Origin: a virus
Taxonomy: Duplodnaviria > Caudoviricetes
Strand: one strand, 5' to 3'
IMG/VR virus record: IMGVR_UViG_3300033547_000001
Coordinates: 10,014 to 74,013 of that record
Length of the DNA: 64,000 bases
Shown here: positions 1-64,000 of the stretch, one piece after another
Position numbering within the stretch: position 1 is the stretch's first letter
Layout: the number at the start of each line of letters is the position of its first letter
Program-made: the position numbers and the translations under genes
Notes under the pieces: generated by a model
What the model was told of the DNA's origin: nothing
Databases searched by the model: none
Seen by the model: only the letters and a program-made list of their open reading frames with translations

Positions 1-579
1 GTGACCATGAGGGGGATGCTCACCGCGCTGAAGACCGGCGAGGAAACGGTCGAGACGATCTTCGGCCGAGGCGCCGGCCAGGCGCAGCACGAGACCGTCC
101 AGAATCCGCTTAAGGATGACCCGATCAGCACCGGATTAAAGACGGTCGACCGTATCAACCATGATGCTGGCATTAAGCAGGTCGACCCCCCGGCAGATAT
201 CTCCGAAAAACTGGCCGAAAGGTCCGAAACGGCCTCAAATGAGGCGGCAAAAACTGACATGGGCTCCCAAGGCTCAGAGAAGCCCGCTGAGCAGGGTCAG
301 ACCGAGTCCGCTGTCAATGGCCAGTCCTCCCAAACCACCGCACGGTCGCCCGCGGCTGGCCAGCAGGCATCGCCCTACGAGCAGACCGCCGACGGCTACA
401 CCGGCTACATGCACGACCAGTTCGACAAGGCGACCAGCAAGGCGGCCATCAAGGAGACATGGGCGTCAACCCGGGACGACCGCATGGCCCTGCTCAACGC
501 CGAGGAACTCGGCGAGCTTGAGAAGGACCGCGACGCCGCGCTGAAGCGGATCGACCTCAAGAAGGGCGGAGGGGTGTGA
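1..579 (+). CDS. Partial (5'-truncated) phage protein, possibly the C-terminus of a recombination/annealing-associated protein
   Basis: Frame open from the window edge; RGMLTALKTGEETVETIF motif then a low-complexity linker; stop overlaps next start (GTGATG). Confidence 0.5.
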   Translation: MTMRGMLTALKTGEETVETIFGRGAGQAQHETVQNPLKDDPISTGLKTVDRINHDAGIKQVDPPADISEKLAERSETASNEAAKTDMGSQGSEKPAEQGQTESAVNGQSSQTTARSPAAGQQASPYEQTADGYTGYMHDQFDKATSKAAIKETWASTRDDRMALLNAEELGELEKDRDAALKRIDLKKGGGV

Positions 580-953
580 TGCTGTACCGCCATAAGGGAC
601 GCGGAACGACCTACCGCGTGCTGCACGAGGACGCGATGATGCAATGCTCGAAGGTGCGCGAGCTCGATGACGAGCCGGTGGTAGTCTACCAGAATGTGGT
701 CGACGGCTCCGTCGGAGTTCGGCCTGTCGCAGAGTTCTATGACGGTCGTTTTGAGGCGATGACGCCAAATCCGCCTTCTGAAGTCGAAGTTGACGCCTGC
801 GACGAGCATCGCAGCTACCTGCATGACCACGAGCGGATCCCAGTCGTCGAACCAGAAGATGACGGTCCAGGGGCAGGATGGACTTCTGCCAATCCGCAGC
901 CAGATGGCGTGGAACCGAAGTCAGAGGGCAGATGGAGGGGTAGAACCACATGA
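576..953 (+). CDS. DUF1653-like protein
   Basis: YRHKG..Y.VL...VVVYQ....G.V.VRPV.EF.DGRF pattern. Confidence 0.7.
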   Translation: MMLYRHKGRGTTYRVLHEDAMMQCSKVRELDDEPVVVYQNVVDGSVGVRPVAEFYDGRFEAMTPNPPSEVEVDACDEHRSYLHDHERIPVVEPEDDGPGAGWTSANPQPDGVEPKSEGRWRGRTT

Positions 954-1198
954 TCGCGTTTTCTGAACCGGATCGCGCGCATCAGCGCGAGCATCTGATC
1001 GCCGCCCGCGGCGCCGAGTACCGCGCCGGCTTCATGAGTGAGGCGCAGTTCTACGCCTACCTGTTCTCGATGGGAAAACGCGGCGAGGACATCACTCGCA
1101 CGATGCGCGAGTACGACCCGCCGACGCGGCGATCGTGGGAGGACTGTCGCATGGATGAGAGCCGGAAGTGGCTGAAGGATTATCGAAATGGCAGGTGA
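950..1198 (+). CDS. Hypothetical protein
   Basis: ATGA overlap with upstream stop, GGAGG RBS. Confidence 0.65.
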   Translation: MIAFSEPDRAHQREHLIAARGAEYRAGFMSEAQFYAYLFSMGKRGEDITRTMREYDPPTRRSWEDCRMDESRKWLKDYRNGR

Positions 1199-1406
1199 GC
1201 TCTACATCGCTGGCGAGAATATTCCGGCCGGGCATGACGTGGTCGTGCGACATGGGGTCCTAAGTTTTGGATACAGGGTCGTCGACGGCGTCGGGCCTAT
1301 CGGGAGAGGCTTGCGCGGACCTACCATCGGCGTCGCCGTTGAGAGCCTGCGCGAGGGTTTCAAGATCCTCGTTCGCGATGGCGAAGCTTCCGAGGACGAT
1401 GCCTAA
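1188..1406 (+). CDS. Hypothetical protein
   Basis: Operonic, overlaps upstream ORF. Confidence 0.6.
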   Translation: MAGELYIAGENIPAGHDVVVRHGVLSFGYRVVDGVGPIGRGLRGPTIGVAVESLREGFKILVRDGEASEDDA

Positions 1407-1510
1407 TGAACTTCAAACCTCAGAGAACTAAGTTCTTCTGCGGCCGCGCGATCGATGGCCCTTTCGAGGGCGACTGGATTGAGAGCGACAGCGCCTACCG
1501 TTCTTCATGA
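1406..1510 (+). CDS. 34-aa micro-ORF (MNFKPQRTKFFCGRAIDGPFEGDWIESDSAYRSS)
   Basis: TAATG coupling to upstream stop; ATGA coupling downstream; not in ORF track. Confidence 0.4.
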   Translation: MNFKPQRTKFFCGRAIDGPFEGDWIESDSAYRSS

Positions 1511-1578
1511 AGCAGATGAGCGGCCGCAAGCCGATCCCCGAGGACCTGATGGTCCGGCAGTTCCCGAGGACAGACTGA
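1507..1578 (+). CDS. 23-aa micro-ORF (MKQMSGRKPIPEDLMVRQFPRTD)
   Basis: ATGA and TGATG coupling on both sides. Confidence 0.35.
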   Translation: MKQMSGRKPIPEDLMVRQFPRTD

Positions 1579-1793
1579 TGGGTTGGCGATTGGCTTCTGA
1601 AGATGAACTTCCCGACAGCTTTCGAGATCCTTGCTGCAAGAAATTTCTGTTTGTCTGCAGCAACGGCTGGGAGGGAGACGTTTCGATCGGATCGGCTTTC
1701 TGGCACAAGCCGAGAAGATATCCGAAGTGCTTCCCGGTTCATGAAGGCGACTCGGTCTGCACCATTGTCTTACTTCGCGAGGAACAGCCATGA
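1578..1793 (+). CDS. Small Cys-rich hypothetical protein (MGWRLASEDELP...)
   Basis: TGATG start; ATGA overlap with exonuclease. Confidence 0.55.
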   Translation: MGWRLASEDELPDSFRDPCCKKFLFVCSNGWEGDVSIGSAFWHKPRRYPKCFPVHEGDSVCTIVLLREEQP

Positions 1794-2518
1794 CTTACAG
1801 ATGCGTGGATCTCGAAACGACCGGACTTCACGACGACGTGCCGACCGGCATCGTCGAGGCAGGCTGGTGCGACGTGCGCTATGACATCATTCATGATCCA
1901 TTGTCCTATCTGGTTAACTGCGAAATCCCGGTGTCGATCGGCGCGCGAGCGGTCCACCACATCAGCGACGCGATGGTCGCCGGCGCCATCGCCCCAGATC
2001 AAGCTGCCGCTAGGATGATGGACGGCATGACCGAGGACGACTTCTTCTGCGCCCATAATATTGACCACGAACGTAAGTACTTCGGTGGCGGTGCCCTTCC
2101 TTGGATCTGTACCTACAAGACGTCGCTGCGCATCTGGCCAGACGCACCGGGCCACAAGCTGATGGAGCTCGCCTACCACCTGAAGATCGACGAGGCCGAG
2201 GACTTCGACCTCGGTCTGGCCCTCCCGCTGCACCGAGCGGCGGGCGACGCCTACGTGTGTGCGCACCTGCTACGCCGGATCCTGAAGGAGGGCGTCAAGA
2301 TCGAACAACTCGTCCGGTGGTCGAGCGGGCCCGCGCTGGTCTACATGTGCTTCCTACGCAAACACAAAGGCAAACCGTGGTCTCAAGTGGCTCGCGAAGA
2401 TCGTTCCTATCTCGAATGGATCATCTCGGACAAATGCGACCTCAAGGACCGCGACATTCTCGCGACCGTGAAGTACTGGCTCAAGCAGACCGCACCGCAA
2501 CCCTCCGGAGGAAACTGA
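1790..2518 (+). CDS. DnaQ/DEDDh 3'-5' exonuclease (ExoX-like)
   Basis: VDLETTG (ExoI), AHNIDHE (ExoII), HRAAGDA (ExoIII), C-terminal KHKGKPWS..YLEWI. Confidence 0.9.
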   Translation: MTYRCVDLETTGLHDDVPTGIVEAGWCDVRYDIIHDPLSYLVNCEIPVSIGARAVHHISDAMVAGAIAPDQAAARMMDGMTEDDFFCAHNIDHERKYFGGGALPWICTYKTSLRIWPDAPGHKLMELAYHLKIDEAEDFDLGLALPLHRAAGDAYVCAHLLRRILKEGVKIEQLVRWSSGPALVYMCFLRKHKGKPWSQVAREDRSYLEWIISDKCDLKDRDILATVKYWLKQTAPQPSGGN

Positions 2519-2523
2519 TTCCA

Positions 2524-4422
2524 ATGACCAAGACTGCCGCGCTGAAGAAGACCGACCTTCAATCCTTTCCCTGCCCGATCGTGGCCATGACCGCTGCGTC
2601 CCAACTGCGCTATGCGGCCGAGGCGCCCCCCGAGCTCGCCCTCCAGGTTCGCAAGAGCGACGACAGCGAAGGCCTCGGTGACCTCGAGGCGTCCGTGCGC
2701 GCGCACGGCGTGATCGTGCCGCTCGTGGTGGTCTCGCACAACGGGGCATTCTACGTGAGCGCCGGCAATCGTCGTTTGAAGGTCATCCGCAAGATATACG
2801 GCGACATCGACGTGCACCTGCCGACCGTCAACTCTGTCGATTTCCGCGGCGACCCGCGCGAAATCGCGATGGCGACCAACGTGTCGCTGCCGCCGCACCC
2901 CGTCGACCGCTACGAGGTGATCGCGTCGCTCGTAAAGGAGGGCATGACGCCGGCGGATGCGCAGCTTCGGTTTGGCATGACGCCGCGCTACTTCGCGCAG
3001 GTCATGAGGCTGGGTTCGCTTTCCCCGACGATCCGTGACCACTACCGCGCCGGCCGGATCGACGGCAAGACGGCGCAAGCCTTCACGCTGTCGAGCGATC
3101 CGAAGGAGCAGGATAGCGTCTTCAATGCCATCGCCAAGAGTGCGTACAAGGGTTTCGTCAACGCCCATGACGTCACCAGCAAGCTCGTCGGCGCGAAGCA
3201 GCACGACGTAGGACGGCTGGTCGCCTTCGTAGGCGTTGAGACGTGCCGGAAGGCGAAGATCCTCAAGCAGGAAGACCTATTCGCCAACAACCACACCGTG
3301 ACGAGCGTCGGCGACCTGAGGAAGCTGGTCGACGCCAAGATGCAGGCGAAGTGCGAGGAGCTTCGTAAAGCAGGCTGGGCATGGGCCTTCGACGAGGACC
3401 ACGTTCCCGGCAACAAGTGGTCGTACTCACTGCTGCCTTCCTCCGCCGCGACCAAGCCGACCGCCTCGGAGCAGCAGTTGCTGGCGCAGATCGAAGCCGA
3501 GGTTCGCAAGAATGACAACGCTGACGAGTTCGATTCCGATCTCGACGACAAGCTCACGGCCGATCGGGACGAGATCAACGAAGGGATCCGTAACCGCACC
3601 TATACCGAAGCACAGCGCGCGAAGGCTGGCTGCTTCTTAAGGATCAACCCAGACGGCTCACTGTCGATCGAGCGCGGCCGGGTGAGGCCCGAGGACGCGA
3701 AGAAGGTTGCAGCATCGGAGAGGCCGAAGAAGGATGCGAAGAAGAAGGCTGCCGCAAAGTCCGGCGAGGCTGCGGTTACGCAGGCCCTGGCCGGAAGGAT
3801 GACGGAGAACCTGCAGAAGGCCGTCGCCTCCGTCCTGGTGCGCGAGCCGGCGATCGCCGCGGCCGCGATCATCGCCGCGTGCGCCAGTGATGGCGCTACG
3901 CTCGATATCAAGGTCGGCGGGGGCTCACACAAGAAGCCTGCGTCGTTCGAGAGCGTATTCGCCGGCGCGGTCAAGACGACGTCGGCCGAGCTCCTGATGA
4001 TGCTAGCGCAGGTCGCCGGCCACGCGCTCGATATCACCAGCAGCAATCCCGATAGGATGCCCCTCGATGACAAGGGGACCGCGGCGCTTCTCAACGCGCT
4101 GCCGCCGACCAAGCTCAACAAGGCGATCAGGGACAGCTTCGACGCAAAGGACTACTTCGGCGGGATAAGCATCGCGGCGATCACCGACGCAGTGCGCGAA
4201 GCCATGGGTGACGACCACGCCCGCCTCGTATCGAAGCACGGCAAGGCCGACGCGGCGAAGTACGCGGCCGCCAACGTCCCGGCGACAGGCTGGCTGCCGA
4301 AGCACCTGAGAACCGCGCATTACGATGGGCCGGCCAAGGCTGACCCGAGTCCCAAGGTCAAGGCCATTCCTGCCAAGAAGGCGACAAAGAAACCGATGGC
4401 CAAGAAAGCAGCGAAGCGCTAA
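2524..4422 (+). CDS. ParB/RepB/Spo0J-family protein with long C-terminal region
   Basis: LEASVRAHGVIVPLVV..AGNRRL ParB box, HTH (DAQLRFGMTPRYFAQVMRLGSL), Lys/Ala-rich tail; ATG at 2524 follows exonuclease stop. Confidence 0.85.
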   Translation: MTKTAALKKTDLQSFPCPIVAMTAASQLRYAAEAPPELALQVRKSDDSEGLGDLEASVRAHGVIVPLVVVSHNGAFYVSAGNRRLKVIRKIYGDIDVHLPTVNSVDFRGDPREIAMATNVSLPPHPVDRYEVIASLVKEGMTPADAQLRFGMTPRYFAQVMRLGSLSPTIRDHYRAGRIDGKTAQAFTLSSDPKEQDSVFNAIAKSAYKGFVNAHDVTSKLVGAKQHDVGRLVAFVGVETCRKAKILKQEDLFANNHTVTSVGDLRKLVDAKMQAKCEELRKAGWAWAFDEDHVPGNKWSYSLLPSSAATKPTASEQQLLAQIEAEVRKNDNADEFDSDLDDKLTADRDEINEGIRNRTYTEAQRAKAGCFLRINPDGSLSIERGRVRPEDAKKVAASERPKKDAKKKAAAKSGEAAVTQALAGRMTENLQKAVASVLVREPAIAAAAIIAACASDGATLDIKVGGGSHKKPASFESVFAGAVKTTSAELLMMLAQVAGHALDITSSNPDRMPLDDKGTAALLNALPPTKLNKAIRDSFDAKDYFGGISIAAITDAVREAMGDDHARLVSKHGKADAAKYAAANVPATGWLPKHLRTAHYDGPAKADPSPKVKAIPAKKATKKPMAKKAAKR

Positions 4423-4455
4423 TGAGCTGCTTCGCTCGATGGAGGAAAGACGTCG

Positions 4456-5046
4456 ATGCTTGATAGACATTATCCGCTAATCTGGCCGCACGATGAGCCT
4501 CGGACCCCGGCATACGAACGTCGACAGTCGTCCCATTTCGATGTCGGCCAAGTCAGGACCCATCGGGATATCGACGATGCACTCAGGAAATTAGAGGCGA
4601 CCAATCCGATCCTGTGCTCGAATATGCCCGTCCGATCGCGCGACGCCATGAACAAGTGGAAGGACGACCCGGGTGCTGCGCTCTACTTCAAGATCGGACC
4701 GCGCAGTATATCGATTTGCTGTGACCTCTACGCCAGGCCCGACGACAACGTTCGGGCGGTCTACAAGATCATCGAGGCGATGCGCACAATCGAGCGCTAT
4801 GGCGGACGCGCTCTCTCCCAGAAGGCGTTCACGGGCTTCGTGGCATTGCCGCCCCCGCCCGACGTCTGGAAGATGCTGGGCCTCAGCAAGGGGATCGCCG
4901 AGGCACTGAACGAACGGATGCGCCGCGAGTACGTGATGGACGGGTTCCGCGACCGGGTGAAGGACGGCCACGCCAACGGCGCGGACATGGCCGCACTGGT
5001 CGAGGCGCGCGATGAGGCTCTCAAACAGATGGGGATAGCATCATGA
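4456..5046 (+). CDS. Phage J-domain-associated protein with degenerate J domain
   Basis: WP..EPRTP, DPGAALYF, CDLY....DNVRAV..IIEAMR.IERYG, AFTGFVALPPP, W..LG, MAAL.EARDEAL; HPD replaced by HAN. Confidence 0.75.
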   Translation: MLDRHYPLIWPHDEPRTPAYERRQSSHFDVGQVRTHRDIDDALRKLEATNPILCSNMPVRSRDAMNKWKDDPGAALYFKIGPRSISICCDLYARPDDNVRAVYKIIEAMRTIERYGGRALSQKAFTGFVALPPPPDVWKMLGLSKGIAEALNERMRREYVMDGFRDRVKDGHANGADMAALVEARDEALKQMGIAS

Positions 5047-5267
5047 AGATCGACCAGTTCCCCGATACCGATCATGTCGCAAACGTGTGCCTGCTTCGAT
5101 GCGGCGCAGCAGAATGCCGATATCTCTCGTTCGTTGGTGGCAGTCTTGCCACAGGCTATCAATATTCCTGCGAGAAGAAATCGACACTGAAGAATGCATG
5201 CGATCGCAACGCGGGCCAGCGTGGTTACGGCCTTGGCGACAATTGCGACGGTTTGGACTGGAGATAA
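5043..5267 (+). CDS. Small Cys-rich hypothetical protein
   Basis: ATGA overlap; six Cys. Confidence 0.6.
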   Translation: MKIDQFPDTDHVANVCLLRCGAAECRYLSFVGGSLATGYQYSCEKKSTLKNACDRNAGQRGYGLGDNCDGLDWR

Positions 5268-5390
5268 AGTTCGGGGAGTGCGCCGGCGGTGGCTTTCCTC
5301 CGGCGTCGGTGATCTCCCTGAAGGGGGCGGCTGGAGGGTTCATAACCCGACCCAGCCGCCCTTGCTAAAGTTTCAACGGAGACGAAGTCG

Positions 5391-5588
5391 ATGACCTACA
5401 GCGGCCGCGGAATCTACCACTGCGACACTTGTCCTGAACATATCGACACCGAGGAGCAGGACTTCGGCGCATGCCTCGCCGCCCTGAAGCAAAAGGGATG
5501 GCGAACCTACAAGGGTCCGGACGGATTGTGGGCTCATAGTTGCCCGAGTTGCACCGAGGACTTCGCAAAAGAGAAACGCCGGCAATGA
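5391..5588 (+). CDS. Small zinc-ribbon protein
   Basis: CDTC and CPSC pairs; GGAG RBS. Confidence 0.7.
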   Translation: MTYSGRGIYHCDTCPEHIDTEEQDFGACLAALKQKGWRTYKGPDGLWAHSCPSCTEDFAKEKRRQ

Positions 5589-5827
5589 GTCTAACTGAAG
5601 GGAAGAAGCTCCGGGGTTGGGCAATTCGAGCCCGCATTATCACCTGTTCCTGGTGTGGCGATCCAGTCGTGCCCAACGGTCCTAGGATGCGGATCATTCA
5701 ATCCGAGACGATCAGGTGCAGCGGCAAATGGATCGCCCACTTCCATCCGGACTGCGGAGACGCATTGCTAGATTATTGCGAGGTTCGCGGCATGGACGGA
5801 CTGCGGAGATCGGAGCAGAGGCGATGA
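5585..5827 (+). CDS. Small zinc-binding protein
   Basis: CSWC...HPDC; ATGA overlaps at both ends. Confidence 0.6.
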   Translation: MSLTEGKKLRGWAIRARIITCSWCGDPVVPNGPRMRIIQSETIRCSGKWIAHFHPDCGDALLDYCEVRGMDGLRRSEQRR

Positions 5828-6216
5828 GTTTTATGATTGATGATGAGAATGGCATCGTTCAAACCGTTCACCTTTTCTCTGCGCTTCAAATCGATATTCA
5901 CGAGCGCAATCGAAAGTGGTGGTACGATCAAGAAGGCATTAAGCTTGACCGCAATAAGGGCGAGCTTTTGGCGTTGGTTCACTCGGAAATATCTGAATGT
6001 TTGGAAGGCGTCAGAAAAAACTGCATGGACGATCATTTGCCAAATCGCAAGATGGAGGAAGTTGAACTAGCCGATGCCGTCATCCGAATCTTGGATTATG
6101 CGGAGGCATTCTCGCTGAATGTCGGGGCTGCATTAATTGAAAAGTTGAGGTTCAACGAAACGCGTGAAGATCACAAGATTGAGGCGCGCGAAAAAGCAAA
6201 CGGAAAGAAGTTCTAG
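5824..6216 (+). CDS. MazG-like/all-alpha NTP pyrophosphohydrolase
   Basis: LALVHSEISECLEGVRK...EEVELADAVIRILD...KLRFN..R; visibly more AT-rich than flanks. Confidence 0.85.
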   Translation: MSFMIDDENGIVQTVHLFSALQIDIHERNRKWWYDQEGIKLDRNKGELLALVHSEISECLEGVRKNCMDDHLPNRKMEEVELADAVIRILDYAEAFSLNVGAALIEKLRFNETREDHKIEAREKANGKKF

Positions 6217-6218
6217 CC

Positions 6219-6496
6219 ATGACCGACCCCACCGAAGCGATCAGCGAGGCCAGAGAGCAAATTTTGGCTGGAATTAGCAAATATGAAATGGCCGAGCGCG
6301 GCTATACAGTTCCGATCGAATTCCACGCCGCCGCGCGAAATGCGATCTCGCCCTGGTGCTTCACGATAAGGGCGTCGACAACTCGGCGATCGCCGAGCGC
6401 CTCGGGATCAAGTCCTACCACGTAAATTCGTACTTAGAAGCTGGCCGGAAGCGACGCGCAGCACGGCAGAAGGCGAAGCATGAAACTGGGACCTAA
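6219..6496 (+). pseudogene. Possible frameshifted HTH protein
   Basis: ORF 6219-6425 degrades after about codon 35; the -1 frame reads LHDKGVDNSAIAERLGIKSYHVNSYLEAGRKRR (HTH-like) with no ATG of its own. Confidence 0.4.
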
Positions 6497-6686
6497 GCCG
6501 GGCTTCGATTGGGCGCACGTCACATGGGGAAAGCCGGACTCCGTGCGCTCTGCGCTTTGTTCGTACTGTTCGGCCGGTATCAACGATGACAGCGTCCCGC
6601 TGATCTTGTGCCGCGGCGACGACTACGTCGCGCAGTTCTGCGATTCGTGTCAGTCAACTTGGTGGGGGATAACGAGCCATGGATGA
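6480..6686 (+). CDS. Small zinc-binding protein
   Basis: CSYC and CDSC pairs. Confidence 0.65.
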   Translation: MKLGPKPGFDWAHVTWGKPDSVRSALCSYCSAGINDDSVPLILCRGDDYVAQFCDSCQSTWWGITSHG

Positions 6687-7053
6687 CATCACCACAATCA
6701 CCGCGCCAGTCACCGACGACGAGTTCACCGCGATCGTCGAGAGGCTGCAGAACAGCATCAGAACGTGGAAAGGCAACGAGACCTACCGCAGATCTCTTGA
6801 AGCCGAACTCCACATGATCCACCAGTTCAGGCGACTCGACCTCGGCGTGCGCGCGATCAGGCGCGCGACGGTCACCGGCAGCGTGTGCGACGACGTCGCG
6901 TGGTTCGACACCATTACCACGCTATTCGATTATTGTTCGACCCTGCTGGGCGACGATGTGGACGTAGGCGCGTTGGTCGCTGCCTATCCGCACCCATCGC
7001 GGCGGCCAAAGACTCAAGCGACGCCACCGAAAAGGAGGAGGACAGCACCATGA
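6679..7053 (+). CDS. Hypothetical protein
   Basis: Operonic overlap with neighbours. Confidence 0.65.
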   Translation: MDDITTITAPVTDDEFTAIVERLQNSIRTWKGNETYRRSLEAELHMIHQFRRLDLGVRAIRRATVTGSVCDDVAWFDTITTLFDYCSTLLGDDVDVGALVAAYPHPSRRPKTQATPPKRRRTAP

Positions 7054-7334
7054 GCAACAGCAACACCGGCACCCATTACGAGTTTCGCGCCATCGTCCGG
7101 AAGGTCGAGGAGAGGTTCGCGAGGTCCTACGACGCCAAGAAACTTGGCGAGGCCAATGTCGAGTCGCAGGCCGAGTACACGACCACGAGCACCGGCTGGT
7201 GGGTGCTCCTCGAAGGGTGGCCCGTCGCGATGCGGTTCGGCAACCTCAAGCCCCTCGTCAAGGAGGGGGACACCATGTGCATCGTCATGCACGTCATCAC
7301 CCTGGTCGGCGCCAATGCGCCGGCTGCAACCTGA
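7050..7334 (+). CDS. Hypothetical protein (MSNSNTGTH...)
   Basis: AAGGAGGAGG RBS; ATGA overlap. Confidence 0.7.
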   Translation: MSNSNTGTHYEFRAIVRKVEERFARSYDAKKLGEANVESQAEYTTTSTGWWVLLEGWPVAMRFGNLKPLVKEGDTMCIVMHVITLVGANAPAAT

Positions 7335-7343
7335 GGAGACCAC

Positions 7344-7736
7344 ATGCGAACAACCACCATTGCCGCGGCCTACGTCCTGACCAGACTCGTGCTCGGCATA
7401 TCTCCGGCGCACGCCGTCGACTTCTCACAGCCGCTCAAGCAGATCGACGGCAAGGAGTTCTCCGACCACGCGACCCTGGGGACCGTCTGCGAGGCGGCGC
7501 TCGGCGCCGACTACCCCGACGAGCGGCAGCAGGGGGCGACGCCCGCCCTCTCGACTGAGAAGTACCGCAGGTTCCTCCTGGCCGTGAAGATCCACGACCA
7601 TCCTGTTGACCCCGCCCTCTCGGTCGAGGAAATCGCGACGATCAAGACTTTGGTGGGGAAAGCCTACCCTCCGAACATCATGGGGCCGGCCTGGATCCTG
7701 CTGGACCCGCCGAAGAACGGGATCGATAAGCCTTGA
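7344..7736 (+). CDS. Predicted exported protein
   Basis: GAGGAG RBS; N-terminal hydrophobic stretch ending in AHA. Confidence 0.7.
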   Translation: MRTTTIAAAYVLTRLVLGISPAHAVDFSQPLKQIDGKEFSDHATLGTVCEAALGADYPDERQQGATPALSTEKYRRFLLAVKIHDHPVDPALSVEEIATIKTLVGKAYPPNIMGPAWILLDPPKNGIDKP

Positions 7737-7737
7737 A

Positions 7738-8517
7738 ATGACGAAACCATTGGCCATCGATCTTTATTGCGGCTTGGGTGGATGGTCGGAAGGCCTCCTC
7801 GCCGAGGGATACGATGTGATCGGATTCGACATCGAACAACACGTCTATGGCGAGCACCGCTATCCGGCCCAGCTCGTCGTGCAGGATGTTCTGACGCTGC
7901 ACGGATCGCAGTTCCGCGGTGCTGATCTGATCGTGGCCTCGCCACCGTGCCAGGAATTTTCGTACATGGCGATGCCCTGGAGCCGCGGGAAGGCCAAGGC
8001 TGCCGCGATCCGCGCCGATGCCTCGGGCCAAGCGCTCGCCGACCTGACCCGGCTGTTCGACGCCTGCTTCCGCCTCCAGCGCGAAGCCTGCGCCGCAGCG
8101 GGTCGGCCTATCCCGATGGTGGTCGAAAACGTGCGCGGTGCCCAGCCTTGGGTTGGCCGGGCTCGGTGGCAATTTGGACCATTTGCCTTATGGGGCGATG
8201 TTCCGGCGCTTATGCCGATCACGCTGAAGGCCAGCAAGGTTCCCGGCTTCCGCTTCGATGGCGGTGGCAAGAGCTTTCAATCGGCTTCCGTCAAACGATC
8301 GTCCCGCTGTGACTGCCAGCATCCAGAGACCACGCCCAGCGGCATCAAAGGCGGCGAGGCCAGGAAGGTTGGCGGGGGTTGGTTCGGCGTCGGCAACGAT
8401 CGATCACCGATGCGACAGCACTCGTCCAAGTCGTCCGCCCGCAAGATGGCCTCTGCCATGATCGCCAAGATCCCTCTGCCGCTGAGCCAGCATATCGCCA
8501 GGACTTTCCACCCCTAG
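7738..8517 (+). CDS. Short C5 cytosine DNA methyltransferase-like protein
   Basis: IDLYCGLGG (motif I), SPPCQEFS (IV), VVENV (VI), C-terminal IAKIPLPLSQHIA helix. Confidence 0.8.
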   Translation: MTKPLAIDLYCGLGGWSEGLLAEGYDVIGFDIEQHVYGEHRYPAQLVVQDVLTLHGSQFRGADLIVASPPCQEFSYMAMPWSRGKAKAAAIRADASGQALADLTRLFDACFRLQREACAAAGRPIPMVVENVRGAQPWVGRARWQFGPFALWGDVPALMPITLKASKVPGFRFDGGGKSFQSASVKRSSRCDCQHPETTPSGIKGGEARKVGGGWFGVGNDRSPMRQHSSKSSARKMASAMIAKIPLPLSQHIARTFHP

Positions 8518-8631
8518 AAGGCCCGACGTCGGGCCAGAAACGGGGTCTGGGCTCGTTATTCCGGAGTCCGCGCTACCACCGTAGCCAAAAAACGGAGATG
8601 ATCTTCTTTGGTCGTCTCGGGGAAGGGTTCC

Positions 8632-9228
8632 ATGAACTGCCTAAAATGCCACAAAATAAAGCAATCGGTTGATTTCTACAAAAATTCCCGCACTTGCAAG
8701 GTCTGCACAAGAAACGCCAGCGCCGAGTGGCGCTCGAGGAATAAGACGAGAGATCGTGCTCGACGGCAACAATATTACGCAGATAATTGCGACAGGATCT
8801 GTGCGAAATCGCTAGCACGCTACTATGCCAAAAAGGATGAAATCCTTCCGAAAATCAACAGACGAGCACTAGAACGCCGAACCGACGATCCGATGGTGAA
8901 GCTTACACATCGCATCAGAGTTAGGATGTCGAAAGTGATCAAAGGCAAGGTTCCTGCCGATTGGCTGAGTATCCTCGGCTATCATCCGCGGCTTCTAGTC
9001 CCGCACCTAGAAGCCTTGTTCGAACCTTGGATGTCCTGGGGCAATTATGGCACAGAGTGGCATGTTGATCATAAGCGACCGGTTTCGTCGTTTAAACTTC
9101 CAGAGCAGCTGCGAGAATGCTGGGCACTGTCGAATTTGCAGCCTCTGCGTTCGATAGACAATCTGAAAAAGGGTGCTCGATGGTCAAAGAATTTGGACAA
9201 TAAAAAAAGCCCCCTCGATTCCGCCTGA
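8632..9228 (+). CDS. Free-standing HNH endonuclease with N-terminal Zn motif
   Basis: CLKC..CKVC; WHVDHKRP...WALSNLQPL...NLKKG; AT-rich. Confidence 0.85.
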   Translation: MNCLKCHKIKQSVDFYKNSRTCKVCTRNASAEWRSRNKTRDRARRQQYYADNCDRICAKSLARYYAKKDEILPKINRRALERRTDDPMVKLTHRIRVRMSKVIKGKVPADWLSILGYHPRLLVPHLEALFEPWMSWGNYGTEWHVDHKRPVSSFKLPEQLRECWALSNLQPLRSIDNLKKGARWSKNLDNKKSPLDSA

Positions 9229-9244
9229 GCGAAATCAAGGGGGC
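9202..9244 (-). terminator. Intrinsic terminator ending the leftward late transcript
   Basis: GCCCCCTCGATTCCGC/GCGAAATCAAGGGGGC stem with a T7 tract on the minus strand, at the convergence of the two operons. Confidence 0.8.
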
Positions 9245-9254
9245 CTTCTGAATT

Positions 9255-9330
9255 TGGAGCCTCAGGGATGGACTTGAACCATCGACCTCCGGTTTACGAA
9301 ACCGGCGCTCTACCACTGAGCTACCGAGGC
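9255..9330 (-). tRNA. tRNA-Thr (anticodon CGT), CCA encoded
   Basis: GCCTCGG-TA-GCTC AGTGGTA GAGC-G-CCGGT TTCGTAA ACCGG-AGGTC-GATGG TTCAAGT CCATC-CCTGAGGC-T-CCA; one extra nt in the acceptor 3' strand. Confidence 0.93.
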
Positions 9331-9335
9331 GAAGG

Positions 9336-9410
9336 TGGCGCCGCTCGTCAAACGGGCAGGGAAGACGAGCGGCACCAAGTCTAGGGAGGAAACGCCCAAG
9401 GAGGGCACCA
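9336..9410 (-). ncRNA. Candidate three-hairpin sRNA with anti-Shine-Dalgarno loops (cuckoo/alpha-r14/CcsR-like)
   Basis: GCCC-TCCTT-GGGC; GTTT-CCTCCCT-AGAC; 14-bp TGGTGCCGCTCGTC/GACGAGCGGCGCCA hairpin with a C-rich loop. Confidence 0.55.
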
Positions 9411-9420
9411 CGGCTTCGCG

Positions 9421-9912
9421 TCAATGTATCGGTGCGTGAGAGACAGCGAAGCCAAGAAATGCGATAGCCCCTCCGACGACGACGGCGGCGCCGACGACGA
9501 TCGCCCCAATCATACCTATACCTTGGGACTTGCCGCCGCTCTCCCAGCGGAATTGTTCCTGCTTTGCCATGCGGTCCGACAGGTCGTTCTTGACCTCTCT
9601 GAGCTGCGTCGCCAGCAGCAGCGCTGCGGCGTCCTGATTGGCGCGGAGGATCTTGGCCAGTTCGAGATCGAAGGTCAGCTTCTCCGCGGCCAGCTCGTTG
9701 ATCCGGCGCGTCTCGGCGTCGCGCAGGCCGTCCTGGCGCCTGCTTTCGGCGTCACGCATGGCATCCTGATATTTCGACTCGGCGTTGACCCACGCCAGCA
9801 CGTTCTTGGTCGGGTCGATCGCCGGGCGACCGAGGGCGTCGACGGTGAGACCGTGGCCCGGGAAATCATCGGAGTTGTTATCCGGATTGTGCTGACGAGC
9901 CGCCACCATCAA
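9421..9912 (-). CDS. Coiled-coil protein with C-terminal transmembrane helix (lysis cassette)
   Basis: DPTKNVL motif, heptad-like region, GIGMIGAIVVGAAVVVGGAIAFLGFAV TM. Confidence 0.7.
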   Translation of the reverse strand: MMVAARQHNPDNNSDDFPGHGLTVDALGRPAIDPTKNVLAWVNAESKYQDAMRDAESRRQDGLRDAETRRINELAAEKLTFDLELAKILRANQDAAALLLATQLREVKNDLSDRMAKQEQFRWESGGKSQGIGMIGAIVVGAAVVVGGAIAFLGFAVSHAPIH

Positions 9913-10346
9913 CCTACCGACAGTGCGATGATGAGATAAATCAGGTTAAGCGCCATCACCAGCAGCCACCAGCGATGCCCGTAGCGATGGGTGGATAGCG
10001 CAGCCAGGATCCAGATGTTCGAGGCGGCGGCGCCGAATGTCCCAGCGAGCATCAGCCAGAAACCCAGCATCAGCCCGGGACCGCGCCACAGCGCTACCCC
10101 GACGGTCAGCACCGAGGCCGTCACCGTCCATGCGAAGATCGCGGCACCGAGGCAGATGCCATAGCGGCGCACGTTGTGCATGTCGACGATGCGCGACAGA
10201 GATGGGTGGCCATTGCTGACGCCAAACGGGTTTTTCAATTCGATCAGCAGAAACCACGCCAGGAACGATCCCAGCGCAACGCGATTGATGACGGAGACGA
10301 TGTTGGCCAGATCGAGAATGTGGTTAAGTTCCTGCGTCGTCATCAT
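9909..10346 (-). CDS. Multi-pass membrane protein (holin candidate)
   Basis: About four hydrophobic segments in 145 aa. Confidence 0.65.
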   Translation of the reverse strand: MMTTQELNHILDLANIVSVINRVALGSFLAWFLLIELKNPFGVSNGHPSLSRIVDMHNVRRYGICLGAAIFAWTVTASVLTVGVALWRGPGLMLGFWLMLAGTFGAAASNIWILAALSTHRYGHRWWLLVMALNLIYLIIALSVG

Positions 10347-10560
10347 CCGGCCTCATCTGCTGCTCGTGGATATGCGTGAATGTTTGCTCATTGAGCAGCG
10401 TGATCACCATGGCTATCAAAGGGTTTTTCGTGTCGAGATAAGGCTCAACGGCCTGCTCCAGCCTGTTGACGTTCTCCTCGAGCTGGCGCGTGGTCGCATG
10501 AAGTTCATGCATGGTGTCGTCGTAATGAGGATCCGCAGCCGGGTCCTTACCGAAGATCAA
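10324..10560 (-). CDS. Small coiled-coil protein, start uncertain
   Basis: Protein-like MHELHATTRQLEENVNRLEQAV..NPLIAMVITLL; only TTG or internal ATG starts available. Confidence 0.4.
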   Translation of the reverse strand: MIFGKDPAADPHYDDTMHELHATTRQLEENVNRLEQAVEPYLDTKNPLIAMVITLLNEQTFTHIHEQQMRPDDDDAGT

Positions 10561-10565
10561 TCGGC

Positions 10566-10826
10566 TCAGCCACGACCTTTTCTTGGGCTGCTGAGGAGAG
10601 ACACCAGCGTTGAGAGGGCGGAGCTTGTGTTCTTGTTCGTATCGATCTGCTCGCGGATGATATCTCTCAACTCGTCCTCGTACCGGTCGCGCTCGAACCT
10701 CTGACGTTCCTCCGATTGCTTGCGATCTCGCATCGCCCACCACAGCATGATCCCCATGATAATTGCAGGAGTCTGCAACCCCAGTTTCGCCAGGATGCCG
10801 ACCCAGTCGATCAGTCCTGGATCCAT
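10566..10826 (-). CDS. Single-TM holin-like protein
   Basis: N-terminal TM then charged coiled coil; GGAG RBS. Confidence 0.65.
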   Translation of the reverse strand: MDPGLIDWVGILAKLGLQTPAIIMGIMLWWAMRDRKQSEERQRFERDRYEDELRDIIREQIDTNKNTSSALSTLVSLLSSPRKGRG

Positions 10827-11135
10827 TGTCTATCTCCATGGCCCACCTTGGCAGCTATGACCCTGGTCCGTACCGTTGTGTGAACCCGCTCACACGTGGG
10901 GACCTGATCGGTGTGATTTGATGCATGTCAGCCATTGATCAGCCCCTTGCCGGGTTGGTTCGTGGTTAGACCTGGCCCGTCGTTGATGCGGCGGGTCAGG
11001 TCGCTGGTATGTCTGTTTCCTACTTCGGCGCCGCTGGCGCGGTCGCTGGCGCGGCATCCGGAGCAGGGACGGCAACAGCGACCGGGACCTTGATTGGATC
11101 GACAACGGCGCCTCGCTAGGTCAGTGGGGCAGCTT

Positions 11136-12035
11136 TCAAAGGGTACCGGCGACCACGCCATTCACGGTCGATTGCACCCAGTTCTTGCAGGCGGCGGGCC
11201 CGTTCGCGAGTGTGAACTCGCGGAACTTTTGGAAGATAAGAATGATACCGGCCATCTTCGCGGGCGTTGTCACGGTCCCGTCCGCCGCAATGACCGCGGG
11301 CGTGCCGACGGCAGCCTGCACGATCGCGAGCGCGGGCGTGAGGCAGTCCATGCCGGGCTTGTCCTTGTAGGCCGTCGCGGAGTCCAGCGCCGCCTGAACG
11401 TCGGGCAGGAACGGCTTGTTCGCGTCGGAGACGCAGTTCTGGATCATCGTCACCACGTTCTGCGGGTCGAGTGCGGCGAAGATGTTGAAGTCACAGGCCG
11501 CGCCAGGCGTGACCGTCGGCGTCTTGACGCCGACGTTGGAAAGATCGGTCTTGATGTCGGCGCCGATGTCGCCCGTCAGCGCCGGGGGCTTGATAAGCGG
11601 CTTGCGCGTCTGCGCGCGTGCATCGCCCGGGAGCAGAGACATGCCCATCAGCAACGCCAGGACGATCGCCGCGGCCTTGGCCGCCGTCGCCGTGACCGCT
11701 GCCACGGCGCCGGCCGCCGGCGAGATCTTGGCCTGGGCCGGATCCATGGCCATGGCGGCGATCTCCGGAGGCACCTGCCCGTTGACGAGGATGCGATCGA
11801 CGCCCGGCAGCGCGCGGACGTTCTGCATTTGCGCCGACATGCTGCCCATGCGCATCAGGAATCCGCCGCAGATCCCGGTGCCGAGCGTGGTGACAGCCAG
11901 GATGTGGTTGGTCATGGGCTGGCCGAAGAGGTCGGTGAGCTGCGTCACGCCCCCTGCGAGCACGGTGTTGACGACGAGGATGCCGCCGAGAATCTCGGTG
12001 GCGGTCCAGGGAAACTTCACGGTCTTGATATCCAT
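11136..12035 (-). CDS. Membrane protein: two N-terminal TMs, third signal-like helix and Cys-containing C-terminal domain
   Basis: Hydrophobic segments at about aa 14-35, 43-62 and 120-140 ending in ARA-Q; four Cys in the C-terminal part. Confidence 0.75.
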   Translation of the reverse strand: MDIKTVKFPWTATEILGGILVVNTVLAGGVTQLTDLFGQPMTNHILAVTTLGTGICGGFLMRMGSMSAQMQNVRALPGVDRILVNGQVPPEIAAMAMDPAQAKISPAAGAVAAVTATAAKAAAIVLALLMGMSLLPGDARAQTRKPLIKPPALTGDIGADIKTDLSNVGVKTPTVTPGAACDFNIFAALDPQNVVTMIQNCVSDANKPFLPDVQAALDSATAYKDKPGMDCLTPALAIVQAAVGTPAVIAADGTVTTPAKMAGIILIFQKFREFTLANGPAACKNWVQSTVNGVVAGTL

Positions 12036-12088
12036 CTCTCTCAGCCTTCCTAGGTTTCAGTGGGAAATTTCAACGTGGGTCGAACGCA

Positions 12089-12475
12089 TCATGGCGGCGA
12101 ACATGAATTGTAACCGCTGATGTCGTATGGATTGCAGAACACCCAGTGTCCATCACCGGACGGCCGCTGGAACACCGGCTGGTAGGGCTTGTTCGTCCGG
12201 TCGATGCACATCACTTCGTTGGCGACATTGGCGACGGTGTCTTGCGCCTTGTCGCAGATCAGCTTGACGGGATAGCCGCCCCGCCAAGTGCCGCCGACCG
12301 TCATGATGTGCTCTCTGCTGGACGATGGTTGCTCGGGGGCTGTCGCGCCGCCGGGCCCCAGATAGCCGCCGCGGCCGCCGGTCATTCCGGAGCGGCCGAG
12401 TCCCGGCGAGGTTTCCGCGGCGAGCGCCGGCGCGGCGAGTAGCGATAGCGCGATGATGATCATGGTCATGGTCAT
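12089..12475 (-). CDS. Predicted exported protein
   Basis: IIIALSLLAAPALA signal peptide; AAGGAG RBS. Confidence 0.7.
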   Translation of the reverse strand: MTMTMIIIALSLLAAPALAAETSPGLGRSGMTGGRGGYLGPGGATAPEQPSSSREHIMTVGGTWRGGYPVKLICDKAQDTVANVANEVMCIDRTNKPYQPVFQRPSGDGHWVFCNPYDISGYNSCSPP

Positions 12476-12505
12476 AGTGGGTCTCCTTCGGTGCGTGTGA
12501 GGGTG

Positions 12506-12661
12506 TCAGCCATAGGTCCGATAGCTCGCCGGACAATGTTTGCAGCGCGAGATCATGATCTGCGGGCGTGCGATCGAGCGCGCGGTGATCCAGACGTGAT
12601 CGCCGCGCGCGCAGCGCTGCGCGCGCCGACGCTGCAGCCAGGCGCGGATCCGGGCGATCAC
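12506..12661 (-). CDS. 51-aa basic Cys/His protein (MIARIRAWLQRRRAQRCARGDHVW...CKHC)
   Basis: GTGA overlap with endolysin stop; C..H..CxxC. Confidence 0.55.
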   Translation of the reverse strand: MIARIRAWLQRRRAQRCARGDHVWITARSIARPQIMISRCKHCPASYRTYG

Positions 12662-13347
12662 GCCGTCGCGGCCGCGGCAAGCCCGTGCTCGAACAGCGCC
12701 GCCTCGTGCGTGCGCCGCTTCCACAGATCGCCGTTGACCGGCCAGAGCCGGCGCATCGCCAGGAACTCGCCGGGGATCCGGTCGAACCGCCGCGCCGCCA
12801 TGTGCGCGGTGATGTTGCGCATCTCGGCGTCGCGCGGGCTGGGATCGTGGAAGCCGCCGGTGCCGCGGTTGTAGCCGAGCGATGCGAGCGCACCGAAGCA
12901 ATCGCCCGGCAGCAGCTCGGTGTTGGCAAGCGCCGAGACGATCCGCGCTTCCCACTTCGGGAGTTCGCGGCCTTTGAACTGCGCCATCGCCTGCGACCAT
13001 GTGACGGTGACGCTGGTGCCGTAGCGCTGCACCCAACCGTGGGCCGCCATTCCGGTCAGGCCTGCGGCGCGCATCGCCGCGGCCACCATCTGGTCGGGGA
13101 TGTAGCCGGTCCAGTCGGCCCGGATCTGCTCGGCGGTCGAGTAGCCGCAATCGTAGCCGATGCCGACCGTCGGCCCCGAGGCGCCTTCAGGCCATTCGAA
13201 GTGGGTGTAATGCCGCTCATAATAGGCTTGACCGCTATCTTCCTCGATGACGATGAGATCGATGGCGGCTTGCGAGCTGCGGATTGACGGCAAAGCGGGA
13301 GCGCTCGCCTGGGGGGCGTCGGGCATGGGCTGGGGGGCGTCGGGCAT
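12658..13347 (-). CDS. Endolysin, lysozyme-fold (pesticin-C/GH24-like muramidase)
   Basis: LIVIEE, WPEGASGPTVGIGYDCG, GALASLGYNRG, LWKRR..EAALF. Confidence 0.85.
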   Translation of the reverse strand: MPDAPQPMPDAPQASAPALPSIRSSQAAIDLIVIEEDSGQAYYERHYTHFEWPEGASGPTVGIGYDCGYSTAEQIRADWTGYIPDQMVAAAMRAAGLTGMAAHGWVQRYGTSVTVTWSQAMAQFKGRELPKWEARIVSALANTELLPGDCFGALASLGYNRGTGGFHDPSPRDAEMRNITAHMAARRFDRIPGEFLAMRRLWPVNGDLWKRRTHEAALFEHGLAAAATA

Positions 13348-13355
13348 GGGCTGGG
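13309..13355. repeat. 21-bp tandem duplication spanning the endolysin start codon
   Basis: CTGGGGGGCGTCGGGCATGGG x2 plus CTGGG; encodes MPDAPQP-MPDAPQA. Confidence 0.9.
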
Positions 13356-13390
13356 ATCCTTTGGGAGGGGTGGAAAAAGGCCGCGCTATG

Positions 13391-14320
13391 CTAGAATGGC
13401 GAAATTCCCGACGCATGCAAGGCGGCTTGGCCTATCGTTGAAATGTTTGCTCGAGCCGCCGTCGTGAAGTGCGTGTTGTCTGCCTGCCGACAGGGCGCCG
13501 AGCCGGTGCACACCGAACCGACTAGCGAGTCAAAATTGGCGAAGGCATAGACACCGGCCGCATTGTTGATAACGCCGCTTGGCGAAGCGCTGGTCTGCGC
13601 CAATTGCACGGCGGTAGACGCCGCGCCGGCATCCCAGGTTTCCTCAGCAATAAACCACGGACCTGCGAAACCCGCCGTTCGGCTCTGGGCGATTAAAGAG
13701 TTGAGCGTGGCCGTATAGTTGACCTGCGTCGTGGCGTTTATGTTATCGGTTTCGCCCTGCATCCAGATTACAATGACGGTGATGTTGGCACCCGCCACCC
13801 AGCCCTTTGCCGCCAGACGATTGATTGCGGTCGCCAGCCGGCCTACGAGCGCACCACTCGCGTGGTCGGCAGCCGCGGTGCCGTCAACATTGATCGGCTC
13901 GACCAGAACGTGATCGAATTTTCCCGCCGTGATCAGGTCGTCGAATAGTTTCAGCACGCTCCAGCCGGATCCGGCCGCGTTGAGACACGTGCCGAGAACT
14001 GGGTCTAAGATGGAATAGACCCCGCCGTCCCCTATGTTCATCTGCAGAATGGCGCCGGCATTGGTCGGCGTGTAGAGGGTTGGGATGATGTTGGCGCCGT
14101 TGCTCTGGCCATCAACGATCGCCACCAGATAGTGGTTTCCCGCGACCGGGTTCTGCGCCGCCTGCAGCGTAACCGCGCTGGTGTTTGTGTTGATCGTGCA
14201 GCCAAGAGCGACTGGAATGGAGCCCAGTTGATTGGGATCTGGCTGAGAAGATCCACCGGGACCGGCGACGGCGAACGCCGCGTGAAGAAAGATCAGGAAT
14301 GCGAAGAATGAGCGTTTCAT
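13391..14320 (-). CDS. SGNH/sialate-O-acetylesterase-like (SASA/DUF303-type) carbohydrate esterase with signal peptide
   Basis: DGQSNG, WMQGETD, DNTHF motifs; MKRSFFAFLIFLHAAFAVA leader. Confidence 0.85.
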   Translation of the reverse strand: MKRSFFAFLIFLHAAFAVAGPGGSSQPDPNQLGSIPVALGCTINTNTSAVTLQAAQNPVAGNHYLVAIVDGQSNGANIIPTLYTPTNAGAILQMNIGDGGVYSILDPVLGTCLNAAGSGWSVLKLFDDLITAGKFDHVLVEPINVDGTAAADHASGALVGRLATAINRLAAKGWVAGANITVIVIWMQGETDNINATTQVNYTATLNSLIAQSRTAGFAGPWFIAEETWDAGAASTAVQLAQTSASPSGVINNAAGVYAFANFDSLVGSVCTGSAPCRQADNTHFTTAARANISTIGQAALHASGISPF

Positions 14321-14321
14321 G

Positions 14322-16340
14322 TCAGTAGGTCACCCTCACGTTGAGCCCGCTCTGCGAAGCCGCACCGTTGCCATAGAACGTCGCCGCGTTGGTCGTCGAG
14401 CTCGTGGTCTCGCACGCTGAGGCGAAATGCAGCCCTGCTCCTGGTTGACCAACATATTTCGCCGGCAAATTCACGATGCTCGTCGAGTTGCTAAACCCTG
14501 TCGTTCCGGTAAAAGCAGAAGTGCCGTCGAGACAGACTCCGCTCGAAATGGAGGCCGATGCCCCGGCGTTGCCGAAGGCATCGTAGGCCGCGTTGAACCC
14601 GTCCTCGTTAAGACCTCTCACGACGGTCACGCGCATCGTTGCGCTGCCGTGAGCTGCCTGCCACGTGTCTGCCACTCCCGGCAGATACGTGTAGCTGGAC
14701 GCGTTGTCCCCCACGAGAAAGTCCTGAGTGATCCGGTTGTTGGCGTTCCAAATACCGACCACGCCTGCGGTACCGCCCGCGGCGATGCCTCCAAAGATGA
14801 GATTGAACTGACCTGCCGAGCCAGTCATGCCAGACCCGAGATAGGTCAGCTTGTTTGCAGTGATGCTGCCGTAGTCCGTGGTCCCATTGTAGCAGTGCGC
14901 GACCGTGTTGGCGTTGGTCGTGTAAGGCCTGGTCGTGTGGTCAACTTGCGAATATCCGGTTCCGCGAGCCGTGTTCGATCCGGCGGTGTCCGATGCCCAT
15001 CCGCCGCCGCTGCCGTTGGTCGCGATGCAGGGCTTGTGATTCGTGTTGCCCTCCCACCATACGTCGAACACGCCGGTCGCGTTGAGCACGCCGGTCCCGC
15101 TCGATTGAATGGCCGTGCTGACCTCGTTCGATGCGATCGTGTCGATCTGGTCGATGCTGCCATTCCAGTAGGGCACCGTATTGGTGCTGTAGGAATCGTA
15201 ATACAGGGTGGTCGCCCCGGTCACCGACGCAGTCATCACGGGCGCATGGGAGGTGAGTGTCAGCCTCCCCCCGGGGGGAACAAGCAACGCCACTGTACCG
15301 GTCTGCCCATTGATCGACGCGACAGATCCAGCCGAAGCGAGTGCACTGACGGTCGTTTTCTTGAATGCAAAGCTCGCGGCCGAGTCCTGGATCAAAACGA
15401 TATCGGCCGCCACCGGGGACGCCTTTGACGTGAACGCCGTCAGATCGCAATCGGTCGGTCCCGCGGCGCCGCCGGTGTTGTTGCACTTGAACGTGTACTG
15501 CCCCATCGTGGCGGCGAACATCGAGTTCGTCACCTGGCCGGAGGTGCCGTCATTCACGACAAAGGCATTCGCAGCATGCACGTTGACGCCCAGCGCCGCG
15601 GCCACGCCCGTCCCGAGTGATGGGGTCAAGGCCGACAGCGGCAGCCCGGTCGCATTGGTCAGCGTCAGCGACGTCGGCGTTCCACCACCGCCATTCCACA
15701 GCACCGGGGCGCCAGGCGATCCGATGTTGACGCCCAGCGCCGCTGCCACGCCAGTTCCCGTTCCCGCCAGGCCGGTCGAGACTGGAAGCCCGGTGGCGTT
15801 GGTCAGCGTGGCCGAGGATGGAATTCCGAGTGCGGGAGTTACAAGGGTTGGTGACGTCGACAAGACGACATTCCCAGTCCCCGTTATCGAATATTCGCCC
15901 AGCACGCCGGCGTTATCGAACAATACGCGGGCCGAGGTGCCGCTAGTTATTACCGACGTGCCGACGATCAATGAATTCGTTGTGGCGCTGATCAACGGAC
16001 CGACCGTAGCACCGTTGATCTGCACGAACATGCCGGCCGTGGTACACCACTGATCCCCGTTGACGGGACTAGCTGGAGCCGTACCGCATGTCATGTTCAG
16101 ACCTGCGGTCGTCGGGGACGGTGGCGCTGTCACCAGGCGACCTACCATGATGTCGCCGGCCTTGTTGACCGGAACATAGCCGAGGGTGTCCTGTTTCGCG
16201 CTGAAGTAGCTGTTCCACTGGGCAGGCGTCGGCACTTGGCCGTAGATTAGGTTTGGGCTCGTCTGTGCGGCCACTGGCAGCGTCGCCCATGCGAACACCA
16301 TCCCGGCGAGTGCGGCGACCGATAGCAGGTTGTTCTTCAT
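14322..16340 (-). CDS. Tail-fibre/receptor-binding-like protein with signal-peptide-like N-terminus
   Basis: GQVPTPAQWNSYFSAKQD, YVPVNKAGDIM, two TLTNATGLP..GTGVAAALGVN repeats, GGRLTLTS..PV; Gly/Thr/Ser/Ala-rich; alternative start at 16349. Confidence 0.75.
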   Translation of the reverse strand: MKNNLLSVAALAGMVFAWATLPVAAQTSPNLIYGQVPTPAQWNSYFSAKQDTLGYVPVNKAGDIMVGRLVTAPPSPTTAGLNMTCGTAPASPVNGDQWCTTAGMFVQINGATVGPLISATTNSLIVGTSVITSGTSARVLFDNAGVLGEYSITGTGNVVLSTSPTLVTPALGIPSSATLTNATGLPVSTGLAGTGTGVAAALGVNIGSPGAPVLWNGGGGTPTSLTLTNATGLPLSALTPSLGTGVAAALGVNVHAANAFVVNDGTSGQVTNSMFAATMGQYTFKCNNTGGAAGPTDCDLTAFTSKASPVAADIVLIQDSAASFAFKKTTVSALASAGSVASINGQTGTVALLVPPGGRLTLTSHAPVMTASVTGATTLYYDSYSTNTVPYWNGSIDQIDTIASNEVSTAIQSSGTGVLNATGVFDVWWEGNTNHKPCIATNGSGGGWASDTAGSNTARGTGYSQVDHTTRPYTTNANTVAHCYNGTTDYGSITANKLTYLGSGMTGSAGQFNLIFGGIAAGGTAGVVGIWNANNRITQDFLVGDNASSYTYLPGVADTWQAAHGSATMRVTVVRGLNEDGFNAAYDAFGNAGASASISSGVCLDGTSAFTGTTGFSNSTSIVNLPAKYVGQPGAGLHFASACETTSSTTNAATFYGNGAASQSGLNVRVTY

Positions 16341-16354
16341 GTCGGGCATTTCCC

Positions 16355-17359
16355 CTAAGACTGGCTCGGAAGCGCTGGCATCACCCAGGAATCGATGGCA
16401 TCGTCTGGCAGGTCCGATACATCGTGCATGGCCTGGGCCGCCCACCGCCGGATGGACTCGACGGCCTTCCTGTCGGCGTCGTAGCCGGCCATGAAGGCAA
16501 GGTCCTCGGCGCTCCTGCCCTTGACCAGCAGCCCGGCGTGGTCCGAACACGCCGCAACTGCCGCCATCGCGGCCCGCTCCTGCGCCAGGATGGCTTCCTT
16601 GAGTGCCGCCGCTGCCGCGCCTGCCATCGGCCCGCGCCAGTCGTCAAGAGACTCCTGAACCTGGTCCACGACGAAGTCCTGGTCGGAGACCTGCTGGCTC
16701 AGCGCCACCATTGCCGCCGCATCTGCGACCGCCGACGGGGTGGGCCCGACCACCATTTGTACGCCCTTGCCCAAGATCCCCGGGGCCTCGGCCGCCATCT
16801 TGATCGCGAGCGCTCCGCGCTGGCGGTTCAGAGCGTCTAGCTTATTTCGCTCGACCTCCAGAGCGCCGATCGACTTGTGGATCTCGACTTCGTGCTGATG
16901 CCTCAGGTCCAGGAGTTTCTGCTGCTCATCGGCGGCACTCCTCATGGCTCGATCGATTATGGCCGCGTCGGATGCCGCTACATCGTTTCGCCGGAACGCC
17001 ACCAGGCGCTGCTTGGCGCACGGGGCGATCTTCTCGATCTCGGACATCTCAGCGCGGGTGATAAGTTCGATCATGGCGATCTTCTTCATCGCCAGCACAT
17101 GGCCCGGCGAAGGTCCATCGTCCACCACCTCGTAAGCTACCTCGTCGTGCTCGTTGACAGCAGCTTCTATCAACGAGTCTTCTCTCGGCATGGGGCGTTT
17201 GACGTACCTCTCGATCTCCGGGATTGACGGGTCGTTGCTGTGCTCATCCACCAGCTTCATCTGCGCACGCCAATCGCGCATCTCCTTGGCATGGGCGACA
17301 ACTCGCAGCGCGAAATCGCGAATCTTGTCGACGTCTGATTTGGCGATCTTATGGGTCAT
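16355..17359 (-). CDS. Hypothetical helical/coiled-coil protein between the two fibre genes
   Basis: ATGA overlap with fibre stop; Ala/Glu/Gln-rich. Confidence 0.7.
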   Translation of the reverse strand: MTHKIAKSDVDKIRDFALRVVAHAKEMRDWRAQMKLVDEHSNDPSIPEIERYVKRPMPREDSLIEAAVNEHDEVAYEVVDDGPSPGHVLAMKKIAMIELITRAEMSEIEKIAPCAKQRLVAFRRNDVAASDAAIIDRAMRSAADEQQKLLDLRHQHEVEIHKSIGALEVERNKLDALNRQRGALAIKMAAEAPGILGKGVQMVVGPTPSAVADAAAMVALSQQVSDQDFVVDQVQESLDDWRGPMAGAAAAALKEAILAQERAAMAAVAACSDHAGLLVKGRSAEDLAFMAGYDADRKAVESIRRWAAQAMHDVSDLPDDAIDSWVMPALPSQS

Positions 17360-18588
17360 AGTTTGAGGATCCAGTTCACAGTCATGCAATTGTGGACCGT
17401 GTTGTGAGTCCCGTTGCCACCCGTCCCACTATCCGTGGTGATATTGATGGCATGGGTGTGATTGGCATTTTCCGTAGTCGTCGTGAACCCGTAGGTGTGC
17501 GAGTGATCGGCACTCACGTCTGACGTCGTGAACGAATAGGTATGAGTATGGCGTGCACTCGCGCCGGACGTGTCGACGTTGGAGTTATTGAAACTTCCAC
17601 CTCCTGCCACATTGGCGCCACCGCTTCCAAAACCCTGTACGGAATGGAAATGATCCGGGCTATCAGTGCTGGTCGTTCCGCTACCGGTGTGGGTGTGACC
17701 GACGCTCTGGCCGCTGGTCGTGCCACCCCCGGTGTGGGCGTGGGAAGACCCTTCGATCGCGCTCGTCCCGAACACGATGTGGGTGTGGGACGGGATCTCA
17801 GCCAACAGCAGGCTGTGGAGGTTCTCCCCCAGGACGCAGCCAGGGTTGTTCGCGTTGCCGCTGGTGGTCGGGATGCCGAACAATCTCGTGGAGCCGGCAT
17901 CGGTCCCGATGATCCCTCGGCCGCTCAGGTCCAGGACCTGGATCGTCTTGTTGGCGGCGAAGTCGGCTGCCGGGTTGGCGCCCCTCCCCCCGGAGACTGG
18001 GCACTGGGAATTTGGGAAGTTGTTCCAGTGCCACGCGAACAGCGGCGCAGCGTCGGCGGCCGCGTACCCGCCCCCTGAAGAGGCGCTGCCAATCAGGAAG
18101 TTGAACTTGGCCCACACGAAGCCCGGGGGAAGGGTGGTCGAGAACGTGGTGCTGAGGGATCCGGTCCCCATGATCCCCGGAGGGCTGATCCAGTTGGTAG
18201 CACTGCTTGAATCCGGATCGGTAGTGTTGTTATCGCTGGTGCTGAGCCAAAAATTTCCGAACACCAAGGCAGATTGTAGCACCGCACCGCGTGGATAGCC
18301 GCCGATCGCAGCGGCAAAAGTCCCATCATAGATGACCGGACCTCCGGCGGCCTGCCATTGGTTCCACTGGGTGATCCGGTTGAGCAGTCCGTTCACGTCC
18401 TGACCGAACGGCGGGACGCCGCCAGCAGCGACGGGCTGGAAATTGAGCGGAGGAAATCCGTCGGTTAGCGATGCAAACCCCGGATTGATACCGATCTGTG
18501 AAGCTGTGGGAATCGATCGAATGAAGCCGCCGCCAGCCGAGTTACCAAATGGAATTGGAAACTTAGCCGGAATAGATGATGCGAGCAT
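17356..18588 (-). CDS. Tail fibre with collar domain and HxH repeats
   Basis: GFPPLNF.PVAAGGVPPFGQDVNG..GGYPRGA N-terminus; LSTTLPPGFVW..DLSGR collar; seven HxH motifs. Confidence 0.9.
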   Translation of the reverse strand: MLASSIPAKFPIPFGNSAGGGFIRSIPTASQIGINPGFASLTDGFPPLNFQPVAAGGVPPFGQDVNGLLNRITQWNQWQAAGGPVIYDGTFAAAIGGYPRGAVLQSALVFGNFWLSTSDNNTTDPDSSSATNWISPPGIMGTGSLSTTFSTTLPPGFVWAKFNFLIGSASSGGGYAAADAAPLFAWHWNNFPNSQCPVSGGRGANPAADFAANKTIQVLDLSGRGIIGTDAGSTRLFGIPTTSGNANNPGCVLGENLHSLLLAEIPSHTHIVFGTSAIEGSSHAHTGGGTTSGQSVGHTHTGSGTTSTDSPDHFHSVQGFGSGGANVAGGGSFNNSNVDTSGASARHTHTYSFTTSDVSADHSHTYGFTTTTENANHTHAINITTDSGTGGNGTHNTVHNCMTVNWILKL

Positions 18589-18601
18589 TTTGGCTTCTTT
18601 C

Positions 18602-19264
18602 TTAGATCAACTGCACGATGGTCGACGATACACCGGTCGGTTTCGGCAGGACCCCGGATTGCGACACGATCGCCAGTTCGACCGAACTCATTTTGAATGC
18701 GAACGTGTAAGTCATCGTCATGTTCAGACCATCCGTGACGTAGCAGTTGCCGCGGTTGGGGAATAGGTTGAGCAGGATCTGGTTGATTGACTTGATCGAC
18801 CCATCGGAGATGTTCGCCAGAGCCTTCGCGAAGATCAGCGTTCGGAAGGCATTGTCCGAGAGGTTGAAATTGCTGGTCAGCACTGCACCAGAATAGAACG
18901 GAGATTGGTTGAGCGGGTCGGCGCTGAGCGTCGTCGCCTCATCGAACCCGAAGTATTTCTGCGTCCCCACCAAATGCAGCGTGCGCGATACCCCCACGAT
19001 CGCTCCCCACACGTCGAGCCCATAGCCCTGCGCGGTGGCGACGTTGAACATGTAGTCGTAGAACGCGTCGAGGTTCTGCGTCTGGTCGACGTAGGCCGAG
19101 AAGTTGGCGATCAGCTGCGTGAGGATCGGCGAGTTCGCATATTGCGAGATGATCGTGAGCCAATAATCGAACGCCGGGATATCTCCGATCGGCGATATTC
19201 CGATCGTGAATTGTCCAATGCTATTAGACCCAGGCCTCGGCCGGAAGATGTTCGGTCCTGTCAT
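18602..19264 (-). CDS. DUF2612 baseplate protein
   Basis: SQYANSP, ATAQGYGLDVWGAIVGVSR, LSDNAFRTLIFAKALANI, LPKPTGV. Confidence 0.85.
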   Translation of the reverse strand: MTGPNIFRPRPGSNSIGQFTIGISPIGDIPAFDYWLTIISQYANSPILTQLIANFSAYVDQTQNLDAFYDYMFNVATAQGYGLDVWGAIVGVSRTLHLVGTQKYFGFDEATTLSADPLNQSPFYSGAVLTSNFNLSDNAFRTLIFAKALANISDGSIKSINQILLNLFPNRGNCYVTDGLNMTMTYTFAFKMSSVELAIVSQSGVLPKPTGVSSTIVQLI

Positions 19265-20892
19265 GTCACCGTGACCGCGATGTTCGCAGCGTTGACCGTC
19301 GGAGATTGGTTTATGTTCGTGGTAACGGCGTTGAGCGTCGGCTTAGCCGCGGTGAAGGTCCGGTTCGCTAACGCCGAACCGTTGACAGTGGTCGCGTTGT
19401 TCGTGGTGTAGACACCAGCGCCACCAGGTGTCCCGGATGTCTGGGTCAAGATCGTCGTATTCGCCGGAACACCAGTACCAGTCAATATCTCGCCTGATCC
19501 CGGTATAATGAGCCCGCTAGCCCCGGTTACCGTGAGATTGGTGCCGGAACCAACCGCCGCGAAGAACGCTCCCACTGTGAGGGAGTTGTTGGTCGTCCAC
19601 GAAGTGCCACTGCCGGACAGGATAGTAGTGCCTGGGACCGTGATTCCTGCGTCGTCGCTCAAGGTCTGTCCGATGGCGATCGTCCCCGATATCAGCGACG
19701 TCACAGTCAAGGCGGTTCCGAGTAGAACTCCGACGAAGACCGCACTGGACGAGTTATTTGATCCAACGACGATCGAGATGATCTGAACCCACGACCCGAG
19801 CGCCACCAGGGGTGCATAGAACCTGCTCGCGTAGATCGTCGATCCGATGCGCGCGCGAGGGCCACCGTCGGCGCCCGCGAATGCCGAGATTATGGCGCCC
19901 TGTATCAGCGCCGCAGCATTCGACGGCACCAGTGAGTTGTTGGCGGTATTGACGGCGAACAGGATGGCGAGGGACGACGGGGTCTCGAACGTCACCTGAT
20001 ATGACGGCAGCGGCGGAGAATATCCCGAGTTGCTGTCGACAACGGTGACAGTCGTGTTTCCGTTATAGTTGCAGCCCGGCGCCTTCTTGGTCCAAATCGC
20101 GTTTGCGATGTTCTGCGCTGTCCCGCCGACGGCGGCCACGTACAGCGAGTTCGGAGCTAGAGTGACACCGCCGATCGTCGCTGGCGATGATGATGGGTTC
20201 TCGGTGACGTAGGCGTCGAGGATGCCTTGCACGTTGAGGACGGCGCCGAGGACTGACGGTACCGAGCCGATCGAGTTGAGCGCGACCGAGGCGGACCGAC
20301 GCGCCTCGAACTGCGCCCTGGTCTCGGTGTTGCTGCCGAGAACACCATCGGCCAGATTGATGATCGTGTCCCACCCGGAAATATTCCGGTAGATGCTGTT
20401 GAGCGTTCCCTCCGGACAAGGGACCGGTCCCAGCACGATGCAGGCGAACGCTATCACCGCGCTTCCGAGCGCGGAGATCGTCCCGTCGTTGAGACTAGCG
20501 TAGATGTTCCCGTCTGCCGCGCGCGCCAACGATCCGGCGGGGATCACGACGCCAGCTCCGCCGGTGCATGTGGCCTGCACCACCGTCGCTGTCGATCCTT
20601 CGCGAAACAGGAAATAAAGCTCGGCTATCGCGTCCTGGAAACGCCCGTCGGCGAATGCAGGGTTCATCTGGTTGGTCAGATTGACGAACGAGTCGTTGCA
20701 GCTGCCGATGATGGCCGCGATGCTGGTTGCGAGCTGCCCCTGAGGTGACGACAGCGACTGGTTCAGTCCGCCGCCGAAGGCCGCGTTGATGTCGGCCATC
20801 ACGCCGGTCAGAATGTCCTGTTCCGACGGCGCCTGGAATCCATTAGCCCCAAAAGTCACGGCCGGAACGTTGGTGCCGGGGATGTTCGCCAT
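19261..20892 (-). CDS. Baseplate J/gp47-like protein
   Basis: SSPQGQLA, ADGRFQDAI, ETRAQFEARR, KKAPGC; C-terminal duplicated Gly/Thr module. Confidence 0.88.
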   Translation of the reverse strand: MANIPGTNVPAVTFGANGFQAPSEQDILTGVMADINAAFGGGLNQSLSSPQGQLATSIAAIIGSCNDSFVNLTNQMNPAFADGRFQDAIAELYFLFREGSTATVVQATCTGGAGVVIPAGSLARAADGNIYASLNDGTISALGSAVIAFACIVLGPVPCPEGTLNSIYRNISGWDTIINLADGVLGSNTETRAQFEARRSASVALNSIGSVPSVLGAVLNVQGILDAYVTENPSSSPATIGGVTLAPNSLYVAAVGGTAQNIANAIWTKKAPGCNYNGNTTVTVVDSNSGYSPPLPSYQVTFETPSSLAILFAVNTANNSLVPSNAAALIQGAIISAFAGADGGPRARIGSTIYASRFYAPLVALGSWVQIISIVVGSNNSSSAVFVGVLLGTALTVTSLISGTIAIGQTLSDDAGITVPGTTILSGSGTSWTTNNSLTVGAFFAAVGSGTNLTVTGASGLIIPGSGEILTGTGVPANTTILTQTSGTPGGAGVYTTNNATTVNGSALANRTFTAAKPTLNAVTTNINQSPTVNAANIAVTVT

Positions 20893-20893
20893 C

Positions 20894-21253
20894 TCAGAAC
20901 GCCACCGCCGTCGGCGTGGTGGCGCCAGGAGGTGTCACCTGGACTTGACCGTTGGCCAGCCGATCGGGCTGTGAAATCGAGGTAATGAACACCGCGGCCT
21001 GCGCCCCATTGGGCAAAACTGACAACGCAGCTGTCGACATCAGGGCCTTCATCAACGGCACATTCGGCCTCTGCCCGATGATCACAGGATAGTTGACGCC
21101 GATCGTGGTGTCGTACCACTGCTCTCCGAGCACCAGCTTGATCGCGCTGCATGCGTCCTGCGCCATCGAATACGGGTCATCGGCCATAGCGATGTTGCCC
21201 GCGACATCCACCGCGAGATCCCATGTATCTGGCCGGAGAAACAACGTCTTCAT
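20894..21253 (-). CDS. Baseplate wedge/sheath-initiator (gp25/gp46-like) protein
   Basis: WDL..D..GNIA, AQD..AIKLVLGEQWYDTT.GV.Y. Confidence 0.75.
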   Translation of the reverse strand: MKTLFLRPDTWDLAVDVAGNIAMADDPYSMAQDACSAIKLVLGEQWYDTTIGVNYPVIIGQRPNVPLMKALMSTAALSVLPNGAQAAVFITSISQPDRLANGQVQVTPPGATTPTAVAF

Positions 21254-21966
21254 ATTGGTGGCCCCGTGGTCCCGCCCTGCGGATCAGGATGCTCGTGTGT
21301 TGCGCCGCTTTTGCCTGCCGCGACGACATCGGTATCCGCGGTGAGGGTGCCGCCGATATGGACATTGCCGCCGTAGAGTCCGCCCGAGACGCTCTGGATC
21401 GCGCCACCGAGTTGCAGGTTGTTCTGCATGATGACATTGCCGGTGAACGTCCATCCTGCTGCACTCGACACCAATGAGTTGCCGTGCGCGGCCGTGATGT
21501 TGATCCCGTCGGCGGTCCACTTAATCCACTGCGTCGGCGCGGTGCCATTCAGTCCTGGAATCCCGAACAGGTAGATCCCGTCTGACGGGCTGAACTTGCG
21601 GTTCGACCCGGGGTTGGCGATCGCCTTCGCGGCCTTGACCGCCGAGATGTCCCGGTCGCAGACGCCCATTACTCCGAGATCCCCAACCGCGGGATCGATC
21701 TCGAATGCGTTGGTCCCACCCATCACCCACGCATACGGGATCCCATTGATGGTCCCGTGCGGCGACGAGTTGTCCTGGCCATCGAGCTGATTGACGGCGA
21801 TCTGCACGTCGACGGTGTGGGCGCTGGTGTCGACTGAGATCACCTTCACGACCTTGACCGTCGATATGCGCCCCAGGCGCTGCAGGATAGCGAAGTCGAT
21901 CGGATTGAAGCTGCCGACCGCGTCGGAGGGATCCTGCTGGCCGGCGCCTGGTGTCTGGTCTGCCAT
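21250..21966 (-). CDS. Baseplate central spike (Gp138/gp45-like)
   Basis: VKVISV, GGTNAFEIDP.VGDLG....CDRDIS, terminal HEHPDPQGG.TGPP. Confidence 0.85.
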   Translation of the reverse strand: MADQTPGAGQQDPSDAVGSFNPIDFAILQRLGRISTVKVVKVISVDTSAHTVDVQIAVNQLDGQDNSSPHGTINGIPYAWVMGGTNAFEIDPAVGDLGVMGVCDRDISAVKAAKAIANPGSNRKFSPSDGIYLFGIPGLNGTAPTQWIKWTADGINITAAHGNSLVSSAAGWTFTGNVIMQNNLQLGGAIQSVSGGLYGGNVHIGGTLTADTDVVAAGKSGATHEHPDPQGGTTGPPI

Positions 21967-21967
21967 C

Positions 21968-22888
21968 TTATTGCACCGGGACCGGATACTTCGGGTTGTA
22001 GCAGAGGACGGTCGAGAACCATGGACCATCGGGCATCTCGCAGGACAGGCTGTGCGCGAGCCCGTAGACCGCCCACGTCCCGTTGGCCGGCTGGAGACTG
22101 CTCTGCACCTGCACCTTGCCGCCGAACGGGATGGACGGGTCGTAGAGCGTCTCAACGCTGATCCCATAAGCGGTATAGGTCGGATATCCCTTCATGTTGC
22201 CGTTGGGCGGCGGGGCAATCAGCGGGACCTGGCCGTTGCGCGCGCCGTTGCGCGGCCAGATCGCGAGCACGCCGCCCTCGCCGTGGTTCCAGCTGATGCC
22301 AGCCGCCTCGGCGCAGTCTTGCGCCTGGTTCTTCACGGACCCGGAGAAATATGGATTCGACAGCTGGCCCTGCACGCCACTGTTCTCGAACTTCAACCCC
22401 ATCTGCGTTGCAAAGCTGGACATGATCGTCGCCACATCGGTCGAGCCTTGATAGCTCGTTGGCTTGGTCGTCGTGACTGCCTGCGGCGCCAGTGTGTGCG
22501 CGGAGAGGTGGAAGCTGACGTCTGGCGATGCATTGAAGTCACCGTATGCGGCCAGGATGTATCCGGTGAACACCGTGCCTCCGTTTGTGAAGCCGCCTGA
22601 TCCGTCGTCCTGGCCGGCCTCAAGCACGATCAAATTCTTTGGGACCAGGTTGACCTGCATGCCCAGCGTCGACAGCCGATTCATCGTCGACAATGACAGG
22701 CCGTAGACCGTGAGCTCCATCGTCCCGTCGGATGGGCCGCCAGCGTGCAGAATCTCTGCCGACATCCGCAGGTTCTCGATCACGACGGTGTCGGATCCGC
22801 CGCTGCTCGAGAACGTCTGCGCCTGACCCTCGATCGTCGCGAGCGTGATCGTCGCCCGCAGTTTGCGGACGGTGATGGAGTCCGTCAT
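21968..22888 (-). CDS. Baseplate hub protein
   Basis: LTVYGLSLSTMN, LEAG, VFTGYI, GYPTYT, YDPSIPFGG.VQVQS, GPWFST. Confidence 0.8.
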   Translation of the reverse strand: MTDSITVRKLRATITLATIEGQAQTFSSSGGSDTVVIENLRMSAEILHAGGPSDGTMELTVYGLSLSTMNRLSTLGMQVNLVPKNLIVLEAGQDDGSGGFTNGGTVFTGYILAAYGDFNASPDVSFHLSAHTLAPQAVTTTKPTSYQGSTDVATIMSSFATQMGLKFENSGVQGQLSNPYFSGSVKNQAQDCAEAAGISWNHGEGGVLAIWPRNGARNGQVPLIAPPPNGNMKGYPTYTAYGISVETLYDPSIPFGGKVQVQSSLQPANGTWAVYGLAHSLSCEMPDGPWFSTVLCYNPKYPVPVQ

Positions 22889-23211
22889 GTTGGTACGAGA
22901 TCCGAAGCTTCAAGGTATACCAGCTGGAAGCGTCCACCGAGCCCAGTGTAGTCCGGATCCGACGGCATCGCGGTGTTCAGCAAATCGAAGAACGAGAAGT
23001 CGCCGACGAAGCCAAGGTAAGCGTACCTTATGAGGCGGTTCGCGTTTCGGCAAACGATGCCGGCGACGATCGGGTCAGTCTGGATCGTCGGCACGGTGAG
23101 GTCGAAGTAGAGGCCGAACGCCTTCTGGTAGACATTGATCCTGCAGTTCTGGTTGCTGAGCAGCGACGTCAGTGTCTGGCTCGGTACCGGCTGCAGTGGG
23201 ACAATGAGCAT
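22885..23211 (-). CDS. Small baseplate-associated protein
   Basis: IVPLQPVPSQ, GLYFDL, GDFSFFD...DPDYTGLGGRFQLVY. Confidence 0.7.
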   Translation of the reverse strand: MLIVPLQPVPSQTLTSLLSNQNCRINVYQKAFGLYFDLTVPTIQTDPIVAGIVCRNANRLIRYAYLGFVGDFSFFDLLNTAMPSDPDYTGLGGRFQLVYLEASDLVPT

Positions 23212-23222
23212 CGCGTGTCACC

Positions 23223-23894
23223 TCAGAAATCGAAGCCGGTCCCGCGCATGTCGGTAAAGGCTGTGCTCTGGGCCGGCGTGGGAGTGGCCGATTGAATATT
23301 GCCGTCGCTGACCTGCGGCGAGGCACTCGGCGACTGCGGCTGCTTGATCGTCATCACCGTCGTCGTGGCCGCGCTGCCTTGCTGCTGCTGCGAGTTGACG
23401 AACTGCTGGGCCGCGGTGACCCGGATCTCTTCGCAATAGAGATCGATAACGACCAGGCCGACCCCATTGCGCGCGGTCCTCCGGAGTGACTGATGTACCG
23501 GGTTTATGCTCTGATACACCTTCTCGGGCGTCACGGCATCGAATAGATCCGTCGAGTCGATGATCGCGTCGACCGAGTCGATCAGCGCCTGCCGGTCCGC
23601 CACTGAGCCGCCCGTGGAGAATTGGAGTCGCACGTCGTAGGGAACCTGCACCTTGTTGTAGGTCGCGAAGGAGCCTTCCTCGACCGGGAAGTTCGAGATC
23701 CGCATATCTTGCTTGAACTCGAACGAAACGACATTGTCCGCGGTGACTACATTCTCGCCGTCGAGGAACAGGCCCCATTGGGGGGCGTCTGGCCCGCCGG
23801 CGCCCCCCAGGAGCGCCAGCACGTCCGAGGTGACCAGTTGGAGCGCCTCGACGACCACGTCGTCAGCGAGCGCCGGAAGCCCGGGAATCGCCAT
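23223..23894 (-). CDS. Tail-tube initiator/Dit-like protein
   Basis: QWGLF, ISNFPVEEGSFATYNKV..PY; follows tape measure. Confidence 0.75.
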   Translation of the reverse strand: MAIPGLPALADDVVVEALQLVTSDVLALLGGAGGPDAPQWGLFLDGENVVTADNVVSFEFKQDMRISNFPVEEGSFATYNKVQVPYDVRLQFSTGGSVADRQALIDSVDAIIDSTDLFDAVTPEKVYQSINPVHQSLRRTARNGVGLVVIDLYCEEIRVTAAQQFVNSQQQQGSAATTTVMTIKQPQSPSASPQVSDGNIQSATPTPAQSTAFTDMRGTGFDF

Positions 23895-23895
23895 T

Positions 23896-25362
23896 CTAGT
23901 TTTGTCCGCCGTTGGCCTGCGCGGCGAACGACTGCCCCTTCAGCGTCTGCACGAACTTGCCGGCGATCTTGGCGCCGTCGGCTCCCGACCCGGCGTTGAT
24001 CGTCACCGGGCCATTGACGTCTATCTTGGTCGTCGTCGTGGTGGTCGAGCCGCCGCCCGCGGCATCCCACGGTCTGGCGCCCTGATTGCCACCGATTCCC
24101 TCCCAGTTGCCGATGCCGACCCTGGCAGCGCCGTGGAAGTCCGACCATCCGTGACGCTTCGCCCACTCCATCGCGAACATGATCGTCGCGCGCTCGTTCT
24201 TCGGGTCGCTCGGGTCGAGGCCCGTCAGCCGCTGGAACTCGTCGCCGACGGCGTGGCCGCGGCCGCCAGGCGTGACGTGCAGCTGGAAGGCGCCGAACGA
24301 GGTGTTGTTGTCGCCGTAGAACTGGCTGAACCCCTCGCTGCGCGCCACCTTCACGGCCTTGTCAGGGTCATTGCCGGCGGCGATCGCCGACTGCCGGATG
24401 AACTGCTCCTTCTCGACCGGCGACGCGAAGGCGCCCCCTTCGGTGGACGGAGACGCGCCAGGTGCGGCGCCCGGGAACAACGCCGGCTTGCCCGTGGCGT
24501 ACTCGCCGGTCTGGAAGATGGCGTCCCACGGCTTGGCCTCGAGGAACGGCTTGCTGAGTTCGTCGGCGAGCGCGGTGATCCTCGACGCCCCCCCGTGCTC
24601 GCCGCCGAGAACATTTCGGGCAAGCGATTCCGCTTTGAGCCCCATCTGGCTCATCCGCTTCTCGAGCTCGCCGAAGGCGTCGACGTCCTCGTGGGTCGCC
24701 ACGCCGATCTTGTTCACGTAGTCGAGGACCTGCTTGACGCCGCCCGGGCCCTTGATGAGCAGGTCGAATAGTGCCGGATCCAGGCCGAGCTTTCTCCCCA
24801 ATAGGCCAGCCGTCGCCGGGTCGCGATCATGGATCGCCTTGAGGTTGGCGCTGAGGTCCAGAAAACTCTGCTCCACCCCCTTGTTGACATCGATTACCGT
24901 CCCGCCCGCGGTGCTGATCGCCCGGAAGTCTGCGACCATCGGCGAGATGATCCCGATCTTCCACCCGGCGAGTGCGTCCGACACCGCGGTGAATGACTGC
25001 GCCATGCTGGCAGCGTCACCGCCGAAGATCCGGGCGGCGCCCTGCCACTTCGAGATGGTCGACGCCGAGACCCCGATGTTGCGCTCGAGTCTTCCGAGCG
25101 ACGCGTTGGAATGGGTCAGCTGCGACGAGAAGTCGATCAGGCCCTTCCCGCCGGTGAAGATCGCGAACAGTTCGATCGCCTGCGTCTTGATCCCGCCGAG
25201 CGCGTCCATCGAGCGCTTGGCCTCGTGCTCCATGCCCTTGGCGTTGGCCTCGATCGACTCGAGCGCGTGGTTGGCGGCCTCGACGGCGTCCTGCTGTCCC
25301 TTCGTGAAGTTCTTGGCGTCGATTCCTATTTCGACGATCAGGCTGTCGATCAGCGTCGGCAT
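23896..25362 (-). CDS. Short tape-measure protein with lytic-transglycosylase-like domain
   Basis: MPTLIDSLIVEIGID start, helical body, AVKVARSEG...SFGAFQLH...GW.DF lysozyme-like segment. Confidence 0.8.
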   Translation of the reverse strand: MPTLIDSLIVEIGIDAKNFTKGQQDAVEAANHALESIEANAKGMEHEAKRSMDALGGIKTQAIELFAIFTGGKGLIDFSSQLTHSNASLGRLERNIGVSASTISKWQGAARIFGGDAASMAQSFTAVSDALAGWKIGIISPMVADFRAISTAGGTVIDVNKGVEQSFLDLSANLKAIHDRDPATAGLLGRKLGLDPALFDLLIKGPGGVKQVLDYVNKIGVATHEDVDAFGELEKRMSQMGLKAESLARNVLGGEHGGASRITALADELSKPFLEAKPWDAIFQTGEYATGKPALFPGAAPGASPSTEGGAFASPVEKEQFIRQSAIAAGNDPDKAVKVARSEGFSQFYGDNNTSFGAFQLHVTPGGRGHAVGDEFQRLTGLDPSDPKNERATIMFAMEWAKRHGWSDFHGAARVGIGNWEGIGGNQGARPWDAAGGGSTTTTTTKIDVNGPVTINAGSGADGAKIAGKFVQTLKGQSFAAQANGGQN

Positions 25363-25366
25363 GCGA

Positions 25367-25603
25367 TCAGCCCTTCTTCCCGGCCATCACGCGCCTGTTG
25401 TGCGCGTCGACCGCAGCAATCTCGCGCATGTCATAGCAGTCTTCCAGCGAGTAGACGGTCGCGAGCTCGTGCAGCGTCGCCATCCTCATCGCCACCAAAT
25501 CGCCGATCAGGGAGGTGACGTTTGCGTAGTCGACGAGTCCGGCTGTCTCGCTGAGACCGCTGCCGCCGCCAAAATCGACGCGAGCTCTTGAAAGGTAAAA
25601 CCC
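25367..25603 (-). CDS. -1 frameshift extension of the tail chaperone
   Basis: G GGT TTT heptamer at 25603-25597; -1 frame gives ...DYANVTSLIG...ATLHELATVYSLEDCYDMREI. Confidence 0.75.
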   Translation of the reverse strand, partial: GFYLSRARVDFGGGSGLSETAGLVDYANVTSLIGDLVAMRMATLHELATVYSLEDCYDMREIAAVDAHNRRVMAGKKG

Positions 25604-25989
25604 ATGTGAAGCTCTACAAGCTCCTTCCGGAGTCGGTAAAGCGTCGAGATTTCCCAGATGTCTCCGTCGCCGCCGAGCGGCCGAATGAAGTCCGGCGACT
25701 CCTGGATCTTGATGCACGGTAGCATCTCGTCCATCAGCGCATCGACAGCTGGCATATCGCCACCAGCCAGCGCCTGCAGTCCGAGCAGATAAAGCCCGAG
25801 GAAACCCAATTTTCCGAACTCCTCGCGGACGTTGAGCTCCTGCCGGCTCATCGCGCCGATCGCGTGCCGGGCCCACCGCTCGGCTTTGAGCGCAGGCATC
25901 TCCTCGATATAGTAGCGCTTCCCCGCGTCGCGGTTCGGCGGTTCGCCTTCCTTCGGCTTCTCGATCTCGACGAACTTGTGCTTCAGCAC
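25507..25989 (-). CDS. Tail assembly chaperone
   Basis: RDAGKRYYIEEMPA..AERWA, DIWEISTLYRLRKE..ELH.GF; between tube and tape measure. Confidence 0.8.
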   Translation of the reverse strand: MLKHKFVEIEKPKEGEPPNRDAGKRYYIEEMPALKAERWARHAIGAMSRQELNVREEFGKLGFLGLYLLGLQALAGGDMPAVDALMDEMLPCIKIQESPDFIRPLGGDGDIWEISTLYRLRKELVELHMGFTFQELASILAAAAVSARQPDSSTTQTSPP

Positions 25990-26050
25990 CCTGCCACCTC
26001 CGGCTTCGATGCAAGTGGATTACAGAAAACGCCGTCCTGGGTAAAGTGCC

Positions 26051-26482
26051 TCACGACGGCTGCGAGAACACGCGCGCCCACACTATTCCGAATTTGCGCG
26101 GCTGCAGGATCTTCTTCACGTTCGGCGCGGGCGAGTATTCCTTCAGGAACCCGTTGCTCCATGTCCACTTCGTACCGAGGCTCTTGAGCAGCATGTTGCC
26201 GTTCGCCGCGAACGTGTCTTGCTGCGAATCCTGCGCCTGCTTCCACGTATCGAACATGAAGCACGATGGCGAGTTGGCCTGCAGCGTGTAGACATACTTC
26301 ACGGCGTTGAAGACGTAGCCGGCGCTGAGGTGTCCGTCGACGCCCATCAACTCCTCGCACAACGTCAGTGTATCGACGTCAGCGACGTCGTCCACGGAGA
26401 ACTGCTGGAGCTGCTGCGGCTGGTTGAACACGCCCGGGATCGTGAGCGTGATGACTGCGTTGACCGCGGTGATCGTTGTCAT
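26051..26482 (-). CDS. Tail tube protein
   Basis: ITAVNAVITL, MGVDGHLSAG, LQANSPS, KKILQPR; directly follows sheath. Confidence 0.8.
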   Translation of the reverse strand: MTTITAVNAVITLTIPGVFNQPQQLQQFSVDDVADVDTLTLCEELMGVDGHLSAGYVFNAVKYVYTLQANSPSCFMFDTWKQAQDSQQDTFAANGNMLLKSLGTKWTWSNGFLKEYSPAPNVKKILQPRKFGIVWARVFSQPS

Positions 26483-26523
26483 GGTGAGGTTGCCTTTTTG
26501 CGGGAATATTTTTCAGAAATATT

Positions 26524-28317
26524 TCAGATGAGCGTCACGACGCCGAGGTTGATGCTCTGCACCGACCCGCCGTCCGCATAATAGTAGGTGACCTGGCGCG
26601 GTCCGCGGCTCGCCCTCAGCGTGGGCGTAGCCGGGACGATCAGCAGGTACCAGCCCTGAGAGCTGATCGTGGGGGCGATGTTCTTGCCGGCAGCCGCATT
26701 GACCGCAGCGATCTGGTTCGCCGCAAGAACCGTGCCGGGAACCACGGCTCCGAAGTTTATGGCCGCCGTGATCGGGTCTGCGAGCGATGCCTCGATCAGG
26801 GCATCACCTGAGGCCACAAATGGGATCGAATTGACGTTCGCCTGCAGGTTCATGAGCGCCGTCTGCAGCGCGCTCGTGAGCCATACTTCGTTTGCGAAGG
26901 TGTCGAGCCAGAGGTACGGCCCGGTGATCATGCCTCTCTGGAAGTCCTGGAAGCCCTGATTGGCCGTCGCGATCGCCGCGTAATAGTTGTAGCTGTTGCC
27001 GCGATCGCCGAGAACCTGCGGGTTGCCGCCGAGGTTGATGGCGGTCTGGTTGTCCATCGCCGTCGGCACCATGCCGGCCTGCGATTTGTAGGCGAACGAC
27101 ACACGGCCACCCAGCGCGGTGAAATTAATCGACGCGACGAAGCCGCAGGCCATGGGCCCGATATTGGTGCCGAGTGCGTTGAGGCTGGTCGGGTCGTAGA
27201 GCAGGCACGTCCCCGAGTAATTCGCCTGTGTCACCGCGTAACCGAAGCTGGAAGTCGCCGGCACCGCTCCGGCGCCGAGCGCCGCCGGGTCGGGCGCCAT
27301 ATAGATGAACCTGGCTCCGTTGTTCTGCGAGTTCGCCCACGCTGCGAAGGCGAGTTTCTGGGTGAAGCCTGACCCGTTGTCCGGGTCGAAGGTGGTGGTG
27401 AACGATGCCCAGTTGTTGGTGAGCGTGCGCACCGAGTTCATGAACGTCGCCGGCACGGCCGCTGCCGATCCCTGCGATATGACTGCGCCGGTCGCCTGGG
27501 TGAGCAGAAGCGAAGTGGCCATCGCCCCCGATCCGAAGGTGATCGCGGAGTTGACCCCGGTGGTGCCCGAATTGACGACGAACCCGCCGGACACACTGTC
27601 GAAATAGACCGCGGGGAGAAGCGAAGTCAGTGTCGTGGGCGACCCGATGGTCGACGACTGCGTGAGGTTGTACGTCCCCACGCCGCCGGTGCCGGTGCCG
27701 AATGACGCGACGAACGTGCTGGCCGTGACGCCGGCGCCGGTGATCTTGTCGCCCACGGCGATTGGCGTTCCGCCGGTCAGCACCGCGGACACGGTCATCA
27801 CGGTCGTGGCTACCGTCGCGGTGACGGTCCCCTGCGAGGCGCCGGATATTGCGAGATCGGTCTCGATCAGCTGCGCGGCACTCGTGAACGACGTGGCGCT
27901 GCTGAGGTTCACCGACGCGGTCGCGAGCACCGAGTCGATCGTGACGCTCAGGGTCCCGCTGAGGGCTTGGAGCTGCGTCAGGGTGAGGGCGGAAATGTTG
28001 CCGCCCCTGAGGTAGGCCGAGACTGCGCTGAGGGGATACTGCACAACGAGCATAGCTGCCGGTTTGAGCGTCGACGAATCGAAGCCTCCGAAGTACCCGG
28101 TACCGAACCCCACGCCCCCTCCCGCCACGCGCGCCATCACCGAGGTCGGGCCGAAGTAGCTGTTGACCGCAGTGGTTCCCCCGAACGACAGCGCGGTGCC
28201 GATCGGCACCCGCGTATCGGTGGTCAGTATGAGGCCGTTGAGGTTGATCGCCGAGCCGCCCGCGGCGAGGACGCCCGGGTTCGTTGCGACGAATAGGTCG
28301 GCGCTAATCGTGGTCAT
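26524..28317 (-). CDS. Tail sheath protein (DUF3383-type)
   Basis: NPGVLAAGG, YFGPTS, NWASFTT, YKSQAG, GPYLWLDT, IPF...G...I. Confidence 0.9.
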   Translation of the reverse strand: MTTISADLFVATNPGVLAAGGSAINLNGLILTTDTRVPIGTALSFGGTTAVNSYFGPTSVMARVAGGGVGFGTGYFGGFDSSTLKPAAMLVVQYPLSAVSAYLRGGNISALTLTQLQALSGTLSVTIDSVLATASVNLSSATSFTSAAQLIETDLAISGASQGTVTATVATTVMTVSAVLTGGTPIAVGDKITGAGVTASTFVASFGTGTGGVGTYNLTQSSTIGSPTTLTSLLPAVYFDSVSGGFVVNSGTTGVNSAITFGSGAMATSLLLTQATGAVISQGSAAAVPATFMNSVRTLTNNWASFTTTFDPDNGSGFTQKLAFAAWANSQNNGARFIYMAPDPAALGAGAVPATSSFGYAVTQANYSGTCLLYDPTSLNALGTNIGPMACGFVASINFTALGGRVSFAYKSQAGMVPTAMDNQTAINLGGNPQVLGDRGNSYNYYAAIATANQGFQDFQRGMITGPYLWLDTFANEVWLTSALQTALMNLQANVNSIPFVASGDALIEASLADPITAAINFGAVVPGTVLAANQIAAVNAAAGKNIAPTISSQGWYLLIVPATPTLRASRGPRQVTYYYADGGSVQSINLGVVTLI

Positions 28318-28331
28318 GGGCTTTGCGTCCT

Positions 28332-29063
28332 TCAGTGCGGAGGTTGCGTGACGTCGACGTTCGCCACCGTGAGCACGATCCCGTCGGCGAACTGCATGGG
28401 TATGGAGACGATCAGATTGACCTGCATGTGCAGGTCGACCGTCCACCGCGTCTCGTATTCCTTGGCCGCGGTAATGAATGGCACCTGCCGAGGGTCATCT
28501 GCATAGAACGGCGACACGCCGAGCGGCTCAAGCTGATCAGCAGCATAGCCGTCCCGGAAGAGGGCGTTCAGGATCGAGGCGTTCTCGGCCGAGTTAGGCC
28601 CGTGCACGTCGACCTGCATCACGACCTCGACGTCCTCCTCGACCTGGATTGTTCCGGCCGCCATGGTCTGTGGCGCGCCGATCGACTGGGACGGACTGAT
28701 GGTGTAGGTCCCGATCCCTCCCGTTCCCGTGCCAGGTGGCGCGACTACCACGGTGTTAACGGCCACACCTACGCCGAAGATGATGCTGCCGATCGAGATT
28801 GGCGCGTTGAGGTTCGGGTTGGGATCGAGGGCAGACACCGTCATCAGCGTCCCAGCGATCGCTGCGGTGAACTTCGAGTCCGCCGGCGTCTCGAGGTTGG
28901 TCGACAGGCGCGGCCGCGACAGCGGCCACATCTCGGCGAAGTCGCCAAGGAACGATGGGACGCGGTTGACCTGGCCGACTACTGCCGGGATGCCGGTGAT
29001 CAATGTTATGAAGTCGCCGACCGCAGAGTTGATCTGCGCCTGCGTGATCGAGATGGATGACAT
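28332..29063 (-). CDS. Neck/tail-terminator protein with inserted Gly/Thr module
   Basis: GQVNRVP, RLSTN, MQVDVHG, PFYADDPRQ.PF....EYETRW. Confidence 0.8.
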   Translation of the reverse strand: MSSISITQAQINSAVGDFITLITGIPAVVGQVNRVPSFLGDFAEMWPLSRPRLSTNLETPADSKFTAAIAGTLMTVSALDPNPNLNAPISIGSIIFGVGVAVNTVVVAPPGTGTGGIGTYTISPSQSIGAPQTMAAGTIQVEEDVEVVMQVDVHGPNSAENASILNALFRDGYAADQLEPLGVSPFYADDPRQVPFITAAKEYETRWTVDLHMQVNLIVSIPMQFADGIVLTVANVDVTQPPH

Positions 29064-29116
29064 CTATTTCCCTAGCGGCCTCGGATATCCCGAACCATGT
29101 GGTACGGGCTGGAATG

Positions 29117-31246
29117 TCATGGGCTCAACGCATTCGCCGCAATAAGTGCGTTTACGATCGCGGTGCCGCCGGGTGCGTTCGTCGCGGTGCACGACTGGAG
29201 TTGGCAATAAATGTGAGCACCGTCATGAGTATAACCGACGGCATCCCCAGATTTCCACAGATTGATATTAGGGATCGTAGTGTTTTCTACCTCTGTTCCG
29301 ACCTCGGCAAAGCTAGTTTGGTTGAGGATAGTCCCCGCGCGAATGATCGTGTTCAAGGCTGCAACTTGTCCGCTTGAGTTATCGGTCTGATTGATGTCGC
29401 TCGGCGGTGTCGACGTTAACGTAACTTGTGGCACCATGGTCGACTGGATGACGGTTGCTATCCGACCTCCAGTGCCACGAACGTAATTGCCGTTGGTTAA
29501 TCCGATGTTGGTTGCGGCAACGGTCGATGATCCACCCGTGTTGACGTCGTTGTCACCGAGTTGATTCCAAAACACATTAATATTTCCACTGTTAGCAAAG
29601 TTGATACGATCAACTATATTGACGGTGGTTTCAGTAGTCGCAGCTGCGAGGCCCGTGCGTCCCTGATGCAAGTACCCCCCGATCGTGCTCGGAGTAGTTC
29701 TGTTGCTCATCACGGTGTCGAGATAACCGGCCATGTAGCCGATGCCACCGCCGCTTCCGTTGCCATCCACCAATTGGATGTAGCCGCCAACACCTTGGCC
29801 GTTACTGTCAGTCATAAGGGCGATGGACCGCTGTGTGTTTGGAACTTCGCAGATCAAGTTGCCGCTGACCATGAACGACATATTGGTGGTAATGGTCCCG
29901 CCTCCGGTGGCGTCCGACAAACCGTTCCCCTGCTGCGCCAGATCGCCAATCGCCGAATTTGGAGCGTAATCGGTCAGATATACCAGACCGCCGTTATTGA
30001 TCGTGATGAAGCTCCTAATCCACACTTGGCCGGCCGGAATCGTGACACCGCTAGCAATGTCCGTCGCGTCGAACAGATCGCCGGCATTAACCGTCATCGT
30101 GTTCACGCCGCTCGCAGTGAGATTGACGAATGTCCCAGGTCCGTATTCGATTTGCGTGTGAACGGTGTAAGGATTGGCAAAATTAGCATCGCCGATCGAA
30201 TAGCCCCAACCGGTATAAACAACACTTGGATTCGCGCATGGATGATTGAGGTACGTCATGCGCCGCGTGTTGAACGTGTTCGCGGTGGCAAACGCGACCG
30301 TTGTATTGATCGTCGGGAGATCGTTTCTTGATCCGGCTATTTGGCGGATCGTCGGATAATCAGACGTAATCCCGCTGCGGTAAGCCACAATGGCATTGTA
30401 GATGGCGAGATGCTGCGCTGCGGTCAAATGCCCGCAAATAAAACCAAATGCAATGCCGCCGAAAGACCATTCCTGAGATCCGTTGGCTCTGGCCAGGAAA
30501 TTGATTGCCGCATTGGCCAATGCCGTCGAGGTGGACGTGGTTGTTGCCCCGGCCACTCCCTGCGCGTAAGTCGTGAATCCGGTGGATAATGACCGGTCGA
30601 GAGCAAGCAATCCTGCACCGCTGCTCGTGCTCACGCCGGCTGACTGCGTCGTCGAATTCAGTGCGCCAGTCTGCACATTTCCGACCGTGTCGTTGGGTCG
30701 TATTTCGGCATAAGCATTGGTGGCATACCCCATGGCCGCACCATGGATGGCCGCTGCCGTGATCGACCATTCTGCGATCATCGCGCTGTTTTGCGTGTAA
30801 TTGAGTCCAGAGGCGGTCGATGGATTGAGATTCGAACTGATTGATGTTCCGCCCGCAGGATCTCCCGTTATGCCGAGATCGGCGCTGAATATCGCCGGAC
30901 CTGTTATGGTAGCCCCGTAGCTCGCCTGGATCAGATTGGTCAGCGCGGTCACCTGGTCGCGCGCCTGGAACGCATAGACCGCATCGCACTGCGAATAGAT
31001 CCCGGCCGTATTCAGCGCCGCGAAGAATGTGTTGTATCTCGCCTTGCGGGCGGTGTTGGGCTGCGTTGCGAGGCGAGCGAAAAAGGCGGTTGCTTGTGGG
31101 TTATATACCGGTCCGGTGCTGGCAGCCTTGCCACCCATCCACAGCAGCCGATTGGCCGCCTCAACCGATCCGACGACCATCAGCGCGCATAGCGCCAGTA
31201 CCACAGCAATGAAAGATCTGCGTCGCACCACTTCTGCGCCCCTCAA
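29117..31246 (-). CDS. Large exported-type protein: lectin-like N-terminal region plus C-terminal SGNH hydrolase
   Basis: RRRSFIAVVLALCALMVVGSVEA leader; TDSNG, LGDND and DGAH SGNH blocks; lower GC; true start probably GTG near 31231. Confidence 0.75.
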   Translation of the reverse strand: MRGAEVVRRRSFIAVVLALCALMVVGSVEAANRLLWMGGKAASTGPVYNPQATAFFARLATQPNTARKARYNTFFAALNTAGIYSQCDAVYAFQARDQVTALTNLIQASYGATITGPAIFSADLGITGDPAGGTSISSNLNPSTASGLNYTQNSAMIAEWSITAAAIHGAAMGYATNAYAEIRPNDTVGNVQTGALNSTTQSAGVSTSSGAGLLALDRSLSTGFTTYAQGVAGATTTSTSTALANAAINFLARANGSQEWSFGGIAFGFICGHLTAAQHLAIYNAIVAYRSGITSDYPTIRQIAGSRNDLPTINTTVAFATANTFNTRRMTYLNHPCANPSVVYTGWGYSIGDANFANPYTVHTQIEYGPGTFVNLTASGVNTMTVNAGDLFDATDIASGVTIPAGQVWIRSFITINNGGLVYLTDYAPNSAIGDLAQQGNGLSDATGGGTITTNMSFMVSGNLICEVPNTQRSIALMTDSNGQGVGGYIQLVDGNGSGGGIGYMAGYLDTVMSNRTTPSTIGGYLHQGRTGLAAATTETTVNIVDRINFANSGNINVFWNQLGDNDVNTGGSSTVAATNIGLTNGNYVRGTGGRIATVIQSTMVPQVTLTSTPPSDINQTDNSSGQVAALNTIIRAGTILNQTSFAEVGTEVENTTIPNINLWKSGDAVGYTHDGAHIYCQLQSCTATNAPGGTAIVNALIAANALSP

Positions 31247-31839
31247 TTGTTGATGATCGTTCGCAGAAAGTATGAATGCTTCTCGTTGGCGATCGGCGTG
31301 TAGGCGCCGATCTCCTCAAGCGCGAATATCGTCATCTGCGAGGCCTGGGATGGAGCCGGCAGTACGGTGCTCAGCATCAGGTTAGATCCCGAGCACTCCG
31401 AGAAATATTGGGCCGTCCCGTCGTTGGTCACCTGCCACGCCGAGCACGTCAGGCTGCCGAGGTAGATGTTGGCCGCGAGGTCGGCCGCGTAAGGACCGAC
31501 GTAGGCGCTGCCATCGACGAGGCTGGTCGTGGTGGGCTTCTGGGAATAGAGCCACAGCGTCGAAGTCCCCGGCTTGTTCGTCCCGTTCGAGTAGATCAAC
31601 GCCTTGATCACCACGAGTTGGCCAGACTGGGTGCCGCCAAGGATGATCGGTGATGCTACCGCGCTGCCGCTGGTATTGGTCGCGAAAAGCTGGTTTCCCG
31701 TGTAGGGCGTCGCAGAGTTCGAGTGCGTGGTGCTGCCGGTCCCGTTATATGCGAGCTGCGCCGCAGAAGGCGCGACCGCACACAGCACCGCAAATGCGGC
31801 GACGAGCGCCGAGGCGATGATCTTCCTCATCTGGTCCAT
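31243..31839 (-). CDS. Predicted exported beta-rich protein
   Basis: MRKIIASALVAAFAVLCAVAPSAA-Q leader. Confidence 0.7.
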   Translation of the reverse strand: MDQMRKIIASALVAAFAVLCAVAPSAAQLAYNGTGSTTHSNSATPYTGNQLFATNTSGSAVASPIILGGTQSGQLVVIKALIYSNGTNKPGTSTLWLYSQKPTTTSLVDGSAYVGPYAADLAANIYLGSLTCSAWQVTNDGTAQYFSECSGSNLMLSTVLPAPSQASQMTIFALEEIGAYTPIANEKHSYFLRTIINN

Positions 31840-31889
31840 GCAAGCATCCAGTTCATTTTAACGGAAACGTTAAGGCGGCAACTTCCGCG

Positions 31890-32291
31890 CTACGGCAGGT
31901 CGTCGGTTAGGACCACGGCGACCTTGCACCAAGTGTTGGCGCCCCACTGCTCGAGCGACGCCAGGATCTTCCAGGTATTGCCCTCGGGCAGCGTGTTGGC
32001 GGCGAACACCACCAGGTCGCCGCCCGTCTGCTTCACGCGCAGGATCGCGTGCGCGGCTCCGTTCATGAAGATGACGCGTTCGGCGCCCTGGATGTTCAGC
32101 GCATCGAGCTGCCTGACGTCGCCGGTGGTCAGCGGCTGAACCTGGGCGATGATCGGCAGCGGCGCAGCATAGCTCGGGACCGGCACGTGGTTGACCATCG
32201 AGAACCCGGTGCTGACCAGAAGCGACGCCGGGAAGTTGGGGTTAACCCTCCGGGTCACGCTGTTGACGGCCGCGTTAAGGTTCAGTGGCAT
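31890..32291 (-). CDS. Head-closure/head-tail joining protein
   Basis: VNPN, AQVQPLT..D...LDALNIQG, GGDLVVF, W.KV.V. Confidence 0.75.
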   Translation of the reverse strand: MPLNLNAAVNSVTRRVNPNFPASLLVSTGFSMVNHVPVPSYAAPLPIIAQVQPLTTGDVRQLDALNIQGAERVIFMNGAAHAILRVKQTGGDLVVFAANTLPEGNTWKILASLEQWGANTWCKVAVVLTDDLP

Positions 32292-32713
32292 CAGCGGTAG
32301 AACCTCCTGGCCCGCCGCTCGGCAACGCGCTCGGCGCGCAGTACGCGCAGATCACGGGTCGTCCCCTGGCGCGGGATGATCGGCTTGACGCCGAGCAGCG
32401 CGTCAGCCTCGTCGCGGTCCTTCCGGATCGTCTTGGCGCTCTCAATCAGAATGCCGCGCGCCAAACTCTTGTCCAACTCCGGATTCAGCGGGTCGAAGTT
32501 GATGAAGGGCCTGATCTGTTCGGGGTACTTCTTGCGCTCGGCTTCCTCGGCCGACCTGAGGTCGGTCAGCACGGCCAGCGCCGACCAGCGGACCGGAGAC
32601 TCATAGATGGCGAGGCGAACCAGCGGACCGAGCTGCTCAAGAGCCGCCATCTCGTCGTCCACCGTCCCGATCGCTGCTCGGACGACGTGTCCCCCGTCAT
32701 TGGTGCTTCGCAT
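32291..32713 (-). CDS. Hypothetical protein
   Basis: Operonic; stop overlaps next start. Confidence 0.5.
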   Translation of the reverse strand: MRSTNDGGHVVRAAIGTVDDEMAALEQLGPLVRLAIYESPVRWSALAVLTDLRSAEEAERKKYPEQIRPFINFDPLNPELDKSLARGILIESAKTIRKDRDEADALLGVKPIIPRQGTTRDLRVLRAERVAERRARRFYR

Positions 32714-32768
32714 GGCTGTATGGCCCTCCTGCTGGCGCGCGTCATAGCATCGCGCGCCGCATGGGTCA

Positions 32769-33569
32769 TCAATTCATCGCGTTGATTCCGAGGAAGTTCA
32801 AGACGATGTTGGCCGTCGCCGCTGCGTTGCCAGTGACCGCGATCAGGATCGCAGCGTTTTCCGGAGCGGTTAGGAGCGACGGCGCCGTCAGCGCGCCGAC
32901 CACCGAACCGGACTGAGCCACTTCATGGAGCGCGATCTGGGTGTTCGATGCAGCAGCGCCGTACTTGAAGACATTCGCGGCGAGCTGCCAACCTCCCAGA
33001 GAGTTCGCGGTGCTGTCGGTGAACGAGGCGATCGCCGTCCCGCCCGTGACCGTCGACCCGACGACGGCGGTCGTCGCGCCCCAGATCAGCTTCACCAATT
33101 TCGCCGTGGCAGCGTTCGTCATCGAACCCATGGCGGCGATGTTGATCCCACGCCCAAGGACATCAAAAGAACTGAGCTGCAGGGAGAAGACGGCCAGCAC
33201 GCTGTCGACGCCGGTAGCGCCCGGGTTGATGCCGGCCGAGCTGACCTGTCGGTTGATGTTGCCCTCTGCCGCCATCAGGGCAGCGCCGAGGCCGAACTGC
33301 GTCACCTCGGTGGATGGGTTCGTCCCGCCCCCGGCGTAGTTCGCTCCGCTGAACACCCACGCCGCCGCGCCGGCCGCGTTCGAGACGCATTCCCATTCCC
33401 GCTTGAAGCCGGCCGCATTGTTGAACCAGATCGCGCCGACCGCGATTCCCTGCGTGATGTCGTCGGTCACAAGCGGATCTCGCGTCGCTACCAGAGTCGT
33501 ACCGACCCCGCCGACCAGGAACGGAACCTTGACGTCGCCGATGCGGGTATCCCATAGCGTGTTGGCCAT
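32769..33569 (-). CDS. Putative virion structural protein
   Basis: P.VTDDITQG..VGAIWFN...WECVSNAAGAAAW motif; Ala/Gly-rich; GGAG RBS. Confidence 0.65.
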   Translation of the reverse strand: MANTLWDTRIGDVKVPFLVGGVGTTLVATRDPLVTDDITQGIAVGAIWFNNAAGFKREWECVSNAAGAAAWVFSGANYAGGGTNPSTEVTQFGLGAALMAAEGNINRQVSSAGINPGATGVDSVLAVFSLQLSSFDVLGRGINIAAMGSMTNAATAKLVKLIWGATTAVVGSTVTGGTAIASFTDSTANSLGGWQLAANVFKYGAAASNTQIALHEVAQSGSVVGALTAPSLLTAPENAAILIAVTGNAAATANIVLNFLGINAMN

Positions 33570-33595
33570 CTCGTAGAACTCCTTGTCCGGGGGGG

Positions 33596-34162
33596 TTAAA
33601 CTCTCGGCGGAAGCGTGGTCTTGCCGCCGTCGATCTCATAGCCGACGCTGTTCACCAGATGGCCGCTCTCGATCAACACCTTGTCCGACGCGCCATAGTT
33701 GGTTTTGCCGGCCGCCACTCGCGCGCGCGCCTCTTCGACCGTCTTGCGGGTCACGACGAGGGACTGGTCGTGCGACTTCATCCCTCGAAGCATCACGGTG
33801 ACCGGACTCAAGGCCGGGGCATTAGTGTCGATGATCGATTCCTGCAGCTGCCCACCGATGCCATTGCCGAGGCGGTTCAGCGTGCGCGGGATGTCGTAGT
33901 TCGTCTCGCGGAGCTGCGTCGCGATCGCCGCCGGCCACCCCGGGCTCTTGGCCGAGATCATCGTGCGGAAGTACGGCCGCGGCGGGATGCCGACACGTGG
34001 CGCGCCAAACTCCTGGATGGCCGCCACCATCGGCACGCTGGTCCCATCCGGATAGGTCGCGTTCTCCAGGAACCCGACCCGGACGGTGCCCGGTTGCGAT
34101 AGCTTGGCCGCCATCTTGGTGAGTACCGCCCGAAAGGTATAGCCGCCGCTCATCTTGGCCAT
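33596..34162 (-). CDS. Neck/virion morphogenesis protein
   Basis: VRVGFLENATYPDG..V..VAAIQEFG....IPPRPYFR, K.LI.SGHL.NSV. Confidence 0.8.
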   Translation of the reverse strand: MAKMSGGYTFRAVLTKMAAKLSQPGTVRVGFLENATYPDGTSVPMVAAIQEFGAPRVGIPPRPYFRTMISAKSPGWPAAIATQLRETNYDIPRTLNRLGNGIGGQLQESIIDTNAPALSPVTVMLRGMKSHDQSLVVTRKTVEEARARVAAGKTNYGASDKVLIESGHLVNSVGYEIDGGKTTLPPRV

Positions 34163-34168
34163 ATGGTC

Positions 34169-34594
34169 TCAGGCCGTCTGCGCGCCCTGGTGGTCGACCG
34201 CATTCCCCGGCCCCACTTCCGGGGCCCGTTCCTCGACATGCTCACCAGCGGCCACCGCTGCCTCACGGTTGGCCTTCCTGGCCTCTTCGGCCGCGATCTG
34301 GCTCTGGACCCACGCGAAGGTCGGCTGAAACGCAGTGACGATCTGGTTGAACTCGGCCACGACGCCCTGGGCGTCCATGACGGCTTTGCGGATCAGCGGC
34401 AGCGTCTGCTCGACCTCGGCCTTGAAAGCGAGGAGATCGCGGAAAACGTCCGGCTGATCCGCGGCGGCCGCGCTGGTGCTGGTTTCGTCCATCTTCGCCT
34501 CGCCGTCGGCAGCGGGAGAGAAGTCTTTGAAGACGAACTGCTCAAGGGCCGTGATCCGATTGTGGTATTTCTTTACGACTGCATCGAGGTCCAT
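34169..34594 (-). CDS. Hypothetical coiled-coil protein
   Basis: Operonic, helical composition. Confidence 0.6.
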   Translation of the reverse strand: MDLDAVVKKYHNRITALEQFVFKDFSPAADGEAKMDETSTSAAAADQPDVFRDLLAFKAEVEQTLPLIRKAVMDAQGVVAEFNQIVTAFQPTFAWVQSQIAAEEARKANREAAVAAGEHVEERAPEVGPGNAVDHQGAQTA

Positions 34595-34598
34595 CGCT

Positions 34599-34892
34599 TC
34601 AGTTCCCTTCCGTCTCGGGAGGCGATTCCTCGTCCTCCGCGGTTATGCCGAGGTTCTCGGCGAGTTGCTTGTTCTGTCCGACCCACATGGCGAAGAACGC
34701 CTTGTCGATGCCGGGGTTGTGGCCGGCCCGGAGCTCGACCGCGTCTGGCATGTCCTTCGAGGAGGCTGACCGCAGGCGGCCTTGGAAAGCGCGGCCGCCG
34801 CCATCATCGGGCACGACCATGTGAAGGTGGAGCATCAGGGACCTCGCGGCCCCGTTGTAGACGTTGACTTTCGCCCGCTTCTCTTCAGCCAT
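34599..34892 (-). CDS. Hypothetical protein, likely paralog of 35352-35918
   Basis: GGAGG RBS; V.V..L.L.L..V.L..G..D..F...W...N pattern shared. Confidence 0.65.
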   Translation of the reverse strand: MAEEKRAKVNVYNGAARSLMLHLHMVVPDDGGGRAFQGRLRSASSKDMPDAVELRAGHNPGIDKAFFAMWVGQNKQLAENLGITAEDEESPPETEGN

Positions 34893-34894
34893 GG

Positions 34895-35350
34895 TCAAAA
34901 CCTCCTGAACGATCCGAAGCCAGTGCCGATGCCATTGCCGAAGCGCGACCTGCTGCGAACATATTTCGGAAACGACCGGTAGGCCGCCGTAGCCTGCCAG
35001 AAGGCCGCGCCGTAGGGCGTCTGGTCAAACCACTGGCTGTTGTTCGTCGACGCATATTCGAGCGCCAGCGTGACCGAACCCTGCGTCGCGCTGCTGGCGC
35101 GACCTACAAGGCCATTGGGATCGTTGCCATCGGGCCCGCTGAACAGTTGGCAGAGGTGCGCCGTCAGCATGTACATAAGCTGCGTTTGCAGCCCGACGTC
35201 CTTGACGCGCCCGGTTCCGTCATTGCGCAGCCACACCTCGCCGGCGAGCGCGAAGTACGCCTGCACGGTGGCGTCCGGAGGCGCGGTGGCGAACGCCGCA
35301 TACGCCGTCCGGAAGTCCGCCAGAACAAGCGTCGCAGTCGCGCCGCCCAT
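34895..35350 (-). CDS. DUF4054 head-tail adaptor
   Basis: F..AY.AF, LTAHLCQL, GLVGR.SSATQGSV, WFDQTPYGAAFWQAT. Confidence 0.88.
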   Translation of the reverse strand: MGGATATLVLADFRTAYAAFATAPPDATVQAYFALAGEVWLRNDGTGRVKDVGLQTQLMYMLTAHLCQLFSGPDGNDPNGLVGRASSATQGSVTLALEYASTNNSQWFDQTPYGAAFWQATAAYRSFPKYVRSRSRFGNGIGTGFGSFRRF

Positions 35351-35351
35351 C

Positions 35352-35918
35352 CTACGCGACCCTATCCTTCGACCGGTCGGTGTCCGGCTCGATGTCGGTC
35401 AGGTTCATGTGGTTCGGCTGCTCGGCCCGCACATCGCCATCCGGGTTCATCGGCTCGAGGCCGCACATCACCTTCTCGTGCTCGCGCGCCCGCGCGGCGG
35501 CGCTGGCCTGGTCGCTGTAGGCGAATATGAGCCCCTCGACCAACGGGGTAAACTGGCTGTTCTGGTCTTTCCACTTTTCCCAGAAACGTCGGTCGACCTC
35601 GGTCAGCCCGAAGTCCCCGATGATCGAATAGTTTGGCACCTTGCCGAACGGCACGGCGTAACCCTTGAGGCGCACCTGGCCACCCACCCGCATGTGCTGC
35701 TTCACCATGCGGATGCCGCCGCCGAGAACCTTCTGTTCGGTTTCAATGCTCTCGGTCAACTGCATCACGATCCCCTTTGGCAGTTTGCACGCGACCCACA
35801 CGGTCGATGACGTTTCCTTCGGGGTGTGCACCGCCGGCGAGGCCGGGTCGGTGGTGTGGTCGAGGTCGGCCGATACTTTCGCCGCGGCCCGGCGTGACTT
35901 GGCTACTTTGGTGGTCAT
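35352..35918 (-). CDS. Conserved head-associated hypothetical protein
   Basis: VWVACKLPKG, FGLTEVD..FWEKW, GLIFA, GLEPMNP. Confidence 0.75.
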   Translation of the reverse strand: MTTKVAKSRRAAAKVSADLDHTTDPASPAVHTPKETSSTVWVACKLPKGIVMQLTESIETEQKVLGGGIRMVKQHMRVGGQVRLKGYAVPFGKVPNYSIIGDFGLTEVDRRFWEKWKDQNSQFTPLVEGLIFAYSDQASAAARAREHEKVMCGLEPMNPDGDVRAEQPNHMNLTDIEPDTDRSKDRVA

Positions 35919-35994
35919 GGTGGTCCTGTCGTTTTGGGGTTGGCGCTGCGTGGTCTTACGCCCACCCGCAGCTTTTGGCGATGGCCTTGTCGGT

Positions 35995-37119
35995 CTAGAT
36001 GCCGAGCATGCTCGCGACGGCGAAAGTCTGCCGAAGCACGGTCCCCATGCTGCCGCCGGTGATCTTCTGTTTCCAAGAAGACAGGTCGGGGATGAGGCGG
36101 TGGGTCCGCATCTTTTCGTTGAATGCGCAGAACCCGGTCTGCTGGCCGCGCACGCTGGTGCAGATCAGCTGCATGAAGTTGCCGCCGAGCACGCCCTGGG
36201 GGTTCGCGGTGGACTGCGCCTGATACTGGATCGCGTCGACGATGCGAAGGTTCGGGATCTGCTTCAGCAGGTCGCTAACGTTCACGTCGAACGAGTTGGT
36301 CGCAGTGATCGCGAACTTCGATGTCGGCGCCAGTGCCAGGACGAACGGGGATTCCTGGTTGATGTTGCCGCCCGACTGCACGATCAACTGGATTACCAGC
36401 GACTGGATGTCCAGGTAGATCTCGTTCGGCGTCGCCGTGATGACGCCGTTCGTGATCCACAGGTTGTTGCCGAACGATTTCGGCCCTGGGATGAGCGATG
36501 CGGTCAGGTTCGGGTCGTTGAGAAGGCCGTAGTTCTGCAGCCCCTTGACGCCAAAGAAGTAGATCTGGTTCTGGTAGCGGTTGAGCGCCCACGCGGCCGC
36601 CGCGTTGAGCTCGCTGACCCAGTTGATCTTCGCCAGGCCGGCGACGGCCAGTTCCTTCTCGCCGTAGCCAAGGATGGTCTGGAACAGGTACGGCTGCCTC
36701 TGGGGAAATCCGATGTTGGTGCTGACCATCCCGCTGGTCGAATAATCGTCGTAGCTCGAGACCTGGCCGGTATGCTCGGCGACCGGGAAGATGACGGTCG
36801 ACAGCGTCCAGTCGCCCTTCTTGACCTCGCCGAGGATCTCCGCCGCTTTCAGGGGCGAGAACAGGATCTCGTAGATCGTCGGGTCGATCATGGTCGACAG
36901 CATTACGGGGATGCCGGTGTTCTGCGTGGTGGTCAGCAGCGGCTGGGCGTCCTGCGCCATGTAGGGCGCCAGGCCCTGGTCCATGGCGAGGTCCCAGTCG
37001 TGCTTCCACCCCTCGGGGATGTACATGCGGGCGTTCTCGAACAACGCTCCGTTCTTCTCGTAGCGCGGCTTGTCGGCCATGAACTGAGAGCGCGCTTCCT
37101 GTACGTTCGTGCTGAACAT
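35995..37119 (-). CDS. Major capsid protein (DUF2184/HK97-fold)
   Basis: AMDQ/AQDAQP..NTGIP, KKGDWT, SYDDYS, N.IYFFGV.GLQNYGLLNDPNL, WKQK..GG. Confidence 0.9.
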   Translation of the reverse strand: MFSTNVQEARSQFMADKPRYEKNGALFENARMYIPEGWKHDWDLAMDQGLAPYMAQDAQPLLTTTQNTGIPVMLSTMIDPTIYEILFSPLKAAEILGEVKKGDWTLSTVIFPVAEHTGQVSSYDDYSTSGMVSTNIGFPQRQPYLFQTILGYGEKELAVAGLAKINWVSELNAAAAWALNRYQNQIYFFGVKGLQNYGLLNDPNLTASLIPGPKSFGNNLWITNGVITATPNEIYLDIQSLVIQLIVQSGGNINQESPFVLALAPTSKFAITATNSFDVNVSDLLKQIPNLRIVDAIQYQAQSTANPQGVLGGNFMQLICTSVRGQQTGFCAFNEKMRTHRLIPDLSSWKQKITGGSMGTVLRQTFAVASMLGI

Positions 37120-37134
37120 CGGTGTGTGCCTTTC

Positions 37135-37168
37135 AAAACAAAAAAGGCGCTCACGAGGAGGCGCCCTT
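37135..37168 (-). terminator. Terminator-like hairpin immediately upstream of the capsid gene
   Basis: GGCGC-CTCCTCGTGA-GCGCC followed by TTTTTTGTTTT on the minus strand. Confidence 0.5.
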
Positions 37169-37232
37169 GGGGGTTGGTGATGGGTGGTGGTGCTGGTGAT
37201 CGCGGAAGTAGAGGCCGCGAGCCTCTACGCCG

Positions 37233-38201
37233 TTACGGGATGTCGGTGATCTTGACGAGCTCGCCGACCGCGGCGGCGTTGCGCGCGGTCCACTTCGTGG
37301 CAAAGTTCGCAGCCGCGGTGATAGTCGTCGACGTGACCGTCTGGGTCGGATCGACGACATAGGTGCCCGCTCCACCAGTGGTGCCGGTGAGCTGCTGATA
37401 GAGGGTCGTGGTGACGGTGATGCCGGTGCCGGTCAGGGTCTGCCCCGCATTGAACGTGCCGGTGATGGTGCCGCCGGCTGTGAATACCCCATAGGTGCCG
37501 CTCACCGCAGTCGATGCGGCGGACTGCTCGGGAATGCTCAGCGTGTAACGGCCGAGGCCATTCAGCGCCTCGCCGGCCAAGAGCGGCGTGAGCTGGCTCA
37601 CGATCTTGCTGCCGGTCGAGATGCCGGTGCCGCTGATCGTGGCGCCAGGATAGATGTTGCCGGTCAGGCCCGATGCGGCCGTAAGGATGTCGCCGGCGAC
37701 CGAGCCGGTGACCGAGAATGTGGCCGCAGCGATCGACGACGCCGTGCCGGAAGCAGTCAGAGCAGCGAACGAGACCGATCCATCGGCGAAGTTGGCGTAA
37801 GCCGTCTGACCGAATGCAACGGCAGCCGTCCCGTTGTTCTTCACCCAAAGATCTACCTTGTTGTAGACCGCGATCTGGAAGCCGCTCTGGATGTAGAACA
37901 CGGACTCGGCGAGATACTGCGTGATGATGCCCTGCTGCTTGCGCGAGACCAGGCCGGCGGGCTGGCCGGAGCCGAACGTGTTGACGGTGCCAGGCGCGTT
38001 GACGTCGTCGGTCGACTGGTAGGTCACCCACGCGAAGCGGCCGACGACCGCGCCGGGGACAGAGACACCGGCGATTACGCCGGCGCCCGAGATCAGGGCG
38101 CCCTCGCCCGCCATCACGGTGCCGCGCGGATTGTACGACGCGAAGTCGCCCTCGATGCCAGGCGCTTGCGTGGTGTTGACCTGGGACTGGATGTTCGTCA
38201 T
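37233..38201 (-). CDS. Capsid decoration/cement protein with inserted modules
   Basis: PGIEGDFASYNPR, VGRFAW, G..AYANFADG, WTAR....GELVKIT. Confidence 0.8.
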   Translation of the reverse strand: MTNIQSQVNTTQAPGIEGDFASYNPRGTVMAGEGALISGAGVIAGVSVPGAVVGRFAWVTYQSTDDVNAPGTVNTFGSGQPAGLVSRKQQGIITQYLAESVFYIQSGFQIAVYNKVDLWVKNNGTAAVAFGQTAYANFADGSVSFAALTASGTASSIAAATFSVTGSVAGDILTAASGLTGNIYPGATISGTGISTGSKIVSQLTPLLAGEALNGLGRYTLSIPEQSAASTAVSGTYGVFTAGGTITGTFNAGQTLTGTGITVTTTLYQQLTGTTGGAGTYVVDPTQTVTSTTITAAANFATKWTARNAAAVGELVKITDIP

Positions 38202-38287
38202 CTAAATTTCTCCTGTGGGTTGGTTTGCTAGGGAGGGGTTGCGCGAAGACCCCTCCCCGCGTCGCGAGGAGGAGGCCGCCTTGATGT

Positions 38288-39202
38288 TTACGCGCTGCCG
38301 ATGCGGTCGAGGTTCTTGGCGATGTTGGGAAGACGCTTGGCGAAGTCGGCCTTGCTGCCGGCGCCGCCGCTGCTATCCATCGCGATCGTGGTGTTGCGCT
38401 TGCCGCTGTCGGGGGACGACAGATTGTCGAACATGAACTTCAGCGCGTCGGCCTTCACGCCGGCGAGCGGCTTGGTGTCCTTGCCCGCTGCCTGGATGGC
38501 GTGGAGATAGACGCCCTCGACGCTGTCGAATGCCATGCTTGAGAGTTCGCCCACTCGGGGTCGGACGTGATCCTTGGCAGCGTAGATCGCCTGCTGGAGC
38601 TCGCGCTCCTGCTTGATAGCTGCCTGCACCTTCTTGTCGGTCGCTGCGTCCATGGCCTTCTTGTCCTCCTTCTCAGCCTCATCCTTGGCCTTCTTGTCGC
38701 GCGCGCCGGCGCTGGGCTTCTCGTCCTTCGCCTTCTTGTCCTTGGCCTTCTTGTCTTTCGAGAATTCCAGCTTTTTCTTATCTTCGTCATCCGGATCGCC
38801 GTCTTCAGCGGTCTCCTCGACGTCCTCATCCTCGGCGGATTCGGACTCGTTGTCCTCGTCCTCTTCGTTCTTGTCCTCGTCCTCGGCCGTCTTCTCCTTG
38901 TCCTTCGGCGGCCATTCGTCTTCCGCCTTGGGCATTCCGCCTTCGATCATGTCGAGCACCGCGTCGAGGCCTGCCTTGATGCTGCCATCCTGGGCGAACT
39001 TCGGCTGCAGTTTGCCCTTGACGAGCTCCCGCACGTAAGCGGCCAGGACCGGCCGCTTCGCCTTCCAATTGCTCGCGCGGATGTTGCGCAGTCCCTTCGT
39101 CAGATCGATGCTCGCGTCCATCGCAAGCATGGGCTGCAGGTGCGCCATCAGCGCGCCATAGGCGATGCTGGCGGTAGAGGACATCAGAACTCTTTTGGTC
39201 AT
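38288..39202 (-). CDS. Nested in-frame scaffolding protein
   Basis: AAGGAGG eight nt upstream of an in-frame ATG (MTKRVL), right after the DUF2213 VVVGD end; acidic/Lys-rich. Confidence 0.65.
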   Translation of the reverse strand: MTKRVLMSSTASIAYGALMAHLQPMLAMDASIDLTKGLRNIRASNWKAKRPVLAAYVRELVKGKLQPKFAQDGSIKAGLDAVLDMIEGGMPKAEDEWPPKDKEKTAEDEDKNEEDEDNESESAEDEDVEETAEDGDPDDEDKKKLEFSKDKKAKDKKAKDEKPSAGARDKKAKDEAEKEDKKAMDAATDKKVQAAIKQERELQQAIYAAKDHVRPRVGELSSMAFDSVEGVYLHAIQAAGKDTKPLAGVKADALKFMFDNLSSPDSGKRNTTIAMDSSGGAGSKADFAKRLPNIAKNLDRIGSA

Positions 39203-40861
39203 GGTAAAAGCCTCCTTCGGGATGAGTGGGTTTTTGGAATCGCCTACAACTACGTCCGGACCAGCCCTACCGTCGGAAACCAGGGCGACGTGATTTCCAA
39301 CGATGTCTCGCATCACTCCGTCATAGCGAGTGCCGTTATAGGAGCCTGGAGTCATGTCGGCGCGGTAGCGGTACGCGCTCGATAGCTCTTTCTTCTTCTC
39401 GCTCTTAACCGCCTTGATGCCTTTGTCGGCCCAAATGACGAGGCTGTTCTTCAGGTAGGTCCCGTCGAACTCTGCGTCCGTTCCGGTCGAGCCGATCACG
39501 TGCTCGGGCTTGTGGTCCGCAGCACTAACCGGGACGTGCTCATCGAGCACCGGTTTGTTGTTGAACGTGCTGGCCGCCTTCTTGAGCTCATCCGGGTCCC
39601 GAAACAGGTAGTAAATCTTGTCGGCCGTGAGCCCCAGCGTCTTCCACTGTGGGATCTCGTCGCCGCGGTACGGGTTGACCGCGGCCTTGCTGATATTGCT
39701 GACCTCGACGTGCAGGTGGCCGTCGGGGCTCTCGGTCCGGTTCCCCTTCGCAGGCGCAGCATAGTCGAACGCCAGGCCGTGCCGGTCGATCATCAGGCCG
39801 AACGGCGCCCGGTCGAGCGCCAGCAGCTCGTCCATAGCGCCCATCCCGGGCTTCATGGGCGCGTGCGTCATGGCGGCGACGCCCGAACCCCCACACGCCG
39901 AGCACATGTCACCGTGGACGTTCCCAGCCCCGCCGCAGGCCCCACAGAGGCCGTCCTGGGCGTGCTTGAGCTTCTTGGCGCTCCCGACGATCGGCGGGAA
40001 CCCGGAGTTGGCCGCGGTGGTAGCCTGGACCTGGTCCTGCGCGTGCCGAGGTTTCTTGCCGGTGCTCTTGATCCCGCGGATGCGAAATGCGCCGTCCCCG
40101 TCGATGAAGAACTTCTTCTCGTGGTCTGAATCACCGGGGTCGACCACCACGTCGAATGAGTGCCCGATCGACGAGGTCTCCTGCAGGTGCGCCAGCAGGC
40201 GCTTGAGCTGGTTCTCGTCGTCGTCGAGGTCGATGACGATCTGCTCGTCCTTGGCGATCTCCTCGCCGCGCGCCCAGCCCGCGAAGTTCTTGTGCAGCGT
40301 CGCCCAGTCCTCTTCACTCATGTCGTCGGTGGCGCCGAGGTCCGTGCTCAGGCGCTCCTTGACCGCGGGGTGGATCGGCGACGGCAGTTCGTGCAGCCCG
40401 AACCAGCCGGCGCCGGTGTGCTCGTTGTTCAGCTTCGGCGAGAACTTCTCGGCGACCGGCTTCGCGAAGGTGTGGAACGTCTTGCCCGTGGGGGTCGACC
40501 GACGATCCATCAGCCGCTTCGGCCCCTGCGGCGAGGTGTTGCCGAGCTCCTCGGCGTTCTCCCGATCGGCCGCCTCCTCGGCGCTCTCGCCCGGATCCCC
40601 ATTGCCGCCCGGGAGCGACCAGTGGCCCGCGAAGTTCTCCTCCTTGGCTGACCTGCGCAGCAGCAGGACGTGCCCGTCCGGGGCGACGTGCACCGTGCCG
40701 GCGACTATAGCTCCCTTGGGCAGCACTCGCGCGTCAGGCATCTCGCCGTTTTCGTCGGCCGCGACGAACTCCTCGCCCACGGCCTTCGGGATCCCTAGGC
40801 GCGACTTTCCCTCCGCGGCGGCATACATCGCGCGCTTTTGCCGTGGTGTTTTGGCTGGCAT
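38288..40861 (-). CDS. Polyprotein: NUDIX + small domains + DUF2213 prohead protease + scaffold
   Basis: GGNGDPGESAEEAADRENAEELG NUDIX box; CxxCxGxG x2; NISKAAVNPYRGDEIP, KELSSAYRY, NHVALV..GRAGPDV.VGD. Confidence 0.88.
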   Translation of the reverse strand: MPAKTPRQKRAMYAAAEGKSRLGIPKAVGEEFVAADENGEMPDARVLPKGAIVAGTVHVAPDGHVLLLRRSAKEENFAGHWSLPGGNGDPGESAEEAADRENAEELGNTSPQGPKRLMDRRSTPTGKTFHTFAKPVAEKFSPKLNNEHTGAGWFGLHELPSPIHPAVKERLSTDLGATDDMSEEDWATLHKNFAGWARGEEIAKDEQIVIDLDDDENQLKRLLAHLQETSSIGHSFDVVVDPGDSDHEKKFFIDGDGAFRIRGIKSTGKKPRHAQDQVQATTAANSGFPPIVGSAKKLKHAQDGLCGACGGAGNVHGDMCSACGGSGVAAMTHAPMKPGMGAMDELLALDRAPFGLMIDRHGLAFDYAAPAKGNRTESPDGHLHVEVSNISKAAVNPYRGDEIPQWKTLGLTADKIYYLFRDPDELKKAASTFNNKPVLDEHVPVSAADHKPEHVIGSTGTDAEFDGTYLKNSLVIWADKGIKAVKSEKKKELSSAYRYRADMTPGSYNGTRYDGVMRDIVGNHVALVSDGRAGPDVVVGDSKNPLIPKEAFTMTKRVLMSSTASIAYGALMAHLQPMLAMDASIDLTKGLRNIRASNWKAKRPVLAAYVRELVKGKLQPKFAQDGSIKAGLDAVLDMIEGGMPKAEDEWPPKDKEKTAEDEDKNEEDEDNESESAEDEDVEETAEDGDPDDEDKKKLEFSKDKKAKDKKAKDEKPSAGARDKKAKDEAEKEDKKAMDAATDKKVQAAIKQERELQQAIYAAKDHVRPRVGELSSMAFDSVEGVYLHAIQAAGKDTKPLAGVKADALKFMFDNLSSPDSGKRNTTIAMDSSGGAGSKADFAKRLPNIAKNLDRIGSA

Positions 40862-40865
40862 GGTG

Positions 40866-41171
40866 TCAGCGCATCTCGCCGCTGGTGATGAAACCATGCC
40901 AGAGGCCGCCGGCGCTCCCGTCGATCGACGGCATCACGGTCAGCGTCGCGAAATCCGCCGCTTCGATCCCGCCGGCGATCGACCACGCGATGCCGGGCTT
41001 GCAGCTCTGGACGTGGTCGGTGTCGAATAGCTCCCACTGGTCCCGAGTCGACGGCGAGGGGATGGCGAAGCAGCTCTGGCGCCACTTCGGGTCAGCGGGG
41101 CTCACGAAGGTGAAGCCGACGCGCCGGCCGTCCTTCATGATCCACTTCGGGTCGAGGTCGAGAAGCTTCAT
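40866..41171 (-). CDS. DUF6527-like protein (copy A)
   Basis: W..AG..TLTVMPSID...WHGFITSG; GAGG RBS. Confidence 0.6.
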   Translation of the reverse strand: MKLLDLDPKWIMKDGRRVGFTFVSPADPKWRQSCFAIPSPSTRDQWELFDTDHVQSCKPGIAWSIAGGIEAADFATLTVMPSIDGSAGGLWHGFITSGEMR

Positions 41172-41185
41172 AAGGGCCACCTCTC

Positions 41186-41218
41186 AAAAGAAAAAGGCCC
41201 CAGTTTCCTGAGGCCTTT
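41186..41218 (-). terminator. Intrinsic terminator
   Basis: AAAGGCCTCAG-GAAA-CTGGGGCCTTT followed by TTCTTTT. Confidence 0.75.
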
Positions 41219-41524
41219 CCTCGTCTGGCAGACTTTGTCGCCAGACCTTCATTGAGGGCATTCGCCCTCCTGAAAATGTACGCTCCCTCATTATCGCTCG
41301 CGAAGCGATGTCCCTGGAACGTTACTCGGCGGGACCGACGACCCAGGCTGCAGGCTCTGGTAGGGAGAATTCTATAGTTGGCGGATCCTGAGAAATCAAT
41401 CGTTGGCGTCACGAACACCGAAGGCTACCCGCTTCAGGCAGGTCGACTGCCGATTTAACGACCACTCCGACCTCTGGATCCGGACCCTCTATGCCGTCTA
41501 GCCGGGCGTCCCCGGCCGCTCAAC

Positions 41525-41752
41525 TTATCCCTTTGGCTGTGGAATATCTTCTTCAGGAACCGCTTCTTCCTTGACCTCGAACGACGCGATTGCCGGGTGG
41601 AAGAGGTGAAACGAATATTCGCCGGACGGATTCGGCGATCCCTCATAATTGCCCTCGACGACGATGGTCTCCGACCTGTCGCCCTCGGCATCCACTTGCA
41701 CGACTTTGGCGCGGTAGCGACCGTTGACATGGATCTTCACGGTGGTGGTCAT
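41525..41752 (-). CDS. Small beta-rich hypothetical protein
   Basis: 75 aa, protein-like composition. Confidence 0.65.
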   Translation of the reverse strand: MTTTVKIHVNGRYRAKVVQVDAEGDRSETIVVEGNYEGSPNPSGEYSFHLFHPAIASFEVKEEAVPEEDIPQPKG

Positions 41753-41777
41753 GGAAAGATTCCCCTTGGGTTGAGAG

Positions 41778-41975
41778 CTACGCGTCGCCGCGCTTCAGCA
41801 TCTCGGCTACTTGGCCCACAGTGAGGTCCTCGTCAAGGGGTCCCACGCAGTCGTCGCATGGCTTCTGCGCCTTGCGATACTTGTTGCGCGCACAGCCCTT
41901 GCCCTCGCCCCTGCACGCCCAAAGCCGAAACTCGCCGCTGGTGTGCTTCGCCAGGACCAAGCTGAGATCAGCCAT
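41778..41975 (-). CDS. Small Cys-containing protein (MADLSLVL...)
   Basis: TGATG coupling to GNAT; C..C..CDDC. Confidence 0.6.
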   Translation of the reverse strand: MADLSLVLAKHTSGEFRLWACRGEGKGCARNKYRKAQKPCDDCVGPLDEDLTVGQVAEMLKRGDA

Positions 41976-42409
41976 CACCCGACCTCGAACGTGACCGTGA
42001 TGCAGGTCTCGCGCCCGCCGTGCTTCGCGGCGATCTCGCGCATCGCCGCATTCCGCGGATGCGTGCCGAGCATGATCCTCGGCGCCTTGATCTCCGCGGC
42101 CTTCTCGACCGCCGCGGCGAACAGCGCCGTGTATACGCCGCGCCCCCTGAACTCGGGGATGGTGTAGGCCTGCAGCAGGAACACGGTCTTGGTGTGCTCC
42201 AGGAAGTCGTAGGTCAGCACTCCGACCGGGATCTTCTCCTGGCCGTTCCGCGCGATCGCGATGAAGGCCTTGAAGTTCCACCCCATATTCAGTACGCCGC
42301 CGGGCTCCCCGAGCCCGCGTTCGTCGACGTCGAGCCATCCCATCACCGAGAGCCGTGCCGCGGGCGTGCCGTTCAACCCGTCGACGTGCTGGATCTCGAT
42401 GTTCGTCAT
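41975..42409 (-). CDS. GNAT acetyltransferase
   Basis: AYTIPEFRGRGVYTALF acetyl-CoA motif A; N.AMR..A.KHG. Confidence 0.85.
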   Translation of the reverse strand: MTNIEIQHVDGLNGTPAARLSVMGWLDVDERGLGEPGGVLNMGWNFKAFIAIARNGQEKIPVGVLTYDFLEHTKTVFLLQAYTIPEFRGRGVYTALFAAAVEKAAEIKAPRIMLGTHPRNAAMREIAAKHGGRETCITVTFEVG

Positions 42410-42621
42410 AGTTGGTCACTCAAGAATACGGCCAGGACCGTCTCGCCGATACGATCCACCCGGCAATATCCCTCGCTCGCCAGTCGCTCGATCATTCTCG
42501 AGTCGACAGAAGAGAATGCAGAATGGCTGCTGTAGAGGCGACCGTCTTCGTGCCGCATCAACTCGCCGTACTTCTTGAGGATAGCGATCGCGTTTTTGTC
42601 CTGGCCGCTTAGCTTGCTCAC
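42406..42621 (-). CDS. Small hypothetical protein (MSKLSGQD...), winged-helix-like
   Basis: GTGA and ATGA-type coupling on both sides. Confidence 0.5.
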   Translation of the reverse strand: MSKLSGQDKNAIAILKKYGELMRHEDGRLYSSHSAFSSVDSRMIERLASEGYCRVDRIGETVLAVFLSDQL

Positions 42622-42839
42622 GGCTGCTTCGGCCGCAGCACGATCTCGTAGCCGAGCGTCTCGGCTAACCTCGCGAGCGTGCGAAGCGTCGGGCTTCGCT
42701 TGCCGAGCTCGACGTCGATCAGGCTCGTTCTGCCGAGGCCGGAACGCCGTGACAACTCGTCGAGCGTGAAACCCCATGCCCTGCGAACGCTGCGCAGCTC
42801 GGTTACGACTTCGTGCGTGCCTTGCTCTGGTAGGAACAT
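42618..42839 (-). CDS. XRE/HipB-like HTH protein
   Basis: LRSVRRAWGFTLDELSRRSGLGRTSLIDVELGKRSPTLRTLARLAETLG. Confidence 0.88.
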   Translation of the reverse strand: MFLPEQGTHEVVTELRSVRRAWGFTLDELSRRSGLGRTSLIDVELGKRSPTLRTLARLAETLGYEIVLRPKQP

Positions 42840-43165
42840 CAGGTCCTCGTTCTGGCGACCTCAGGCTCGTCCGTCTTAGCCACCGTCACGCACCTACCAC
42901 GCTCGATGTAACCGTGCCAGCACCTGCCGCAGTTGACCGAGGGGCTGAAGGTCGGCGCATCCCTGTTGCCGTCCCAGTCCCATTGCGCGCTACCGCCGTT
43001 CTTGCCCTGCGGATCCCTCGGCTGGCCGGTCTTGCCGGCGATGATCAGGTTGCCGCAGCGCCTATCGTGCATCGGGCAGTTGAAGCTGAACACCTCCTCC
43101 TTGCCCGGCTCCGCGTCCCTGTCGCCGACCTCGAGCAACTTGAAACGAACCTTCGCGTCGCTCAC
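42839..43165 (-). CDS. DUF6527-like protein (copy B)
   Basis: CP..CG, WDWDGNRDAPTFSPSV, CWHGYIERG. Confidence 0.7.
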   Translation of the reverse strand: MSDAKVRFKLLEVGDRDAEPGKEEVFSFNCPMHDRRCGNLIIAGKTGQPRDPQGKNGGSAQWDWDGNRDAPTFSPSVNCGRCWHGYIERGRCVTVAKTDEPEVARTRT

Positions 43166-43338
43166 TTACTCAGCTCCTTGGCGATCTGAGTGCAAGCTTC
43201 GCGCGCCCTTTTGGCGCGAGAATATGCCGCTCTCATCTCCTCGACGTCTGCGATCGCAGCGAGATGGGTGACCGCCTGCTTGAACGCCTCGTCGAACGCG
43301 TCGAGCGCGGTATCGAGTTCGGTGGGGCGATCGCTCAC
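43162..43338 (-). CDS. 58-aa helical protein (MSDRPTELDTAL...)
   Basis: GTGA coupling at both ends; not in ORF track. Confidence 0.55.
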   Translation of the reverse strand: MSDRPTELDTALDAFDEAFKQAVTHLAAIADVEEMRAAYSRAKRAREACTQIAKELSK

Positions 43339-43646
43339 GAGAAGTCCTCGCCCTTGTCGACTGGTATCGGCGGCATGGCCACGATGTCCGATCGGCCATG
43401 CCAGCTGTCCGCGCAGAACTGGATCATGCCGTCGGTGATGAAGTAGTGGCAGACCACCTCAACACCAACCACTTCGGCCCCCATGGCGACGAACGTCTGC
43501 TTGAAGCTCGGCGTGAACAGCGGCCGCGCGAAGTTGCCGTTGAACTGCCAGCTGTCAGGCAGCGGGTGCAGGCGCTCGCACGCCGGGCACCAGTGATGCC
43601 AGCCGCCAACTGAAGCGCGAACGATGAGCGGATCGGCCTGTTTCAT
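43335..43646 (-). CDS. DUF6527-like protein (copy C)
   Basis: CPAC...H, WQFNGN..PLFTPSF, CHYFITDG.IQFCAD..H. Confidence 0.7.
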   Translation of the reverse strand: MKQADPLIVRASVGGWHHWCPACERLHPLPDSWQFNGNFARPLFTPSFKQTFVAMGAEVVGVEVVCHYFITDGMIQFCADSWHGRSDIVAMPPIPVDKGEDFS

Positions 43647-44305
43647 GACTTCTTTCTCGCCCATGTGGCAAGCTTGGCTTGTCGGATACGTTCGCAAGTT
43701 TCTGGCGATCGCTTCAATCCTCGGCCAGCAATTCCTATTTTTGCCCGGGTCTCTGCCGATAGCACTCTTTTAGGTCTGGCAGCAAGCGCCTCCGGCGAGA
43801 ACTTAAATCCGGACTTAGCGGTGCTGATCTTCAACCGCACCGATGGATGCTCCATTGCGGACTTCGTCGCTGCACTTATCCTAGACCGCCTCTCAGGAGA
43901 GATGGGCTTTCCTCTCAACGCAGCCGATCTCTTTGCATTGGATGCTGGCGTTCGCACCAGAGCGCGACTGGCATCAGCTATCTTAACCAAAGCTTCAGCA
44001 CCATGGCGGTTTCCAAGCATCGGATTGAAGTCGCCTCCAAGACCGACGTTGTAGCCGAATCTTCGGTCAGTAGTTCGAAATGCAGCAATCGCCTTAATTT
44101 CCAGTTCGTGGATGTAATCCATCGAACCGATGACAAGAGTTCGCATTCTAGCTTCGTTGTACTTAGCAATGGCTGCACAAATTGGCCGTTTTAATCTCTT
44201 CGCATCCGACAGATGGTCGCGCCATCTAACTTCCGCCGTTCGGCCTGTGATACCGAAATAACGCTTACCATTTGGAAATTCGATGACGTAGAGCAGATAG
44301 GACAT
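43643..44305 (-). CDS. GIY-YIG homing endonuclease with NUMOD3-like repeats
   Basis: LLYVI..NGKRYFGIT...RWRDH, E, GYN..GG, SAETRAKI and SPETCERI repeats; AT-rich. Confidence 0.88.
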   Translation of the reverse strand: MSYLLYVIEFPNGKRYFGITGRTAEVRWRDHLSDAKRLKRPICAAIAKYNEARMRTLVIGSMDYIHELEIKAIAAFRTTDRRFGYNVGLGGDFNPMLGNRHGAEALVKIADASRALVRTPASNAKRSAALRGKPISPERRSRISAATKSAMEHPSVRLKISTAKSGFKFSPEALAARPKRVLSAETRAKIGIAGRGLKRSPETCERIRQAKLATWARKKS

Positions 44306-44307
44306 TG

Positions 44308-45315
44308 CTAGCTGAAACCTTTGATTACCGAGATGCTGACGCACCTACAATTAATCAAAGTTCCTGGCCAGATCCACTTCTTTTCATGTGGATCGAACCA
44401 TCCTTTTTTCACGTCAAAAAGCTTCCCGTTGTTCGCGAGGTGGGTCGGCCTAGGCACCTTGCCGCCGCCGCTGTGCCGCCACTTCGCCTGCGTGATGCCG
44501 AGCTCGACCTGGCGCACACGGTGCATATTCGCGGAAGCCTTGTTGTTCTGATCTCTGGCGATTAGCGCCGCCCGCCGCTTCGTGATCGGATACCGCGCTT
44601 CAAGCTCCTTCGCCAGCGTCCCCAGGTCTCGCCCCGCCGAGACCGACCGCATCACGAGGCCCTCGATGTCCGAGAAATACTCGCTGGCGATCGACCGGAT
44701 CAGACCGACGTTCTCAGCGGTGGTCGCCTCGACCACATCCCTCATCGCCGGCGTCATCTGGAACTTCACCGAGAAGCCGCCCTGGCGCAGGATCGACCGC
44801 ATTGACTTGTCCGTGCGCTGCGATACCGCCTTGGCGAAGTAATTTGCCAACTTCGGCGCCGCGGCGTCGATGTTCGCCGTCCACCGGTCCGCCATCTGCC
44901 TCACGGCCTTCGACATCACGACCGCCGGCGAATGCCTCATGGCGATCTTGGCCACGTCCAGCGCTGCCTCGCGCGTCTTCCAGGTGCGCACGGCGCCGTC
45001 CGAGCGCCTCAGTACGATCCCGTCGACGTAGGCCCGCCATGTGCCGTTCTCCGTCAGCCTCGCGTCGGGCCCGCTCAGGCTCGGCTTTGGCGAGTATCGA
45101 TCCGCTGGCGCATCGTCCATCGCCATCGCTGGCGGGTTGTTGCGATAGGCAGACTTCAGCCAATAGACGGTCGAGTCGTTCATCTCCTCGATCAGGCGCA
45201 GCAGCCGAGCCCTGTACTCGACCTGGATCCCGAGATTGGGGTGCAGCGGACGGAGCTTGATCTCCTTGCCGCGCGAAGGAAGCACTTCGGTAGCTTGGAA
45301 AGGAGATCGTGCCAT
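44308..45315 (-). CDS. MuF/gp7-like head morphogenesis protein
   Basis: ENVGLIRSI, RAALIARDQNNKA, WRHS.GGK.PRP.H, PGTLINCRC. Confidence 0.9.
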   Translation of the reverse strand: MARSPFQATEVLPSRGKEIKLRPLHPNLGIQVEYRARLLRLIEEMNDSTVYWLKSAYRNNPPAMAMDDAPADRYSPKPSLSGPDARLTENGTWRAYVDGIVLRRSDGAVRTWKTREAALDVAKIAMRHSPAVVMSKAVRQMADRWTANIDAAAPKLANYFAKAVSQRTDKSMRSILRQGGFSVKFQMTPAMRDVVEATTAENVGLIRSIASEYFSDIEGLVMRSVSAGRDLGTLAKELEARYPITKRRAALIARDQNNKASANMHRVRQVELGITQAKWRHSGGGKVPRPTHLANNGKLFDVKKGWFDPHEKKWIWPGTLINCRCVSISVIKGFS

Positions 45316-45593
45316 GTACACCTGATTTCTCGATCTGGCGATAGAGCTTGATTAGATCCCTATAGATCTCGGCATCAATGTCGATCGAAACCATCGGTGC
45401 TATAGGATCACCGTATTCGGCGATAATTCGCTGTAGGTAACCGAGCCTTGGCCGGATGACCGATATCGACGCCGCGCCGGCGAGGAAAGACCGGCGCGTC
45501 ATGTCCATAGCGCGACTCCACCGTTCGCGTCTGCTTTTAGCCAGATCACGTCATCACCACGCTCGTCGTGGGTCGTTTCGTGCGTGACACGGA

Positions 45594-46052
45594 TTATGTC
45601 CCGATCCTCTTGAGCCCGTAGCCCGATGCGATCCCGTCGAGCGATTTCCCGATCGCAGTCTCGATATCGATCGTGGCGCTCAGGTTGTGGTCGACCAGCC
45701 ACTGGATGACCCGCTTGCGGAGGCTCGCGTCGTCTTCTGGTGGTGACGCCGTGTTCGCCTCAGCGAAGAGCCTCATCTCGGCCTCAGCCTTGACTGCGTC
45801 GGTCACGCTGACCTGCCCGCTCATCAGCATCGCAGCGTTGTAGAGAATGCCGGCGAGGTCCCTCACATCGTTGACATAGTACGATGGAAGGTCGACCGCT
45901 CCCTTCAAGGCATGCAGCCTGTTCCGCACATTGCCCAGCAGAAACTCAGCGTATCGCCGGCTGACGGTTGGGCGCCATTCTCCCGCACCATCATTGCGAA
46001 CTCGTTCCTTCATGGCATCGAGCCGCTTCTCGTAGTCGATATGGTTGAACAT
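45594..46052 (-). CDS. Hypothetical protein
   Basis: GGAG RBS; C-terminal EDDASLR..LDGIASGYGLKR. Confidence 0.6.
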   Translation of the reverse strand: MFNHIDYEKRLDAMKERVRNDGAGEWRPTVSRRYAEFLLGNVRNRLHALKGAVDLPSYYVNDVRDLAGILYNAAMLMSGQVSVTDAVKAEAEMRLFAEANTASPPEDDASLRKRVIQWLVDHNLSATIDIETAIGKSLDGIASGYGLKRIGT

Positions 46053-46131
46053 TTGATGCTCCCTCAGACGCCTATTCGTCGTCGGGATCCTCTACAACGT
46101 TTCCATCCTCGTCGACAATACTAGAAAGCCG

Positions 46132-49020
46132 TCACCCCTTGCTGCCGTAGCCGGATTCGCCCAAGATCTTGAGCATCTGTGCAGCACCGGCTGGGGATGA
46201 TGCGACGTTTTTTACCTCTTCAGGAACGGAGTTCCACGCGATTCCCCCGTTCTCCTTGTATTCGGGCTTCCATCCGCTCGACAGAGCCTTGGTTATGACG
46301 TTCTCGCGGTGCTTGTAGACCTCATCTTTTTGCTTTGCTGCCTCCTGCCGCTGGGCCGCTTCTTCCGCAGCACGAGCGGCTGACGACATATTCTTCCAGC
46401 GATCGAAATCTTTGCGATATTCGGAATGCTGCTTCGAAACATCGTCATGCTCGTTGTTGATGACCTGATCAACTTCTTCGAGCGCAGCCCGCAGTTCGTC
46501 TCGAAGATTTCCTATTTCCTCCCGCAGAGCTTCTTCGGCATCCACGATATCGCTCTCGACTTCTTCGGCGTCGATGTCCTCGTCCGAGATCCTATCGCCA
46601 TCTTCATCCAACCCGTGAATGAGATGATGCAAATTATCGGATGTCGAATTTAGCTCTTCGAAGCGACCGGATATATCCTGCACAATGCGGCTGATCTCGC
46701 CAGATTGGATGTGCGATAGACCAAATTCTTCGAGACTTAGCTTCTTGAAAGAAGATCCTTCCGGCTTGTCCCCGGCCAAAGCATCCAGCTTGTTGGCAAT
46801 ATCAACGAGATTGTTTCGCACCTTGGCGACAACTGCGGGAGCTTTCTCGTATGCATATTCTTGAGCGTTCTGCTCCGCCTCGAACTCCATCCCCTCGTCT
46901 AAGTCCGCGCGATCCTCTGGAGTGACATCCCAGACATCGCTGATTACTCCGTTGAACTCGTCATTCAAATCTACAAGTTTGGAATGGAGCTTCTCGCTTA
47001 CCTTTGCCGCCTTATCAAGTTTGAGCTCCTTGGCCGACTTCGAGAGCGATTGCGCCCCAGTGGATCCGAATTTTCCGTCCGGCGCGCGCGGGTGGTCGGA
47101 TTCATTGAACTCATCCCACGCGGTATGAACGAAAGGGATGACGGCATCGTTGGCCCCGCCTCCGTCGTCTTCGCTCTCGCCACCGGCGCCGCCTTGCGCT
47201 TTGCCGCCCTTGACGACGAGGCCCTCTTCCTCTTCCTCAGCCAGGTCCGGGAGATGCTCAGGCGGCAGCCCGTTGTAGGGCGAATTTTCATCGGAGACGA
47301 TAACGCTGCGGACTTCGCCCTGGCCGATCGCGCCGAGGTCGACGTAGATCGTATGCGTCTCGGCCTCGATCTTGCGGACCTCGGCCTGGCCCTTCTCGTC
47401 GAGGGACCACAGCGGCTCGAACTCGAATCCGATCGCGGGGTCAACCTCGCCATAAAGGTCGAGCTGAATGAAATTGATGATCGTCTGCAGCTTGTAGCGC
47501 CATAGCGACTCCTGCATCGCGTTGACGAAATCATAAAACACCCGCAACTCGCCTTCGCTCGAGGCGTTCAGGCCAGTCGGAGTGATGCCGAGGAGGACGA
47601 TCAGAGGAAGTCCTGAGACGCTTGAAAGCTGCTCCTGCGACTGCGCCTGCAGCGCGTCGAGCGTTCCAAGAGGCGTCGAGACGTTGAAGAACTCCTCGGT
47701 CTCCTTGTCTAAGACCATCGAGCCCATGTTCTGCCGCGTCTCGGCGAACAACTCGATACGGTCGACGACCTCCTCGCCGCCTCCCTGCAGCAGGCTCTGG
47801 GCGTTGGTGTAGATCCCGCTGACCGAGAAGCTCTCGATCAGGTCGGTGACGGCCTGGCGCGTGCGAAGCCAGTTGTCGACGTACGGCTTCGCCATCTGCG
47901 ACAGCGACAACCCACCAAAGGCGTAGGCTGGCTTGAGCAGGTCCGGAACCTCGCGGCCAACGAATGTCAGCAGGCGCGATCGGTGGATCTGCTTCTGCAT
48001 CGCGAACCAGACATCGGGACGATACCAATCGTCCGCCAACGGGTCGGTCGCGTTGTAGCGCACAGGGTAGCACCACACGGGCTCGATGTGCTTCAGCGCC
48101 TTGAACGATCCCTTCTTGAACTTGCGCTTGCTGACGTCATTCGATCCGTCACCGAGGTCGGTGAGCAGCTCGGCCGGATCATCCCCGTCGCCGGTGTCGA
48201 TGTAGAGGTGGCTCCTGCCCATCCAGCAGTCGTATTCGGCGACGTTCTTGAAGCGGCCGCGGACGTCGAGCTTCTTCATGCGCTCGTTGATCTTGCGCAG
48301 CTTGCGCTCACGCGCCTTCTGCTCCGGGCTCGCCTCCACCGGCTTGGGCTTCGGCCGCTGCTTCTGGAGCGCGGCCTCCTCGTCTTCCTCCTGCGGCGCG
48401 CGCTCGGCCGCGATCGATATCTTGCTGGTCGGCGCCTTGTCCTGGGCGACCTTCTTGCCGTCGTCGTCCTCGTCCGTGTCGTCCTCGCCCTCGCTGGCGA
48501 TCGTGAGCCGGATCCACTTCCGGGTCATCTCGGTCGCGAGGCGCTCGCCCATCCTGCGATATTCGGGGCGCAGCGTGAGTTCGGACAGATAGGCATAACC
48601 GAGGAACGCCAAGCCTTCGGCAAACGCCGCGCCGAAGCCGCCCGACATGCTCATCGCCGAGCTGAATGAATCGTTTGCCCAACTGGCGAGGTCGCTGTCC
48701 ATGGCCAGCGCCGGTTCCCTACCGGGCGGCAGGACGCCCGGTGGGGGGTTGTAGGCCTGGAACGGATTGACCGCAGTGATCTGCCCGAAGATCGTATCCC
48801 CGCCTCCGCGCTCCATGGCTTGGCGCATACGGCGCCCTCGGATCTTCGCCCGCACACTGGGGTTGATCTTGAGCGCTGTCTTCGGCGCTGGTTGAGCGGG
48901 CGCTGACGGCTCAGCTGGCTTGGCAGGCGCTGGCGTCGGCGCGTGGTTGATCACGCCCATCACCGACCTACGGATCAACTCCGAAGCCTCGGTTTGCTTC
49001 CTGTAGCGCGTCACGGTCAC
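46132..49020 (-). CDS. Portal protein (DUF1073 type) with about 330-aa C-terminal extension
   Basis: FLGYAYLSEL..RPEYR, FGGLSLSQ..YVDNWLRTR, LLGITPTGLNASSEGE, F.PLW; then FNESDHPRAPDGKFG and an acidic helical tail. Confidence 0.9.
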   Translation of the reverse strand: MTVTRYRKQTEASELIRRSVMGVINHAPTPAPAKPAEPSAPAQPAPKTALKINPSVRAKIRGRRMRQAMERGGGDTIFGQITAVNPFQAYNPPPGVLPPGREPALAMDSDLASWANDSFSSAMSMSGGFGAAFAEGLAFLGYAYLSELTLRPEYRRMGERLATEMTRKWIRLTIASEGEDDTDEDDDGKKVAQDKAPTSKISIAAERAPQEEDEEAALQKQRPKPKPVEASPEQKARERKLRKINERMKKLDVRGRFKNVAEYDCWMGRSHLYIDTGDGDDPAELLTDLGDGSNDVSKRKFKKGSFKALKHIEPVWCYPVRYNATDPLADDWYRPDVWFAMQKQIHRSRLLTFVGREVPDLLKPAYAFGGLSLSQMAKPYVDNWLRTRQAVTDLIESFSVSGIYTNAQSLLQGGGEEVVDRIELFAETRQNMGSMVLDKETEEFFNVSTPLGTLDALQAQSQEQLSSVSGLPLIVLLGITPTGLNASSEGELRVFYDFVNAMQESLWRYKLQTIINFIQLDLYGEVDPAIGFEFEPLWSLDEKGQAEVRKIEAETHTIYVDLGAIGQGEVRSVIVSDENSPYNGLPPEHLPDLAEEEEEGLVVKGGKAQGGAGGESEDDGGGANDAVIPFVHTAWDEFNESDHPRAPDGKFGSTGAQSLSKSAKELKLDKAAKVSEKLHSKLVDLNDEFNGVISDVWDVTPEDRADLDEGMEFEAEQNAQEYAYEKAPAVVAKVRNNLVDIANKLDALAGDKPEGSSFKKLSLEEFGLSHIQSGEISRIVQDISGRFEELNSTSDNLHHLIHGLDEDGDRISDEDIDAEEVESDIVDAEEALREEIGNLRDELRAALEEVDQVINNEHDDVSKQHSEYRKDFDRWKNMSSAARAAEEAAQRQEAAKQKDEVYKHRENVITKALSSGWKPEYKENGGIAWNSVPEEVKNVASSPAGAAQMLKILGESGYGSKG

Positions 49021-50345
49021 GCCCGGCGCCCGCCCATGGATGCCACCTTCGCACGAATGTTCTTGCTGATCTTCATCGGCAGCCTCACGTGTGTTCGATG
49101 GTAGGCCGCCAGTGCCAACGCCATGACGCAGTCGTCGTGGAATCCTTCCGGCGCCTCATAGCGGACACCGGTCCGGGTATAGACATACTCGAAGCTTTCC
49201 AACTCGCGACGAATGTGACCCGGATGATCATGCGGAAGTACGCCGTCGGGCGCATCTGGGAACGAAACCTCGCCCGTATGGATCGCGATCTGAAGTGCCT
49301 CCATCAGGATCTGCTTGGACTGCTGGCTGAAGATATAGCCCTCGACTCGCGCTCCTGGCTTCTTCTGCAGTCGTTCGACGACCACGTCGCCAACGCCCGT
49401 GCTGTCAGCGAGCGTCGGCGTCGTGCCGATCGACGCGTGGATAAGCGGGTATTGCGCCTCCCACCCGATCTGCATGCGCATGAACTTGCCGAGCCGGCCG
49501 TACTGGTCGAGGCCGCAGTCCACCGTCCAGTCCTGCTTTTTAGCGAAGTCCAGCCCGTGCACGATCACGGGCCCGGTCGTCATCGGCTGCACGCACGCGG
49601 CGATCGCCCTCAGGCCGAATGGGTTGCCCTGGTCGTCGCTCGGCTCGGCGAGGTACAGCTCCTTGAACACCGCCTCGGGGAGAACCTTGCGAGCGTCCTC
49701 GACCTCATCGGCCTCCAGGACGTGCGCAGCAATCGCGTCGATCGCCGTGATCTTGTGGTAACCGAAGTTGGCGTCGTCGCCCTTCTCGGCCTTCCTGGCG
49801 AGCTGGTAGAACCAGTTGCGGCGCCCCTTGACGTTGCCGATGATCCTGATCGGGCCGCGGGTGGCCGTCAGCGTCGACCGGACAGCGAACCAGGAATCCT
49901 CCTTCGTGCGCGAGGCCTCGTCCATTACCGCCGCATAGACGTCCTCGCCGTAGAGCGAATCCGGCTTGTCGGCCGACTTGAACCAAAGCACCGCGCCGTT
50001 GATCAGCGTGATGGTCTTGAGCGTCTGGTTCTCGGTCCGAAGATCGTGCGGGATCGCCCGCAATGCCCGTCGAAAGGCGATGTCTGCTTGCCCGCTTACT
50101 GGCGCTATCCACCAATAGTTCCATCCCTCCTGACCATGCAGAGCCTGTTCAAAAAACCAGACAATACATGCACTTGTCTTTCCCGCCTTAGTGGACGCCT
50201 CGATCAGTGAATAACGCCGCGAGTCGAAGATCGCGTGCAGCTGCTTCGGATAGAGGTAGGGCCGCTCGTAGTCGAGGATGTACTCCTCGAGGTCCGCGAC
50301 CGCGCCTATCTTGCCGGTGCCCTCCTGGGCCTCGTTGATCGCCAC
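49017..50345 (-). CDS. terL: Terminase large subunit
   Basis: ASTKAGKT Walker A-like, VMDEA Walker B, GLDFAKKQD and HDDCVMALA nuclease motifs. Confidence 0.93.
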   Translation of the reverse strand: MAINEAQEGTGKIGAVADLEEYILDYERPYLYPKQLHAIFDSRRYSLIEASTKAGKTSACIVWFFEQALHGQEGWNYWWIAPVSGQADIAFRRALRAIPHDLRTENQTLKTITLINGAVLWFKSADKPDSLYGEDVYAAVMDEASRTKEDSWFAVRSTLTATRGPIRIIGNVKGRRNWFYQLARKAEKGDDANFGYHKITAIDAIAAHVLEADEVEDARKVLPEAVFKELYLAEPSDDQGNPFGLRAIAACVQPMTTGPVIVHGLDFAKKQDWTVDCGLDQYGRLGKFMRMQIGWEAQYPLIHASIGTTPTLADSTGVGDVVVERLQKKPGARVEGYIFSQQSKQILMEALQIAIHTGEVSFPDAPDGVLPHDHPGHIRRELESFEYVYTRTGVRYEAPEGFHDDCVMALALAAYHRTHVRLPMKISKNIRAKVASMGGRRA

Positions 50346-50849
50346 TCAGTTCAGCTTCGACGGTCCGGCGCCGTTGGTGCCTTTCGCCGGCTTGGTGACC
50401 GAGGTGGTGGCCACGACATCGATGTGCCGCGGCGCCGGACGGCCCTGGCCGTCGAAGATCCCCACCGTGAACCGCTTCTTGACCGCGCCGCGCTCGGGCG
50501 GAGGCGCCACCACCTGGACAGCGGCCAGCTTGGGGCTCTGGTAAGCCGCCAGATCGGAGGCTGCCTTCAGCGCCAGCTTGGCATACTTCTCGAACATGGG
50601 CTCATTCGCCGATTTCGCCCACACCTGCAGCGCCTGCTCGGTCGGCGCCGTCGGCTGGAACTTGGCGGCGACCCCCATGAACAGCACCATGAACTCCTCG
50701 AGGACCTCCTTGCCCAGCTTCTTGCCGGACATGGCGGCCTCGTTCATCACGCGCTCGGCAAGGATCTCGCGCTCGATCGTCTTGCGGTACTTCTGGCCCT
50801 TCTTGCTCCCGCCCCCGTTACGAGTTCCCGGTTTGGCTCCTCTTGGCAT
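50346..50849 (-). CDS. terS: Terminase small subunit
   Basis: GG.KKGQK N-terminus, AA..LAAYQSPKLAAV; abuts terL. Confidence 0.75.
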   Translation of the reverse strand: MPRGAKPGTRNGGGSKKGQKYRKTIEREILAERVMNEAAMSGKKLGKEVLEEFMVLFMGVAAKFQPTAPTEQALQVWAKSANEPMFEKYAKLALKAASDLAAYQSPKLAAVQVVAPPPERGAVKKRFTVGIFDGQGRPAPRHIDVVATTSVTKPAKGTNGAGPSKLN

Positions 50850-50903
50850 CAGGCACGTCCCCGGATTCTGTAGGATCTGTGAACAAGGGCACGCAGCACG
50901 GGT

Positions 50904-51131
50904 TCAGCTCCTAGACGGCCGGGAGCTCTTGGCGCACCCCAGCAGGACGCAGTCGCCGGGCGTTCGGCACTGATCGAAGCATGCGAAGGGGAAGCCGCCC
51001 AGCACCGGGGATCCGTCCTTGGCGCTGAACACGCTCCCGAGGAGCGGGGCGCAGCCTGGCATTGGCGCGTAGAGGTCGAACCGATCCCCTCCCTCAGTCC
51101 AATGCCCCTTCCTGCGGCTTCTTTCCGCCAT
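50904..51131 (-). CDS. Hypothetical protein
   Basis: GAGGAG RBS; Cys-rich C-terminus. Confidence 0.5.
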   Translation of the reverse strand: MAERSRRKGHWTEGGDRFDLYAPMPGCAPLLGSVFSAKDGSPVLGGFPFACFDQCRTPGDCVLLGCAKSSRPSRS

Positions 51132-51193
51132 GGCTTCGGCTCCTCGTGAGGGGGCTCCGCCCCCTCCTCGTCATCACCGACCCGTTAGGGGTT

Positions 51194-51199
51194 TGTCAA
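51194..51199 (-). promoter_or_regulatory. Possible -35 element (TTGACA) facing the terminase operon
   Basis: Consensus hexamer in a divergent intergenic region; no good -10. Confidence 0.3.
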
Positions 51200-51267
51200 C
51201 CTGTTGGGCCCAATGTGCGCACGGTCACGGCATGTTGCCGGACGATTGCCCAAAAGGATCCCTGATT

Positions 51268-51438
51268 ATGCGGTTGAGTATGCGAGCAAAATGCGCCTGT
51301 GGCGCCCCCCGCCTCTACCTCTGCCGGTGCTGCTATGGCGGGTGCATGTGCCCAGCCCATCGCCCGGTCGAGGAAAATGCAACAATTGCTCATAAACCAG
51401 TTGATGCGAACCCGAAAGCAGCCTATACCGATAGTTGA
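51268..51438 (+). CDS. Small Cys-rich (zinc-finger-like) protein
   Basis: AAAGGA RBS; CAC..CRCC..CMC..H. Confidence 0.5.
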   Translation: MRLSMRAKCACGAPRLYLCRCCYGGCMCPAHRPVEENATIAHKPVDANPKAAYTDS

Positions 51439-51809
51439 GTTTAACCCTGACACCCGGAGGAAAGCCTGATGTCCCCCCCCCTAAAGCAACGCCCCCTCTT
51501 CGACTTCCGCTCGATGCTGATTACCATCCCGATCGCCCTGATCGGTGGTCTCACCCTGCTATTCGTCGCGATCGCGCCGATCAACTGGGGTCCGGTCTAA
51601 TGGACGACGCTACACGGGCAGCGACCCTTAACCGCATCGTCGAGAACAACCGCCGCAAGATGCTCGACGTCATGGAGGGCATCAGCAACCTTCGGCGCCA
51701 CAACACGCCCGAGACCTCGTTCGCCTTCCGCGCCGCCGTCGTCGAGCTCTACCGCGCCCGGGATCGGGTGTGGGACGCCCAGAACTTCGCTGCAACTCCT
51801 CGGATTTAG
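51435..51809 (+). CDS. Hypothetical protein (start may be ATG 51600)
   Basis: Helical C-terminal half. Confidence 0.45.
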   Translation: MSLTLTPGGKPDVPPPKATPPLRLPLDADYHPDRPDRWSHPAIRRDRADQLGSGLMDDATRAATLNRIVENNRRKMLDVMEGISNLRRHNTPETSFAFRAAVVELYRARDRVWDAQNFAATPRI

Positions 51810-51994
51810 AGCTTATCGAAGCGCCCGGCATGCCCGGGCGTCACGATGCGCTTACCGCATCATCGACAAGAGGAGGAAAGACCTTGTCAACCGACAGACC
51901 GCACCTCGCCGCATTGGCGAATAAATTCTGCGCATGGAAGGCTATGAGTGCACCGGCCACGGTGCAGGCCATCAACAACCAGGAGACCACCACC

Positions 51995-52273
51995 ATGACG
52001 AAAGCTGCAGCTGTGAAGAAGACCAAGAACTTAAAGGCCAAGGCCAATACTGCGAACAAATCTCGTGCTGCTGCGAGCTTGGCCACAGGCCGCAAGGGGC
52101 AGGTCATTGCGATGCTCAAACGTCCCTCTGGCGCAACTACCGAGGACATCTGCAAGTCGACCGGCATGCTCCCACACAGCGCTCGAGCGTTGATCAGCGG
52201 CATCGCCAAGACGGAGAGGGTCGCAACAACCAAAGCAAGCCGCGAGGATCCGACGGTCTATAAGATCGGCTGA
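51995..52273 (+). CDS. DUF3489 winged-helix protein
   Basis: AGGAG RBS; K.QVIAMLKRP.GAT..I...TG..PHS.RALISG. Confidence 0.85.
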   Translation: MTKAAAVKKTKNLKAKANTANKSRAAASLATGRKGQVIAMLKRPSGATTEDICKSTGMLPHSARALISGIAKTERVATTKASREDPTVYKIG

Positions 52274-52290
52274 CCTGATGCACCGAATGA

Positions 52291-52318
52291 AGAGCCCGGC
52301 CTTAGTGCCGGGCTTTTT
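52291..52318 (+). terminator. Intrinsic, probably bidirectional, terminator
   Basis: AGCCCGGC-CTTAGT-GCCGGGCT-TTTT between convergent genes. Confidence 0.85.
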
Positions 52319-53589
52319 CATGCCGCGGCTTTGGAGCGGTCCTTGACGACCTGATCGAAGGTCTTCTTCGTTCCTTGCAGCACGGCTTTCTTGTCAGAGA
52401 ATTTCTCCCACCGTCGCACGGCCAAGTCCACATAGGCCGGGTTCAATTCGACGGCCAGACATACCCTTCCAAGCGTTTCCGCCGAGATGATGGTGGTGCC
52501 GCTACCAGCGTAGGGCTCAAACACCAGATCGCCGGCGATTGAGTAAAGCCGGAGCAATCGGGAGATTAACTCCACCGGCTTCGCCCATGGCACCGGCCGC
52601 TCCCAATGGCCGCACGAGAACAACTTCGAATAGTCGGCGTGTTCGAGACCATGCTGAGGAGCAATCTTACCGATCAGAACGACATAATCGAGGTCAGACA
52701 TGAGGTGGTTGTTGTGGTTTGGAACCGAAGCTTGTCGGTGCAGAACTGCAACGTCCCACTTCAACTTCTTTGCTCGAGCAAGATCAAGGTAGTCTGCAAG
52801 CAGATCCTTCGATGTGAAGATCACGTTAGCTTCACTGAGCGAGCACAGGTCCGAAACCTTGAAGTCTGCGACTTCGTCGCGCTTCATTTTTGCGGTGTGC
52901 GTCATGTCGCTGTAGATTCCACCTCCTCGCGTCTCAGCGCTATAGGGTGGATCTGCTAACATCAACTTCGGACGTTCGGCGAACAGTTTTGCCGTGATCT
53001 TTTCGCTACTCGAATCCCCACAGACCAGACGGTGAGAGCCCATCAACCATACGTCGCCGAGCCTTGATACCGCCGGCGCCAGGTCGGGGATGTCGTTCGG
53101 GTTGCCGGATCCGCCAGCGCCACCGATGAAGGTAGCCAATCGAACATTGTCAAAACCGGTGAGGTGCAGCGGGTAGTCGAGCTTTGCGAGCGTGGTCAGG
53201 CCGATCCGCAGCAAGCCTTTGTCGAAACCGGTCATTGCCGGCAGAGCATTGTCGCTGATAACGATCGCCCACTTCTGCGCCGGCGTCAGGCCTGGGCGAA
53301 CTATGGTCGGCACCAAAGCCCGCTCTGCTTTGCGTGCGCCGAGCTGACGCCCATGCCCTTTGAGGATCGTGTCGGTCTCGTCAATCAAGATCGGCTGGTC
53401 GAATCCGAACTCCAGGATGTTCGTCGCGATTGCGTCGATTTGTTCTGGCGTATGGATCTTCGGATTGTTCGGAAACGGGATGAGATCGTCCACCGGGCGC
53501 ATCACGATTTCTTCGGCAGTGAACTTGATCTCAGGAGCCGATACATTGGCGCCCGACTGCCTTTTCCTCTTCGAGACCTGCGTCTTCAA
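52318..53589 (-). CDS. ParB-like nuclease domain fused to N4/N6 DNA methyltransferase
   Basis: L.P.PNNPK.H..QI..IA..I.EFGF..PILID..GHGR; ADPPY; EPYAGSGTT; TTG start overlaps upstream stop. Confidence 0.9.
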   Translation of the reverse strand: MKTQVSKRKRQSGANVSAPEIKFTAEEIVMRPVDDLIPFPNNPKIHTPEQIDAIATNILEFGFDQPILIDETDTILKGHGRQLGARKAERALVPTIVRPGLTPAQKWAIVISDNALPAMTGFDKGLLRIGLTTLAKLDYPLHLTGFDNVRLATFIGGAGGSGNPNDIPDLAPAVSRLGDVWLMGSHRLVCGDSSSEKITAKLFAERPKLMLADPPYSAETRGGGIYSDMTHTAKMKRDEVADFKVSDLCSLSEANVIFTSKDLLADYLDLARAKKLKWDVAVLHRQASVPNHNNHLMSDLDYVVLIGKIAPQHGLEHADYSKLFSCGHWERPVPWAKPVELISRLLRLYSIAGDLVFEPYAGSGTTIISAETLGRVCLAVELNPAYVDLAVRRWEKFSDKKAVLQGTKKTFDQVVKDRSKAAA

Positions 53590-53927
53590 TCGATCGCCTC
53601 CGCGTCCACCGCGTCGCCCTTCATCAGCCTGAGCTTCTTCTGCGCCTCGAACGCGCTCGGATAGTTGCCTAAGGACGGCTTGATGAAGGCGCGAGGCACG
53701 TTCGCATAACCAAGTTGCTGGTTGGCGTCGTTGAAGACCATGGTGGCGTCGTATCCCCTGCCTTCGATCACCGCTCGACGCCTGGACCTGTTGCCGGCGC
53801 GCGTCCACTCGTGCGGCCAGTGCGTGACGAAGCCGGAGTCGATCAGCACCGCCATGTAGACGGTCATCTCGGAAAACGCCTCAACGTCCTTTTGATGTAC
53901 GGGATAACTCTTGCGCTTGAAGGCCAT
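53586..53927 (-). CDS. Hypothetical protein
   Basis: Operonic, coupled to the MTase. Confidence 0.65.
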   Translation of the reverse strand: MAFKRKSYPVHQKDVEAFSEMTVYMAVLIDSGFVTHWPHEWTRAGNRSRRRAVIEGRGYDATMVFNDANQQLGYANVPRAFIKPSLGNYPSAFEAQKKLRLMKGDAVDAEAID

Positions 53928-54100
53928 GCGCGCCGTCTTCGAAAGAGGTGGAAGGCCGCCTCGCCGCTGCAGCCGCTCCTAAATGTCGCGCCTGTCGGCG
54001 AGCGCGCGGGGTATTCCTGTTCAGGTTGCCGGTGCAGTGCCGCTCGCGGGGGCGGCTGCCGGCGCAGTATTGGCCGGGATCGCGGTGCTGAGGGCGGTGT

Positions 54101-54472
54101 TCACGTGCTTGCTCTCACGGTTGTTGGGGTGCTCCGACCTGCAGCGCTCCATTCGCGCACTCGTCGGCGGATCTTTCGATAGTTGACGACGTCGATCGAA
54201 TTATCCCTCTCCAAGTCGGCGTCGTGCCTGTCCCTCAGATGGTCCTCGATAAGGTCCATGTGCCGATCGGTGATGTCCAGTAGCATCGTGACGTCGCGCT
54301 CAAGCACCGCGACCCGGTCTTCCAGGCGCTTCGACCGGATACCGAATGTCTTGGCGTCGGCGAACCCGCCGACTGACTGCATGTGAGCGATTTGCTTCTG
54401 CGCGTAGGCGAGGTCTCTCTCGACCTTCGCCAGGCGATCCTGATCTGACGGCGGTTTCTTCTGGTCGGCCAA
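54101..54472 (-). CDS. Hypothetical coiled-coil protein
   Basis: TTG start after AGGTGG; heptad-like. Confidence 0.55.
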   Translation of the reverse strand: MADQKKPPSDQDRLAKVERDLAYAQKQIAHMQSVGGFADAKTFGIRSKRLEDRVAVLERDVTMLLDITDRHMDLIEDHLRDRHDADLERDNSIDVVNYRKIRRRVREWSAAGRSTPTTVRAST

Positions 54473-54640
54473 TCAACCACCTGCTCTTTGCAACGAAGCC
54501 CGGAGCGATCCTGCTGGGATCATTCCGGGCTCCGAGGGGGCTCCGATCGCTTCACCTTCGAGGTTCGCGTTTCAGACCTTCGTCGCTATCCAGCGGCTGA
54601 TGAAGGAGGCGACTCGGGCTAGATCCGCGCCCGCGTTGGA

Positions 54641-54792
54641 TGACAAATTCTGTCAAATCTTGCAATAGGGTTCCACCCTAGGAGACGGATACGAAATACG
54701 GGTACGCGGCGGGTACGCGGCGGGTACAAAATTACACATAGGTACTTTTATGTAAAAATACGTATTTTTTTCAATTACTTGAGTTTTTCAAG
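54641..54792. promoter_or_regulatory. AT-rich repeat/palindrome cluster (origin- or operator-like)
   Basis: TGACA-N5-TGTCA; GGGTACGCGGC x2 plus GGGTAC; AAAAATACGTATTTTT palindrome; CTTGA-N5-TCAAG. Confidence 0.55.
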
Positions 54793-54813
54793 ACTTTCTG
54801 CAAAATCGAACTA

Positions 54814-55395
54814 TTATTTTCTCTCCAGCATCGCCAAATATACCGATGATACCATATCACTGATGTCCTCGGTTTCCGGGTTCCAGCGTTCATAAGCCTC
54901 GTATCCGGCAATTCGCATCTCCCGAGTAATTTCGAAATCCTTAGGAGAGATCATCACTATTCTCGCTGAAGGTCTGCATTTGTCGGTCTTTGCACGGATC
55001 ACCCTCCAACTTTTGTTGTTACCCTGTTCCTTTGGAGTAGCCCAACGAACATTCCGTGGATGATATCCACCATCCGGATTTGGAAACCGGTCAAGAGAAT
55101 GCAGCTCGGAAGGCCTCCTTCCCACGTCTTTGAGAAATATCGGATAGCTCTCCAACCATCGCTTGCATACGGTGATTCCTCTACCACCATAGACATGCCA
55201 TCCCCGTGTCTTCGGATTGGTACATCGTGAGATCATGGATACCCATGCTTGGTACTCAGGAGTTATTTTCCCGTCGATATATTCTCGATAATTTGCCGGT
55301 CGAATGCCTCGTCTAGCATTTTCTGCAAGTCTAGGACCGGCTTTGATTGCTTCGATTTGCCATTCTTCAAGAGGTTTTTCCTTGGCGTCGCTCAT
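54814..55395 (-). CDS. HNH homing endonuclease
   Basis: PEYQAW.SM..RC.NP...YGGRGI.VC.RW...SLDR....GY.P.NVRWAT..EQ..N. Confidence 0.88.
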   Translation of the reverse strand: MSDAKEKPLEEWQIEAIKAGPRLAENARRGIRPANYREYIDGKITPEYQAWVSMISRCTNPKTRGWHVYGGRGITVCKRWLESYPIFLKDVGRRPSELHSLDRFPNPDGGYHPRNVRWATPKEQGNNKSWRVIRAKTDKCRPSARIVMISPKDFEITREMRIAGYEAYERWNPETEDISDMVSSVYLAMLERK

Positions 55396-55799
55396 CTGTT
55401 GCCCTCTCTTACGTGCAGCAGGATCACCTTGGTCGCGGCGTGATCGTCTCCGCTCAGACTCCACAGAACGAGAGCAAGCAGGTGTGGGTCGACGCCGAAC
55501 ATGCGCCAGAAATTCATCTCGTTCATCCGGTGTTGCAGCTCGTGGTGCTGCCTGCATCCCGGCAGCGTCCACCTGTCGTCGGGCTTCTGCTGCCCGCCGG
55601 TCGGCTCCTTCCCGTGCAGCAGGCTACCGGTCCGGAGGTGCATGGGGTCGCCGCACCCCGCCGTGGCATCTCCGCGGGCGACGCAGGCCACGCACGGAAG
55701 GCGCTTCACGAAGTCGAGATGCGATCGATTCTTGACCGCCGGCGTGCGCACCGGCTTCAGGTTCGACCAGCCGCCCTCTGGAACGATGCGAGAAGCCAT
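55392..55799 (-). CDS. DUF968/Ref-like His-Cys nuclease
   Basis: HLDFVKRLPCVAC, DPMH, KPDDRWTLP.CR.HH..QH. Confidence 0.8.
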   Translation of the reverse strand: MASRIVPEGGWSNLKPVRTPAVKNRSHLDFVKRLPCVACVARGDATAGCGDPMHLRTGSLLHGKEPTGGQQKPDDRWTLPGCRQHHELQHRMNEMNFWRMFGVDPHLLALVLWSLSGDDHAATKVILLHVREGNR

Positions 55800-56230
55800 C
55801 AGTCGCATGCCTTCATCTTGTCGGCGATACCGCCTTTGACGCGAACATAATCGTCCCATTGGATGAACTCGCCATCATGCCAAAATCCCCATTGGCGCTC
55901 TTGCCTGAGAACGACAACCAGTGTCCAGCAAGTCCCCCATGGTGTTGAGATCCGGTGTTTATGGGAAGCCGGAAAGGTTCTGAACCAAGGGGCTCGATAG
56001 CGCCGCTCGCCTGATGGCGTGGTCTCTAGATACGAGCCCCATAATCCAACGCTGATAAATCGCTTCGGGTGGTCGTGAAGATCCAAGCTCCAATCATCGC
56101 CGACGAACTTGTGTAGGTAAATCTTGAACCATCGTGTTCGAAAAATCACCCAACGATAAAGATAGGTCGGGCAGCGATTATGTCCGTTGATCTCTTCTGC
56201 TGTACCAAGAATCCTATTGAGTAACTTCAT
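55799..56230 (-). CDS. Cupin-like phage protein
   Basis: YL.RW, IYLHKF..DD...LHDHP..F.S..L.G.Y.E, HRI, WTLVV..WGFW. Confidence 0.7.
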   Translation of the reverse strand: MKLLNRILGTAEEINGHNRCPTYLYRWVIFRTRWFKIYLHKFVGDDWSLDLHDHPKRFISVGLWGSYLETTPSGERRYRAPWFRTFPASHKHRISTPWGTCWTLVVVLRQERQWGFWHDGEFIQWDDYVRVKGGIADKMKACD

Positions 56231-56233
56231 TGA

Positions 56234-56506
56234 TCAGGCCTCCAAAATAGATTTGCACGGCATCGTTACCGACCTCGGATCGTCGGCGCGGCCGGCCGCA
56301 GTGACAGCGCAGCGGTAGCCGCACCTGGTGCAGACCGCGACCCAAGTCCCGCAGCACTCGGCCGGGTAGGGCAACTCGACGGTGCACGATTGGAACCTGC
56401 CCTTGGACAGGTCGACGTCCACTCCCTCGGGGAAGGCGGCGTTCGACACGCATGAGGCCTTCCTGCCTGTGCTGATGAAGCCGACCTCGAACTCTGGTTT
56501 CTTCAT
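56234..56506 (-). CDS. Small Cys-rich protein
   Basis: CC..CTRC..C; GGGAGG RBS. Confidence 0.65.
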   Translation of the reverse strand: MKKPEFEVGFISTGRKASCVSNAAFPEGVDVDLSKGRFQSCTVELPYPAECCGTWVAVCTRCGYRCAVTAAGRADDPRSVTMPCKSILEA

Positions 56507-57330
56507 GGTGCCCTCCCGTCCCTTATCAATCCCTCGACGATCTTGCGTACCGCCATCTTACGATCTCGATAAAATACCTGCCGATGCACGCCTATCTCGG
56601 CGCATTTCCTCGTGACCTTCGCGCCCCACGCTCGCCACAGACCGCCCAAATTCAGGAACATCGCCAGATCTGGATCTTCGTCGCGCAGGTATTGCATGGC
56701 CCAAGCCAGGGACTCGTTCATGCGTCGGACCTCGTCACCACCGGGCGGTCCCTTATCGCTGAACAGTCGACGCATCGAATTGCGCAGCGACTTGTTGCCA
56801 GCCTGGGCGACCAGGTCCGCCATCGACCGCAGCGGCGCCGGCATGGCGTTGCCGAACTCCCGCGGTCCGGTGGCTCCGACCGCCAGGCGCCCGAGTACTT
56901 TGAACGCCTCCTCGATCCTGGCTTCCACCAAGTCCTCGGTCCAGCGATCGCCGGTGATGCTCGCCCGGTCCTCGCGTTCCTTTTTCCGGTCGAGGCGCCG
57001 GCGGATTGCCAGGTTCTCATCAATCTCGGTGCTTGAAAATGAGACGTGTCCGGCCACAGCCACCCTGAGCTCCTGCATGCGCTCGTCGACCACGCCGATG
57101 GGCGCCTTGAGGTCGTCTGGGAGCGGCGCCATGACGTCGTCGTGGTCCATCTCGGCGCGCTCCCCGGTGCGCGCGTCGATCGGCCAGTCGGTTTCTATCC
57201 GGCGAGCCTTCAACCTCACCCGATGCTTCTTGAGAGCCCTGTTCTCATCGATCGACAGCCGCTTGCGCCTCTCGCGCTCGTCCAGAACTATTTTCGTTCC
57301 GATGTCGACAGGTTTCTTCGTCGTCGCCAT
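56503..57330 (-). CDS. DUF6362-like late-transcription regulator
   Basis: WT..LVEARIEEA..L, P...E..RM.E.L.W, C-terminal HTH (KCAEIGVHRQVFYR); follows the primase gene. Confidence 0.6.
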   Translation of the reverse strand: MATTKKPVDIGTKIVLDERERRKRLSIDENRALKKHRVRLKARRIETDWPIDARTGERAEMDHDDVMAPLPDDLKAPIGVVDERMQELRVAVAGHVSFSSTEIDENLAIRRRLDRKKEREDRASITGDRWTEDLVEARIEEAFKVLGRLAVGATGPREFGNAMPAPLRSMADLVAQAGNKSLRNSMRRLFSDKGPPGGDEVRRMNESLAWAMQYLRDEDPDLAMFLNLGGLWRAWGAKVTRKCAEIGVHRQVFYRDRKMAVRKIVEGLIRDGRAP

Positions 57331-57344
57331 TCCATTCCCCGCGT

Positions 57345-59846
57345 TCAAAATATGCTCCCGTCGAGCGTAGTGATTGGCCGCCCTGTGGCTTGGTCTATGA
57401 CCGGACCCTCTTCCTTTTTCTTCTTCGGCTGCGGCGGCCACTGCAAGCCCTTGCCGAACACCTTCCTCCCGGTAGGCCAGACGTAGTGAAGCATCTTCGG
57501 CTTAGCCGGGTCCTCGTTGACCGCTTGAGGGTCAGGCATCTCAGCTAAGCCGATCACGTTGTATTTGAGAAGGTCTTCGCGGAACCGCCTGGTTCGAGCC
57601 TTGATGCGATTGCGATATTTCTCGGTCGACTCGTCCTGCTCCTGCGGATCCATCTTCTTGTACTCGATCCCAAGCTGGTACCACTGGACTACCGACCGCA
57701 CACCCGATGGAAGGCCCAGCACCGGCGGTGGCGCCACGCCCCTGTCGTCGATCACCTTAAGAAGCGCGCGGAAGACGTCGACGTTAACGCCCCTGAGGTA
57801 GAAACCGTCCGGCTTGACATAGCCTTCCTGGTGCTCGCGAACCTCTCCCTCGACCACCCGCTGCTCGGGCTCGACCGAGACCATCGACGGGATGTCGTCG
57901 CCGTCATCATCGACGCCGATCACGACAGGTGCAAGCACGAACTCCCAGGTCATACGGTCGTCGCCTTCTCGCTGTTTGCTGACCTTCACGCGCCTCCGCA
58001 CACGTCCGTCGTCGTCGCGCTGGTCAACTCCGTGCTTATCCTGCACGCGCTCGACCAGCAGCGCGGTCTCGATGTTGTTGAAGAACTGCTCGTTGCCGCG
58101 GTGCTTTCCCTCGGCGTTGGTGTGTCCGATGATCCACAAGGGGGCGCCGGTCTGTTCATTGATAACGGCGTAGTTCGACATGATTCTGTTTAGATCGTCG
58201 CTCTTGATCTCGCTTGATCCGCGCGTCGCCGAGTTGTGCGTGTCGATGATGGTCGCGGCGTGGGGAAGGCGAAATCGCTTGGCGATCTCCTTGATCTCGG
58301 TGATGAGGCCGGTGACGTTGTCCTCCGTCGCATAGAGATTGGGCGGCCTGGTCAGCCATGCGAACGAGTGGAGATCCTCGTGCTTGATCCCGTGGTGGAC
58401 CATGTAGGCACGCAACCGATTCTCGAAACCGGTTGATCCTTCGTAGGTCAGATAGATAAATCCTCCTGGCACCACGCGCTTGCCCGCGAATGTTTTGCCG
58501 AAGTGACAGTGCATCAGCATGTCGAGCACCTCGAACGTCTTGCCAGACTTGCTCGGCCCCATGATCAGCGTGTTGTCGAACATCGGCACCAGGAACTTGA
58601 TGCGCCATGGGTAGGCCTTGACCGGAGCGGAGAGGTCGCGCCAATCCCTCGCACCATATCGAGACTTGTAGGGGTCGGGCGCCCACGGCTTGAGGTCGTC
58701 AACGATCTCAAGCAGCGCGTCGCGCGTGCCGCCGGCGTTATCGCGCCAGTCCTTCACGTCGCCCTTCACTGGACATGCTGGCCAGACATCGCGGAAATTG
58801 AGGGAGCAGACAAGCTCGACATCGACGGCCTTGAGCATCGGCGCCATCTTCGCCACGCGCTCGACACCGGCCCGATCATTGTCGGCTAAGATAACGACGT
58901 GGCGGGCGCCGCGGAAGAACTCAGCGCACTGCTCAGTGAAGTGCTTGGCGCCGCCGCTGTTGGTGACCGCGAGCAGGCCCCACTCGCGCAGTACGTCGAC
59001 CTTTGCCTCGCCCTCCGGGATGAAGATGGTGCGCTGATCATCGCGAGGCTCGGCCAGCTCATCGATCACGGAGTTCGCGTTGTAAAGCCAATGCTCGACG
59101 TTGGTGAGTTCGGGGAATGTCCTGATGGTCGTATTGCTCCAGGACTTGCGCTCGTCAGTAGCCCTGAGCCATGCCGTGCCTGTCGAGGTCTTTATGAACT
59201 CAAGAGGCCCATCTCGATCGATGACATCGAGGCCGAGGATCCAGTTGCCTCCCGGCGCAGGTCGGCGTTGCAGAAACGTCTTCCATATTTTGCGATCCTT
59301 GTTCAGGCGCCACGACCCGTCAGGCATTCGTTCCTGCATCCTGACAACCTGGTAGAGCAGCGTATTCTCCGGATCGATGTAGTCCCAGGTGGCAACTACC
59401 TCTTTTTTTCCACGAGCTTCCCGGCCGTCAGTGCCTGCCATACCATCGTCAGCCCGATCGTTTCCAACTCCGTTCGAACCAGACGCATGCACTCCGTTAA
59501 GTCTGCTGCCGGACGGTCGCGCATCTTCAGATGCACGAGCCGAAGCAGGAGGGCGTCCAGATCCTCGCGCGAGGGAAACGCCGGCTTTGTCGGCGAGTTG
59601 TTCGACTGAATCGACGAAGCTGTAGCCTTCATAGATCTGGAGGAAGTCGAAGATGTCGTGCGGCTTGCCGTCGCCATCTTTGCCGAACTCGCACCAGAAT
59701 CCTTTCCTGTTGTTGACGGTGAACGACGTGTTGTCCTTGACGACATATTCAGCCCCCTGCCTGATCAACTCAAACTTAGTTCCGACGACGTCGCTCACTT
59801 TGATGCGCGCGCGGATCTCGTCGAGTTGATGCGGATCGAACGTCAT
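57345..59846 (-). CDS. Primase-helicase fusion (DnaG-type N-terminus, TOPRIM, AAA_25/RepA helicase)
   Basis: EIRARIKVSDVV, IPEGEAKVD, ILADNDRAG, KGDVKDW, GPSKSGKT, LTYEG, IIDT. Confidence 0.92.
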   Translation of the reverse strand: MTFDPHQLDEIRARIKVSDVVGTKFELIRQGAEYVVKDNTSFTVNNRKGFWCEFGKDGDGKPHDIFDFLQIYEGYSFVDSVEQLADKAGVSLARGSGRPPASARASEDARPSGSRLNGVHASGSNGVGNDRADDGMAGTDGREARGKKEVVATWDYIDPENTLLYQVVRMQERMPDGSWRLNKDRKIWKTFLQRRPAPGGNWILGLDVIDRDGPLEFIKTSTGTAWLRATDERKSWSNTTIRTFPELTNVEHWLYNANSVIDELAEPRDDQRTIFIPEGEAKVDVLREWGLLAVTNSGGAKHFTEQCAEFFRGARHVVILADNDRAGVERVAKMAPMLKAVDVELVCSLNFRDVWPACPVKGDVKDWRDNAGGTRDALLEIVDDLKPWAPDPYKSRYGARDWRDLSAPVKAYPWRIKFLVPMFDNTLIMGPSKSGKTFEVLDMLMHCHFGKTFAGKRVVPGGFIYLTYEGSTGFENRLRAYMVHHGIKHEDLHSFAWLTRPPNLYATEDNVTGLITEIKEIAKRFRLPHAATIIDTHNSATRGSSEIKSDDLNRIMSNYAVINEQTGAPLWIIGHTNAEGKHRGNEQFFNNIETALLVERVQDKHGVDQRDDDGRVRRRVKVSKQREGDDRMTWEFVLAPVVIGVDDDGDDIPSMVSVEPEQRVVEGEVREHQEGYVKPDGFYLRGVNVDVFRALLKVIDDRGVAPPPVLGLPSGVRSVVQWYQLGIEYKKMDPQEQDESTEKYRNRIKARTRRFREDLLKYNVIGLAEMPDPQAVNEDPAKPKMLHYVWPTGRKVFGKGLQWPPQPKKKKEEGPVIDQATGRPITTLDGSIF

Positions 59847-59858
59847 TTCCACCCCTGG

Positions 59859-60446
59859 TCACTTTGCGTCGAACTTATGCCGCTCTCGACCAAATGTCCT
59901 CCAGCCTTTTCGAGATTGCCTCGAAAATATATCCGCCCTTCGCCAGCCTGGGGTCAGCTTCTCGAGGAGTTCGTGCATCTCCTCCGGCTTCCTGCCGCTC
60001 TCGCGGGCGATGCCTGGGACTTCTAGGTGGTCCAGCGTCTCGATCAGGTTGTAGGCCGCTCCGCGAGCCTTGAGCTTGTGGTTCGGACGGCAGGCCACAA
60101 GGAACGGTTCGCATACCGACCTAAGTATGTGGCCGGTCCCGACGCGCAGCTTGCCGGACTTGGTTCGCTTCGACCAACAACCTCCGGTCTTGACCTTCAA
60201 CCCGAACGCGTTCTCGCAGATCAGGTGCTGCGGGCCGATCAGCGGCCACGTCCCCCACATCACCATCACCCCACCGGGCGCGAGCAGCTCGTCGGCGTGG
60301 GTGTCGGCGATCTCGTCGAGTGTCATGCAGTCATACTGAGGGGACTTCTTGCGGCCCGACGCGGACCAGGTTTCCCATGGCCACGGGAAGTCGACCTGCA
60401 CGAGATCGAATGATCCGCGCTCGAGAGGATCGAAAAAGAAGCTCAT
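59859..60446 (-). CDS. MT-A70-family adenine methyltransferase
   Basis: FDLVQVDFPW, QY.CMTLDEI, MW.T.P, W.K, G.GH.LRS..E, S.KPEE, DIFSR...GW..FG.E. Confidence 0.85.
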   Translation of the reverse strand: MSFFFDPLERGSFDLVQVDFPWPWETWSASGRKKSPQYDCMTLDEIADTHADELLAPGGVMVMWGTWPLIGPQHLICENAFGLKVKTGGCWSKRTKSGKLRVGTGHILRSVCEPFLVACRPNHKLKARGAAYNLIETLDHLEVPGIARESGRKPEEMHELLEKLTPGWRRADIFSRQSRKGWRTFGRERHKFDAK

Positions 60447-61501
60447 GCGTCCGTCTTCCTCAGCGCGTAACCCATTTTGGGCACGAGCTTCAGTTCGAGC
60501 CCGACGTCGAAGAGCTTGCCGTTGATCGACGGCTCGATATCGCGCAACCACGCTGCGGCATCGATCGGCGGTCGCTCCGGCCTTACGAATGCGGCATCCA
60601 CTAGCAGGCCGAACGGCACCCATCCCTCGTTGACCTTCAACCGCGACACCACCGCATGCTCCTTCGGGTAGAGCCACACTGACATGCCGTCGTGGGCGAA
60701 CTCCTTCCTGGGCTCGACACCGTTGACGATCGCGGGTCTCGGCGCCATCGGCGCAGGCGGCGCGGGTCTTTCCTTGACCTGGGACTCACCGTCGTTGCGA
60801 CCTCCCTTCACTACCATGCCTTCGGTCAGCGGCGGCACAGGCGGCCGTTCGCCGCCCGTCGGCTTGACCGGAGGCATGGGGACTCGACTGGGCTCCTTCG
60901 GCAGGACGCCATCGCCGGATTGACCTGCGTCCTTCACTGCGGCGCCTATGGCTACCGCCGGCAAAGGTCGGGGTTGAGGTTGCGTGGCCTTGTTGACGAT
61001 ACGGTTGTCGACCGACTCGACTTCAAGTCCTGCAACGGTCAGCGTCAGGCGTCCATCCTCGTCGCGCCTCAGCCTACCTTTGGTGATGAACGTCGAGACG
61101 TCGGGCCCGATGAACTTGCCTTGCAGTCCCGGCCAATACTTCTCAGCAATCCTTTCCGCGACCTGGGCCGTGGTCAGGCCCGCTGGATTGTCCTGAAGGA
61201 CTTCACGGATCATCGCGAAAGTTGTCTGGATACCCGGCGGACGCGGAGGGTTAGTGCCCTCGGCGCGAGGACTTGGCGCAGTCCTTCGAGCAGGAGGCGA
61301 CGACTGGACAGGTGCATTAACAGGCTGCGAGCGAGTTGGCAGGACCTCGCGCTTATCGAGGCTAGCCAATAGCTCATCCCTGTAGTCGTCGCGCCCGCGT
61401 TGGTATTCTGCGTCAAACAATTCGATCAGAGCCTGGAAGTCCCACATGTCGGAAAGCGTCTCAAATATCCGGTCGTGCCGTCTGTCCCTCGTCTCGCTCA
61501 T
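60443..61501 (-). CDS. Hypothetical protein with winged-helix-like segments and Pro-rich linker
   Basis: IREVLQDNPAGLTTAQVAERI; Pro-rich middle; AAGGAAG RBS. Confidence 0.6.
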   Translation of the reverse strand: MSETRDRRHDRIFETLSDMWDFQALIELFDAEYQRGRDDYRDELLASLDKREVLPTRSQPVNAPVQSSPPARRTAPSPRAEGTNPPRPPGIQTTFAMIREVLQDNPAGLTTAQVAERIAEKYWPGLQGKFIGPDVSTFITKGRLRRDEDGRLTLTVAGLEVESVDNRIVNKATQPQPRPLPAVAIGAAVKDAGQSGDGVLPKEPSRVPMPPVKPTGGERPPVPPLTEGMVVKGGRNDGESQVKERPAPPAPMAPRPAIVNGVEPRKEFAHDGMSVWLYPKEHAVVSRLKVNEGWVPFGLLVDAAFVRPERPPIDAAAWLRDIEPSINGKLFDVGLELKLVPKMGYALRKTDA

Positions 61502-61800
61502 CGGTGCGTCTTCCTTGGTTTGTCCGCTGTGGCCATCGCCTCTAGCTCCTTCTGCTCCAGGTGTTCGACCAGCGCTTTGATGTCCCTCATGACCTGCAGC
61601 TCTCGTCTCCAACCGAGCATCATCAACTTCTCGCCGCAGTGCGGACTTGCGCAGCTCACGAGAGCGCCATCCTCGTCCCTGGCTCCGCATGTCGGCTCCC
61701 TGCATTCCGAATTTGCTCTGGCGTTGAGTGATGCGAGTCGATCAATCACGAAGCCATAGATTCGATCTCTAGGCCTTTCACTCGGGGATGTCGTCGACAT
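61498..61800 (-). CDS. Hypothetical protein
   Basis: Cys cluster then helix; ATGA overlap downstream. Confidence 0.5.
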   Translation of the reverse strand: MSTTSPSERPRDRIYGFVIDRLASLNARANSECREPTCGARDEDGALVSCASPHCGEKLMMLGWRRELQVMRDIKALVEHLEQKELEAMATADKPRKTHR

Positions 61801-62395
61801 CGTCCAACCTGCGCGATATTTCCAGCATCGAAGAAATTGGCCTGATCTTATCCTCGTCTATTAATTTCGGCTCGACCTGGCCGGTCTCGGTCTTCCAGAG
61901 ATAGTTCGCGATAAGGACCGCCTCGGCGCGGTCCTGGTCCTTCTTGCGGTTGAGGCATGGCGACAGGGTAGGCCACCGCTGCAGCGCGACCTGGCGGGCC
62001 TGCTCCTTCCCGGCAGCGCCTCCCTTGAGGCCGTAGAATCCCTTCCACTTGCCGGGCGTGACCAGCCTGGTCGGGATGTTGAACAGCATCGGGATCGCCT
62101 TCAGCACCTTGTACGTCCCGCCGAAGTTGAAGGACGACGTCGCCCCCATCTCGCGGCGCTGGCCAGTTATCTTGTCAGGAATGGCCGGCATCGCGGTGAC
62201 CCGCTCGATCACGGCGACGTCTGGCTCCATCTGCAGCATCCAGTCGCGCAGCGCGAGCACGTCGATCTCGCGCTGTTTCTCTGCTCCGACCGTCGGCAGG
62301 TCGATGATCGCGTCCAACTCCACGGGGATCGCGGCACCGCCGACGAAGAGGCAGCAGGCGCCGTTTATCCCCGGATCGATCCCCAGGATGCGCAC
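61778..62395 (-). CDS. RuvC-like Holliday junction resolvase
   Basis: ILGIDPG, VIERV, SFNFG, VTPGKWK, DRAEAVLIA. Confidence 0.9.
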   Translation of the reverse strand: MRILGIDPGINGACCLFVGGAAIPVELDAIIDLPTVGAEKQREIDVLALRDWMLQMEPDVAVIERVTAMPAIPDKITGQRREMGATSSFNFGGTYKVLKAIPMLFNIPTRLVTPGKWKGFYGLKGGAAGKEQARQVALQRWPTLSPCLNRKKDQDRAEAVLIANYLWKTETGQVEPKLIDEDKIRPISSMLEISRRLDDVDDIPE

Positions 62396-62399
62396 TGGA

Positions 62400-64000
62400 C
62401 TAATCCCACCTGTCGATCAGGTGACTAGTCCAGGCTCTCCCGTCGTATGCGCGCAGCAGGCGAGGTCGCGATCGAACTGCGCCAGCCTCGTCTCGAATCA
62501 TCAGGCCGCAGGCCGTCGCTTTGTCCGCGCCCGACAGTTTACCCATCTTCGAGAACTGCTCGATGGAGCCGCGTACAGGATAAACATCCTGGCGCAGGTG
62601 TTCCGCGAACAGGGCAAGCGCGCGATTGGCGATATCGACCGCCCCGTCGAGGACTAGGAATGCGCCCCTGCCATGCTGAGGTTGCGGCCGACTGCCCCAC
62701 AGGTTAGGCGTCGGCGTCACCGCGTTGACCTGCACCCATCCGGGTTTAAGCTTCCACTGCGATGCCGATGAGCCGGTGAGGTAGGTGTACCATCCGACCG
62801 TGTTGCGCTCGGCATCGTCGTCCCACTTCAGCAGCGGAGGGGCGTTCTGGTCCTCCGCAGCGGTCAACGCGAAGAACCCATCAGTATGATTTATCGATGC
62901 GTCGATGCGCAGCGCGTTGGGCAGCACCTTCTCGCTGAACTTGGACCAGGTCATCGTGATCGGTGGTATGTCGACGCTCGGCGCCGTCACGGCGCTGCGG
63001 CCCGGTCGAACCGGCACGCCGTTAAACACACCACTGGGACGCGATCGATCGACGGTGGCACCGGCTGACACCCAGTTTAACTCCAGGTCCTCCAGCATGG
63101 CGAACCGCCGCTTGAGAGCCGGCGCGAGGCCCATCTTATCGAACAGCGCCTCGGCCGCGCGCACGTTCCCCTCAGACGGAAGCTCCTGCGGGCGCTGGTA
63201 GACGTCCGATCTCGTCTTCTCGCCGTGCTTGCGCTTGATCTCCTCGAACGGGACTCGGTTCTGGATGTCGTCGAGAAGCGGCCCCACGACCGAGGACTTG
63301 ATATGGCAGTAACCCTCGGGGGCGAGCGCCACTGCACGCATCAGGATGTTGTTGCGGATATGCTGGTTCTGCCGACCCTTGGGCCAGTCGTGCAGCTTCC
63401 GCAGCCACCGGACCGGGCCGATGAACTTCTCACTGCGGTCGAGTACACCGGCCTCAAATAGCCGCAGTGCCTCGTCGAGGACCGCCGGCGGGTAGTCCAC
63501 CATCGCGCGTCTGACCGTCTCGACGTTCTCCTTGGCCGCCGCCATCGCCTGGAATGGCGTGAGCGCGCGGCTACGGTGGACTAAGACGGCCGGCGCCACG
63601 ACATGCATGTGGCGCCACTCGCCCGTTTCGCGCGTACCCCATACGGCCTCCTTCGTCTTGAACACCCCAGTCACGCGGGCTTCCTTGACCTTCGCCCACA
63701 GCATGGCAAAGGCGTCGCGGTAGAAGCTGGGAGCGGCGGCTATGTTCCACATCACCGGCCGGGTCTGGCCCTGCGGCGTGATCGCAACGAGGCCTCCATA
63801 GGTCTCGACGAAGCGCCGGCAGCAATGGCAGTTATGGACCTGTCGGAGTTGAGCCTGACCCGGCGCGAGATGGGTCAAATATTCTTCCCAAAGGAAGCGC
63901 GCGTCGGTGGTGAATAGCGGGCTATCGCTGTCGGATATCGCGGTGTCGAACGACGCGCGGACGCCGGCTAAGAGTCCGCTGTAGTCGTGCTCATGCCGGG
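62400..64000 (-). CDS. Large conserved phage protein, 5'-truncated by the window edge
   Basis: Frame is open to position 63998; HNCHCCRRF..YGGLV motif, ALAPEGYCH, P..YQRP. Confidence 0.75.
   Translation of the reverse strand, partial: RHEHDYSGLLAGVRASFDTAISDSDSPLFTTDARFLWEEYLTHLAPGQAQLRQVHNCHCCRRFVETYGGLVAITPQGQTRPVMWNIAAAPSFYRDAFAMLWAKVKEARVTGVFKTKEAVWGTRETGEWRHMHVVAPAVLVHRSRALTPFQAMAAAKENVETVRRAMVDYPPAVLDEALRLFEAGVLDRSEKFIGPVRWLRKLHDWPKGRQNQHIRNNILMRAVALAPEGYCHIKSSVVGPLLDDIQNRVPFEEIKRKHGEKTRSDVYQRPQELPSEGNVRAAEALFDKMGLAPALKRRFAMLEDLELNWVSAGATVDRSRPSGVFNGVPVRPGRSAVTAPSVDIPPITMTWSKFSEKVLPNALRIDASINHTDGFFALTAAEDQNAPPLLKWDDDAERNTVGWYTYLTGSSASQWKLKPGWVQVNAVTPTPNLWGSRPQPQHGRGAFLVLDGAVDIANRALALFAEHLRQDVYPVRGSIEQFSKMGKLSGADKATACGLMIRDEAGAVRSRPRLLRAYDGRAWTSHLIDRWD

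What the first reader, a model, noticed from the sequence alone, without database searches (positions are those of the whole stretch)
9255..9410. Phage-encoded anti-Shine-Dalgarno sRNA in tandem with a tRNA at the end of the lysis operon
Seen: within about 10 nt of the last lysis-gene stop come three hairpins exposing CCUCCUU (exact complement of AAGGAGG), CCUCCCU and a C-rich loop; five nt later tRNA-Thr begins, then a terminator. Established: alphaproteobacterial cuckoo/alpha-r14/CcsR and AbcR sRNAs use such CU-rich loops to block ribosome binding sites, and RNase P cuts at tRNA 5' ends. Inference: the tRNA acts as a processing signal that releases a phage sRNA able to silence host or phage mRNAs late in infection. 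I know of no description of this arrangement in a phage.
Basis: partly seen in the sequence, partly recalled or inferred. Interest (0 to 1): 0.72.

Follow-up and report, generated by a model that had tools for sequence, protein, structure and literature searches.

The report
Phage MmgR-type small RNA fused to tRNA
A 74-kb soil or rhizosphere phage carries a copy of a well-known alphaproteobacterial regulatory small RNA (the alpha-r8/MmgR/SisA type, which blocks ribosome-binding sites); unusually, this copy has lost its own terminator tail and sits 5 nt in front of a tRNA gene, so a tRNA-processing enzyme probably cuts it free.

Summary
On the minus strand, between the stop codon of ORF 9421-9909 and tRNA-Thr(CGU) (9330-9255), lies a 90-nt structured stretch. 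A strong terminator follows the tRNA at 9248-9205.

It is not an unknown RNA. Positions 9406-9340 match Rfam RF00519 (suhB/MmgR, the alpha-r8 family) at 38.1 bits. The gathering score is 41; E is 7.7e-8 for the genome. The 30-nt core is 29/30 identical to the family consensus.

The same 28-nt core occurs in 94 IMG/VR viral contigs, in deposited Bradyrhizobium phages (unannotated there) and in at least 120 bacterial genomes.

This copy differs in four ways:
- It is 5'-truncated and has no recognisable promoter.
- Its terminator-homologous hairpin has a 14-nt C-rich loop.
- It has no U tail.
- A tRNA starts 5 nt after the hairpin.

A directly abutting tRNA was seen in only one other of 94 viral copies and in none of 120 bacterial copies.

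Most likely the RNA is transcribed with the late operon. RNase P would make its 3' end, and its conserved UUUCCUCCCU seed would then act on host ribosome-binding sites. Expression, processing and targets are inferred, not shown.

This scan had already noted MmgR-type RNAs in other prophages. I found no paper describing them in phages.

Verdict: a new variant of a known kind, of moderate interest.

The parts
9421..9909 (-). Upstream gene, the last protein gene of the long minus-strand late block. It encodes 162 aa with a coiled coil and a C-terminal transmembrane helix. Function unknown.
   Evidence: ORF and gene call. 195 homologues, all unnamed. No Pfam or PHROG hit. The same strand further upstream carries fibres, tail, capsid, portal and terminase.
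9409..9420 (-). 4-bp mini-hairpin CGCG-AAGC-CGUG. It is the remnant of the loop and 3' arm of the 5' hairpin seen in other copies.
   Evidence: MFE fold. Homology to the closest sampled copy, L103, begins at 9420, directly after the stop codon (56 nt, 93%).
9394..9406 (-). Hairpin SL1, GCCC-UCCUU-GGGC, the 'weak hairpin' of alpha-r8 RNAs. The UCCUU loop is exposed.
   Evidence: Rfam RF00519 model positions 8-20. Loop unpaired probability is 1.0 in the 90-nt RNA.
9378..9393 (-). Single-stranded linker holding the family-defining 10-mer UUUCCUCCCU (9392-9383), the anti-Shine-Dalgarno seed.
   Evidence: Exact match to the RF00519 consensus and to the 10-mer named in PMC12559287. Mean unpaired probability is 0.91.
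9336..9377 (-). 14-bp GC-rich hairpin with a 14-nt C-rich loop (9363-9350). It is homologous to the family's terminator stem but has no U tract after it.
   Evidence: model positions 40-62. The tail has 2 U in 8 nt, against a median of 5 in 87 viral copies and 7 in 118 bacterial copies. The loop is longer than in any of those.
9331..9335 (-). Spacer CCUUC between the hairpin and the tRNA. The predicted RNase P cut lies between 9331 and 9330.
   Evidence: Sequence. The cut site is inferred from the tRNA 5' end.
9255..9330 (-). tRNA-Thr, anticodon CGU, with CCA encoded.
   Evidence: ARAGORN; RF00005 57.3 bits. ACG makes up 41% of Thr codons in 18 late genes.
9205..9248 (-). Intrinsic terminator (20-bp stem, U7) ending the sRNA-tRNA unit. 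It overlaps the 3' end of the convergent endonuclease gene.
   Evidence: Terminator scan; fold.
8608..9228 (+). Convergent HNH / endonuclease VII-like gene next to the cassette. It may be a mobility partner.
   Evidence: PHROG 1035, E = 2e-19.

Best explanation
The stretch 9420-9331 (minus strand) is a phage-borne derivative of the alphaproteobacterial alpha-r8 sRNA (MmgR in Sinorhizobium, SuhB in Sphingopyxis, SisA-D in Caulobacter).

What it keeps: the weak first hairpin, the invariant single-stranded seed UUUCCUCCCU, and the terminator-type stem.

What it has lost: the 5' hairpin arm and promoter on one side, and the U tail on the other.

Proposed mechanism (inferred):
1. It is transcribed as the 3' end of the late minus-strand operon, together with tRNA-Thr, up to the strong terminator at 9248-9205.
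2. RNase P cleavage at the tRNA 5' end creates its 3' end, 5 nt after the 14-bp hairpin. That hairpin should block 3' exonucleases.
3. Its 5' end comes either from endonucleolytic cleavage near the stop codon (ACAUU at 9427-9423 fits the RNase E-type RNWUU motif) or from a weak internal promoter (TTCGCT-N16-TACATT).
4. The freed RNA of about 87-95 nt pairs through the 10-mer, and perhaps the UCCUU loop, with ribosome-binding sites of host mRNAs. These would be the same ones the host's own alpha-r8 RNA controls, such as carbon-storage, transport and metabolism genes. Infection would then impose that programme.

What is shown: homology, anatomy and the rarity of the arrangement.
What is inferred: expression, processing, Hfq use and targets.
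For: - RF00519 match: 38.1 bits, E = 1.3e-6 for the region and 7.7e-8 for the genome. The core is 29/30 identical to the consensus, and it is the only copy in the 74-kb genome.
- The exact 28-nt core occurs in 94 viral contigs. Of 15 tested, 14 reach the Rfam gathering score at 41-73 bits. It also occurs in at least 120 bacterial contigs.
- The core is identical while the flanks match no sampled copy closely. The best is L103, 56 nt at 93%. This is the family-wide pattern of a conserved seed with free hairpins.
- The seed is predicted 91% unpaired in the 90-nt RNA, but only 48% unpaired while 200 nt of mRNA remain attached.
- There is no U tract after the stem, the tRNA starts 5 nt later, and the next terminator comes after the tRNA. 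Any transcript of the sRNA must therefore run into the tRNA.
- The promoter motifs seen in other copies are absent: CATAGG in viral copies and CTTGC-N17-CATATT in bacterial copies (scan).
- The seed mechanism is proven for SisA by compensatory mutations, and the family traits are defined in PMC12559287.
- The element is unambiguously inside a complete phage genome (CheckV 100%, about 165-nt terminal repeat), with phage genes on both sides.
Against: - The score is below the Rfam gathering cut-off.
- The Rho-independent terminator, which is a family trait and the usual Hfq-binding 3' end, is missing. A CCUUC 3' end is not a typical Hfq site.
- No RNA ends, strand or abundance could be obtained. 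Metatranscriptome contigs cover both strands' genes evenly and break at the core because the host mmgR shares it.
- All six other occurrences of the locus are 100% identical, so there is no covariation or selection signal for this lineage.
- No close phage relatives exist to show that the cassette is retained over time.
- The host is unknown.
- No specific target was found inside the phage genome.
Confidence: 0.5

Rival explanations
1. Cis-acting 3'-end module. The hairpin plus tRNA serve only to give the long late mRNA a defined, exonuclease-resistant 3' end after RNase P cleavage, and to express the tRNA. The alpha-r8 sequence is simply the material the hairpin was built from and has no trans-acting role.
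For: - There is no promoter of its own and no U tail.
- The 14-bp hairpin lies 5 nt from the predicted cut.
- Viral copies in general have weaker terminators than bacterial ones, a median of 5 versus 7 U in 8 nt. They often sit as read-through leaders in front of HNH-terminase genes. This suggests cis roles for phage copies.
Against: - A stabilising hairpin does not need the 30-nt core, yet the core is letter-perfect while the flanks have diverged from every sampled copy.
- The seed is predicted to be exposed.
Confidence: 0.2
2. Decaying relic. A prophage-type alpha-r8 gene was captured, perhaps with the tRNA and the neighbouring HNH endonuclease as a mobile cassette, and was truncated at both ends. 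It is no longer functional, and its identity to the core reflects recent capture.
For: - The 5' truncation lies inside the ancestral 5' hairpin.
- The U tail is lost and the score is sub-threshold.
- The more distant phages that share the upstream gene lack the cassette.
- An HNH gene is adjacent.
Against: - The flanks and the hairpin loop differ from all 214 sampled copies, yet the stem is a perfect 14 bp and the core has no change. This is not what neutral decay gives.
- The donor may simply be unsampled, so this argument is not decisive.
Confidence: 0.17
3. tRNA leader or attenuator. The structured 5' leader regulates the amount or maturation of tRNA-Thr, for example by pairing with the tRNA 5' half in the precursor.
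For: The MFE fold of the 226-nt precursor pairs the sRNA 5' half with the tRNA 5' half. In that precursor the UCCUU loop is only 32% unpaired.
Against: - The centroid structure keeps the separate hairpins and a cloverleaf-like tRNA.
- No other tRNA in the sampled data has such a leader.
- The sequence is explained by homology to a trans-acting sRNA.
Confidence: 0.08
4. Plus-strand reading. GGGAGGAAA and AAGGAGGG are Shine-Dalgarno sites for the plus-strand ORF 9424-9939.
For: An ATG lies at 9424 and a 171-aa open frame follows.
Against: - The spacing from AAGGAGG to the ATG is 18 nt.
- The frame is the antisense shadow of a minus-strand gene that has 195 homologues.
- The motifs are explained by the RF00519 match on the minus strand.
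Confidence: 0.01

Closest known systems
alpha-r8 sRNA family (Rfam RF00519 suhB; MmgR of Sinorhizobium meliloti, SuhB of Sphingopyxis granuli, SisA-D of Caulobacter crescentus)
   Same: - Weak first hairpin GCCC-UYCUU-GGGC.
- Invariant single-stranded 10-mer UUUCCUCCCU with an anti-SD signature.
- GC-rich 3' stem whose 5' arm (GCCGCU..) resembles the family terminator.
- 29/30 identity to the core consensus.
   Different: - No U tail (model positions 63-77 unmatched), a 14-nt loop, no own promoter, and a truncated 5' part.
- Located in a phage at the 3' end of a protein operon and fused to a tRNA, not a free-standing chromosomal gene next to the FGase gene.
- 38.1 bits, below the gathering score of 41.
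Phage- and prophage-borne alpha-r8 copies
   Same: Same exact core, carried by phages. The closest copy, L103, shares 56 nt at 93%.
   Different: - Typical copies lie between an upstream terminator plus a CATAGG motif and their own (often weak) terminator. They are frequently just upstream of HNH endonuclease and terminase genes.
- This copy lies at the far 3' end of the late block, has neither motif nor U tract, and abuts a tRNA.
- Only L042 also has a tRNA (tRNA-Met), 12 nt after its terminator stem.
   Same: CU-rich anti-SD motifs used to mask ribosome-binding sites in Alphaproteobacteria.
   Different: The sensitive Rfam scan reported only suhB for this stretch; within a clan only the best overlapping match is kept. 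In those families the motifs sit in hairpin loops. Here the main seed is a linker.
Non-coding RNAs whose 3' end is made by RNase P at a downstream tRNA or tRNA-like element (mammalian MALAT1-mascRNA), and small stable RNAs co-transcribed with the phage T4 tRNA cluster. Both are cited from my own knowledge and were not checked here.
   Same: The upstream RNA has no terminator of its own. A tRNA (or tRNA-like) fold supplies the processing site, and a structure just upstream protects the new 3' end.
   Different: Those are unrelated RNAs in other systems. No bacterial or phage anti-SD sRNA matured this way is known to me. Processing here is inferred only.
3'-UTR-derived sRNAs of bacteria (for example CpxQ and SroC; own knowledge)
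   Same: The sRNA lies directly after a stop codon, probably has no promoter, and would be released from the mRNA by endonucleolytic cleavage.
   Different: Those share the mRNA's intrinsic terminator as an Hfq-binding 3' end. Here the 3' end would come from RNase P.

Membership tests
alpha-r8 / RF00519 (suhB, MmgR) | Internal single-stranded 10-mer 5'-UUUCCUCCCU-3' | tested here: met
   Exact at 9392-9383. Mean unpaired probability is 0.91. The trait is as stated in PMC12559287.
alpha-r8 / RF00519 (suhB, MmgR) | Weak hairpin directly upstream of the 10-mer (GCCC-UYCUU-GGGC) | tested here: met
   9406-9394; model positions 8-20 aligned with posterior probability '*'; present in the MFE and centroid folds.
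alpha-r8 / RF00519 (suhB, MmgR) | Rho-independent terminator (GC stem followed by a U tract) | tested here: not met
   The stem is present (9377-9336) but the tail ACCUUCGC has 2 U in 8 nt. Of bacterial copies, 115 of 118 have at least 4 U; of viral copies, 71 of 87 do. Model positions 63-77 are unmatched.
alpha-r8 / RF00519 (suhB, MmgR) | Score at or above Rfam's gathering threshold (41 bits) | tested here: not met
   38.1 bits. Of 15 other viral copies, 14 score 41-73 bits.
alpha-r8 / RF00519 (suhB, MmgR) | Independent gene with its own promoter | tested here: inconclusive
   No sigma-70-like site was found by the scan. The CATATT and CATAGG upstream motifs of other copies are absent. By eye there is only a weak TTCGCT-N16-TACATT.
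alpha-r8 / RF00519 (suhB, MmgR) | Occurs in Alphaproteobacteria (host range of the family) | tested here: inconclusive
   The host is unknown. The capsid protein is under 50% identical to any isolated phage. Only 1 of 401 Hyphomicrobiales genomes has a capsid match, at 46%. The samples are rhizosphere, root and soil.
alpha-r8 / RF00519 (suhB, MmgR) | Hfq-associated, represses targets by pairing at the RBS | not testable with these tools
   Needs Hfq binding assays or RIL-seq and reporter assays.
tRNA (RF00005) | Cloverleaf with anticodon, above the gathering score | tested here: met
   57.3 bits against a gathering score of 29. ARAGORN calls tRNA-Thr(CGU). CCA is encoded.
RNase P-matured upstream ncRNA (MALAT1-mascRNA-like logic) | Upstream RNA lacks its own terminator and is immediately followed by a tRNA fold; cleavage is demonstrated | tested here: inconclusive
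   The anatomy is met. Cleavage is not testable here, because the metatranscriptome contigs give no ends.

The most novel reading that the evidence does not exclude
In this phage a tRNA gene has replaced the intrinsic terminator of a host-mimicking alpha-r8 sRNA, so RNase P rather than termination makes the sRNA's 3' end. This would be a bacterial-virus counterpart of MALAT1-mascRNA. The resulting U-tail-less RNA would act late in infection, possibly without Hfq, on the host's conserved alpha-r8 regulon (carbon storage and uptake) to redirect resources to virion production. More broadly, alpha-r8 copies would be a widespread 'auxiliary regulatory RNA' of alphaproteobacterial phages.
Probability: 0.3. 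Interest if true: 0.75.

Novelty: new variant of a known kind. Interest (0 to 1): 0.55.

Why it matters
Alpha-r8 RNAs (MmgR, SuhB, SisA-D) are core regulators of carbon status in Alphaproteobacteria, and their seed mechanism is now proven for SisA. Phages carrying exact-seed copies would be able to switch on a host starvation or carbon programme at will. That is a form of host takeover by RNA mimicry not described in the literature I could search.

This phage adds a mechanistic twist: an sRNA without a terminator whose 3' end must be supplied by tRNA processing. If it is active, this tests whether an alpha-r8 RNA can work without the U-tail that Hfq normally binds. It would also give a natural example of tRNA-guided sRNA maturation in a bacterial virus.

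It also has an annotation consequence. RF00519 at the gathering threshold misses this copy, and deposited phage genomes leave their copies unannotated.

Tried and rejected
- Rfam at the gathering threshold found only the tRNA. The sensitive scan was needed.
- Nineteen viral loci sharing the upstream gene have no tRNA or sRNA after it. They share only that one gene with this phage, and their records have no RF00519 match above 15 bits. They say little about when the cassette was gained.
- Six further occurrences of the locus in metagenomes and metatranscriptomes are 100% identical, so they give no covariation.
- The pattern core+N40-70+TAGCTCAG gave 0 hits in viral contigs and one chance hit in AT-rich DNA without a tRNA in metagenome contigs.
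- The junction-specific 26-mer gave 0 hits in genome contigs.
- Sequencing runs: four metatranscriptome libraries hold the region as Logan contigs. Coverage spans genes of both strands. Contigs break at 9375-9407 because a host-type mmgR transcript shares the core. No ends, strand or level can be read, so this neither supports nor refutes expression.
- Target search inside the phage genome found no complement of 10 nt or more to the seed apart from the element's own antisense. The top RNAduplex hits fall on spurious ORF starts.
- Host assignment failed. Capsid tblastn against isolated phages stayed under 50% identity, and only 1 weak hit appeared in 401 Hyphomicrobiales genomes.
- Literature searches for MmgR, alpha-r8 or the 10-mer together with phage found no description. 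PMC5370414 is not held.
- The plus-strand ORF 9424-9939 was rejected as an antisense shadow.
- The tRNA as a host attB was rejected, because the window lies inside a complete 74-kb phage genome.

Full report
**Where the window comes from**

The window is bases 10014-74013 of a single 74,013-bp virus record. It has 61% G+C and CheckV rates it 100% complete. Its ends share a direct repeat of about 165 nt with one mismatch.

On the minus strand the genes run from primase/helicase through terminase, portal, capsid, tail and fibres. They continue into a set of small membrane proteins ending with ORF 9421-9909. The element therefore lies inside a phage, at the 3' end of the late gene block. It is not at a prophage/host junction.

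**Checking the observation**

On the minus strand the stop codon TGA is at 9423-9421. After it come, in order:
- a 4-bp mini-hairpin (9420-9409);
- the hairpin GCCC-UCCUU-GGGC (9406-9394);
- an unpaired linker (9393-9378) containing UUUCCUCCCU;
- a 14-bp hairpin (9377-9336) with the loop UUCCCUGCCCGUUU;
- the 5-nt spacer CCUUC;
- tRNA-Thr(CGU) at 9330-9255;
- a terminator with a 20-bp stem and U7 at 9248-9205.

The 95-nt stretch folds better than all 200 dinucleotide shuffles (z = -4.3).

- The second motif is in a linker rather than a hairpin loop.
- Only UCCUU of the first motif is in a loop.
- The 'lysis' label for the upstream genes has no significant support.

**What the element is**

A sensitive Rfam scan matches 9406-9340 to RF00519 (suhB / 'Makes More Granules Regulator', the alpha-r8 family). 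The score is 38.1 bits against a gathering score of 41. E is 1.3e-6 for the region and 7.7e-8 for the genome. Model positions 8-62 of 77 are matched. The core GCCCUCCUUGGGCGUUUCCUCCCUAGACUU differs from the consensus at one position.

The unmatched model parts are the 7-nt 5' leader and the U-rich tail.

According to PMC12559287, alpha-r8 RNAs are defined by three traits: a weak hairpin, the single-stranded 10-mer UUUCCUCCCU, and a Rho-independent terminator. The family occurs in all Alphaproteobacteria except Rickettsiales. In Caulobacter, SisA represses a large regulon by pairing the 10-mer with 5' UTRs, as proven by compensatory mutations. MmgR limits PHB accumulation in S. meliloti.

**How common the RNA is in phages**

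The exact 28-nt core is present in 94 IMG/VR contigs, with 87 distinct flanks. Of 15 tested, 14 reach the RF00519 gathering score over the full model, at 41-73 bits.

It also occurs, unannotated, in Bradyrhizobium phages ppBeUSDA76-1 and ppBdUSDA122-1. In ppBeUSDA76-1 it lies just upstream of the HNH endonuclease and terminase genes.

Typical viral copies share a layout. An upstream terminator hairpin is followed by CATAGG-N-TGTGCGG, then a 5' hairpin, the core, and a rather weak terminator. About 35 of 81 are followed by an HNH endonuclease gene.

They have a CTTGC-N17-CATATT promoter, strong U tracts, and a tRNA-Val about 1.6 kb downstream. Single bacterial genomes carry up to 10 copies.

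Earlier notes of this scan had already reported MmgR-type RNAs in prophage late-gene leaders. My results agree with that gene order. I found no paper describing alpha-r8 RNAs in phages.

**What is different in this phage**

1. The copy is truncated at the 5' end. The closest sampled copy, L103, aligns over 56 nt at 93%, from 9420 to 9365. That alignment starts inside what in L103 is the loop and 3' arm of the 5' hairpin. The 5' arm and any promoter motif are therefore missing.
2. The terminator-homologous stem is intact (14 bp) but its loop is 14 nt, longer than in any of 205 other copies.
3. The 8 nt after the stem contain only 2 U. The medians are 5 in viral and 7 in bacterial copies.
4. A tRNA starts 5 nt after the stem.

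A tRNA this close is rare:
- Among 94 viral copies, only L042 has a tRNA close by (tRNA-Met, 12 nt after a weak terminator). L105 has one 229 nt away.
- None of 120 bacterial copies has a tRNA within 800 nt.
- A pattern search for the core plus a TAGCTCAG-type tRNA found nothing else in viral or metagenome contigs.

**Most likely mechanism**

The stem has no U tract and the next terminator lies beyond the tRNA. Any RNA polymerase that transcribes the sRNA will therefore continue through the tRNA. No promoter is evident, so the simplest source is read-through from the late operon.

RNase P must cut at the tRNA 5' end to make a functional tRNA. That same cut leaves an upstream RNA ending ...GGCGCCACCUUC, with the 14-bp hairpin 5 nt from the end as a barrier to 3' exonucleases.

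The 5' end could come from cleavage at ACAUU, which overlaps the stop codon, or from a weak TTCGCT-N16-TACATT promoter. Neither is tested.

In the freed 90-nt RNA the 10-mer is predicted 91% unpaired and the UCCUU loop 100% unpaired. With 200 nt of mRNA attached, the 10-mer is only 48% unpaired. Processing would therefore expose the seed.

By homology the RNA would repress mRNAs through their ribosome-binding regions. The seed is identical to the host family's, so the natural targets are the host's alpha-r8 regulon. I found no specific target in the phage genome.

The lack of a U tail argues against classical Hfq binding and is the main mechanistic uncertainty.

The tRNA itself looks functional (57 bits, CCA encoded). 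It reads ACG, which makes up 41% of Thr codons in 18 late genes.

**Rival explanations**

- The hairpin-tRNA pair may only define and protect the 3' end of the late mRNA.
- The sRNA may be a relic of a captured cassette. An HNH endonuclease gene converges on it.
- It may be a tRNA leader or attenuator. The precursor's MFE fold pairs it with the tRNA 5' half, but the centroid structure does not.

The perfectly conserved core next to diverged flanks, together with an intact stem, argues against pure decay. An unsampled recent donor cannot be excluded, because all other occurrences of this locus are 100% identical and no close relatives of the phage exist.

**RNA data**

Seven metatranscriptome runs hold parts of the region. 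I laid the contigs of four of them on it. They cover both strands' genes at similar depth. They break at 9375-9407, where a host-type mmgR transcript shares the core (depth 13.8 in one run). They give no ends, strand or level, so they do not bear on expression.

**Verdict**

The element is homologous to a known sRNA family, and it fails two formal membership tests: the terminator and the gathering score. It is best described as an alpha-r8-derived, terminator-less sRNA module fused to a tRNA in a phage.

This is a new variant of a known kind. It is of moderate interest in itself, and of more interest as part of a widespread, unpublished presence of alpha-r8 RNAs in alphaproteobacterial phages.

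Noticed in passing
L116:1500-1575 (record G003, about 900 nt downstream of the homologue of ORF 9421-9909): A different CU-rich stretch (CCCUUCCUGUCCCUG...CCCACCCUACUU) followed by a terminator, at a comparable place in a distant phage. It scores only 14.9 bits to RF00519. It may be an unrelated or strongly diverged anti-SD-like RNA.
   Followed up: partly
L020-L113 (IMG/VR contigs with the core): Viral alpha-r8 copies share an upstream terminator hairpin directly followed by CATAGG-N-TGTGCGG (43 distinct loci). Their U tracts are weaker than in bacterial copies (median 5 versus 7 U in 8 nt). About 35 of 81 are followed by HNH endonuclease genes. This looks like a read-through leader of the packaging operon.
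   Followed up: partly
L120-L239 (bacterial contigs): Chromosomal alpha-r8 genes show a conserved CTTGC-N17-CATATT promoter with repeated TGCNNNGC boxes, which may be AniA/PhaR-type sites. They also have a tRNA-Val(GAC) about 1.6 kb downstream. Methylobacterium oryzihabitans has 10 RF00519 matches and Bradyrhizobium altum has 7.
   Followed up: partly
PP395640.1 42325-42356 (L249): 'Microcystis phage Mwe-JY08' carries the exact alphaproteobacterial alpha-r8 core in a region annotated only with hypothetical proteins. The cyanobacterial host label looks doubtful.
   Followed up: no
window 9421-9909 (-): The 162-aa coiled-coil protein with a C-terminal transmembrane helix has at least 195 homologues in viral and metagenome contigs. 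None has a name or a Pfam domain. It is the only gene this phage shares with the 19 'related' loci.
   Followed up: partly
window 9375-9407, run X5 record 14: A 266-nt metatranscriptome contig (depth 13.8) carries the same core flanked by a different terminator and the GCGCUAUCGC 5' hairpin. This is a host-type mmgR transcript expressed in the same rhizosphere sample.
   Followed up: no
genome ends (outside and at the end of the window: genome 1-165 and 73849-74013): The two ends share a direct repeat of about 165 nt with one mismatch. IMG/VR classes the record as linear.
   Followed up: no
window 9200-9425 (-): In the MFE fold of the sRNA-tRNA precursor, the sRNA 5' half (including SL1) pairs with the tRNA 5' half. 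The centroid keeps them separate. This could sequester the UCCUU loop before processing.
   Followed up: partly

Follow-up and report, generated by a model that had tools for sequence, protein, structure and literature searches.

The window analysed here (64,000 nucleotides, positions 10,014 to 74,013 of IMG/VR record IMGVR_UViG_3300033547_000001) derives from the complete, 74-kb genome of a contractile-tailed phage from soil, the relatives of which include prophages of Bradyrhizobium, Rhizobium, and Labrys. Textbooks describe the assembly of tailed phages as wholly cytoplasmic. Amid the particle genes of this phage are encoded six products with N-terminal leaders, namely one fibre-like protein, a pair of esterases acting on sugars, and three proteins of small size. 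The baseplate genes (18602..22888, minus strand), which encode gpI-like, gpJ-like wedge, gpW-like, and hub proteins (PHROG 587, 6, 120, and 196), all specify proteins without a leader. Next to them lies the gene of the canonical tail fibre (17356..18588, minus strand; 410 aa), which matches PHROG tail-fibre families (E 2e-35) and carries HxH motifs. The earlier note had called it a collar fibre without a leader; the leader is indeed absent, but the PHROG matches identify a baseplate tail fibre rather than a collar fibre. Conservation of its N-terminal ~130 aa extends over 78 loci. The median length among orthologues, 383 aa, shows that it is no stub but a short fibre that is complete. A model in which a stub serves as the socket of an exported fibre was rejected for this lineage, the canonical fibre being full length in those loci. 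Also discarded was a receptor-binding domain shared by the canonical and exported fibres: BLASTP found no similarity between the two, so that matching specificity cannot be argued. Between them is an ORF of 334 aa (16355..17359, minus strand), the start of which overlaps the stop codon of the canonical fibre; its N-terminal ~140 aa are conserved at the same place in 13 related loci, it matches no family in Pfam, PHROGs, or NCBIfam, and its position makes a fibre assembly chaperone possible.

The exported fibre-like protein (14322..16340, minus strand; 672 aa) starts at the ATG at 16340, not at the top of the ORF at 16550, and has its leader in codons 1-25 (16266-16340; predicted cut VAA/QTSPNL). 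A conserved N-domain (about residues 26-115) is followed by a Gly/Ser/Thr stalk, a beta domain (350-535), and a TNF/C1q-like tip (535-672). The protein has more than 4000 homologues and no named family in Pfam, PHROGs, or NCBIfam, and a PDB sequence search returned no match for the fibre profile. Among cultured phages (tblastn, 50,697 records) there are just three partial matches, one of them in Bradyrhizobium phage ppBjS10J-1, where the matching protein has no leader. A gene of this type comes after the hub, gpW, gpJ, gpI, and fibre genes in 78 of 96 related loci, and sits between gpJ and gpI in five. Across loci the N-domain is 45-66% identical and the C-termini are swapped, lengths ranging from 259 to 1661 aa; the hosts in which this N-domain and the baseplate are conserved range from Rhizobium to Paraburkholderia. 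Leader-less orthologues occupy the same place in two lineages, and one homologue (L013) has a non-phage chromosomal context, beside rpoN. An AlphaFold2 (AF2) model (pLDDT >93 over residues 350-672) aligns the tip with the TNF-like lectin 9ib6 (Z 11.8), with the fibre tips of cyanophages (Z 9.6 and 8.0), and with the TM4 receptor-binding domain; its fold is thus one that phage fibre tips also have. With a gene in the tail module, a conserved N-terminal part, and an exchangeable C-terminal part, the protein follows the layout of a tail fibre; its conserved leader and paired cysteines would depart from the norm that tail fibres are made and assembled in the cytoplasm.

One nucleotide past the stop of the fibre-like gene begins a gene for a putative SASA/SGNH-type carbohydrate O-acetylesterase (13391..14320, minus strand; 309 aa; leader codons 1-19, 14264-14320, predicted cut AVA/GPGGSS). 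Its score against PF03629 (22.1 bits) is under the cut-off of 24.8, and most of its homologues carry PF03629. Residues Q72, S73, G189, E190, D281, and H284 do not vary among 26 homologues, and assignment to the SASA/SGNH enzymes is supported by a GQSN serine block and a D-x-x-H block. A docking domain is not evident, and only one of the 96 related loci has a homologue of the gene. The second esterase candidate (29117..31231, minus strand; 704 aa) starts at the GTG at 31231 and has its leader in codons 1-25 (31157-31231; predicted cut VEA/ANR). It has no Pfam match of its own, and PF13472 is found in one homologue; PDB sequences gave no match, and Atlas searches gave leads only, to a ConA/LamG-like region (48-291) and a GDSL/SGNH region (287-704). 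Its C-terminal half has the block I serine and the block V D-x-x-H expected of SGNH/GDSL enzymes, D475, S476, D670, G671, and H673 being invariant in six sequences. Both esterases retain the Ser-Asp-His triad. The RRRSFI n-region of the second had been noted as Tat-like; the motif is present, and recurs as RRRS[FS]I in loci L098 and L099, but export by Tat is doubtful, as five other homologues do not have it. The h-region of this leader is very hydrophobic and the c-region is not basic. A related GDSL-lectin protein of Sinorhizobium phage phiM12 has no leader. A search for related loci with the 704-aa protein found none.

This gene occupies a slot that separates the head module from the tail module and is bordered downstream by a neck/tail terminator gene (28332..29063, minus strand; PF23961, E 4e-22) and upstream by a head gene (31890..32291, minus strand; PHROG 1912). 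In locus L096 the slot is empty, the neck/tail terminator gene directly adjoining the head gene, and in L098 and L099 it holds interchangeable genes for exported SGNH, GH5-like, and lectin proteins. Relatives thus have differing exported sugar-active proteins here. GC3 is 0.63 in the lectin-SGNH gene as against about 0.8 in its neighbours; patchy distribution or odd composition is seen for this gene, the slot, and the SASA gene, and not for the fibre-like gene, which is present in 78 of 96 loci. The slot also contains the gene of a 198-aa jelly-roll protein (31243..31839, minus strand; leader codons 1-27, 31759-31839, predicted cut SAA/QLAYNG), homologues of which occupy the same slot in L098 and L099. 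Its AF2 model (pLDDT 89.9) has a helix at residues 3-19 and then a beta sandwich, and Foldseek and VIA return generic carbohydrate-binding-module and viral jelly-roll matches only (best Z 6.9), so no function is drawn from them; no named family was found in Pfam, PHROGs, or NCBIfam.

The two other small exported proteins match no family in Pfam, PHROG, or NCBIfam. One, of 128 aa (12089..12475, minus strand; leader codons 1-19, predicted cut ALA/AET), has a leader score of 42.6 at its true N-terminus and a ribosome site GAAGGAGA, and is encoded between an endolysin-like gene and genes for membrane proteins. The other, of 130 aa (7344..7736, plus strand; leader codons 1-24, 7344-7415, predicted cut AHA/VDF), has a weak leader with an Arg within the h-region; its homologues in L051 and L067 have strong MKK...AxA leaders ahead of the conserved mature part.

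Basic-hydrophobic-AxA leaders had been claimed on these six proteins in the earlier note, and all six were confirmed at the named genes. They were called by a home-made score of the n-, h-, and c-regions, not by SignalP, and the cleavage sites and localisation are predictions. The score is at least 41 in five of the six proteins and weaker in the 130-aa protein, and a Shine-Dalgarno-like motif precedes each of the six starts. Judged by their residues, with a basic n-region, a hydrophobic h-region (rather long, at 14-18 residues, and uncharged except for the Arg in the 130-aa protein), and small residues at -3 and -1, the leaders are probably of the Sec type processed by signal peptidase I; none of the six, as read, has a lipobox ([LVI][ASTVI][GAS]C) where the h-region ends. 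The predicted cut after AxA usually leaves Gln at +1. In related loci, the score was positive for 15 of the 535 ORFs of the tail and baseplate core (2.8%), as against 127 of the 410 that lie downstream of the fibre (31%), a difference that sets the leader signal above chance. The survey of homologues that had been proposed bears out the conservation of the leaders, their features being kept while their sequences diverge: they are found in 73 of 80 N-domain relatives of the fibre-like protein (61 of these 73 with AxA followed by Gln), in 53 of 60 representatives of the jelly-roll family, in 6/6 homologues of the lectin-SGNH protein, in 16/26 of the SASA esterase, and in 2/2 of the 130-aa protein. 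In many homologues the frame opens no more than three codons before the Met of the leader, so that no alternative start is possible, and leader-less variants in the fibre and SASA families start precisely at the predicted mature end.

The mature part of five of the six proteins has an even number of cysteines: two, four (at 74/90 and 114/125 in the 128-aa protein), four (in the SASA esterase), six (in the lectin-SGNH protein), and eight, paired, in the fibre-like protein; the 130-aa protein has one. Core virion proteins are cysteine-poor (0.53 per 100 aa). Among 120 fibre relatives, the leader-bearing subset has a median of 10 cysteines (93% of its members with an even number), and the leader-less subset a median of one (39% with none); leader-less orthologues with the same N-domain (L010, L084, and L087) have one or two. 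Of the leader-bearing jelly-roll proteins, 94% have an even count. The joint occurrence of leaders and paired cysteines supports folding in an oxidising compartment, and on this count the proposal that proteins of glycan-binding and glycan-deacetylating types fold in the periplasm stands. Export with disulfide folding in the periplasm is a well-supported prediction, and very probably correct.

The leader-bearing genes are spaced 1-53 nt from their neighbours, and no flanking promoter (scanned by sigma-70 consensus only) or terminator was found, indicating co-expression with the particle genes. They do not have the promoter and terminator of their own by which a moron is recognised. The evidence supports the six products as genuine pre-proteins encoded within the late virion operon.

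The explanation preferred here, tentatively and with somewhat less than even confidence, is that the proteins are exported, that the fibre docks on virions at lysis, and that the burst sets the esterases and lectins free. In the first step, for which the case is strong, six Sec-type pre-proteins from the late operon would cross the inner membrane, be cut after AxA, and fold with disulfides in the periplasm, yielding outside the cytoplasm a set directed at glycans of the cell surface. This set would consist of a trimeric fibre tipped by a TNF-like lectin, the jelly-roll protein, the fusion of a ConA-like lectin with an SGNH esterase, and the SASA esterase. Given export, it is close to an even call that the fibre-like protein is an accessory receptor-binding fibre, the N-domain of which would dock on a conserved baseplate or fibre socket of progeny only once holin, endolysin, and spanin have merged the compartments. 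The esterases and lectins may then leave with the burst, free or borne on the fibre, and removal of O-acetyl groups from host polysaccharide could expose or destroy receptors and help progeny to escape debris. Docking on virions at lysis, which we rate a little below an even chance, is favoured by the conservation of the N-domain, a constant position within the baseplate module and the leader-less orthologues found there, the fold shared with fibre tips, co-expression, and the annotation of exported-type proteins of phage phi19:1 as virion proteins from MS/MS (see below).

Several points count against docking. Tailed phages are not known to incorporate exported proteins into their particles; the canonical fibre is already complete, so a second is not obviously needed by the particle; dilution at lysis would oppose assembly at that moment; the slot between head and tail behaves as a cargo site, with varied content and none in L096; and the chromosomal homologue in L013 and the small SASA esterase without an evident docking domain fit poorly. 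The proteins of phi19:1, the host of which belongs to the Bacteroidota, could have co-purified with particles. Besides joining virions at lysis, the earlier note had offered the blocking and deacetylation of surface receptors as a destination. On this reading the exported proteins never enter the particle. Acting from the periplasm, cell surface, or lysate on the receptor glycan of the producer cell and its debris, the fibre and lectins would bind it and the esterases would remove its acetyl groups, blocking superinfection and sparing progeny, by a logic like that of T5 Llp, Cor, and receptor-destroying enzymes. Such masking or destruction of receptors by free or envelope-bound proteins is a plausible alternative, which we rate only slightly below docking. 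It accommodates the leader and disulfide-type cysteines of every protein, a canonical fibre complete without them, esterases that are small, of soluble type, intact in their triads, and encoded in cassettes of variable content, slot genes that are interchangeable in relatives or missing, the atypical GC3 of the lectin-SGNH gene, and the precedent of Llp and Cor as leader-bearing receptor blockers encoded beside receptor-binding genes. It does not readily explain why the N-domain should stay conserved alongside the baseplate while the C-terminus swaps like that of a receptor-binding protein; the leader-less, cysteine-poor orthologues at the same place would be unable to reach the envelope before lysis; and expression looks late and particle-coupled, too late for exclusion to matter much.

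It is improbable that the genes serve lysogenic conversion, a prophage displaying the fibres and enzymes on the host surface for adhesion or surface remodelling in the manner of the MAT fibres discussed below: the leader, N-domain, variable stalk, and disulfide-bearing TNF-like tip match those fibres, relatives are prophages, and the L013 homologue is chromosomal, but the genes are tightly coupled in a late operon with no promoter or terminator of their own, a Pfam scan of ten large proteins turned up no integrase (it gave only a weak, sub-threshold ParB-like match), and the fibre-like gene is fixed in the baseplate module and is no free cassette. That the N-termini are anchors, assembly segments, or wrong starts of ordinary cytoplasmic particle parts, as the long h-regions and the reliance of leader calls on prediction might allow, is very improbable in view of the recurrent AxA-Gln site, the frames opening just ahead of the leader's Met, the co-occurrence with paired cysteines, the leader-less variants beginning at the mature end, and the rarity of positive scores in core proteins.

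Under the preferred explanation, docking would amount to an arm of tailed-phage morphogenesis that is additional and extracytoplasmic; the literature searched contained no paper describing tail fibres with leaders in tailed phages, and within it the description of this arm as undescribed holds. As a generalisation to which we give less than even odds, a large lineage of contractile phages of soil Proteobacteria may make part of its adsorption apparatus outside the cytoplasm, as disulfide-bonded accessory fibres and perhaps esterases that are Sec-exported, stored in the periplasm, and docked on finished particles by the conserved N-domain at lysis. Hundreds of phages and prophages of rhizobia and related bacteria have, as a fixed member of the baseplate module, a fibre-type protein built for export and disulfides. 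Should this fibre join the particle, the host Sec and Dsb machinery and lysis events would bear on host range, and both genome-based prediction of host range and fibre engineering would have to consider leaders; if it stays off the particle, these phages carry a large unrecognised class of exported proteins that mask or destroy receptors. Either way, pipelines that annotate such genes as tail fibres miss a conserved feature.

Known systems resemble this one in part. Llp of T5, Cor of T1, phi80, and N15, and Lom and Bor of lambda are exported, encoded beside receptor-binding genes, and act on the host envelope to mask receptors. They are lipoproteins or barrels of small size, many of them expressed from promoters of their own, whereas the proteins described here are large, fibre-like, and enzymatic, without separate signals and with an N-domain like a virion adaptor. 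Deacetylating tailspikes of virions, such as gp63.1 of G7C with its adaptor gp66, likewise couple an SGNH-type esterase, which acts on O-acetylated surface polysaccharide, to a fibre of the adsorption apparatus, but those tailspikes have no signal peptide and are assembled in the cytoplasm. In the GenBank record of Cellulophaga phage phi19:1 (NC_021799), gp101-gp104 are annotated as virion proteins from MS/MS, and all four begin with a leader by the home-made score. The likeness lies in consecutive late proteins of fibre and pectate-lyase types, each with a leader; phi19:1 differs in being a siphovirus of a Bacteroidota host without sequence relation to this phage, and in its cysteine counts (2, 2, 0, and 11), where the paired pattern is not evident. 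Secreted and SAR endolysins (Lys44 of fOg44, Lyz of P1) are late phage proteins exported by the host Sec system before lysis (PMC6116005), but are lysis enzymes rather than fibre-like or glycan-binding proteins of a tail module. The MAT fibres of Bdellovibrio bacteriovorus begin with a signal peptide and a beta-rich N-domain that is conserved, followed by a trimeric stalk that varies and by exchangeable tips, among them TNF-like domains with disulfides (Caulton et al. 2024, PMC10769870). The likeness of leader, conserved N-domain, and variable tips is one of architecture only; in structural alignment the tip of the fibre-like protein matches Bd2734 (Z 8.4) and Bd2439 (Z 7.4). MAT genes lie on the chromosome of a predator that carries the fibres on its own surface, whereas the gene described here is fixed in the baseplate-fibre module of a phage.

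Each of the six proteins to which the earlier note had assigned export signal peptides does carry a leader at its gene, and the canonical tail fibre (17356-18588, minus strand, 410 aa) has none. Leaders were evaluated with an n-, h- and c-region score of our own, and the predicted cleavage sites are VAA/QTSPNL in the 672-aa fibre-like protein (14322), AVA/GPGGSS in the SASA esterase (13391), VEA/ANR in the lectin-SGNH protein (29117), SAA/QLAYNG in a 198-aa protein (31243), ALA/AET in a 128-aa protein (12089) and AHA/VDF in the protein at 7344. For the fibre-like gene the ATG at 16340 is the true start codon, and for the lectin-SGNH gene the GTG at 31231; a Shine-Dalgarno-like motif precedes all six starts, and a lipobox is absent from all six leaders. 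As a control, the score is positive in 15 of 535 core tail ORFs of related loci (2.8%), compared with 127 of 410 ORFs downstream of the fibre (31%). Tat export of the lectin-SGNH protein is possible judging from its leader, although its other homologues do not support it.

The earlier note had also proposed a survey of leader conservation, in which leaders recur in all five families covered. The fibre-like protein has more than 4000 database relatives. Among 80 genes for its N-domain (motif QSSPNLxYGQVPTAAQWN) from viral contigs and bacterial genomes, 73 have a leader immediately ahead of the N-domain, with an AxA cut in 61 and glutamine at +1 in 64; the leader sequences themselves are divergent, and for many of these genes no more than three codons of open frame precede the leader methionine. 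Leader-less orthologues at the related loci L010/L044 and L084/L087 start precisely at the would-be mature end. Leaders are found in 53 of 60 cluster representatives of the 198-aa protein family, in all six lectin-SGNH homologues and in 16 of 26 SASA esterase homologues (most of the other ten begin near a conserved motif at the mature end), and strong leaders occur on both homologues found of the protein at 7344.

Five of the mature proteins contain 2, 6, 8, 4 and 4 cysteines (1.27 per 100 aa), paired at close spacing, and the protein at 7344 contains only one; core particle proteins (n = 23) have 0.53 per 100 aa. Among the best 120 of the more than 4000 fibre relatives, those with a leader (n = 61) have a median of 10 cysteines, with an even count in 93% and zero in none, and those without (n = 59) have a median of 1, with zero in 39%. 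The cysteine count is even in 62 of 67 complete leader-bearing proteins of the N-domain family; the leader-less orthologues of L010, L084 and L087 have one or two cysteines and different, cysteine-poor C-terminal modules. Leader and disulfide-type cysteines travel together, as periplasmic folding predicts. Export and oxidative folding of the leader-bearing proteins, a prediction from their sequences, is well supported and very probable.

The window covers bases 10014-74013 of a single contig of 74,013 bp whose two ends overlap by approximately 166 bp, which therefore represents a complete, circularly assembled phage genome with a G+C content of approximately 61%. A contractile-tail particle module on the minus strand begins with the head genes (portal, Nudix-protease fusion, and major head protein at 35995-37119), followed by neck proteins, the neck terminator (28332-29063), a DUF3383-type sheath and the tube, and then, in this order, the tape measure, baseplate hub, gpW-, gpJ- and gpI-like proteins and the tail fibre. 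The closest cultured phages are just 37-48% identical, in sheath or head protein, and the relatives of the tail module are prophages in Rhizobium, Bradyrhizobium, Labrys, Lichenihabitans and Paraburkholderia and many viral contigs of 70-75 kb; we infer that the host likely belongs to the Hyphomicrobiales. The leader-bearing genes are separated from their neighbours by 1-53 nt, the start of the 334-aa ORF at 16355 overlaps the fibre stop codon, and no sigma-70-like promoter (the scan covered the sigma-70 consensus only) or intrinsic terminator flanks the leader-bearing genes, from which we infer late co-expression with the particle genes.

Other features of this genome include an 881-aa protein (38288-40933, minus strand) that matches PHROG families for a MutT/Nudix hydrolase (residues 78-213) and a head maturation protease (residues 382-865), an unusual fusion for a head module; a tRNA-Thr (CGT; 9255-9330, minus strand), the sole tRNA in the genome according to ARAGORN; and a 632-aa protein (2524-4422, plus strand) with weak ParB N-terminal and helix-turn-helix matches, both under the Pfam cut-offs. 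A Pfam scan of ten large proteins detected no integrase. A 299-aa ORF (11136-12035, minus strand) in the presumed lysis region contains, at approximately residues 111-141, a second segment resembling a leader or membrane span, and from its sequence may be two genes or one membrane protein; its neighbours (10566-10826 and 9909-10346) resemble small membrane proteins of the holin type.

The fibre-like protein runs from its leader through a conserved N-domain, a stalk and a beta domain to a lectin-type tip. AlphaFold2 gives a confident model of residues 350-672 (pLDDT >93) and leaves the Gly/Ser/Thr stalk (residues 120-345) unmodelled, as would be expected of a trimer folded as a monomer. Residues 535-672 are modelled as a TNF/C1q-like jelly roll, matching the TNF-like lectin PLTL (Z 11.8, rmsd 2.3 over 120 residues), Pgp3 (Z 10.1), C1q domains (Z 10.0), cyanophage fibre tips (Z 9.6 and 8.0) and the tips of Bdellovibrio MAT fibres (Bd2734, Z 8.4; Bd2439, Z 7.4). 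Across loci the N-domain is 45-66% identical, conserved about as well as baseplate proteins, and total length ranges from 259 to 1661 aa. The gene follows hub, gpW, gpJ, gpI and fibre genes in 78 of 96 related loci, directly behind the fibre or behind a small ORF resembling that at 16355, and lies between gpJ and gpI in five (L015, L036, L093, L094 and L096). Among database proteins P0007-P0117 the same C-terminal domain is joined to at least five further N-terminal domain types, each with a leader ahead, which suggests that several kinds of particle have leader-bearing fibres.

The canonical fibre and the fibre-like protein have no sequence similarity. In relatives the canonical fibre is full length (median 383 aa) and is therefore more than a socket. 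It contains repeated HxH motifs (GHTHTG, RHTHTY and NHTHAI) that resemble the metal-binding motifs of fibre tips of the T4 gp12/gp37 type. A leader-bearing homologue with the same N-domain as the fibre-like protein is encoded on a Methylocella MAG contig (L013:3970-5937), flanked by a putative rpoN, read from its N-terminal sequence, and by an exported protein that might, at a guess from sequence, be LptA-like. It has no tail genes within 4 kb and could be a cell-surface fibre that has undergone domestication.

The SASA protein has Q72, S73, G189, E190, D281 and H284, invariant in 26 sequences, and the lectin-SGNH protein keeps D475, S476, D670, G671 and H673; the Atlas neighbours of the latter, ConA/LamG-like and GDSL families, serve as a lead only. 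The 198-aa protein is confidently modelled as a jelly-roll sandwich (pLDDT 89.9) with generic matches only. The genes for these last two proteins (31243 and 29117) are placed between a head gene (31890-32291) and the neck terminator. L098 and L099, two relatives of 72 kb, have in this slot a homologue of the 198-aa protein and then further genes, all leader-bearing, and in L096 the two flanking genes adjoin each other; the slot therefore accommodates exported, sugar-active cargo. GC3 of the lectin-SGNH gene is 0.63, versus approximately 0.8 in adjoining genes. L098:8512-10763 and L099:8606-11118 encode lectin-like proteins with RRRS[FS]I leaders, an SGNH esterase (GDS motif) and a GH5-like protein (NEP motif).

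The earlier note had read these proteins as exported and then either joined to virions or used to block receptors: export with oxidative folding stands, given the kept leaders and paired cysteines, and the evidence does not choose between the two destinations. Docking of the exported fibre-like protein on the particle at lysis would be plausible, if short of probable. It is favoured by the adaptor-like N-domain, which goes with this type of baseplate in distant hosts, and by the finding that the gene can be located within the baseplate operon; orthologues that lack a leader carry the same N-domain in the same place, and the partner must therefore be accessible from either compartment. A further point in its favour is that gp101-gp104 of Cellulophaga phage phi19:1, annotated in its GenBank record as virion proteins on the basis of MS/MS, each start with a leader by our score. 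A role outside the virion, masking or destroying receptors in the manner of Llp, Cor or a receptor-destroying enzyme, is tenable but on the doubtful side: the canonical fibre is complete by itself, the esterases are small proteins, the slot acts like a cargo site, and one homologue (in L013) is found outside any phage, beside the putative rpoN. MAT-like display on the surface of lysogens is improbable. That the N-termini are not cleaved leaders is highly improbable, as neither a wrong start codon nor an uncleaved anchor predicts the co-occurrence of leader and cysteines.

In a review of phage enzymes, endolysins are the only proteins for which signal peptides are discussed (PMC6116005), and full-text literature searches turned up no description of tail fibres with leaders in tailed phages. 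There is a real possibility, though a less than even one, that the leader-bearing set marks a step of virion assembly outside the cytoplasm that has yet to be described. By architecture, the nearest described system is the MAT fibre family of Bdellovibrio; these fibres, exposed on the surface of the cell, combine a signal peptide and a conserved N-domain of approximately 130 aa with variable tips, some of them TNF-like with disulfides (PMC10769870). The phage set belongs with two known kinds of protein: late phage proteins that undergo export, and trimeric adhesins of modular design.

Follow-up and report, generated by a model that had tools for sequence, protein, structure and literature searches.

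Why does the head-maturation protease gene of a 74-kb phage begin with a NUDIX hydrolase, and what do the A-x-D tripeptides that recur along it mean? The question arose from a sequence-only reading of 64,000 nucleotides (the window) of the Caudoviricetes record IMGVR_UViG_3300033547_000001, which proposed that A-x-D is the site of the protease and that the phage uses it to package, release and inject effectors. We think it likely that the gene encodes a head-assembly polyprotein made of a leader, an active-looking NUDIX domain, variable modules, a serine protease of the gp21/assemblin fold and a capsid-binding scaffold tail, which would be cut at a motif narrower than A-x-D with its cargo set free. 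Residue numbers are those of the longest ORF (869 aa, ATG at 40897); the probable real start is M13, and 12 should be subtracted for the real numbering. On the minus strand of the window the order is leader, NUDIX, three small modules, DUF2213 protease and scaffold tail (Pfam bounds: NUDIX 66-177, DUF2213 387-554), as follows.

38288..40861, minus strand: polyprotein ORF, 857 aa plus stop when read from the likely start M13
40754..40861, minus strand: N-terminal leader, residues 13-48, terminal AAD; a consensus leader across homologues
40325..40717, minus strand: NUDIX hydrolase domain, residues 61-191, terminal ATD; Pfam PF00293, E 4e-16
40247..40324, minus strand: helix 195-210 plus linker, residues 192-217, terminal AKD; AF2 pLDDT <50 at 215-219
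40034..40246, minus strand: 71-aa module with GHSFDVVVDP, residues 218-288, terminal AQD; a clean indel among homologues
39953..40033, minus strand: 27-aa spacer, residues 289-315, terminal AQD; low-confidence AF2 linker 279-316
39830..39952, minus strand: double CxxCxGxG zinc-knuckle module, residues 316-356, terminal AMD; weak DnaJ_CXXCXGXG match
39764..39829, minus strand: pre-protease linker, residues 357-378, with ALD and a near-invariant AFD; sites conserved in homologues
39116..39763, minus strand: DUF2213 (Pa193_gp24) protease domain plus one helix, residues 379-594, terminal conserved AMD 592-594; Pfam and PHROG matches
38288..39115, minus strand: scaffold-like C-terminal tail, residues 595-869 plus stop; conserved site columns and acidic/basic AED/AKD runs

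Homologue N-termini line up at M13, and the stop codon of the upstream ORF lies 4 nt ahead of the ATG at 40861. The gene sits between portal/MuF and the major capsid gene, as do those of gp21/assemblin-fold prohead proteases, in a head gene order (TerL, portal, MuF, accessory genes, polyprotein, decoration protein and capsid protein) that is the same in relatives. An assembly-made gene fusion was rejected because more than 100 homologues have the same architecture. Close relatives of the phage were found only in metagenomes and prophages, and a Megablast search with the 20-kb head region gave no match in cultured phages. Distant cultured phages have the same layout, and 562 cultured phage records have a match to the DUF2213 protein; a metagenome-wide protein search returned 345 polyprotein and 2300 capsid-protein homologues.

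All eight A-x-D tripeptides listed earlier ahead of DUF2213 are present in the ORF (AAD 46-48, ATD 189-191, AKD 215-217, AQD 286-288, AQD 313-315, AMD 354-356, ALD 360-362 and AFD 376-378). The sites at 215, 286, 313, 354, 360 and 376 fall in low-confidence AF2 linkers and ATD 189-191 in a well-ordered part of the model. Two further tripeptides absent from that list, APD 72-74 and AAD 109-111, lie inside the NUDIX fold, the latter within the NUDIX box, and are probably structural rather than cut sites. The module boundaries did not all stand as drawn: the leader, with helices 18-28 and 38-50 (AF2 pLDDT ~91), ends in an A-x-D that is not conserved in all homologues. In the scaffold tail we found AMD 592, AQD 635, four AED, AKD/ARD runs, AMD 748, AFD 789 and AMD 839; the accessibility of AMD 592, AQD 635 and AMD 748 is not obvious because they sit within confidently predicted helices. 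The recurrence claimed for scaffold, capsid N-terminus, portal and MuF was seen in all four, the portal having AMD 106, AQD 192, AND 115 and 623, and AWD 634. Outside the polyprotein the relevant features are these.

36949..37119, minus strand: capsid propeptide, residues 1-57, with AMD 45-47 and AQD 55-57, the latter directly ahead of AQPLLTT; aligned to E217 gp25 (chain 8frs)
48697..48705, minus strand: portal N-terminal AMD, residues 106-108, a conserved candidate site; AMD in relatives' portals
46132..47121, minus strand: portal C-terminal extension, AWD 634-636 followed by a 326-aa module that opens with the tag EFNESDHPRAPDGKFG
45115..45123, minus strand: MuF AMD, residues 67-69, a conserved candidate site; same place in relatives

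Motif statistics for the genome were computed on a hand-picked ORF list. The polyprotein has 26 A-x-D where 10.1 are expected, a count reached in 0 of 2000 shuffles, and seven A-[MQ]-D where 0.5 are expected. Five head proteins pooled gave 12 A-[MQ]-D versus 1.24 expected (Poisson p 9e-9); with the polyprotein left out there were five versus 0.75 (p 1e-3), and the other 49 proteins had six versus 5.04. Generic A-x-D was not enriched in the head proteins other than the polyprotein (15 versus 11.2 expected), and therefore the informative motif is A-[MQF]-D rather than any A-x-D. The enrichment sought in head proteins was thus obtained for A-[MQ]-D, and in head proteins only, but not for the generic tripeptide outside the polyprotein.

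The position of the cut is given by the capsid proteins. Edman analysis of the PB1-like phage KPP12 showed that its mature capsid protein begins SNFTAPVTT (PMC3474789), and PB1 ORF23 reads SAMD followed by SNFTAPVTT; hence in this relative, with a capsid protein only 26% identical to that of the present phage, the cut falls exactly after A-M-D. In 120 of 123 capsid homologues [A/G]-x-D stands immediately ahead of a conserved AQP.L.T (AMD in 95, GMD in 7, AQD and AFD in 5 each), and the E217 capsid structure is modelled from residue 66. From homology and the statistics we infer that the capsid of the present phage is cut likewise, with A58 (AQPLLTT) as its predicted mature N-terminus. An AMD in the N-terminal region before the portal domain is found in the relatives L005, L006 and L007 and in PB1, Aeromonas 4_D05 and XPP1; the E217 portal structure is modelled only from residue 97. 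The MuF site recurs at the same place as PP.M-A[MQ]D in L006 and L007, with AQD in Bcep43 and AMD in phiAC-1. Within the polyprotein, D362, A376 and D378 of the pre-protease linker are retained by 90% or more of 108 homologues, and AFD followed by R.S.R ahead of the protease domain occurs also in Bcep43, Aeromonas 4_D05, Acinetobacter phiAC-1 and Xanthomonas XPP1. The tail sites AQD 635, AMD 748, AFD 789 and AMD 839 are likewise kept in at least 90% of homologues, the remaining tail being variable.

In 120 polyprotein homologues the observed/expected ratio was ~2 for A-x-D and ~8-10 for A-[MQ]-D, and A.D was the highest-z gapped pair among all 400 pairs; these counts are not independent, since several sites are inherited columns. 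For A-[MQ]-D, 118 homologues gave 12x enrichment in the region from NUDIX to protease, 10x in the scaffold tail, and 1.0x and 0.9x inside the folded NUDIX and protease domains. The proposal that A-x-D is the protease site therefore holds in a narrowed form and is improbable in its any-x form: judged from sequence comparison, [A/G]-[M/Q/F/C]-D, cut after Asp, is very probably the cleavage motif of this protease family. The evidence for this form is the KPP12 N-terminus, the capsid homologues, the enrichment confined to linkers and tail, and the direction- and Asp-specificity given below. A literature search covering DUF2213, prohead cleavage motifs, PB1-like Edman data and maturation-protease sites gave no paper defining the motif.

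The domain ahead of these sites has the marks of an active NUDIX enzyme. Its PF00293 match is above the cut-off, and the Nudix box GX5EX7REUXEEXGU spans G98, E104, R112, E113, E116 and E117 to G119. Across 108 homologues G98, R112, E113, E116 and E117 never vary, and E104 and G119 are retained in 90% or more; both 'U' positions of the box are Asn here and vary among homologues. The Foldseek neighbours were MutT, Ap6A hydrolase, RppH and NTP pyrophosphohydrolases, and all NCBIfam equivalog models scored far under cut-off (best 34.8 bits versus 245; E. coli NudE E 0.004). Pro136, ~16 residues past the box, is near-invariant among the 108 homologues, a position that presumably recalls the ADP-ribose pyrophosphatase signature and that we take as a lead only.

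Between NUDIX and protease the homologues differ greatly. The distance ranges from 40 to 730 aa, and the module indels lie between motifs. The 71-aa module is common only to homologue P0003 and is absent, as a clean indel, from P0004, P0008 and P0010; it has no Pfam match, and an Atlas feature search gave no usable match, the structure rows being short and heterogeneous. The 27-aa spacer is present only in this protein among six aligned sequences. The zinc-knuckle module occurs in P0003 and P0011 and is absent from P0004, P0008 and P0010; its assignment as a DnaJ domain was rejected, the match (E 0.003) being under the Pfam cut-off. In three homologues an Alt-like ADP-ribosyltransferase occupies the NUDIX-to-protease slot. 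Comparison of cargo among relatives, which the earlier reading had put forward as a check, thus brought out the variability it looked for.

The portal provides a second site of such fusions. In the Bcep43 portal gp17, AQD stands immediately ahead of a C-terminal NUDIX domain. The tag that opens the portal module of the present phage follows x-x-D in 10 homologous polyproteins, and it is the tag alone, not the domain behind it, that the portal module and those polyproteins have in common. Bm1 and BCSR129 keep NUDIX as a separate gene of the head module, sited between MuF and protease. The comparison supports the NUDIX domain as head cargo, and the effector-packaging claim gains support as regards packaging in the head, from the portal NUDIX with its AQD junction and the ADP-ribosyltransferase cargo of homologues. 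Release of the cargo inside the head is likely, whereas its ejection and an anti-defence role, argued from analogy, we put forward only tentatively. If every scaffold copy carried the domain, the head would need room for on the order of a hundred NUDIX copies, which would be plausible by analogy with the T4 internal proteins. The NUDIX and variable modules lie in one late-gene polypeptide of the head module, and such a joining of several effector domains is what characterizes polyvalent proteins.

The motif could instead be a true cut site with the N-terminal modules never delivered. The NUDIX would then work late in the producing cell or in assembly and be expelled or degraded, the fusion merely coupling its expression to that of the head genes. 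In some relatives a free NUDIX gene lacks an obvious targeting peptide (no N-terminal A-[MQF]-D in the Bm1 NUDIX); the small modules of 27-71 aa could also be plain spacers. However, NUDIX has been fused independently to the portal C-terminus and the protease N-terminus, places whose common property is to be inside the capsid, the Alt-like enzyme in the same slot is of a classic injected type, and the catalytic NUDIX residues are invariant. We consider non-delivery unlikely.

The preferences at P2 bear on the reading that every A-x-D is cut whatever its middle residue, including the AED/AKD runs and the two tripeptides inside the NUDIX fold. In the linkers and tail of homologues generic A-x-D reaches 2-3x expectation, and E, L, K or H at P2 gives an enrichment of ~3x each, as that reading would have it. 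However, C, M, Q and F are preferred at 8-12x and G, P, D, V, R and I do not exceed expectation; the generic motif is not enriched in other head proteins, and APD 72-74 and AAD 109-111 belong to the conserved structure of the NUDIX, where cuts would destroy a catalytically conserved domain. Indiscriminate cleavage is thus improbable.

Composition gives still less room. A, D, E and K abound in the scaffold tail, and several conserved motifs lie within predicted helices, so that the tripeptide could be a compositional or structural trait of Ala/Asp-rich helices, or a binding motif. This is very improbable: the enrichment holds against the local-composition expectation, the control patterns D[MQ]A, A[MQ]E and S[MQ]D show no enrichment in the scaffold tail of homologues (D[MQ]A reaches 2.7x in the NUDIX-to-protease region), and the motif coincides with the Edman-determined cut of a relative and recurs in nearly all capsid homologues.

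The protease itself was identified by profile and model. PF09979 (DUF2213/Pa193_gp24) matches residues 387-554 over profile positions 1-167 of 167 (E 9.8e-51, 172.5 bits versus a cut-off of 22), and PHROG 2229, head maturation protease, spans residues 370-853 (E 5e-115). Foldseek with the full-length model gave NUDIX matches only and therefore the protease domain was folded alone (pLDDT 87.8). With this model a VIA-wide structure search gave T4 gp21 as best match (5jbl_A, Z 10.0, rmsd 2.9 A over 129 residues), followed by the VZV, HCMV and KSHV proteases (Z 8.1, 6.2 and 5.4), with unrelated matches from Z ~5; the top Foldseek matches were herpesvirus proteases and gp21. By this model the DUF2213 domain has the T4 gp21/herpesvirus assemblin fold. 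All of 108 homologues keep H454, S506 and H536, in the order His...Ser...His with spacings of 52 and 30 residues. The comparison with gp21 is of aligned ranges (model 7-164, gp21 15-172), by which gp21 His85 and Ser140 would fall near H454 and S506. That a host protease or a different phage protein cuts after A-M-D, with DUF2213 a scaffold only, would fit the Pa193 and E217 papers, in which gp24 is never named a protease, but is hardly credible given this fold and the invariant His, Ser and His, the co-occurrence of motif and DUF2213 across phages of Alpha-, Beta- and Gammaproteobacteria, and the lack of any other protease as best match among the head-module proteins scanned with Pfam and PHROGs (MuF has a secondary match to PHROG 595, labelled head maturation protease).

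A head polyprotein cut by its own protease suggests the following course. As the Pa193 structure implies, the scaffold tail would bring the whole chain into the procapsid, where the protease would cut after Asp of [A/G]-[M/Q/F/C]-D in the linkers, scaffold tail and capsid and near the portal and MuF N-termini. By these cuts the capsid would lose its propeptide, the scaffold would be taken apart, the protease core would be released, and the NUDIX and small modules would be set loose inside the head. The folded 15-kDa NUDIX, which lacks a strong site within it, would probably remain with the DNA and be carried into the following host, the T4 internal proteins and Alt being the model. There it would hydrolyse a nucleoside-diphosphate-X compound, for which ADP-ribose/NAD-derived signals are the published guess.

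Parts of this scheme have precedents. As in T4, a three-residue motif with an acidic P1 would be cut in many head proteins by a protease that by model has the gp21 fold, the gp21 substrates being gp23, the scaffold core, internal proteins IPI-III and Alt; head-packaged enzymes such as Alt are freed by the same protease (PMC9503650 and established knowledge). In contrast to T4, P1 is Asp rather than Glu, with Ala or Gly at P3 and Met, Gln or Phe at P2; cargo is joined in cis to protease or portal, whereas T4 cargo has a short separate capsid-targeting peptide; and the protease is also fused to scaffold. The phiKZ gp175 and SPN3US gp245 proteases likewise take a small P3, any P2 and an acidic P1 (S/A/G-x-E) and process many head, inner-body and ejection proteins (PMC5694885, PMC10052503). 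Their P1 is Glu, however, and the cargo of these jumbo phages is encoded by tens of separate genes, whereas the present phage has a single polyprotein together with extensions of portal and MuF.

The closest counterpart is Pbunavirus gp24 (Pa193, PDB 9b40; PB1 ORF21), which has a homologous DUF2213 and scaffold tail in the same gene order, A/G-x-D motifs in the tail, and a capsid protein cut after AMD. It was described as a 'putative scaffolding protein', capsid-bound in the structure (PMC11456595), and lacks NUDIX or other N-terminal modules; the papers recognise neither protease nor cleavage motif. The virion-retained gp24 fragment 286-326 of Pa193 has a GAD five residues past its end (EAD in PB1), which we did not count as evidence. 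The Bcep43/Bcep781 portal gp17 belongs to a related head module with the same kind of NUDIX inside the capsid directly after AQD, but on the portal C-terminus (12 copies per virion) rather than on the protease-scaffold N-terminus (scaffold copy number). Three other phages, Agrobacterium 7-7-1, Milano and Alteromonas V22, had no bearing on the question.

Iyer, Burroughs, Anantharaman and Aravind (2022) reported Nudix domains fused to MuF, portal or capsid-processing serine peptidase and predicted that they are packaged in the head and injected against NAD/ADP-ribose-based signals (PMC9503650). What is new here is the cleavage code; neither the Nudix-fusion nor the polyvalent-protein paper (PMC9503650, PMC5512222) gives cleavage sites. 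For polyvalent proteins, processing by a zincin-like metallopeptidase was proposed (PMC5512222), whereas Pfam, PHROGs and NCBIfam scans found no metallopeptidase domain in the polyprotein, the embedded peptidase being the prohead serine protease itself.

In evolutionary terms, a gp21-like protease would have changed its P1 preference from Glu to Asp. A wider reading, to which we give less than even credence, is that [A/G]-[M/Q/F]-D is the maturation code of the whole DUF2213 clan (PB1-like therapeutic Pseudomonas phages and Bcep781-, Acinetobacter-, Aeromonas- and Xanthomonas-type myophages) and, with the tag EFxExDHPRxxxGKFG, may form a cargo-loading system that delivers inter-motif domains with the DNA from slots at the protease N-terminus or portal C-terminus, NUDIX being constant and the extra effectors fast-changing. 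A very large group of phages, the Pbunavirus phages of therapy cocktails among them, has the DUF2213 protein as its head protease-scaffold, and the high-resolution structures of E217 and Pa193 left open the cleavage of the capsid N-terminus and gp24 and its agent. From the cleavage code the mature termini of capsid, portal, MuF and scaffold fragments can be predicted; it also tells which domains would come free inside the head and makes the published guess of Nudix/ADP-ribosyltransferase injection concrete in fragment sizes and termini.

The polyprotein lies in a head module of the 74,013-bp genome, most of which is covered by the window. The genes are as follows (window coordinates):

49017-50345, minus: large terminase
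46132-49020, minus: portal, 962 aa
44308-45321, minus: MuF
43643-44344, minus: GIY-YIG/NUMOD3 homing endonuclease
43335-43697, 42839-43165 and 40866-41180, minus: three DUF6527 paralogues
41975-42409, minus: GNAT acetyltransferase
38288-40897, minus: polyprotein ORF, from its first ATG
37233-38201, minus: XM1 gp53-like decoration protein
35995-37119, minus: major capsid protein

The endonuclease (accompanied by small accessory genes), the acetyltransferase and the DUF6527 paralogues fall between MuF and the polyprotein, and a GNAT gene is likewise present there in the relative L006. About 340 nt (41186-41522) lack a convincing ORF in a module that is otherwise tightly packed. The decoration protein (322 aa) is twice the length of XM1 gp53 (160 aa), with the family match confined to its first ~170 residues. 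Upstream of the packaging genes, 52318-53808 (minus) encodes a 496-aa protein in which a ParB-like nuclease domain is fused to an N6/N4 DNA methyltransferase.

Counted from the first ATG the polyprotein has 869 residues, and the residue numbers used here follow this ORF (real numbering is lower by 12). The true start is likely to be 40861 (M13), as in the sequence-only reading, because the N-termini of the homologues align at M13 and 4 nt separate the stop of the upstream ORF from its ATG. Pfam places NUDIX at 66-177 and DUF2213 at 387-554, and PHROG 2229, "head maturation protease", spans 370-853. AlphaFold, supplied with 108 homologues, modelled the following segments:

18-50: leader, two helices
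61-186: NUDIX fold
195-210: helix
228-275: small module, weakly predicted
384-554: protease fold
scaffold helices
215-219, 279-316, 339-383, 555-569, 663-733 and 833-847: low-confidence linkers

Leader residues 13-48 (window 40754-40861, minus) form two confidently predicted helices, and their consensus, MP..S.KQRRAM.AA..G.S.LGIPK.V..EF, is kept across homologues. The leader may serve in targeting or in regulation.

In recent Pfam releases the DUF2213 family has been renamed Pa193_gp24, and the Pa193 paper describes gp24 as a putative scaffolding protein, never naming it a protease. Residues 379-594 modelled alone (pLDDT 87.8) had herpesvirus proteases and gp21 as their best Foldseek matches. 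In a search independent of Foldseek, T4 gp21 was the top match (Z 10.0, rmsd 2.9 A over 129 residues), followed by the VZV, HCMV and KSHV proteases. All of 108 aligned homologues share H454, S506 and H536, which occur in the order expected for the gp21/herpesvirus protease fold. Together with gene position, the fold matches and invariant residues support the prediction that DUF2213 is a serine protease of the gp21 type with a scaffold tail fused to it. In T4, gp21 cleaves at a three-residue motif with Glu at P1, whereas the P1 residue of the DUF2213 protease would be Asp.

The sequence-only reading had proposed A-x-D as the cleavage site, and all of the tripeptides it listed were found in place. 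A-x-D occurs 26 times in the polyprotein versus 10.1 expected (none of 2000 shuffles was as high). Outside the polyprotein the head proteins showed no enrichment of the generic motif. The signal sits in particular middle residues. A-[MQ]-D was found 7 times in the polyprotein (0.5 expected), 12 times in the five head proteins (1.24 expected, p 9e-9) and, with the polyprotein removed, 5 times in the head proteins (0.75 expected, p 1e-3), versus 6 times in the 49 other proteins of the genome (5.04 expected).

A search of 5.8 billion proteins returned 345 polyprotein homologues. The best 120, which come from metagenomes and from prophages of Mesorhizobium, Rhizobium and Bradyrhizobium, nearly all carry NUDIX plus DUF2213, and all are enriched in the motif. 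In an unbiased scan of the homologues A.D had the top z of all 400 gapped pairs, and AMD was the strongest tripeptide apparently not derived from a conserved domain block. When 118 homologues were split by domain, A-[MQ]-D stood at 12 times expectation between NUDIX and protease and at 10 times in the scaffold tail, versus 1.0 times within the NUDIX fold and 0.9 times within the protease fold, counts that are non-independent, as several sites are inherited. The favoured middle residues were C, M, Q and F (8-12 times expectation). In the scaffold tail none of three controls was enriched: D[MQ]A, the motif reversed; A[MQ]E, with Glu in place of Asp; and S[MQ]D; D[MQ]A reached 2.7 times expectation in the NUDIX-to-protease region. 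The columns AFD 376-378, AMD 592-594, AQD 635-637, AMD 748-750, D791 and D841 are kept in at least 90% of 108 homologues, whereas their flanks vary. That a tripeptide persists where the surrounding linker is poorly conserved in itself argues for function. The original observation is real, non-random and family-wide.

Experimental evidence for the cut came from the capsid protein of a PB1-like phage. The N-terminus of the mature KPP12 major structural protein, ORF23, was determined by N-terminal sequencing (20 residues; PMC3474789) and matches PB1 residues 65-84 exactly. In PB1 ORF23 these residues (SNFTAPVTT...) directly follow SAMD (AMD at 62-64), and therefore the cut falls directly after A-M-D. 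The capsid protein of the present phage has AMD at 45-47 and AQD at 55-57, followed by AQPLLTT. HMMER aligned its residue 64 to residue 72 of E217 gp25, the deposited chain of which begins at residue 66, the first 65 residues not having been visible to the authors (PMC10329688). In an alignment of 123 capsid sequences (120 homologues from the database, with PB1 and Bcep43 added), the three residues ahead of the conserved AQP.L.T read [A/G]-x-D in 120; the tripeptides include AMD (95), GMD (7), AQD (5), AFD (5), ALD (3) and AYD (2). Distantly related cultured phages (Bcep43, Aeromonas 4_D05, Acinetobacter phiAC-1 and Xanthomonas XPP1) all have AMD ahead of the mature capsid domain and AFD ahead of the protease domain. 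Their scaffold tails contain A/G-M-D sites, and those portals that were read have AMD close to the N-terminus.

We conclude that maturation by the DUF2213 protease family takes place at [A/G]-[M/Q/F/C]-D, with the cut after Asp. The proposed site is strongly supported in this narrower form by the KPP12 N-terminus, the capsid sequences and the enrichment in linkers and tail, but not as any A-x-D. From homology we infer that the same cleavage occurs in this phage. We class the polyprotein as a prohead protease of the gp21 kind whose cleavage code is directed at Asp and whose cargo is fused in cis. In the literature searched, mostly outside subscription journals, we found no description of the cleavage motif and no recognition of Pbunavirus gp24 as a protease, both provisional statements.

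The cargo varies between homologues. The NUDIX-to-protease distance ranges from 40 to 730 residues, and in a six-sequence alignment modules are gained or lost as clean blocks lying between motifs. There, the 71-aa module (residues 218-288) is common only to the polyprotein and homologue P0003, three of the six have the zinc knuckle (a double CxxCxGxG module, residues 316-356), and P0003 has an extra block of ~130 aa flanked by a GMD and an AMD. None of the catalytic residues of the NUDIX varies among 108 homologues, and the domain shifts position between head proteins; the Burkholderia phages Bm1 and BCSR129 encode it as a free gene that lies between MuF and protease. What these positions have in common is location inside the capsid, which makes release of the NUDIX within the head likely. 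That such effectors are packaged and injected has already been published as a prediction (Iyer et al., PMC9503650), and the cargo-release model is plausible and agrees with such predictions. The released enzyme may be ejected and may act on ADP-ribose or related signals, in an anti-defence role; profile and fold comparisons did not resolve its substrate.

The C-terminus of the portal looks like a second cargo platform. The portal's 326-aa C-terminal module opens, directly after AWD, with a short portable tag, EF(N/Q)E(S/G)DHPRAPDGKFGSGSG (AWD and tag lie within residues 634-655; window 47056-47121, minus). The tag is also borne by the portal of relative L007 and opens cargo modules in 10 homologous polyproteins (P0003, P0005, P0006, P0007, P0021, P0028, P0075, P0085, P0103 and P0107), always 6-8 residues past an x-x-D. 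The tag alone is common to these modules, which differ in the domains that follow it. It may act as a signal on the N-terminus that cargo gains on release, or may form the P' side of an extended protease site. Among close relatives (L005, L006 and L007), extensions at the N- and C-terminus make portal length vary between 546 and 1264 aa. A different C-terminal domain, of a type called InPase for BcepF1 (PMC5512222), is carried by the PB1 portal.

Virion proteomics already available for therapeutic Pseudomonas phages would allow an immediate check of the cleavage code. Three homologues carry an ADP-ribosyltransferase exoenzyme domain (PF03496, Alt/VIP2 type) between NUDIX and protease (P0015, 232-400; P0021, 428-595; P0081, 378-523). 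A single head protein would then transport both a writer of ADP-ribose chemistry and its possible eraser.
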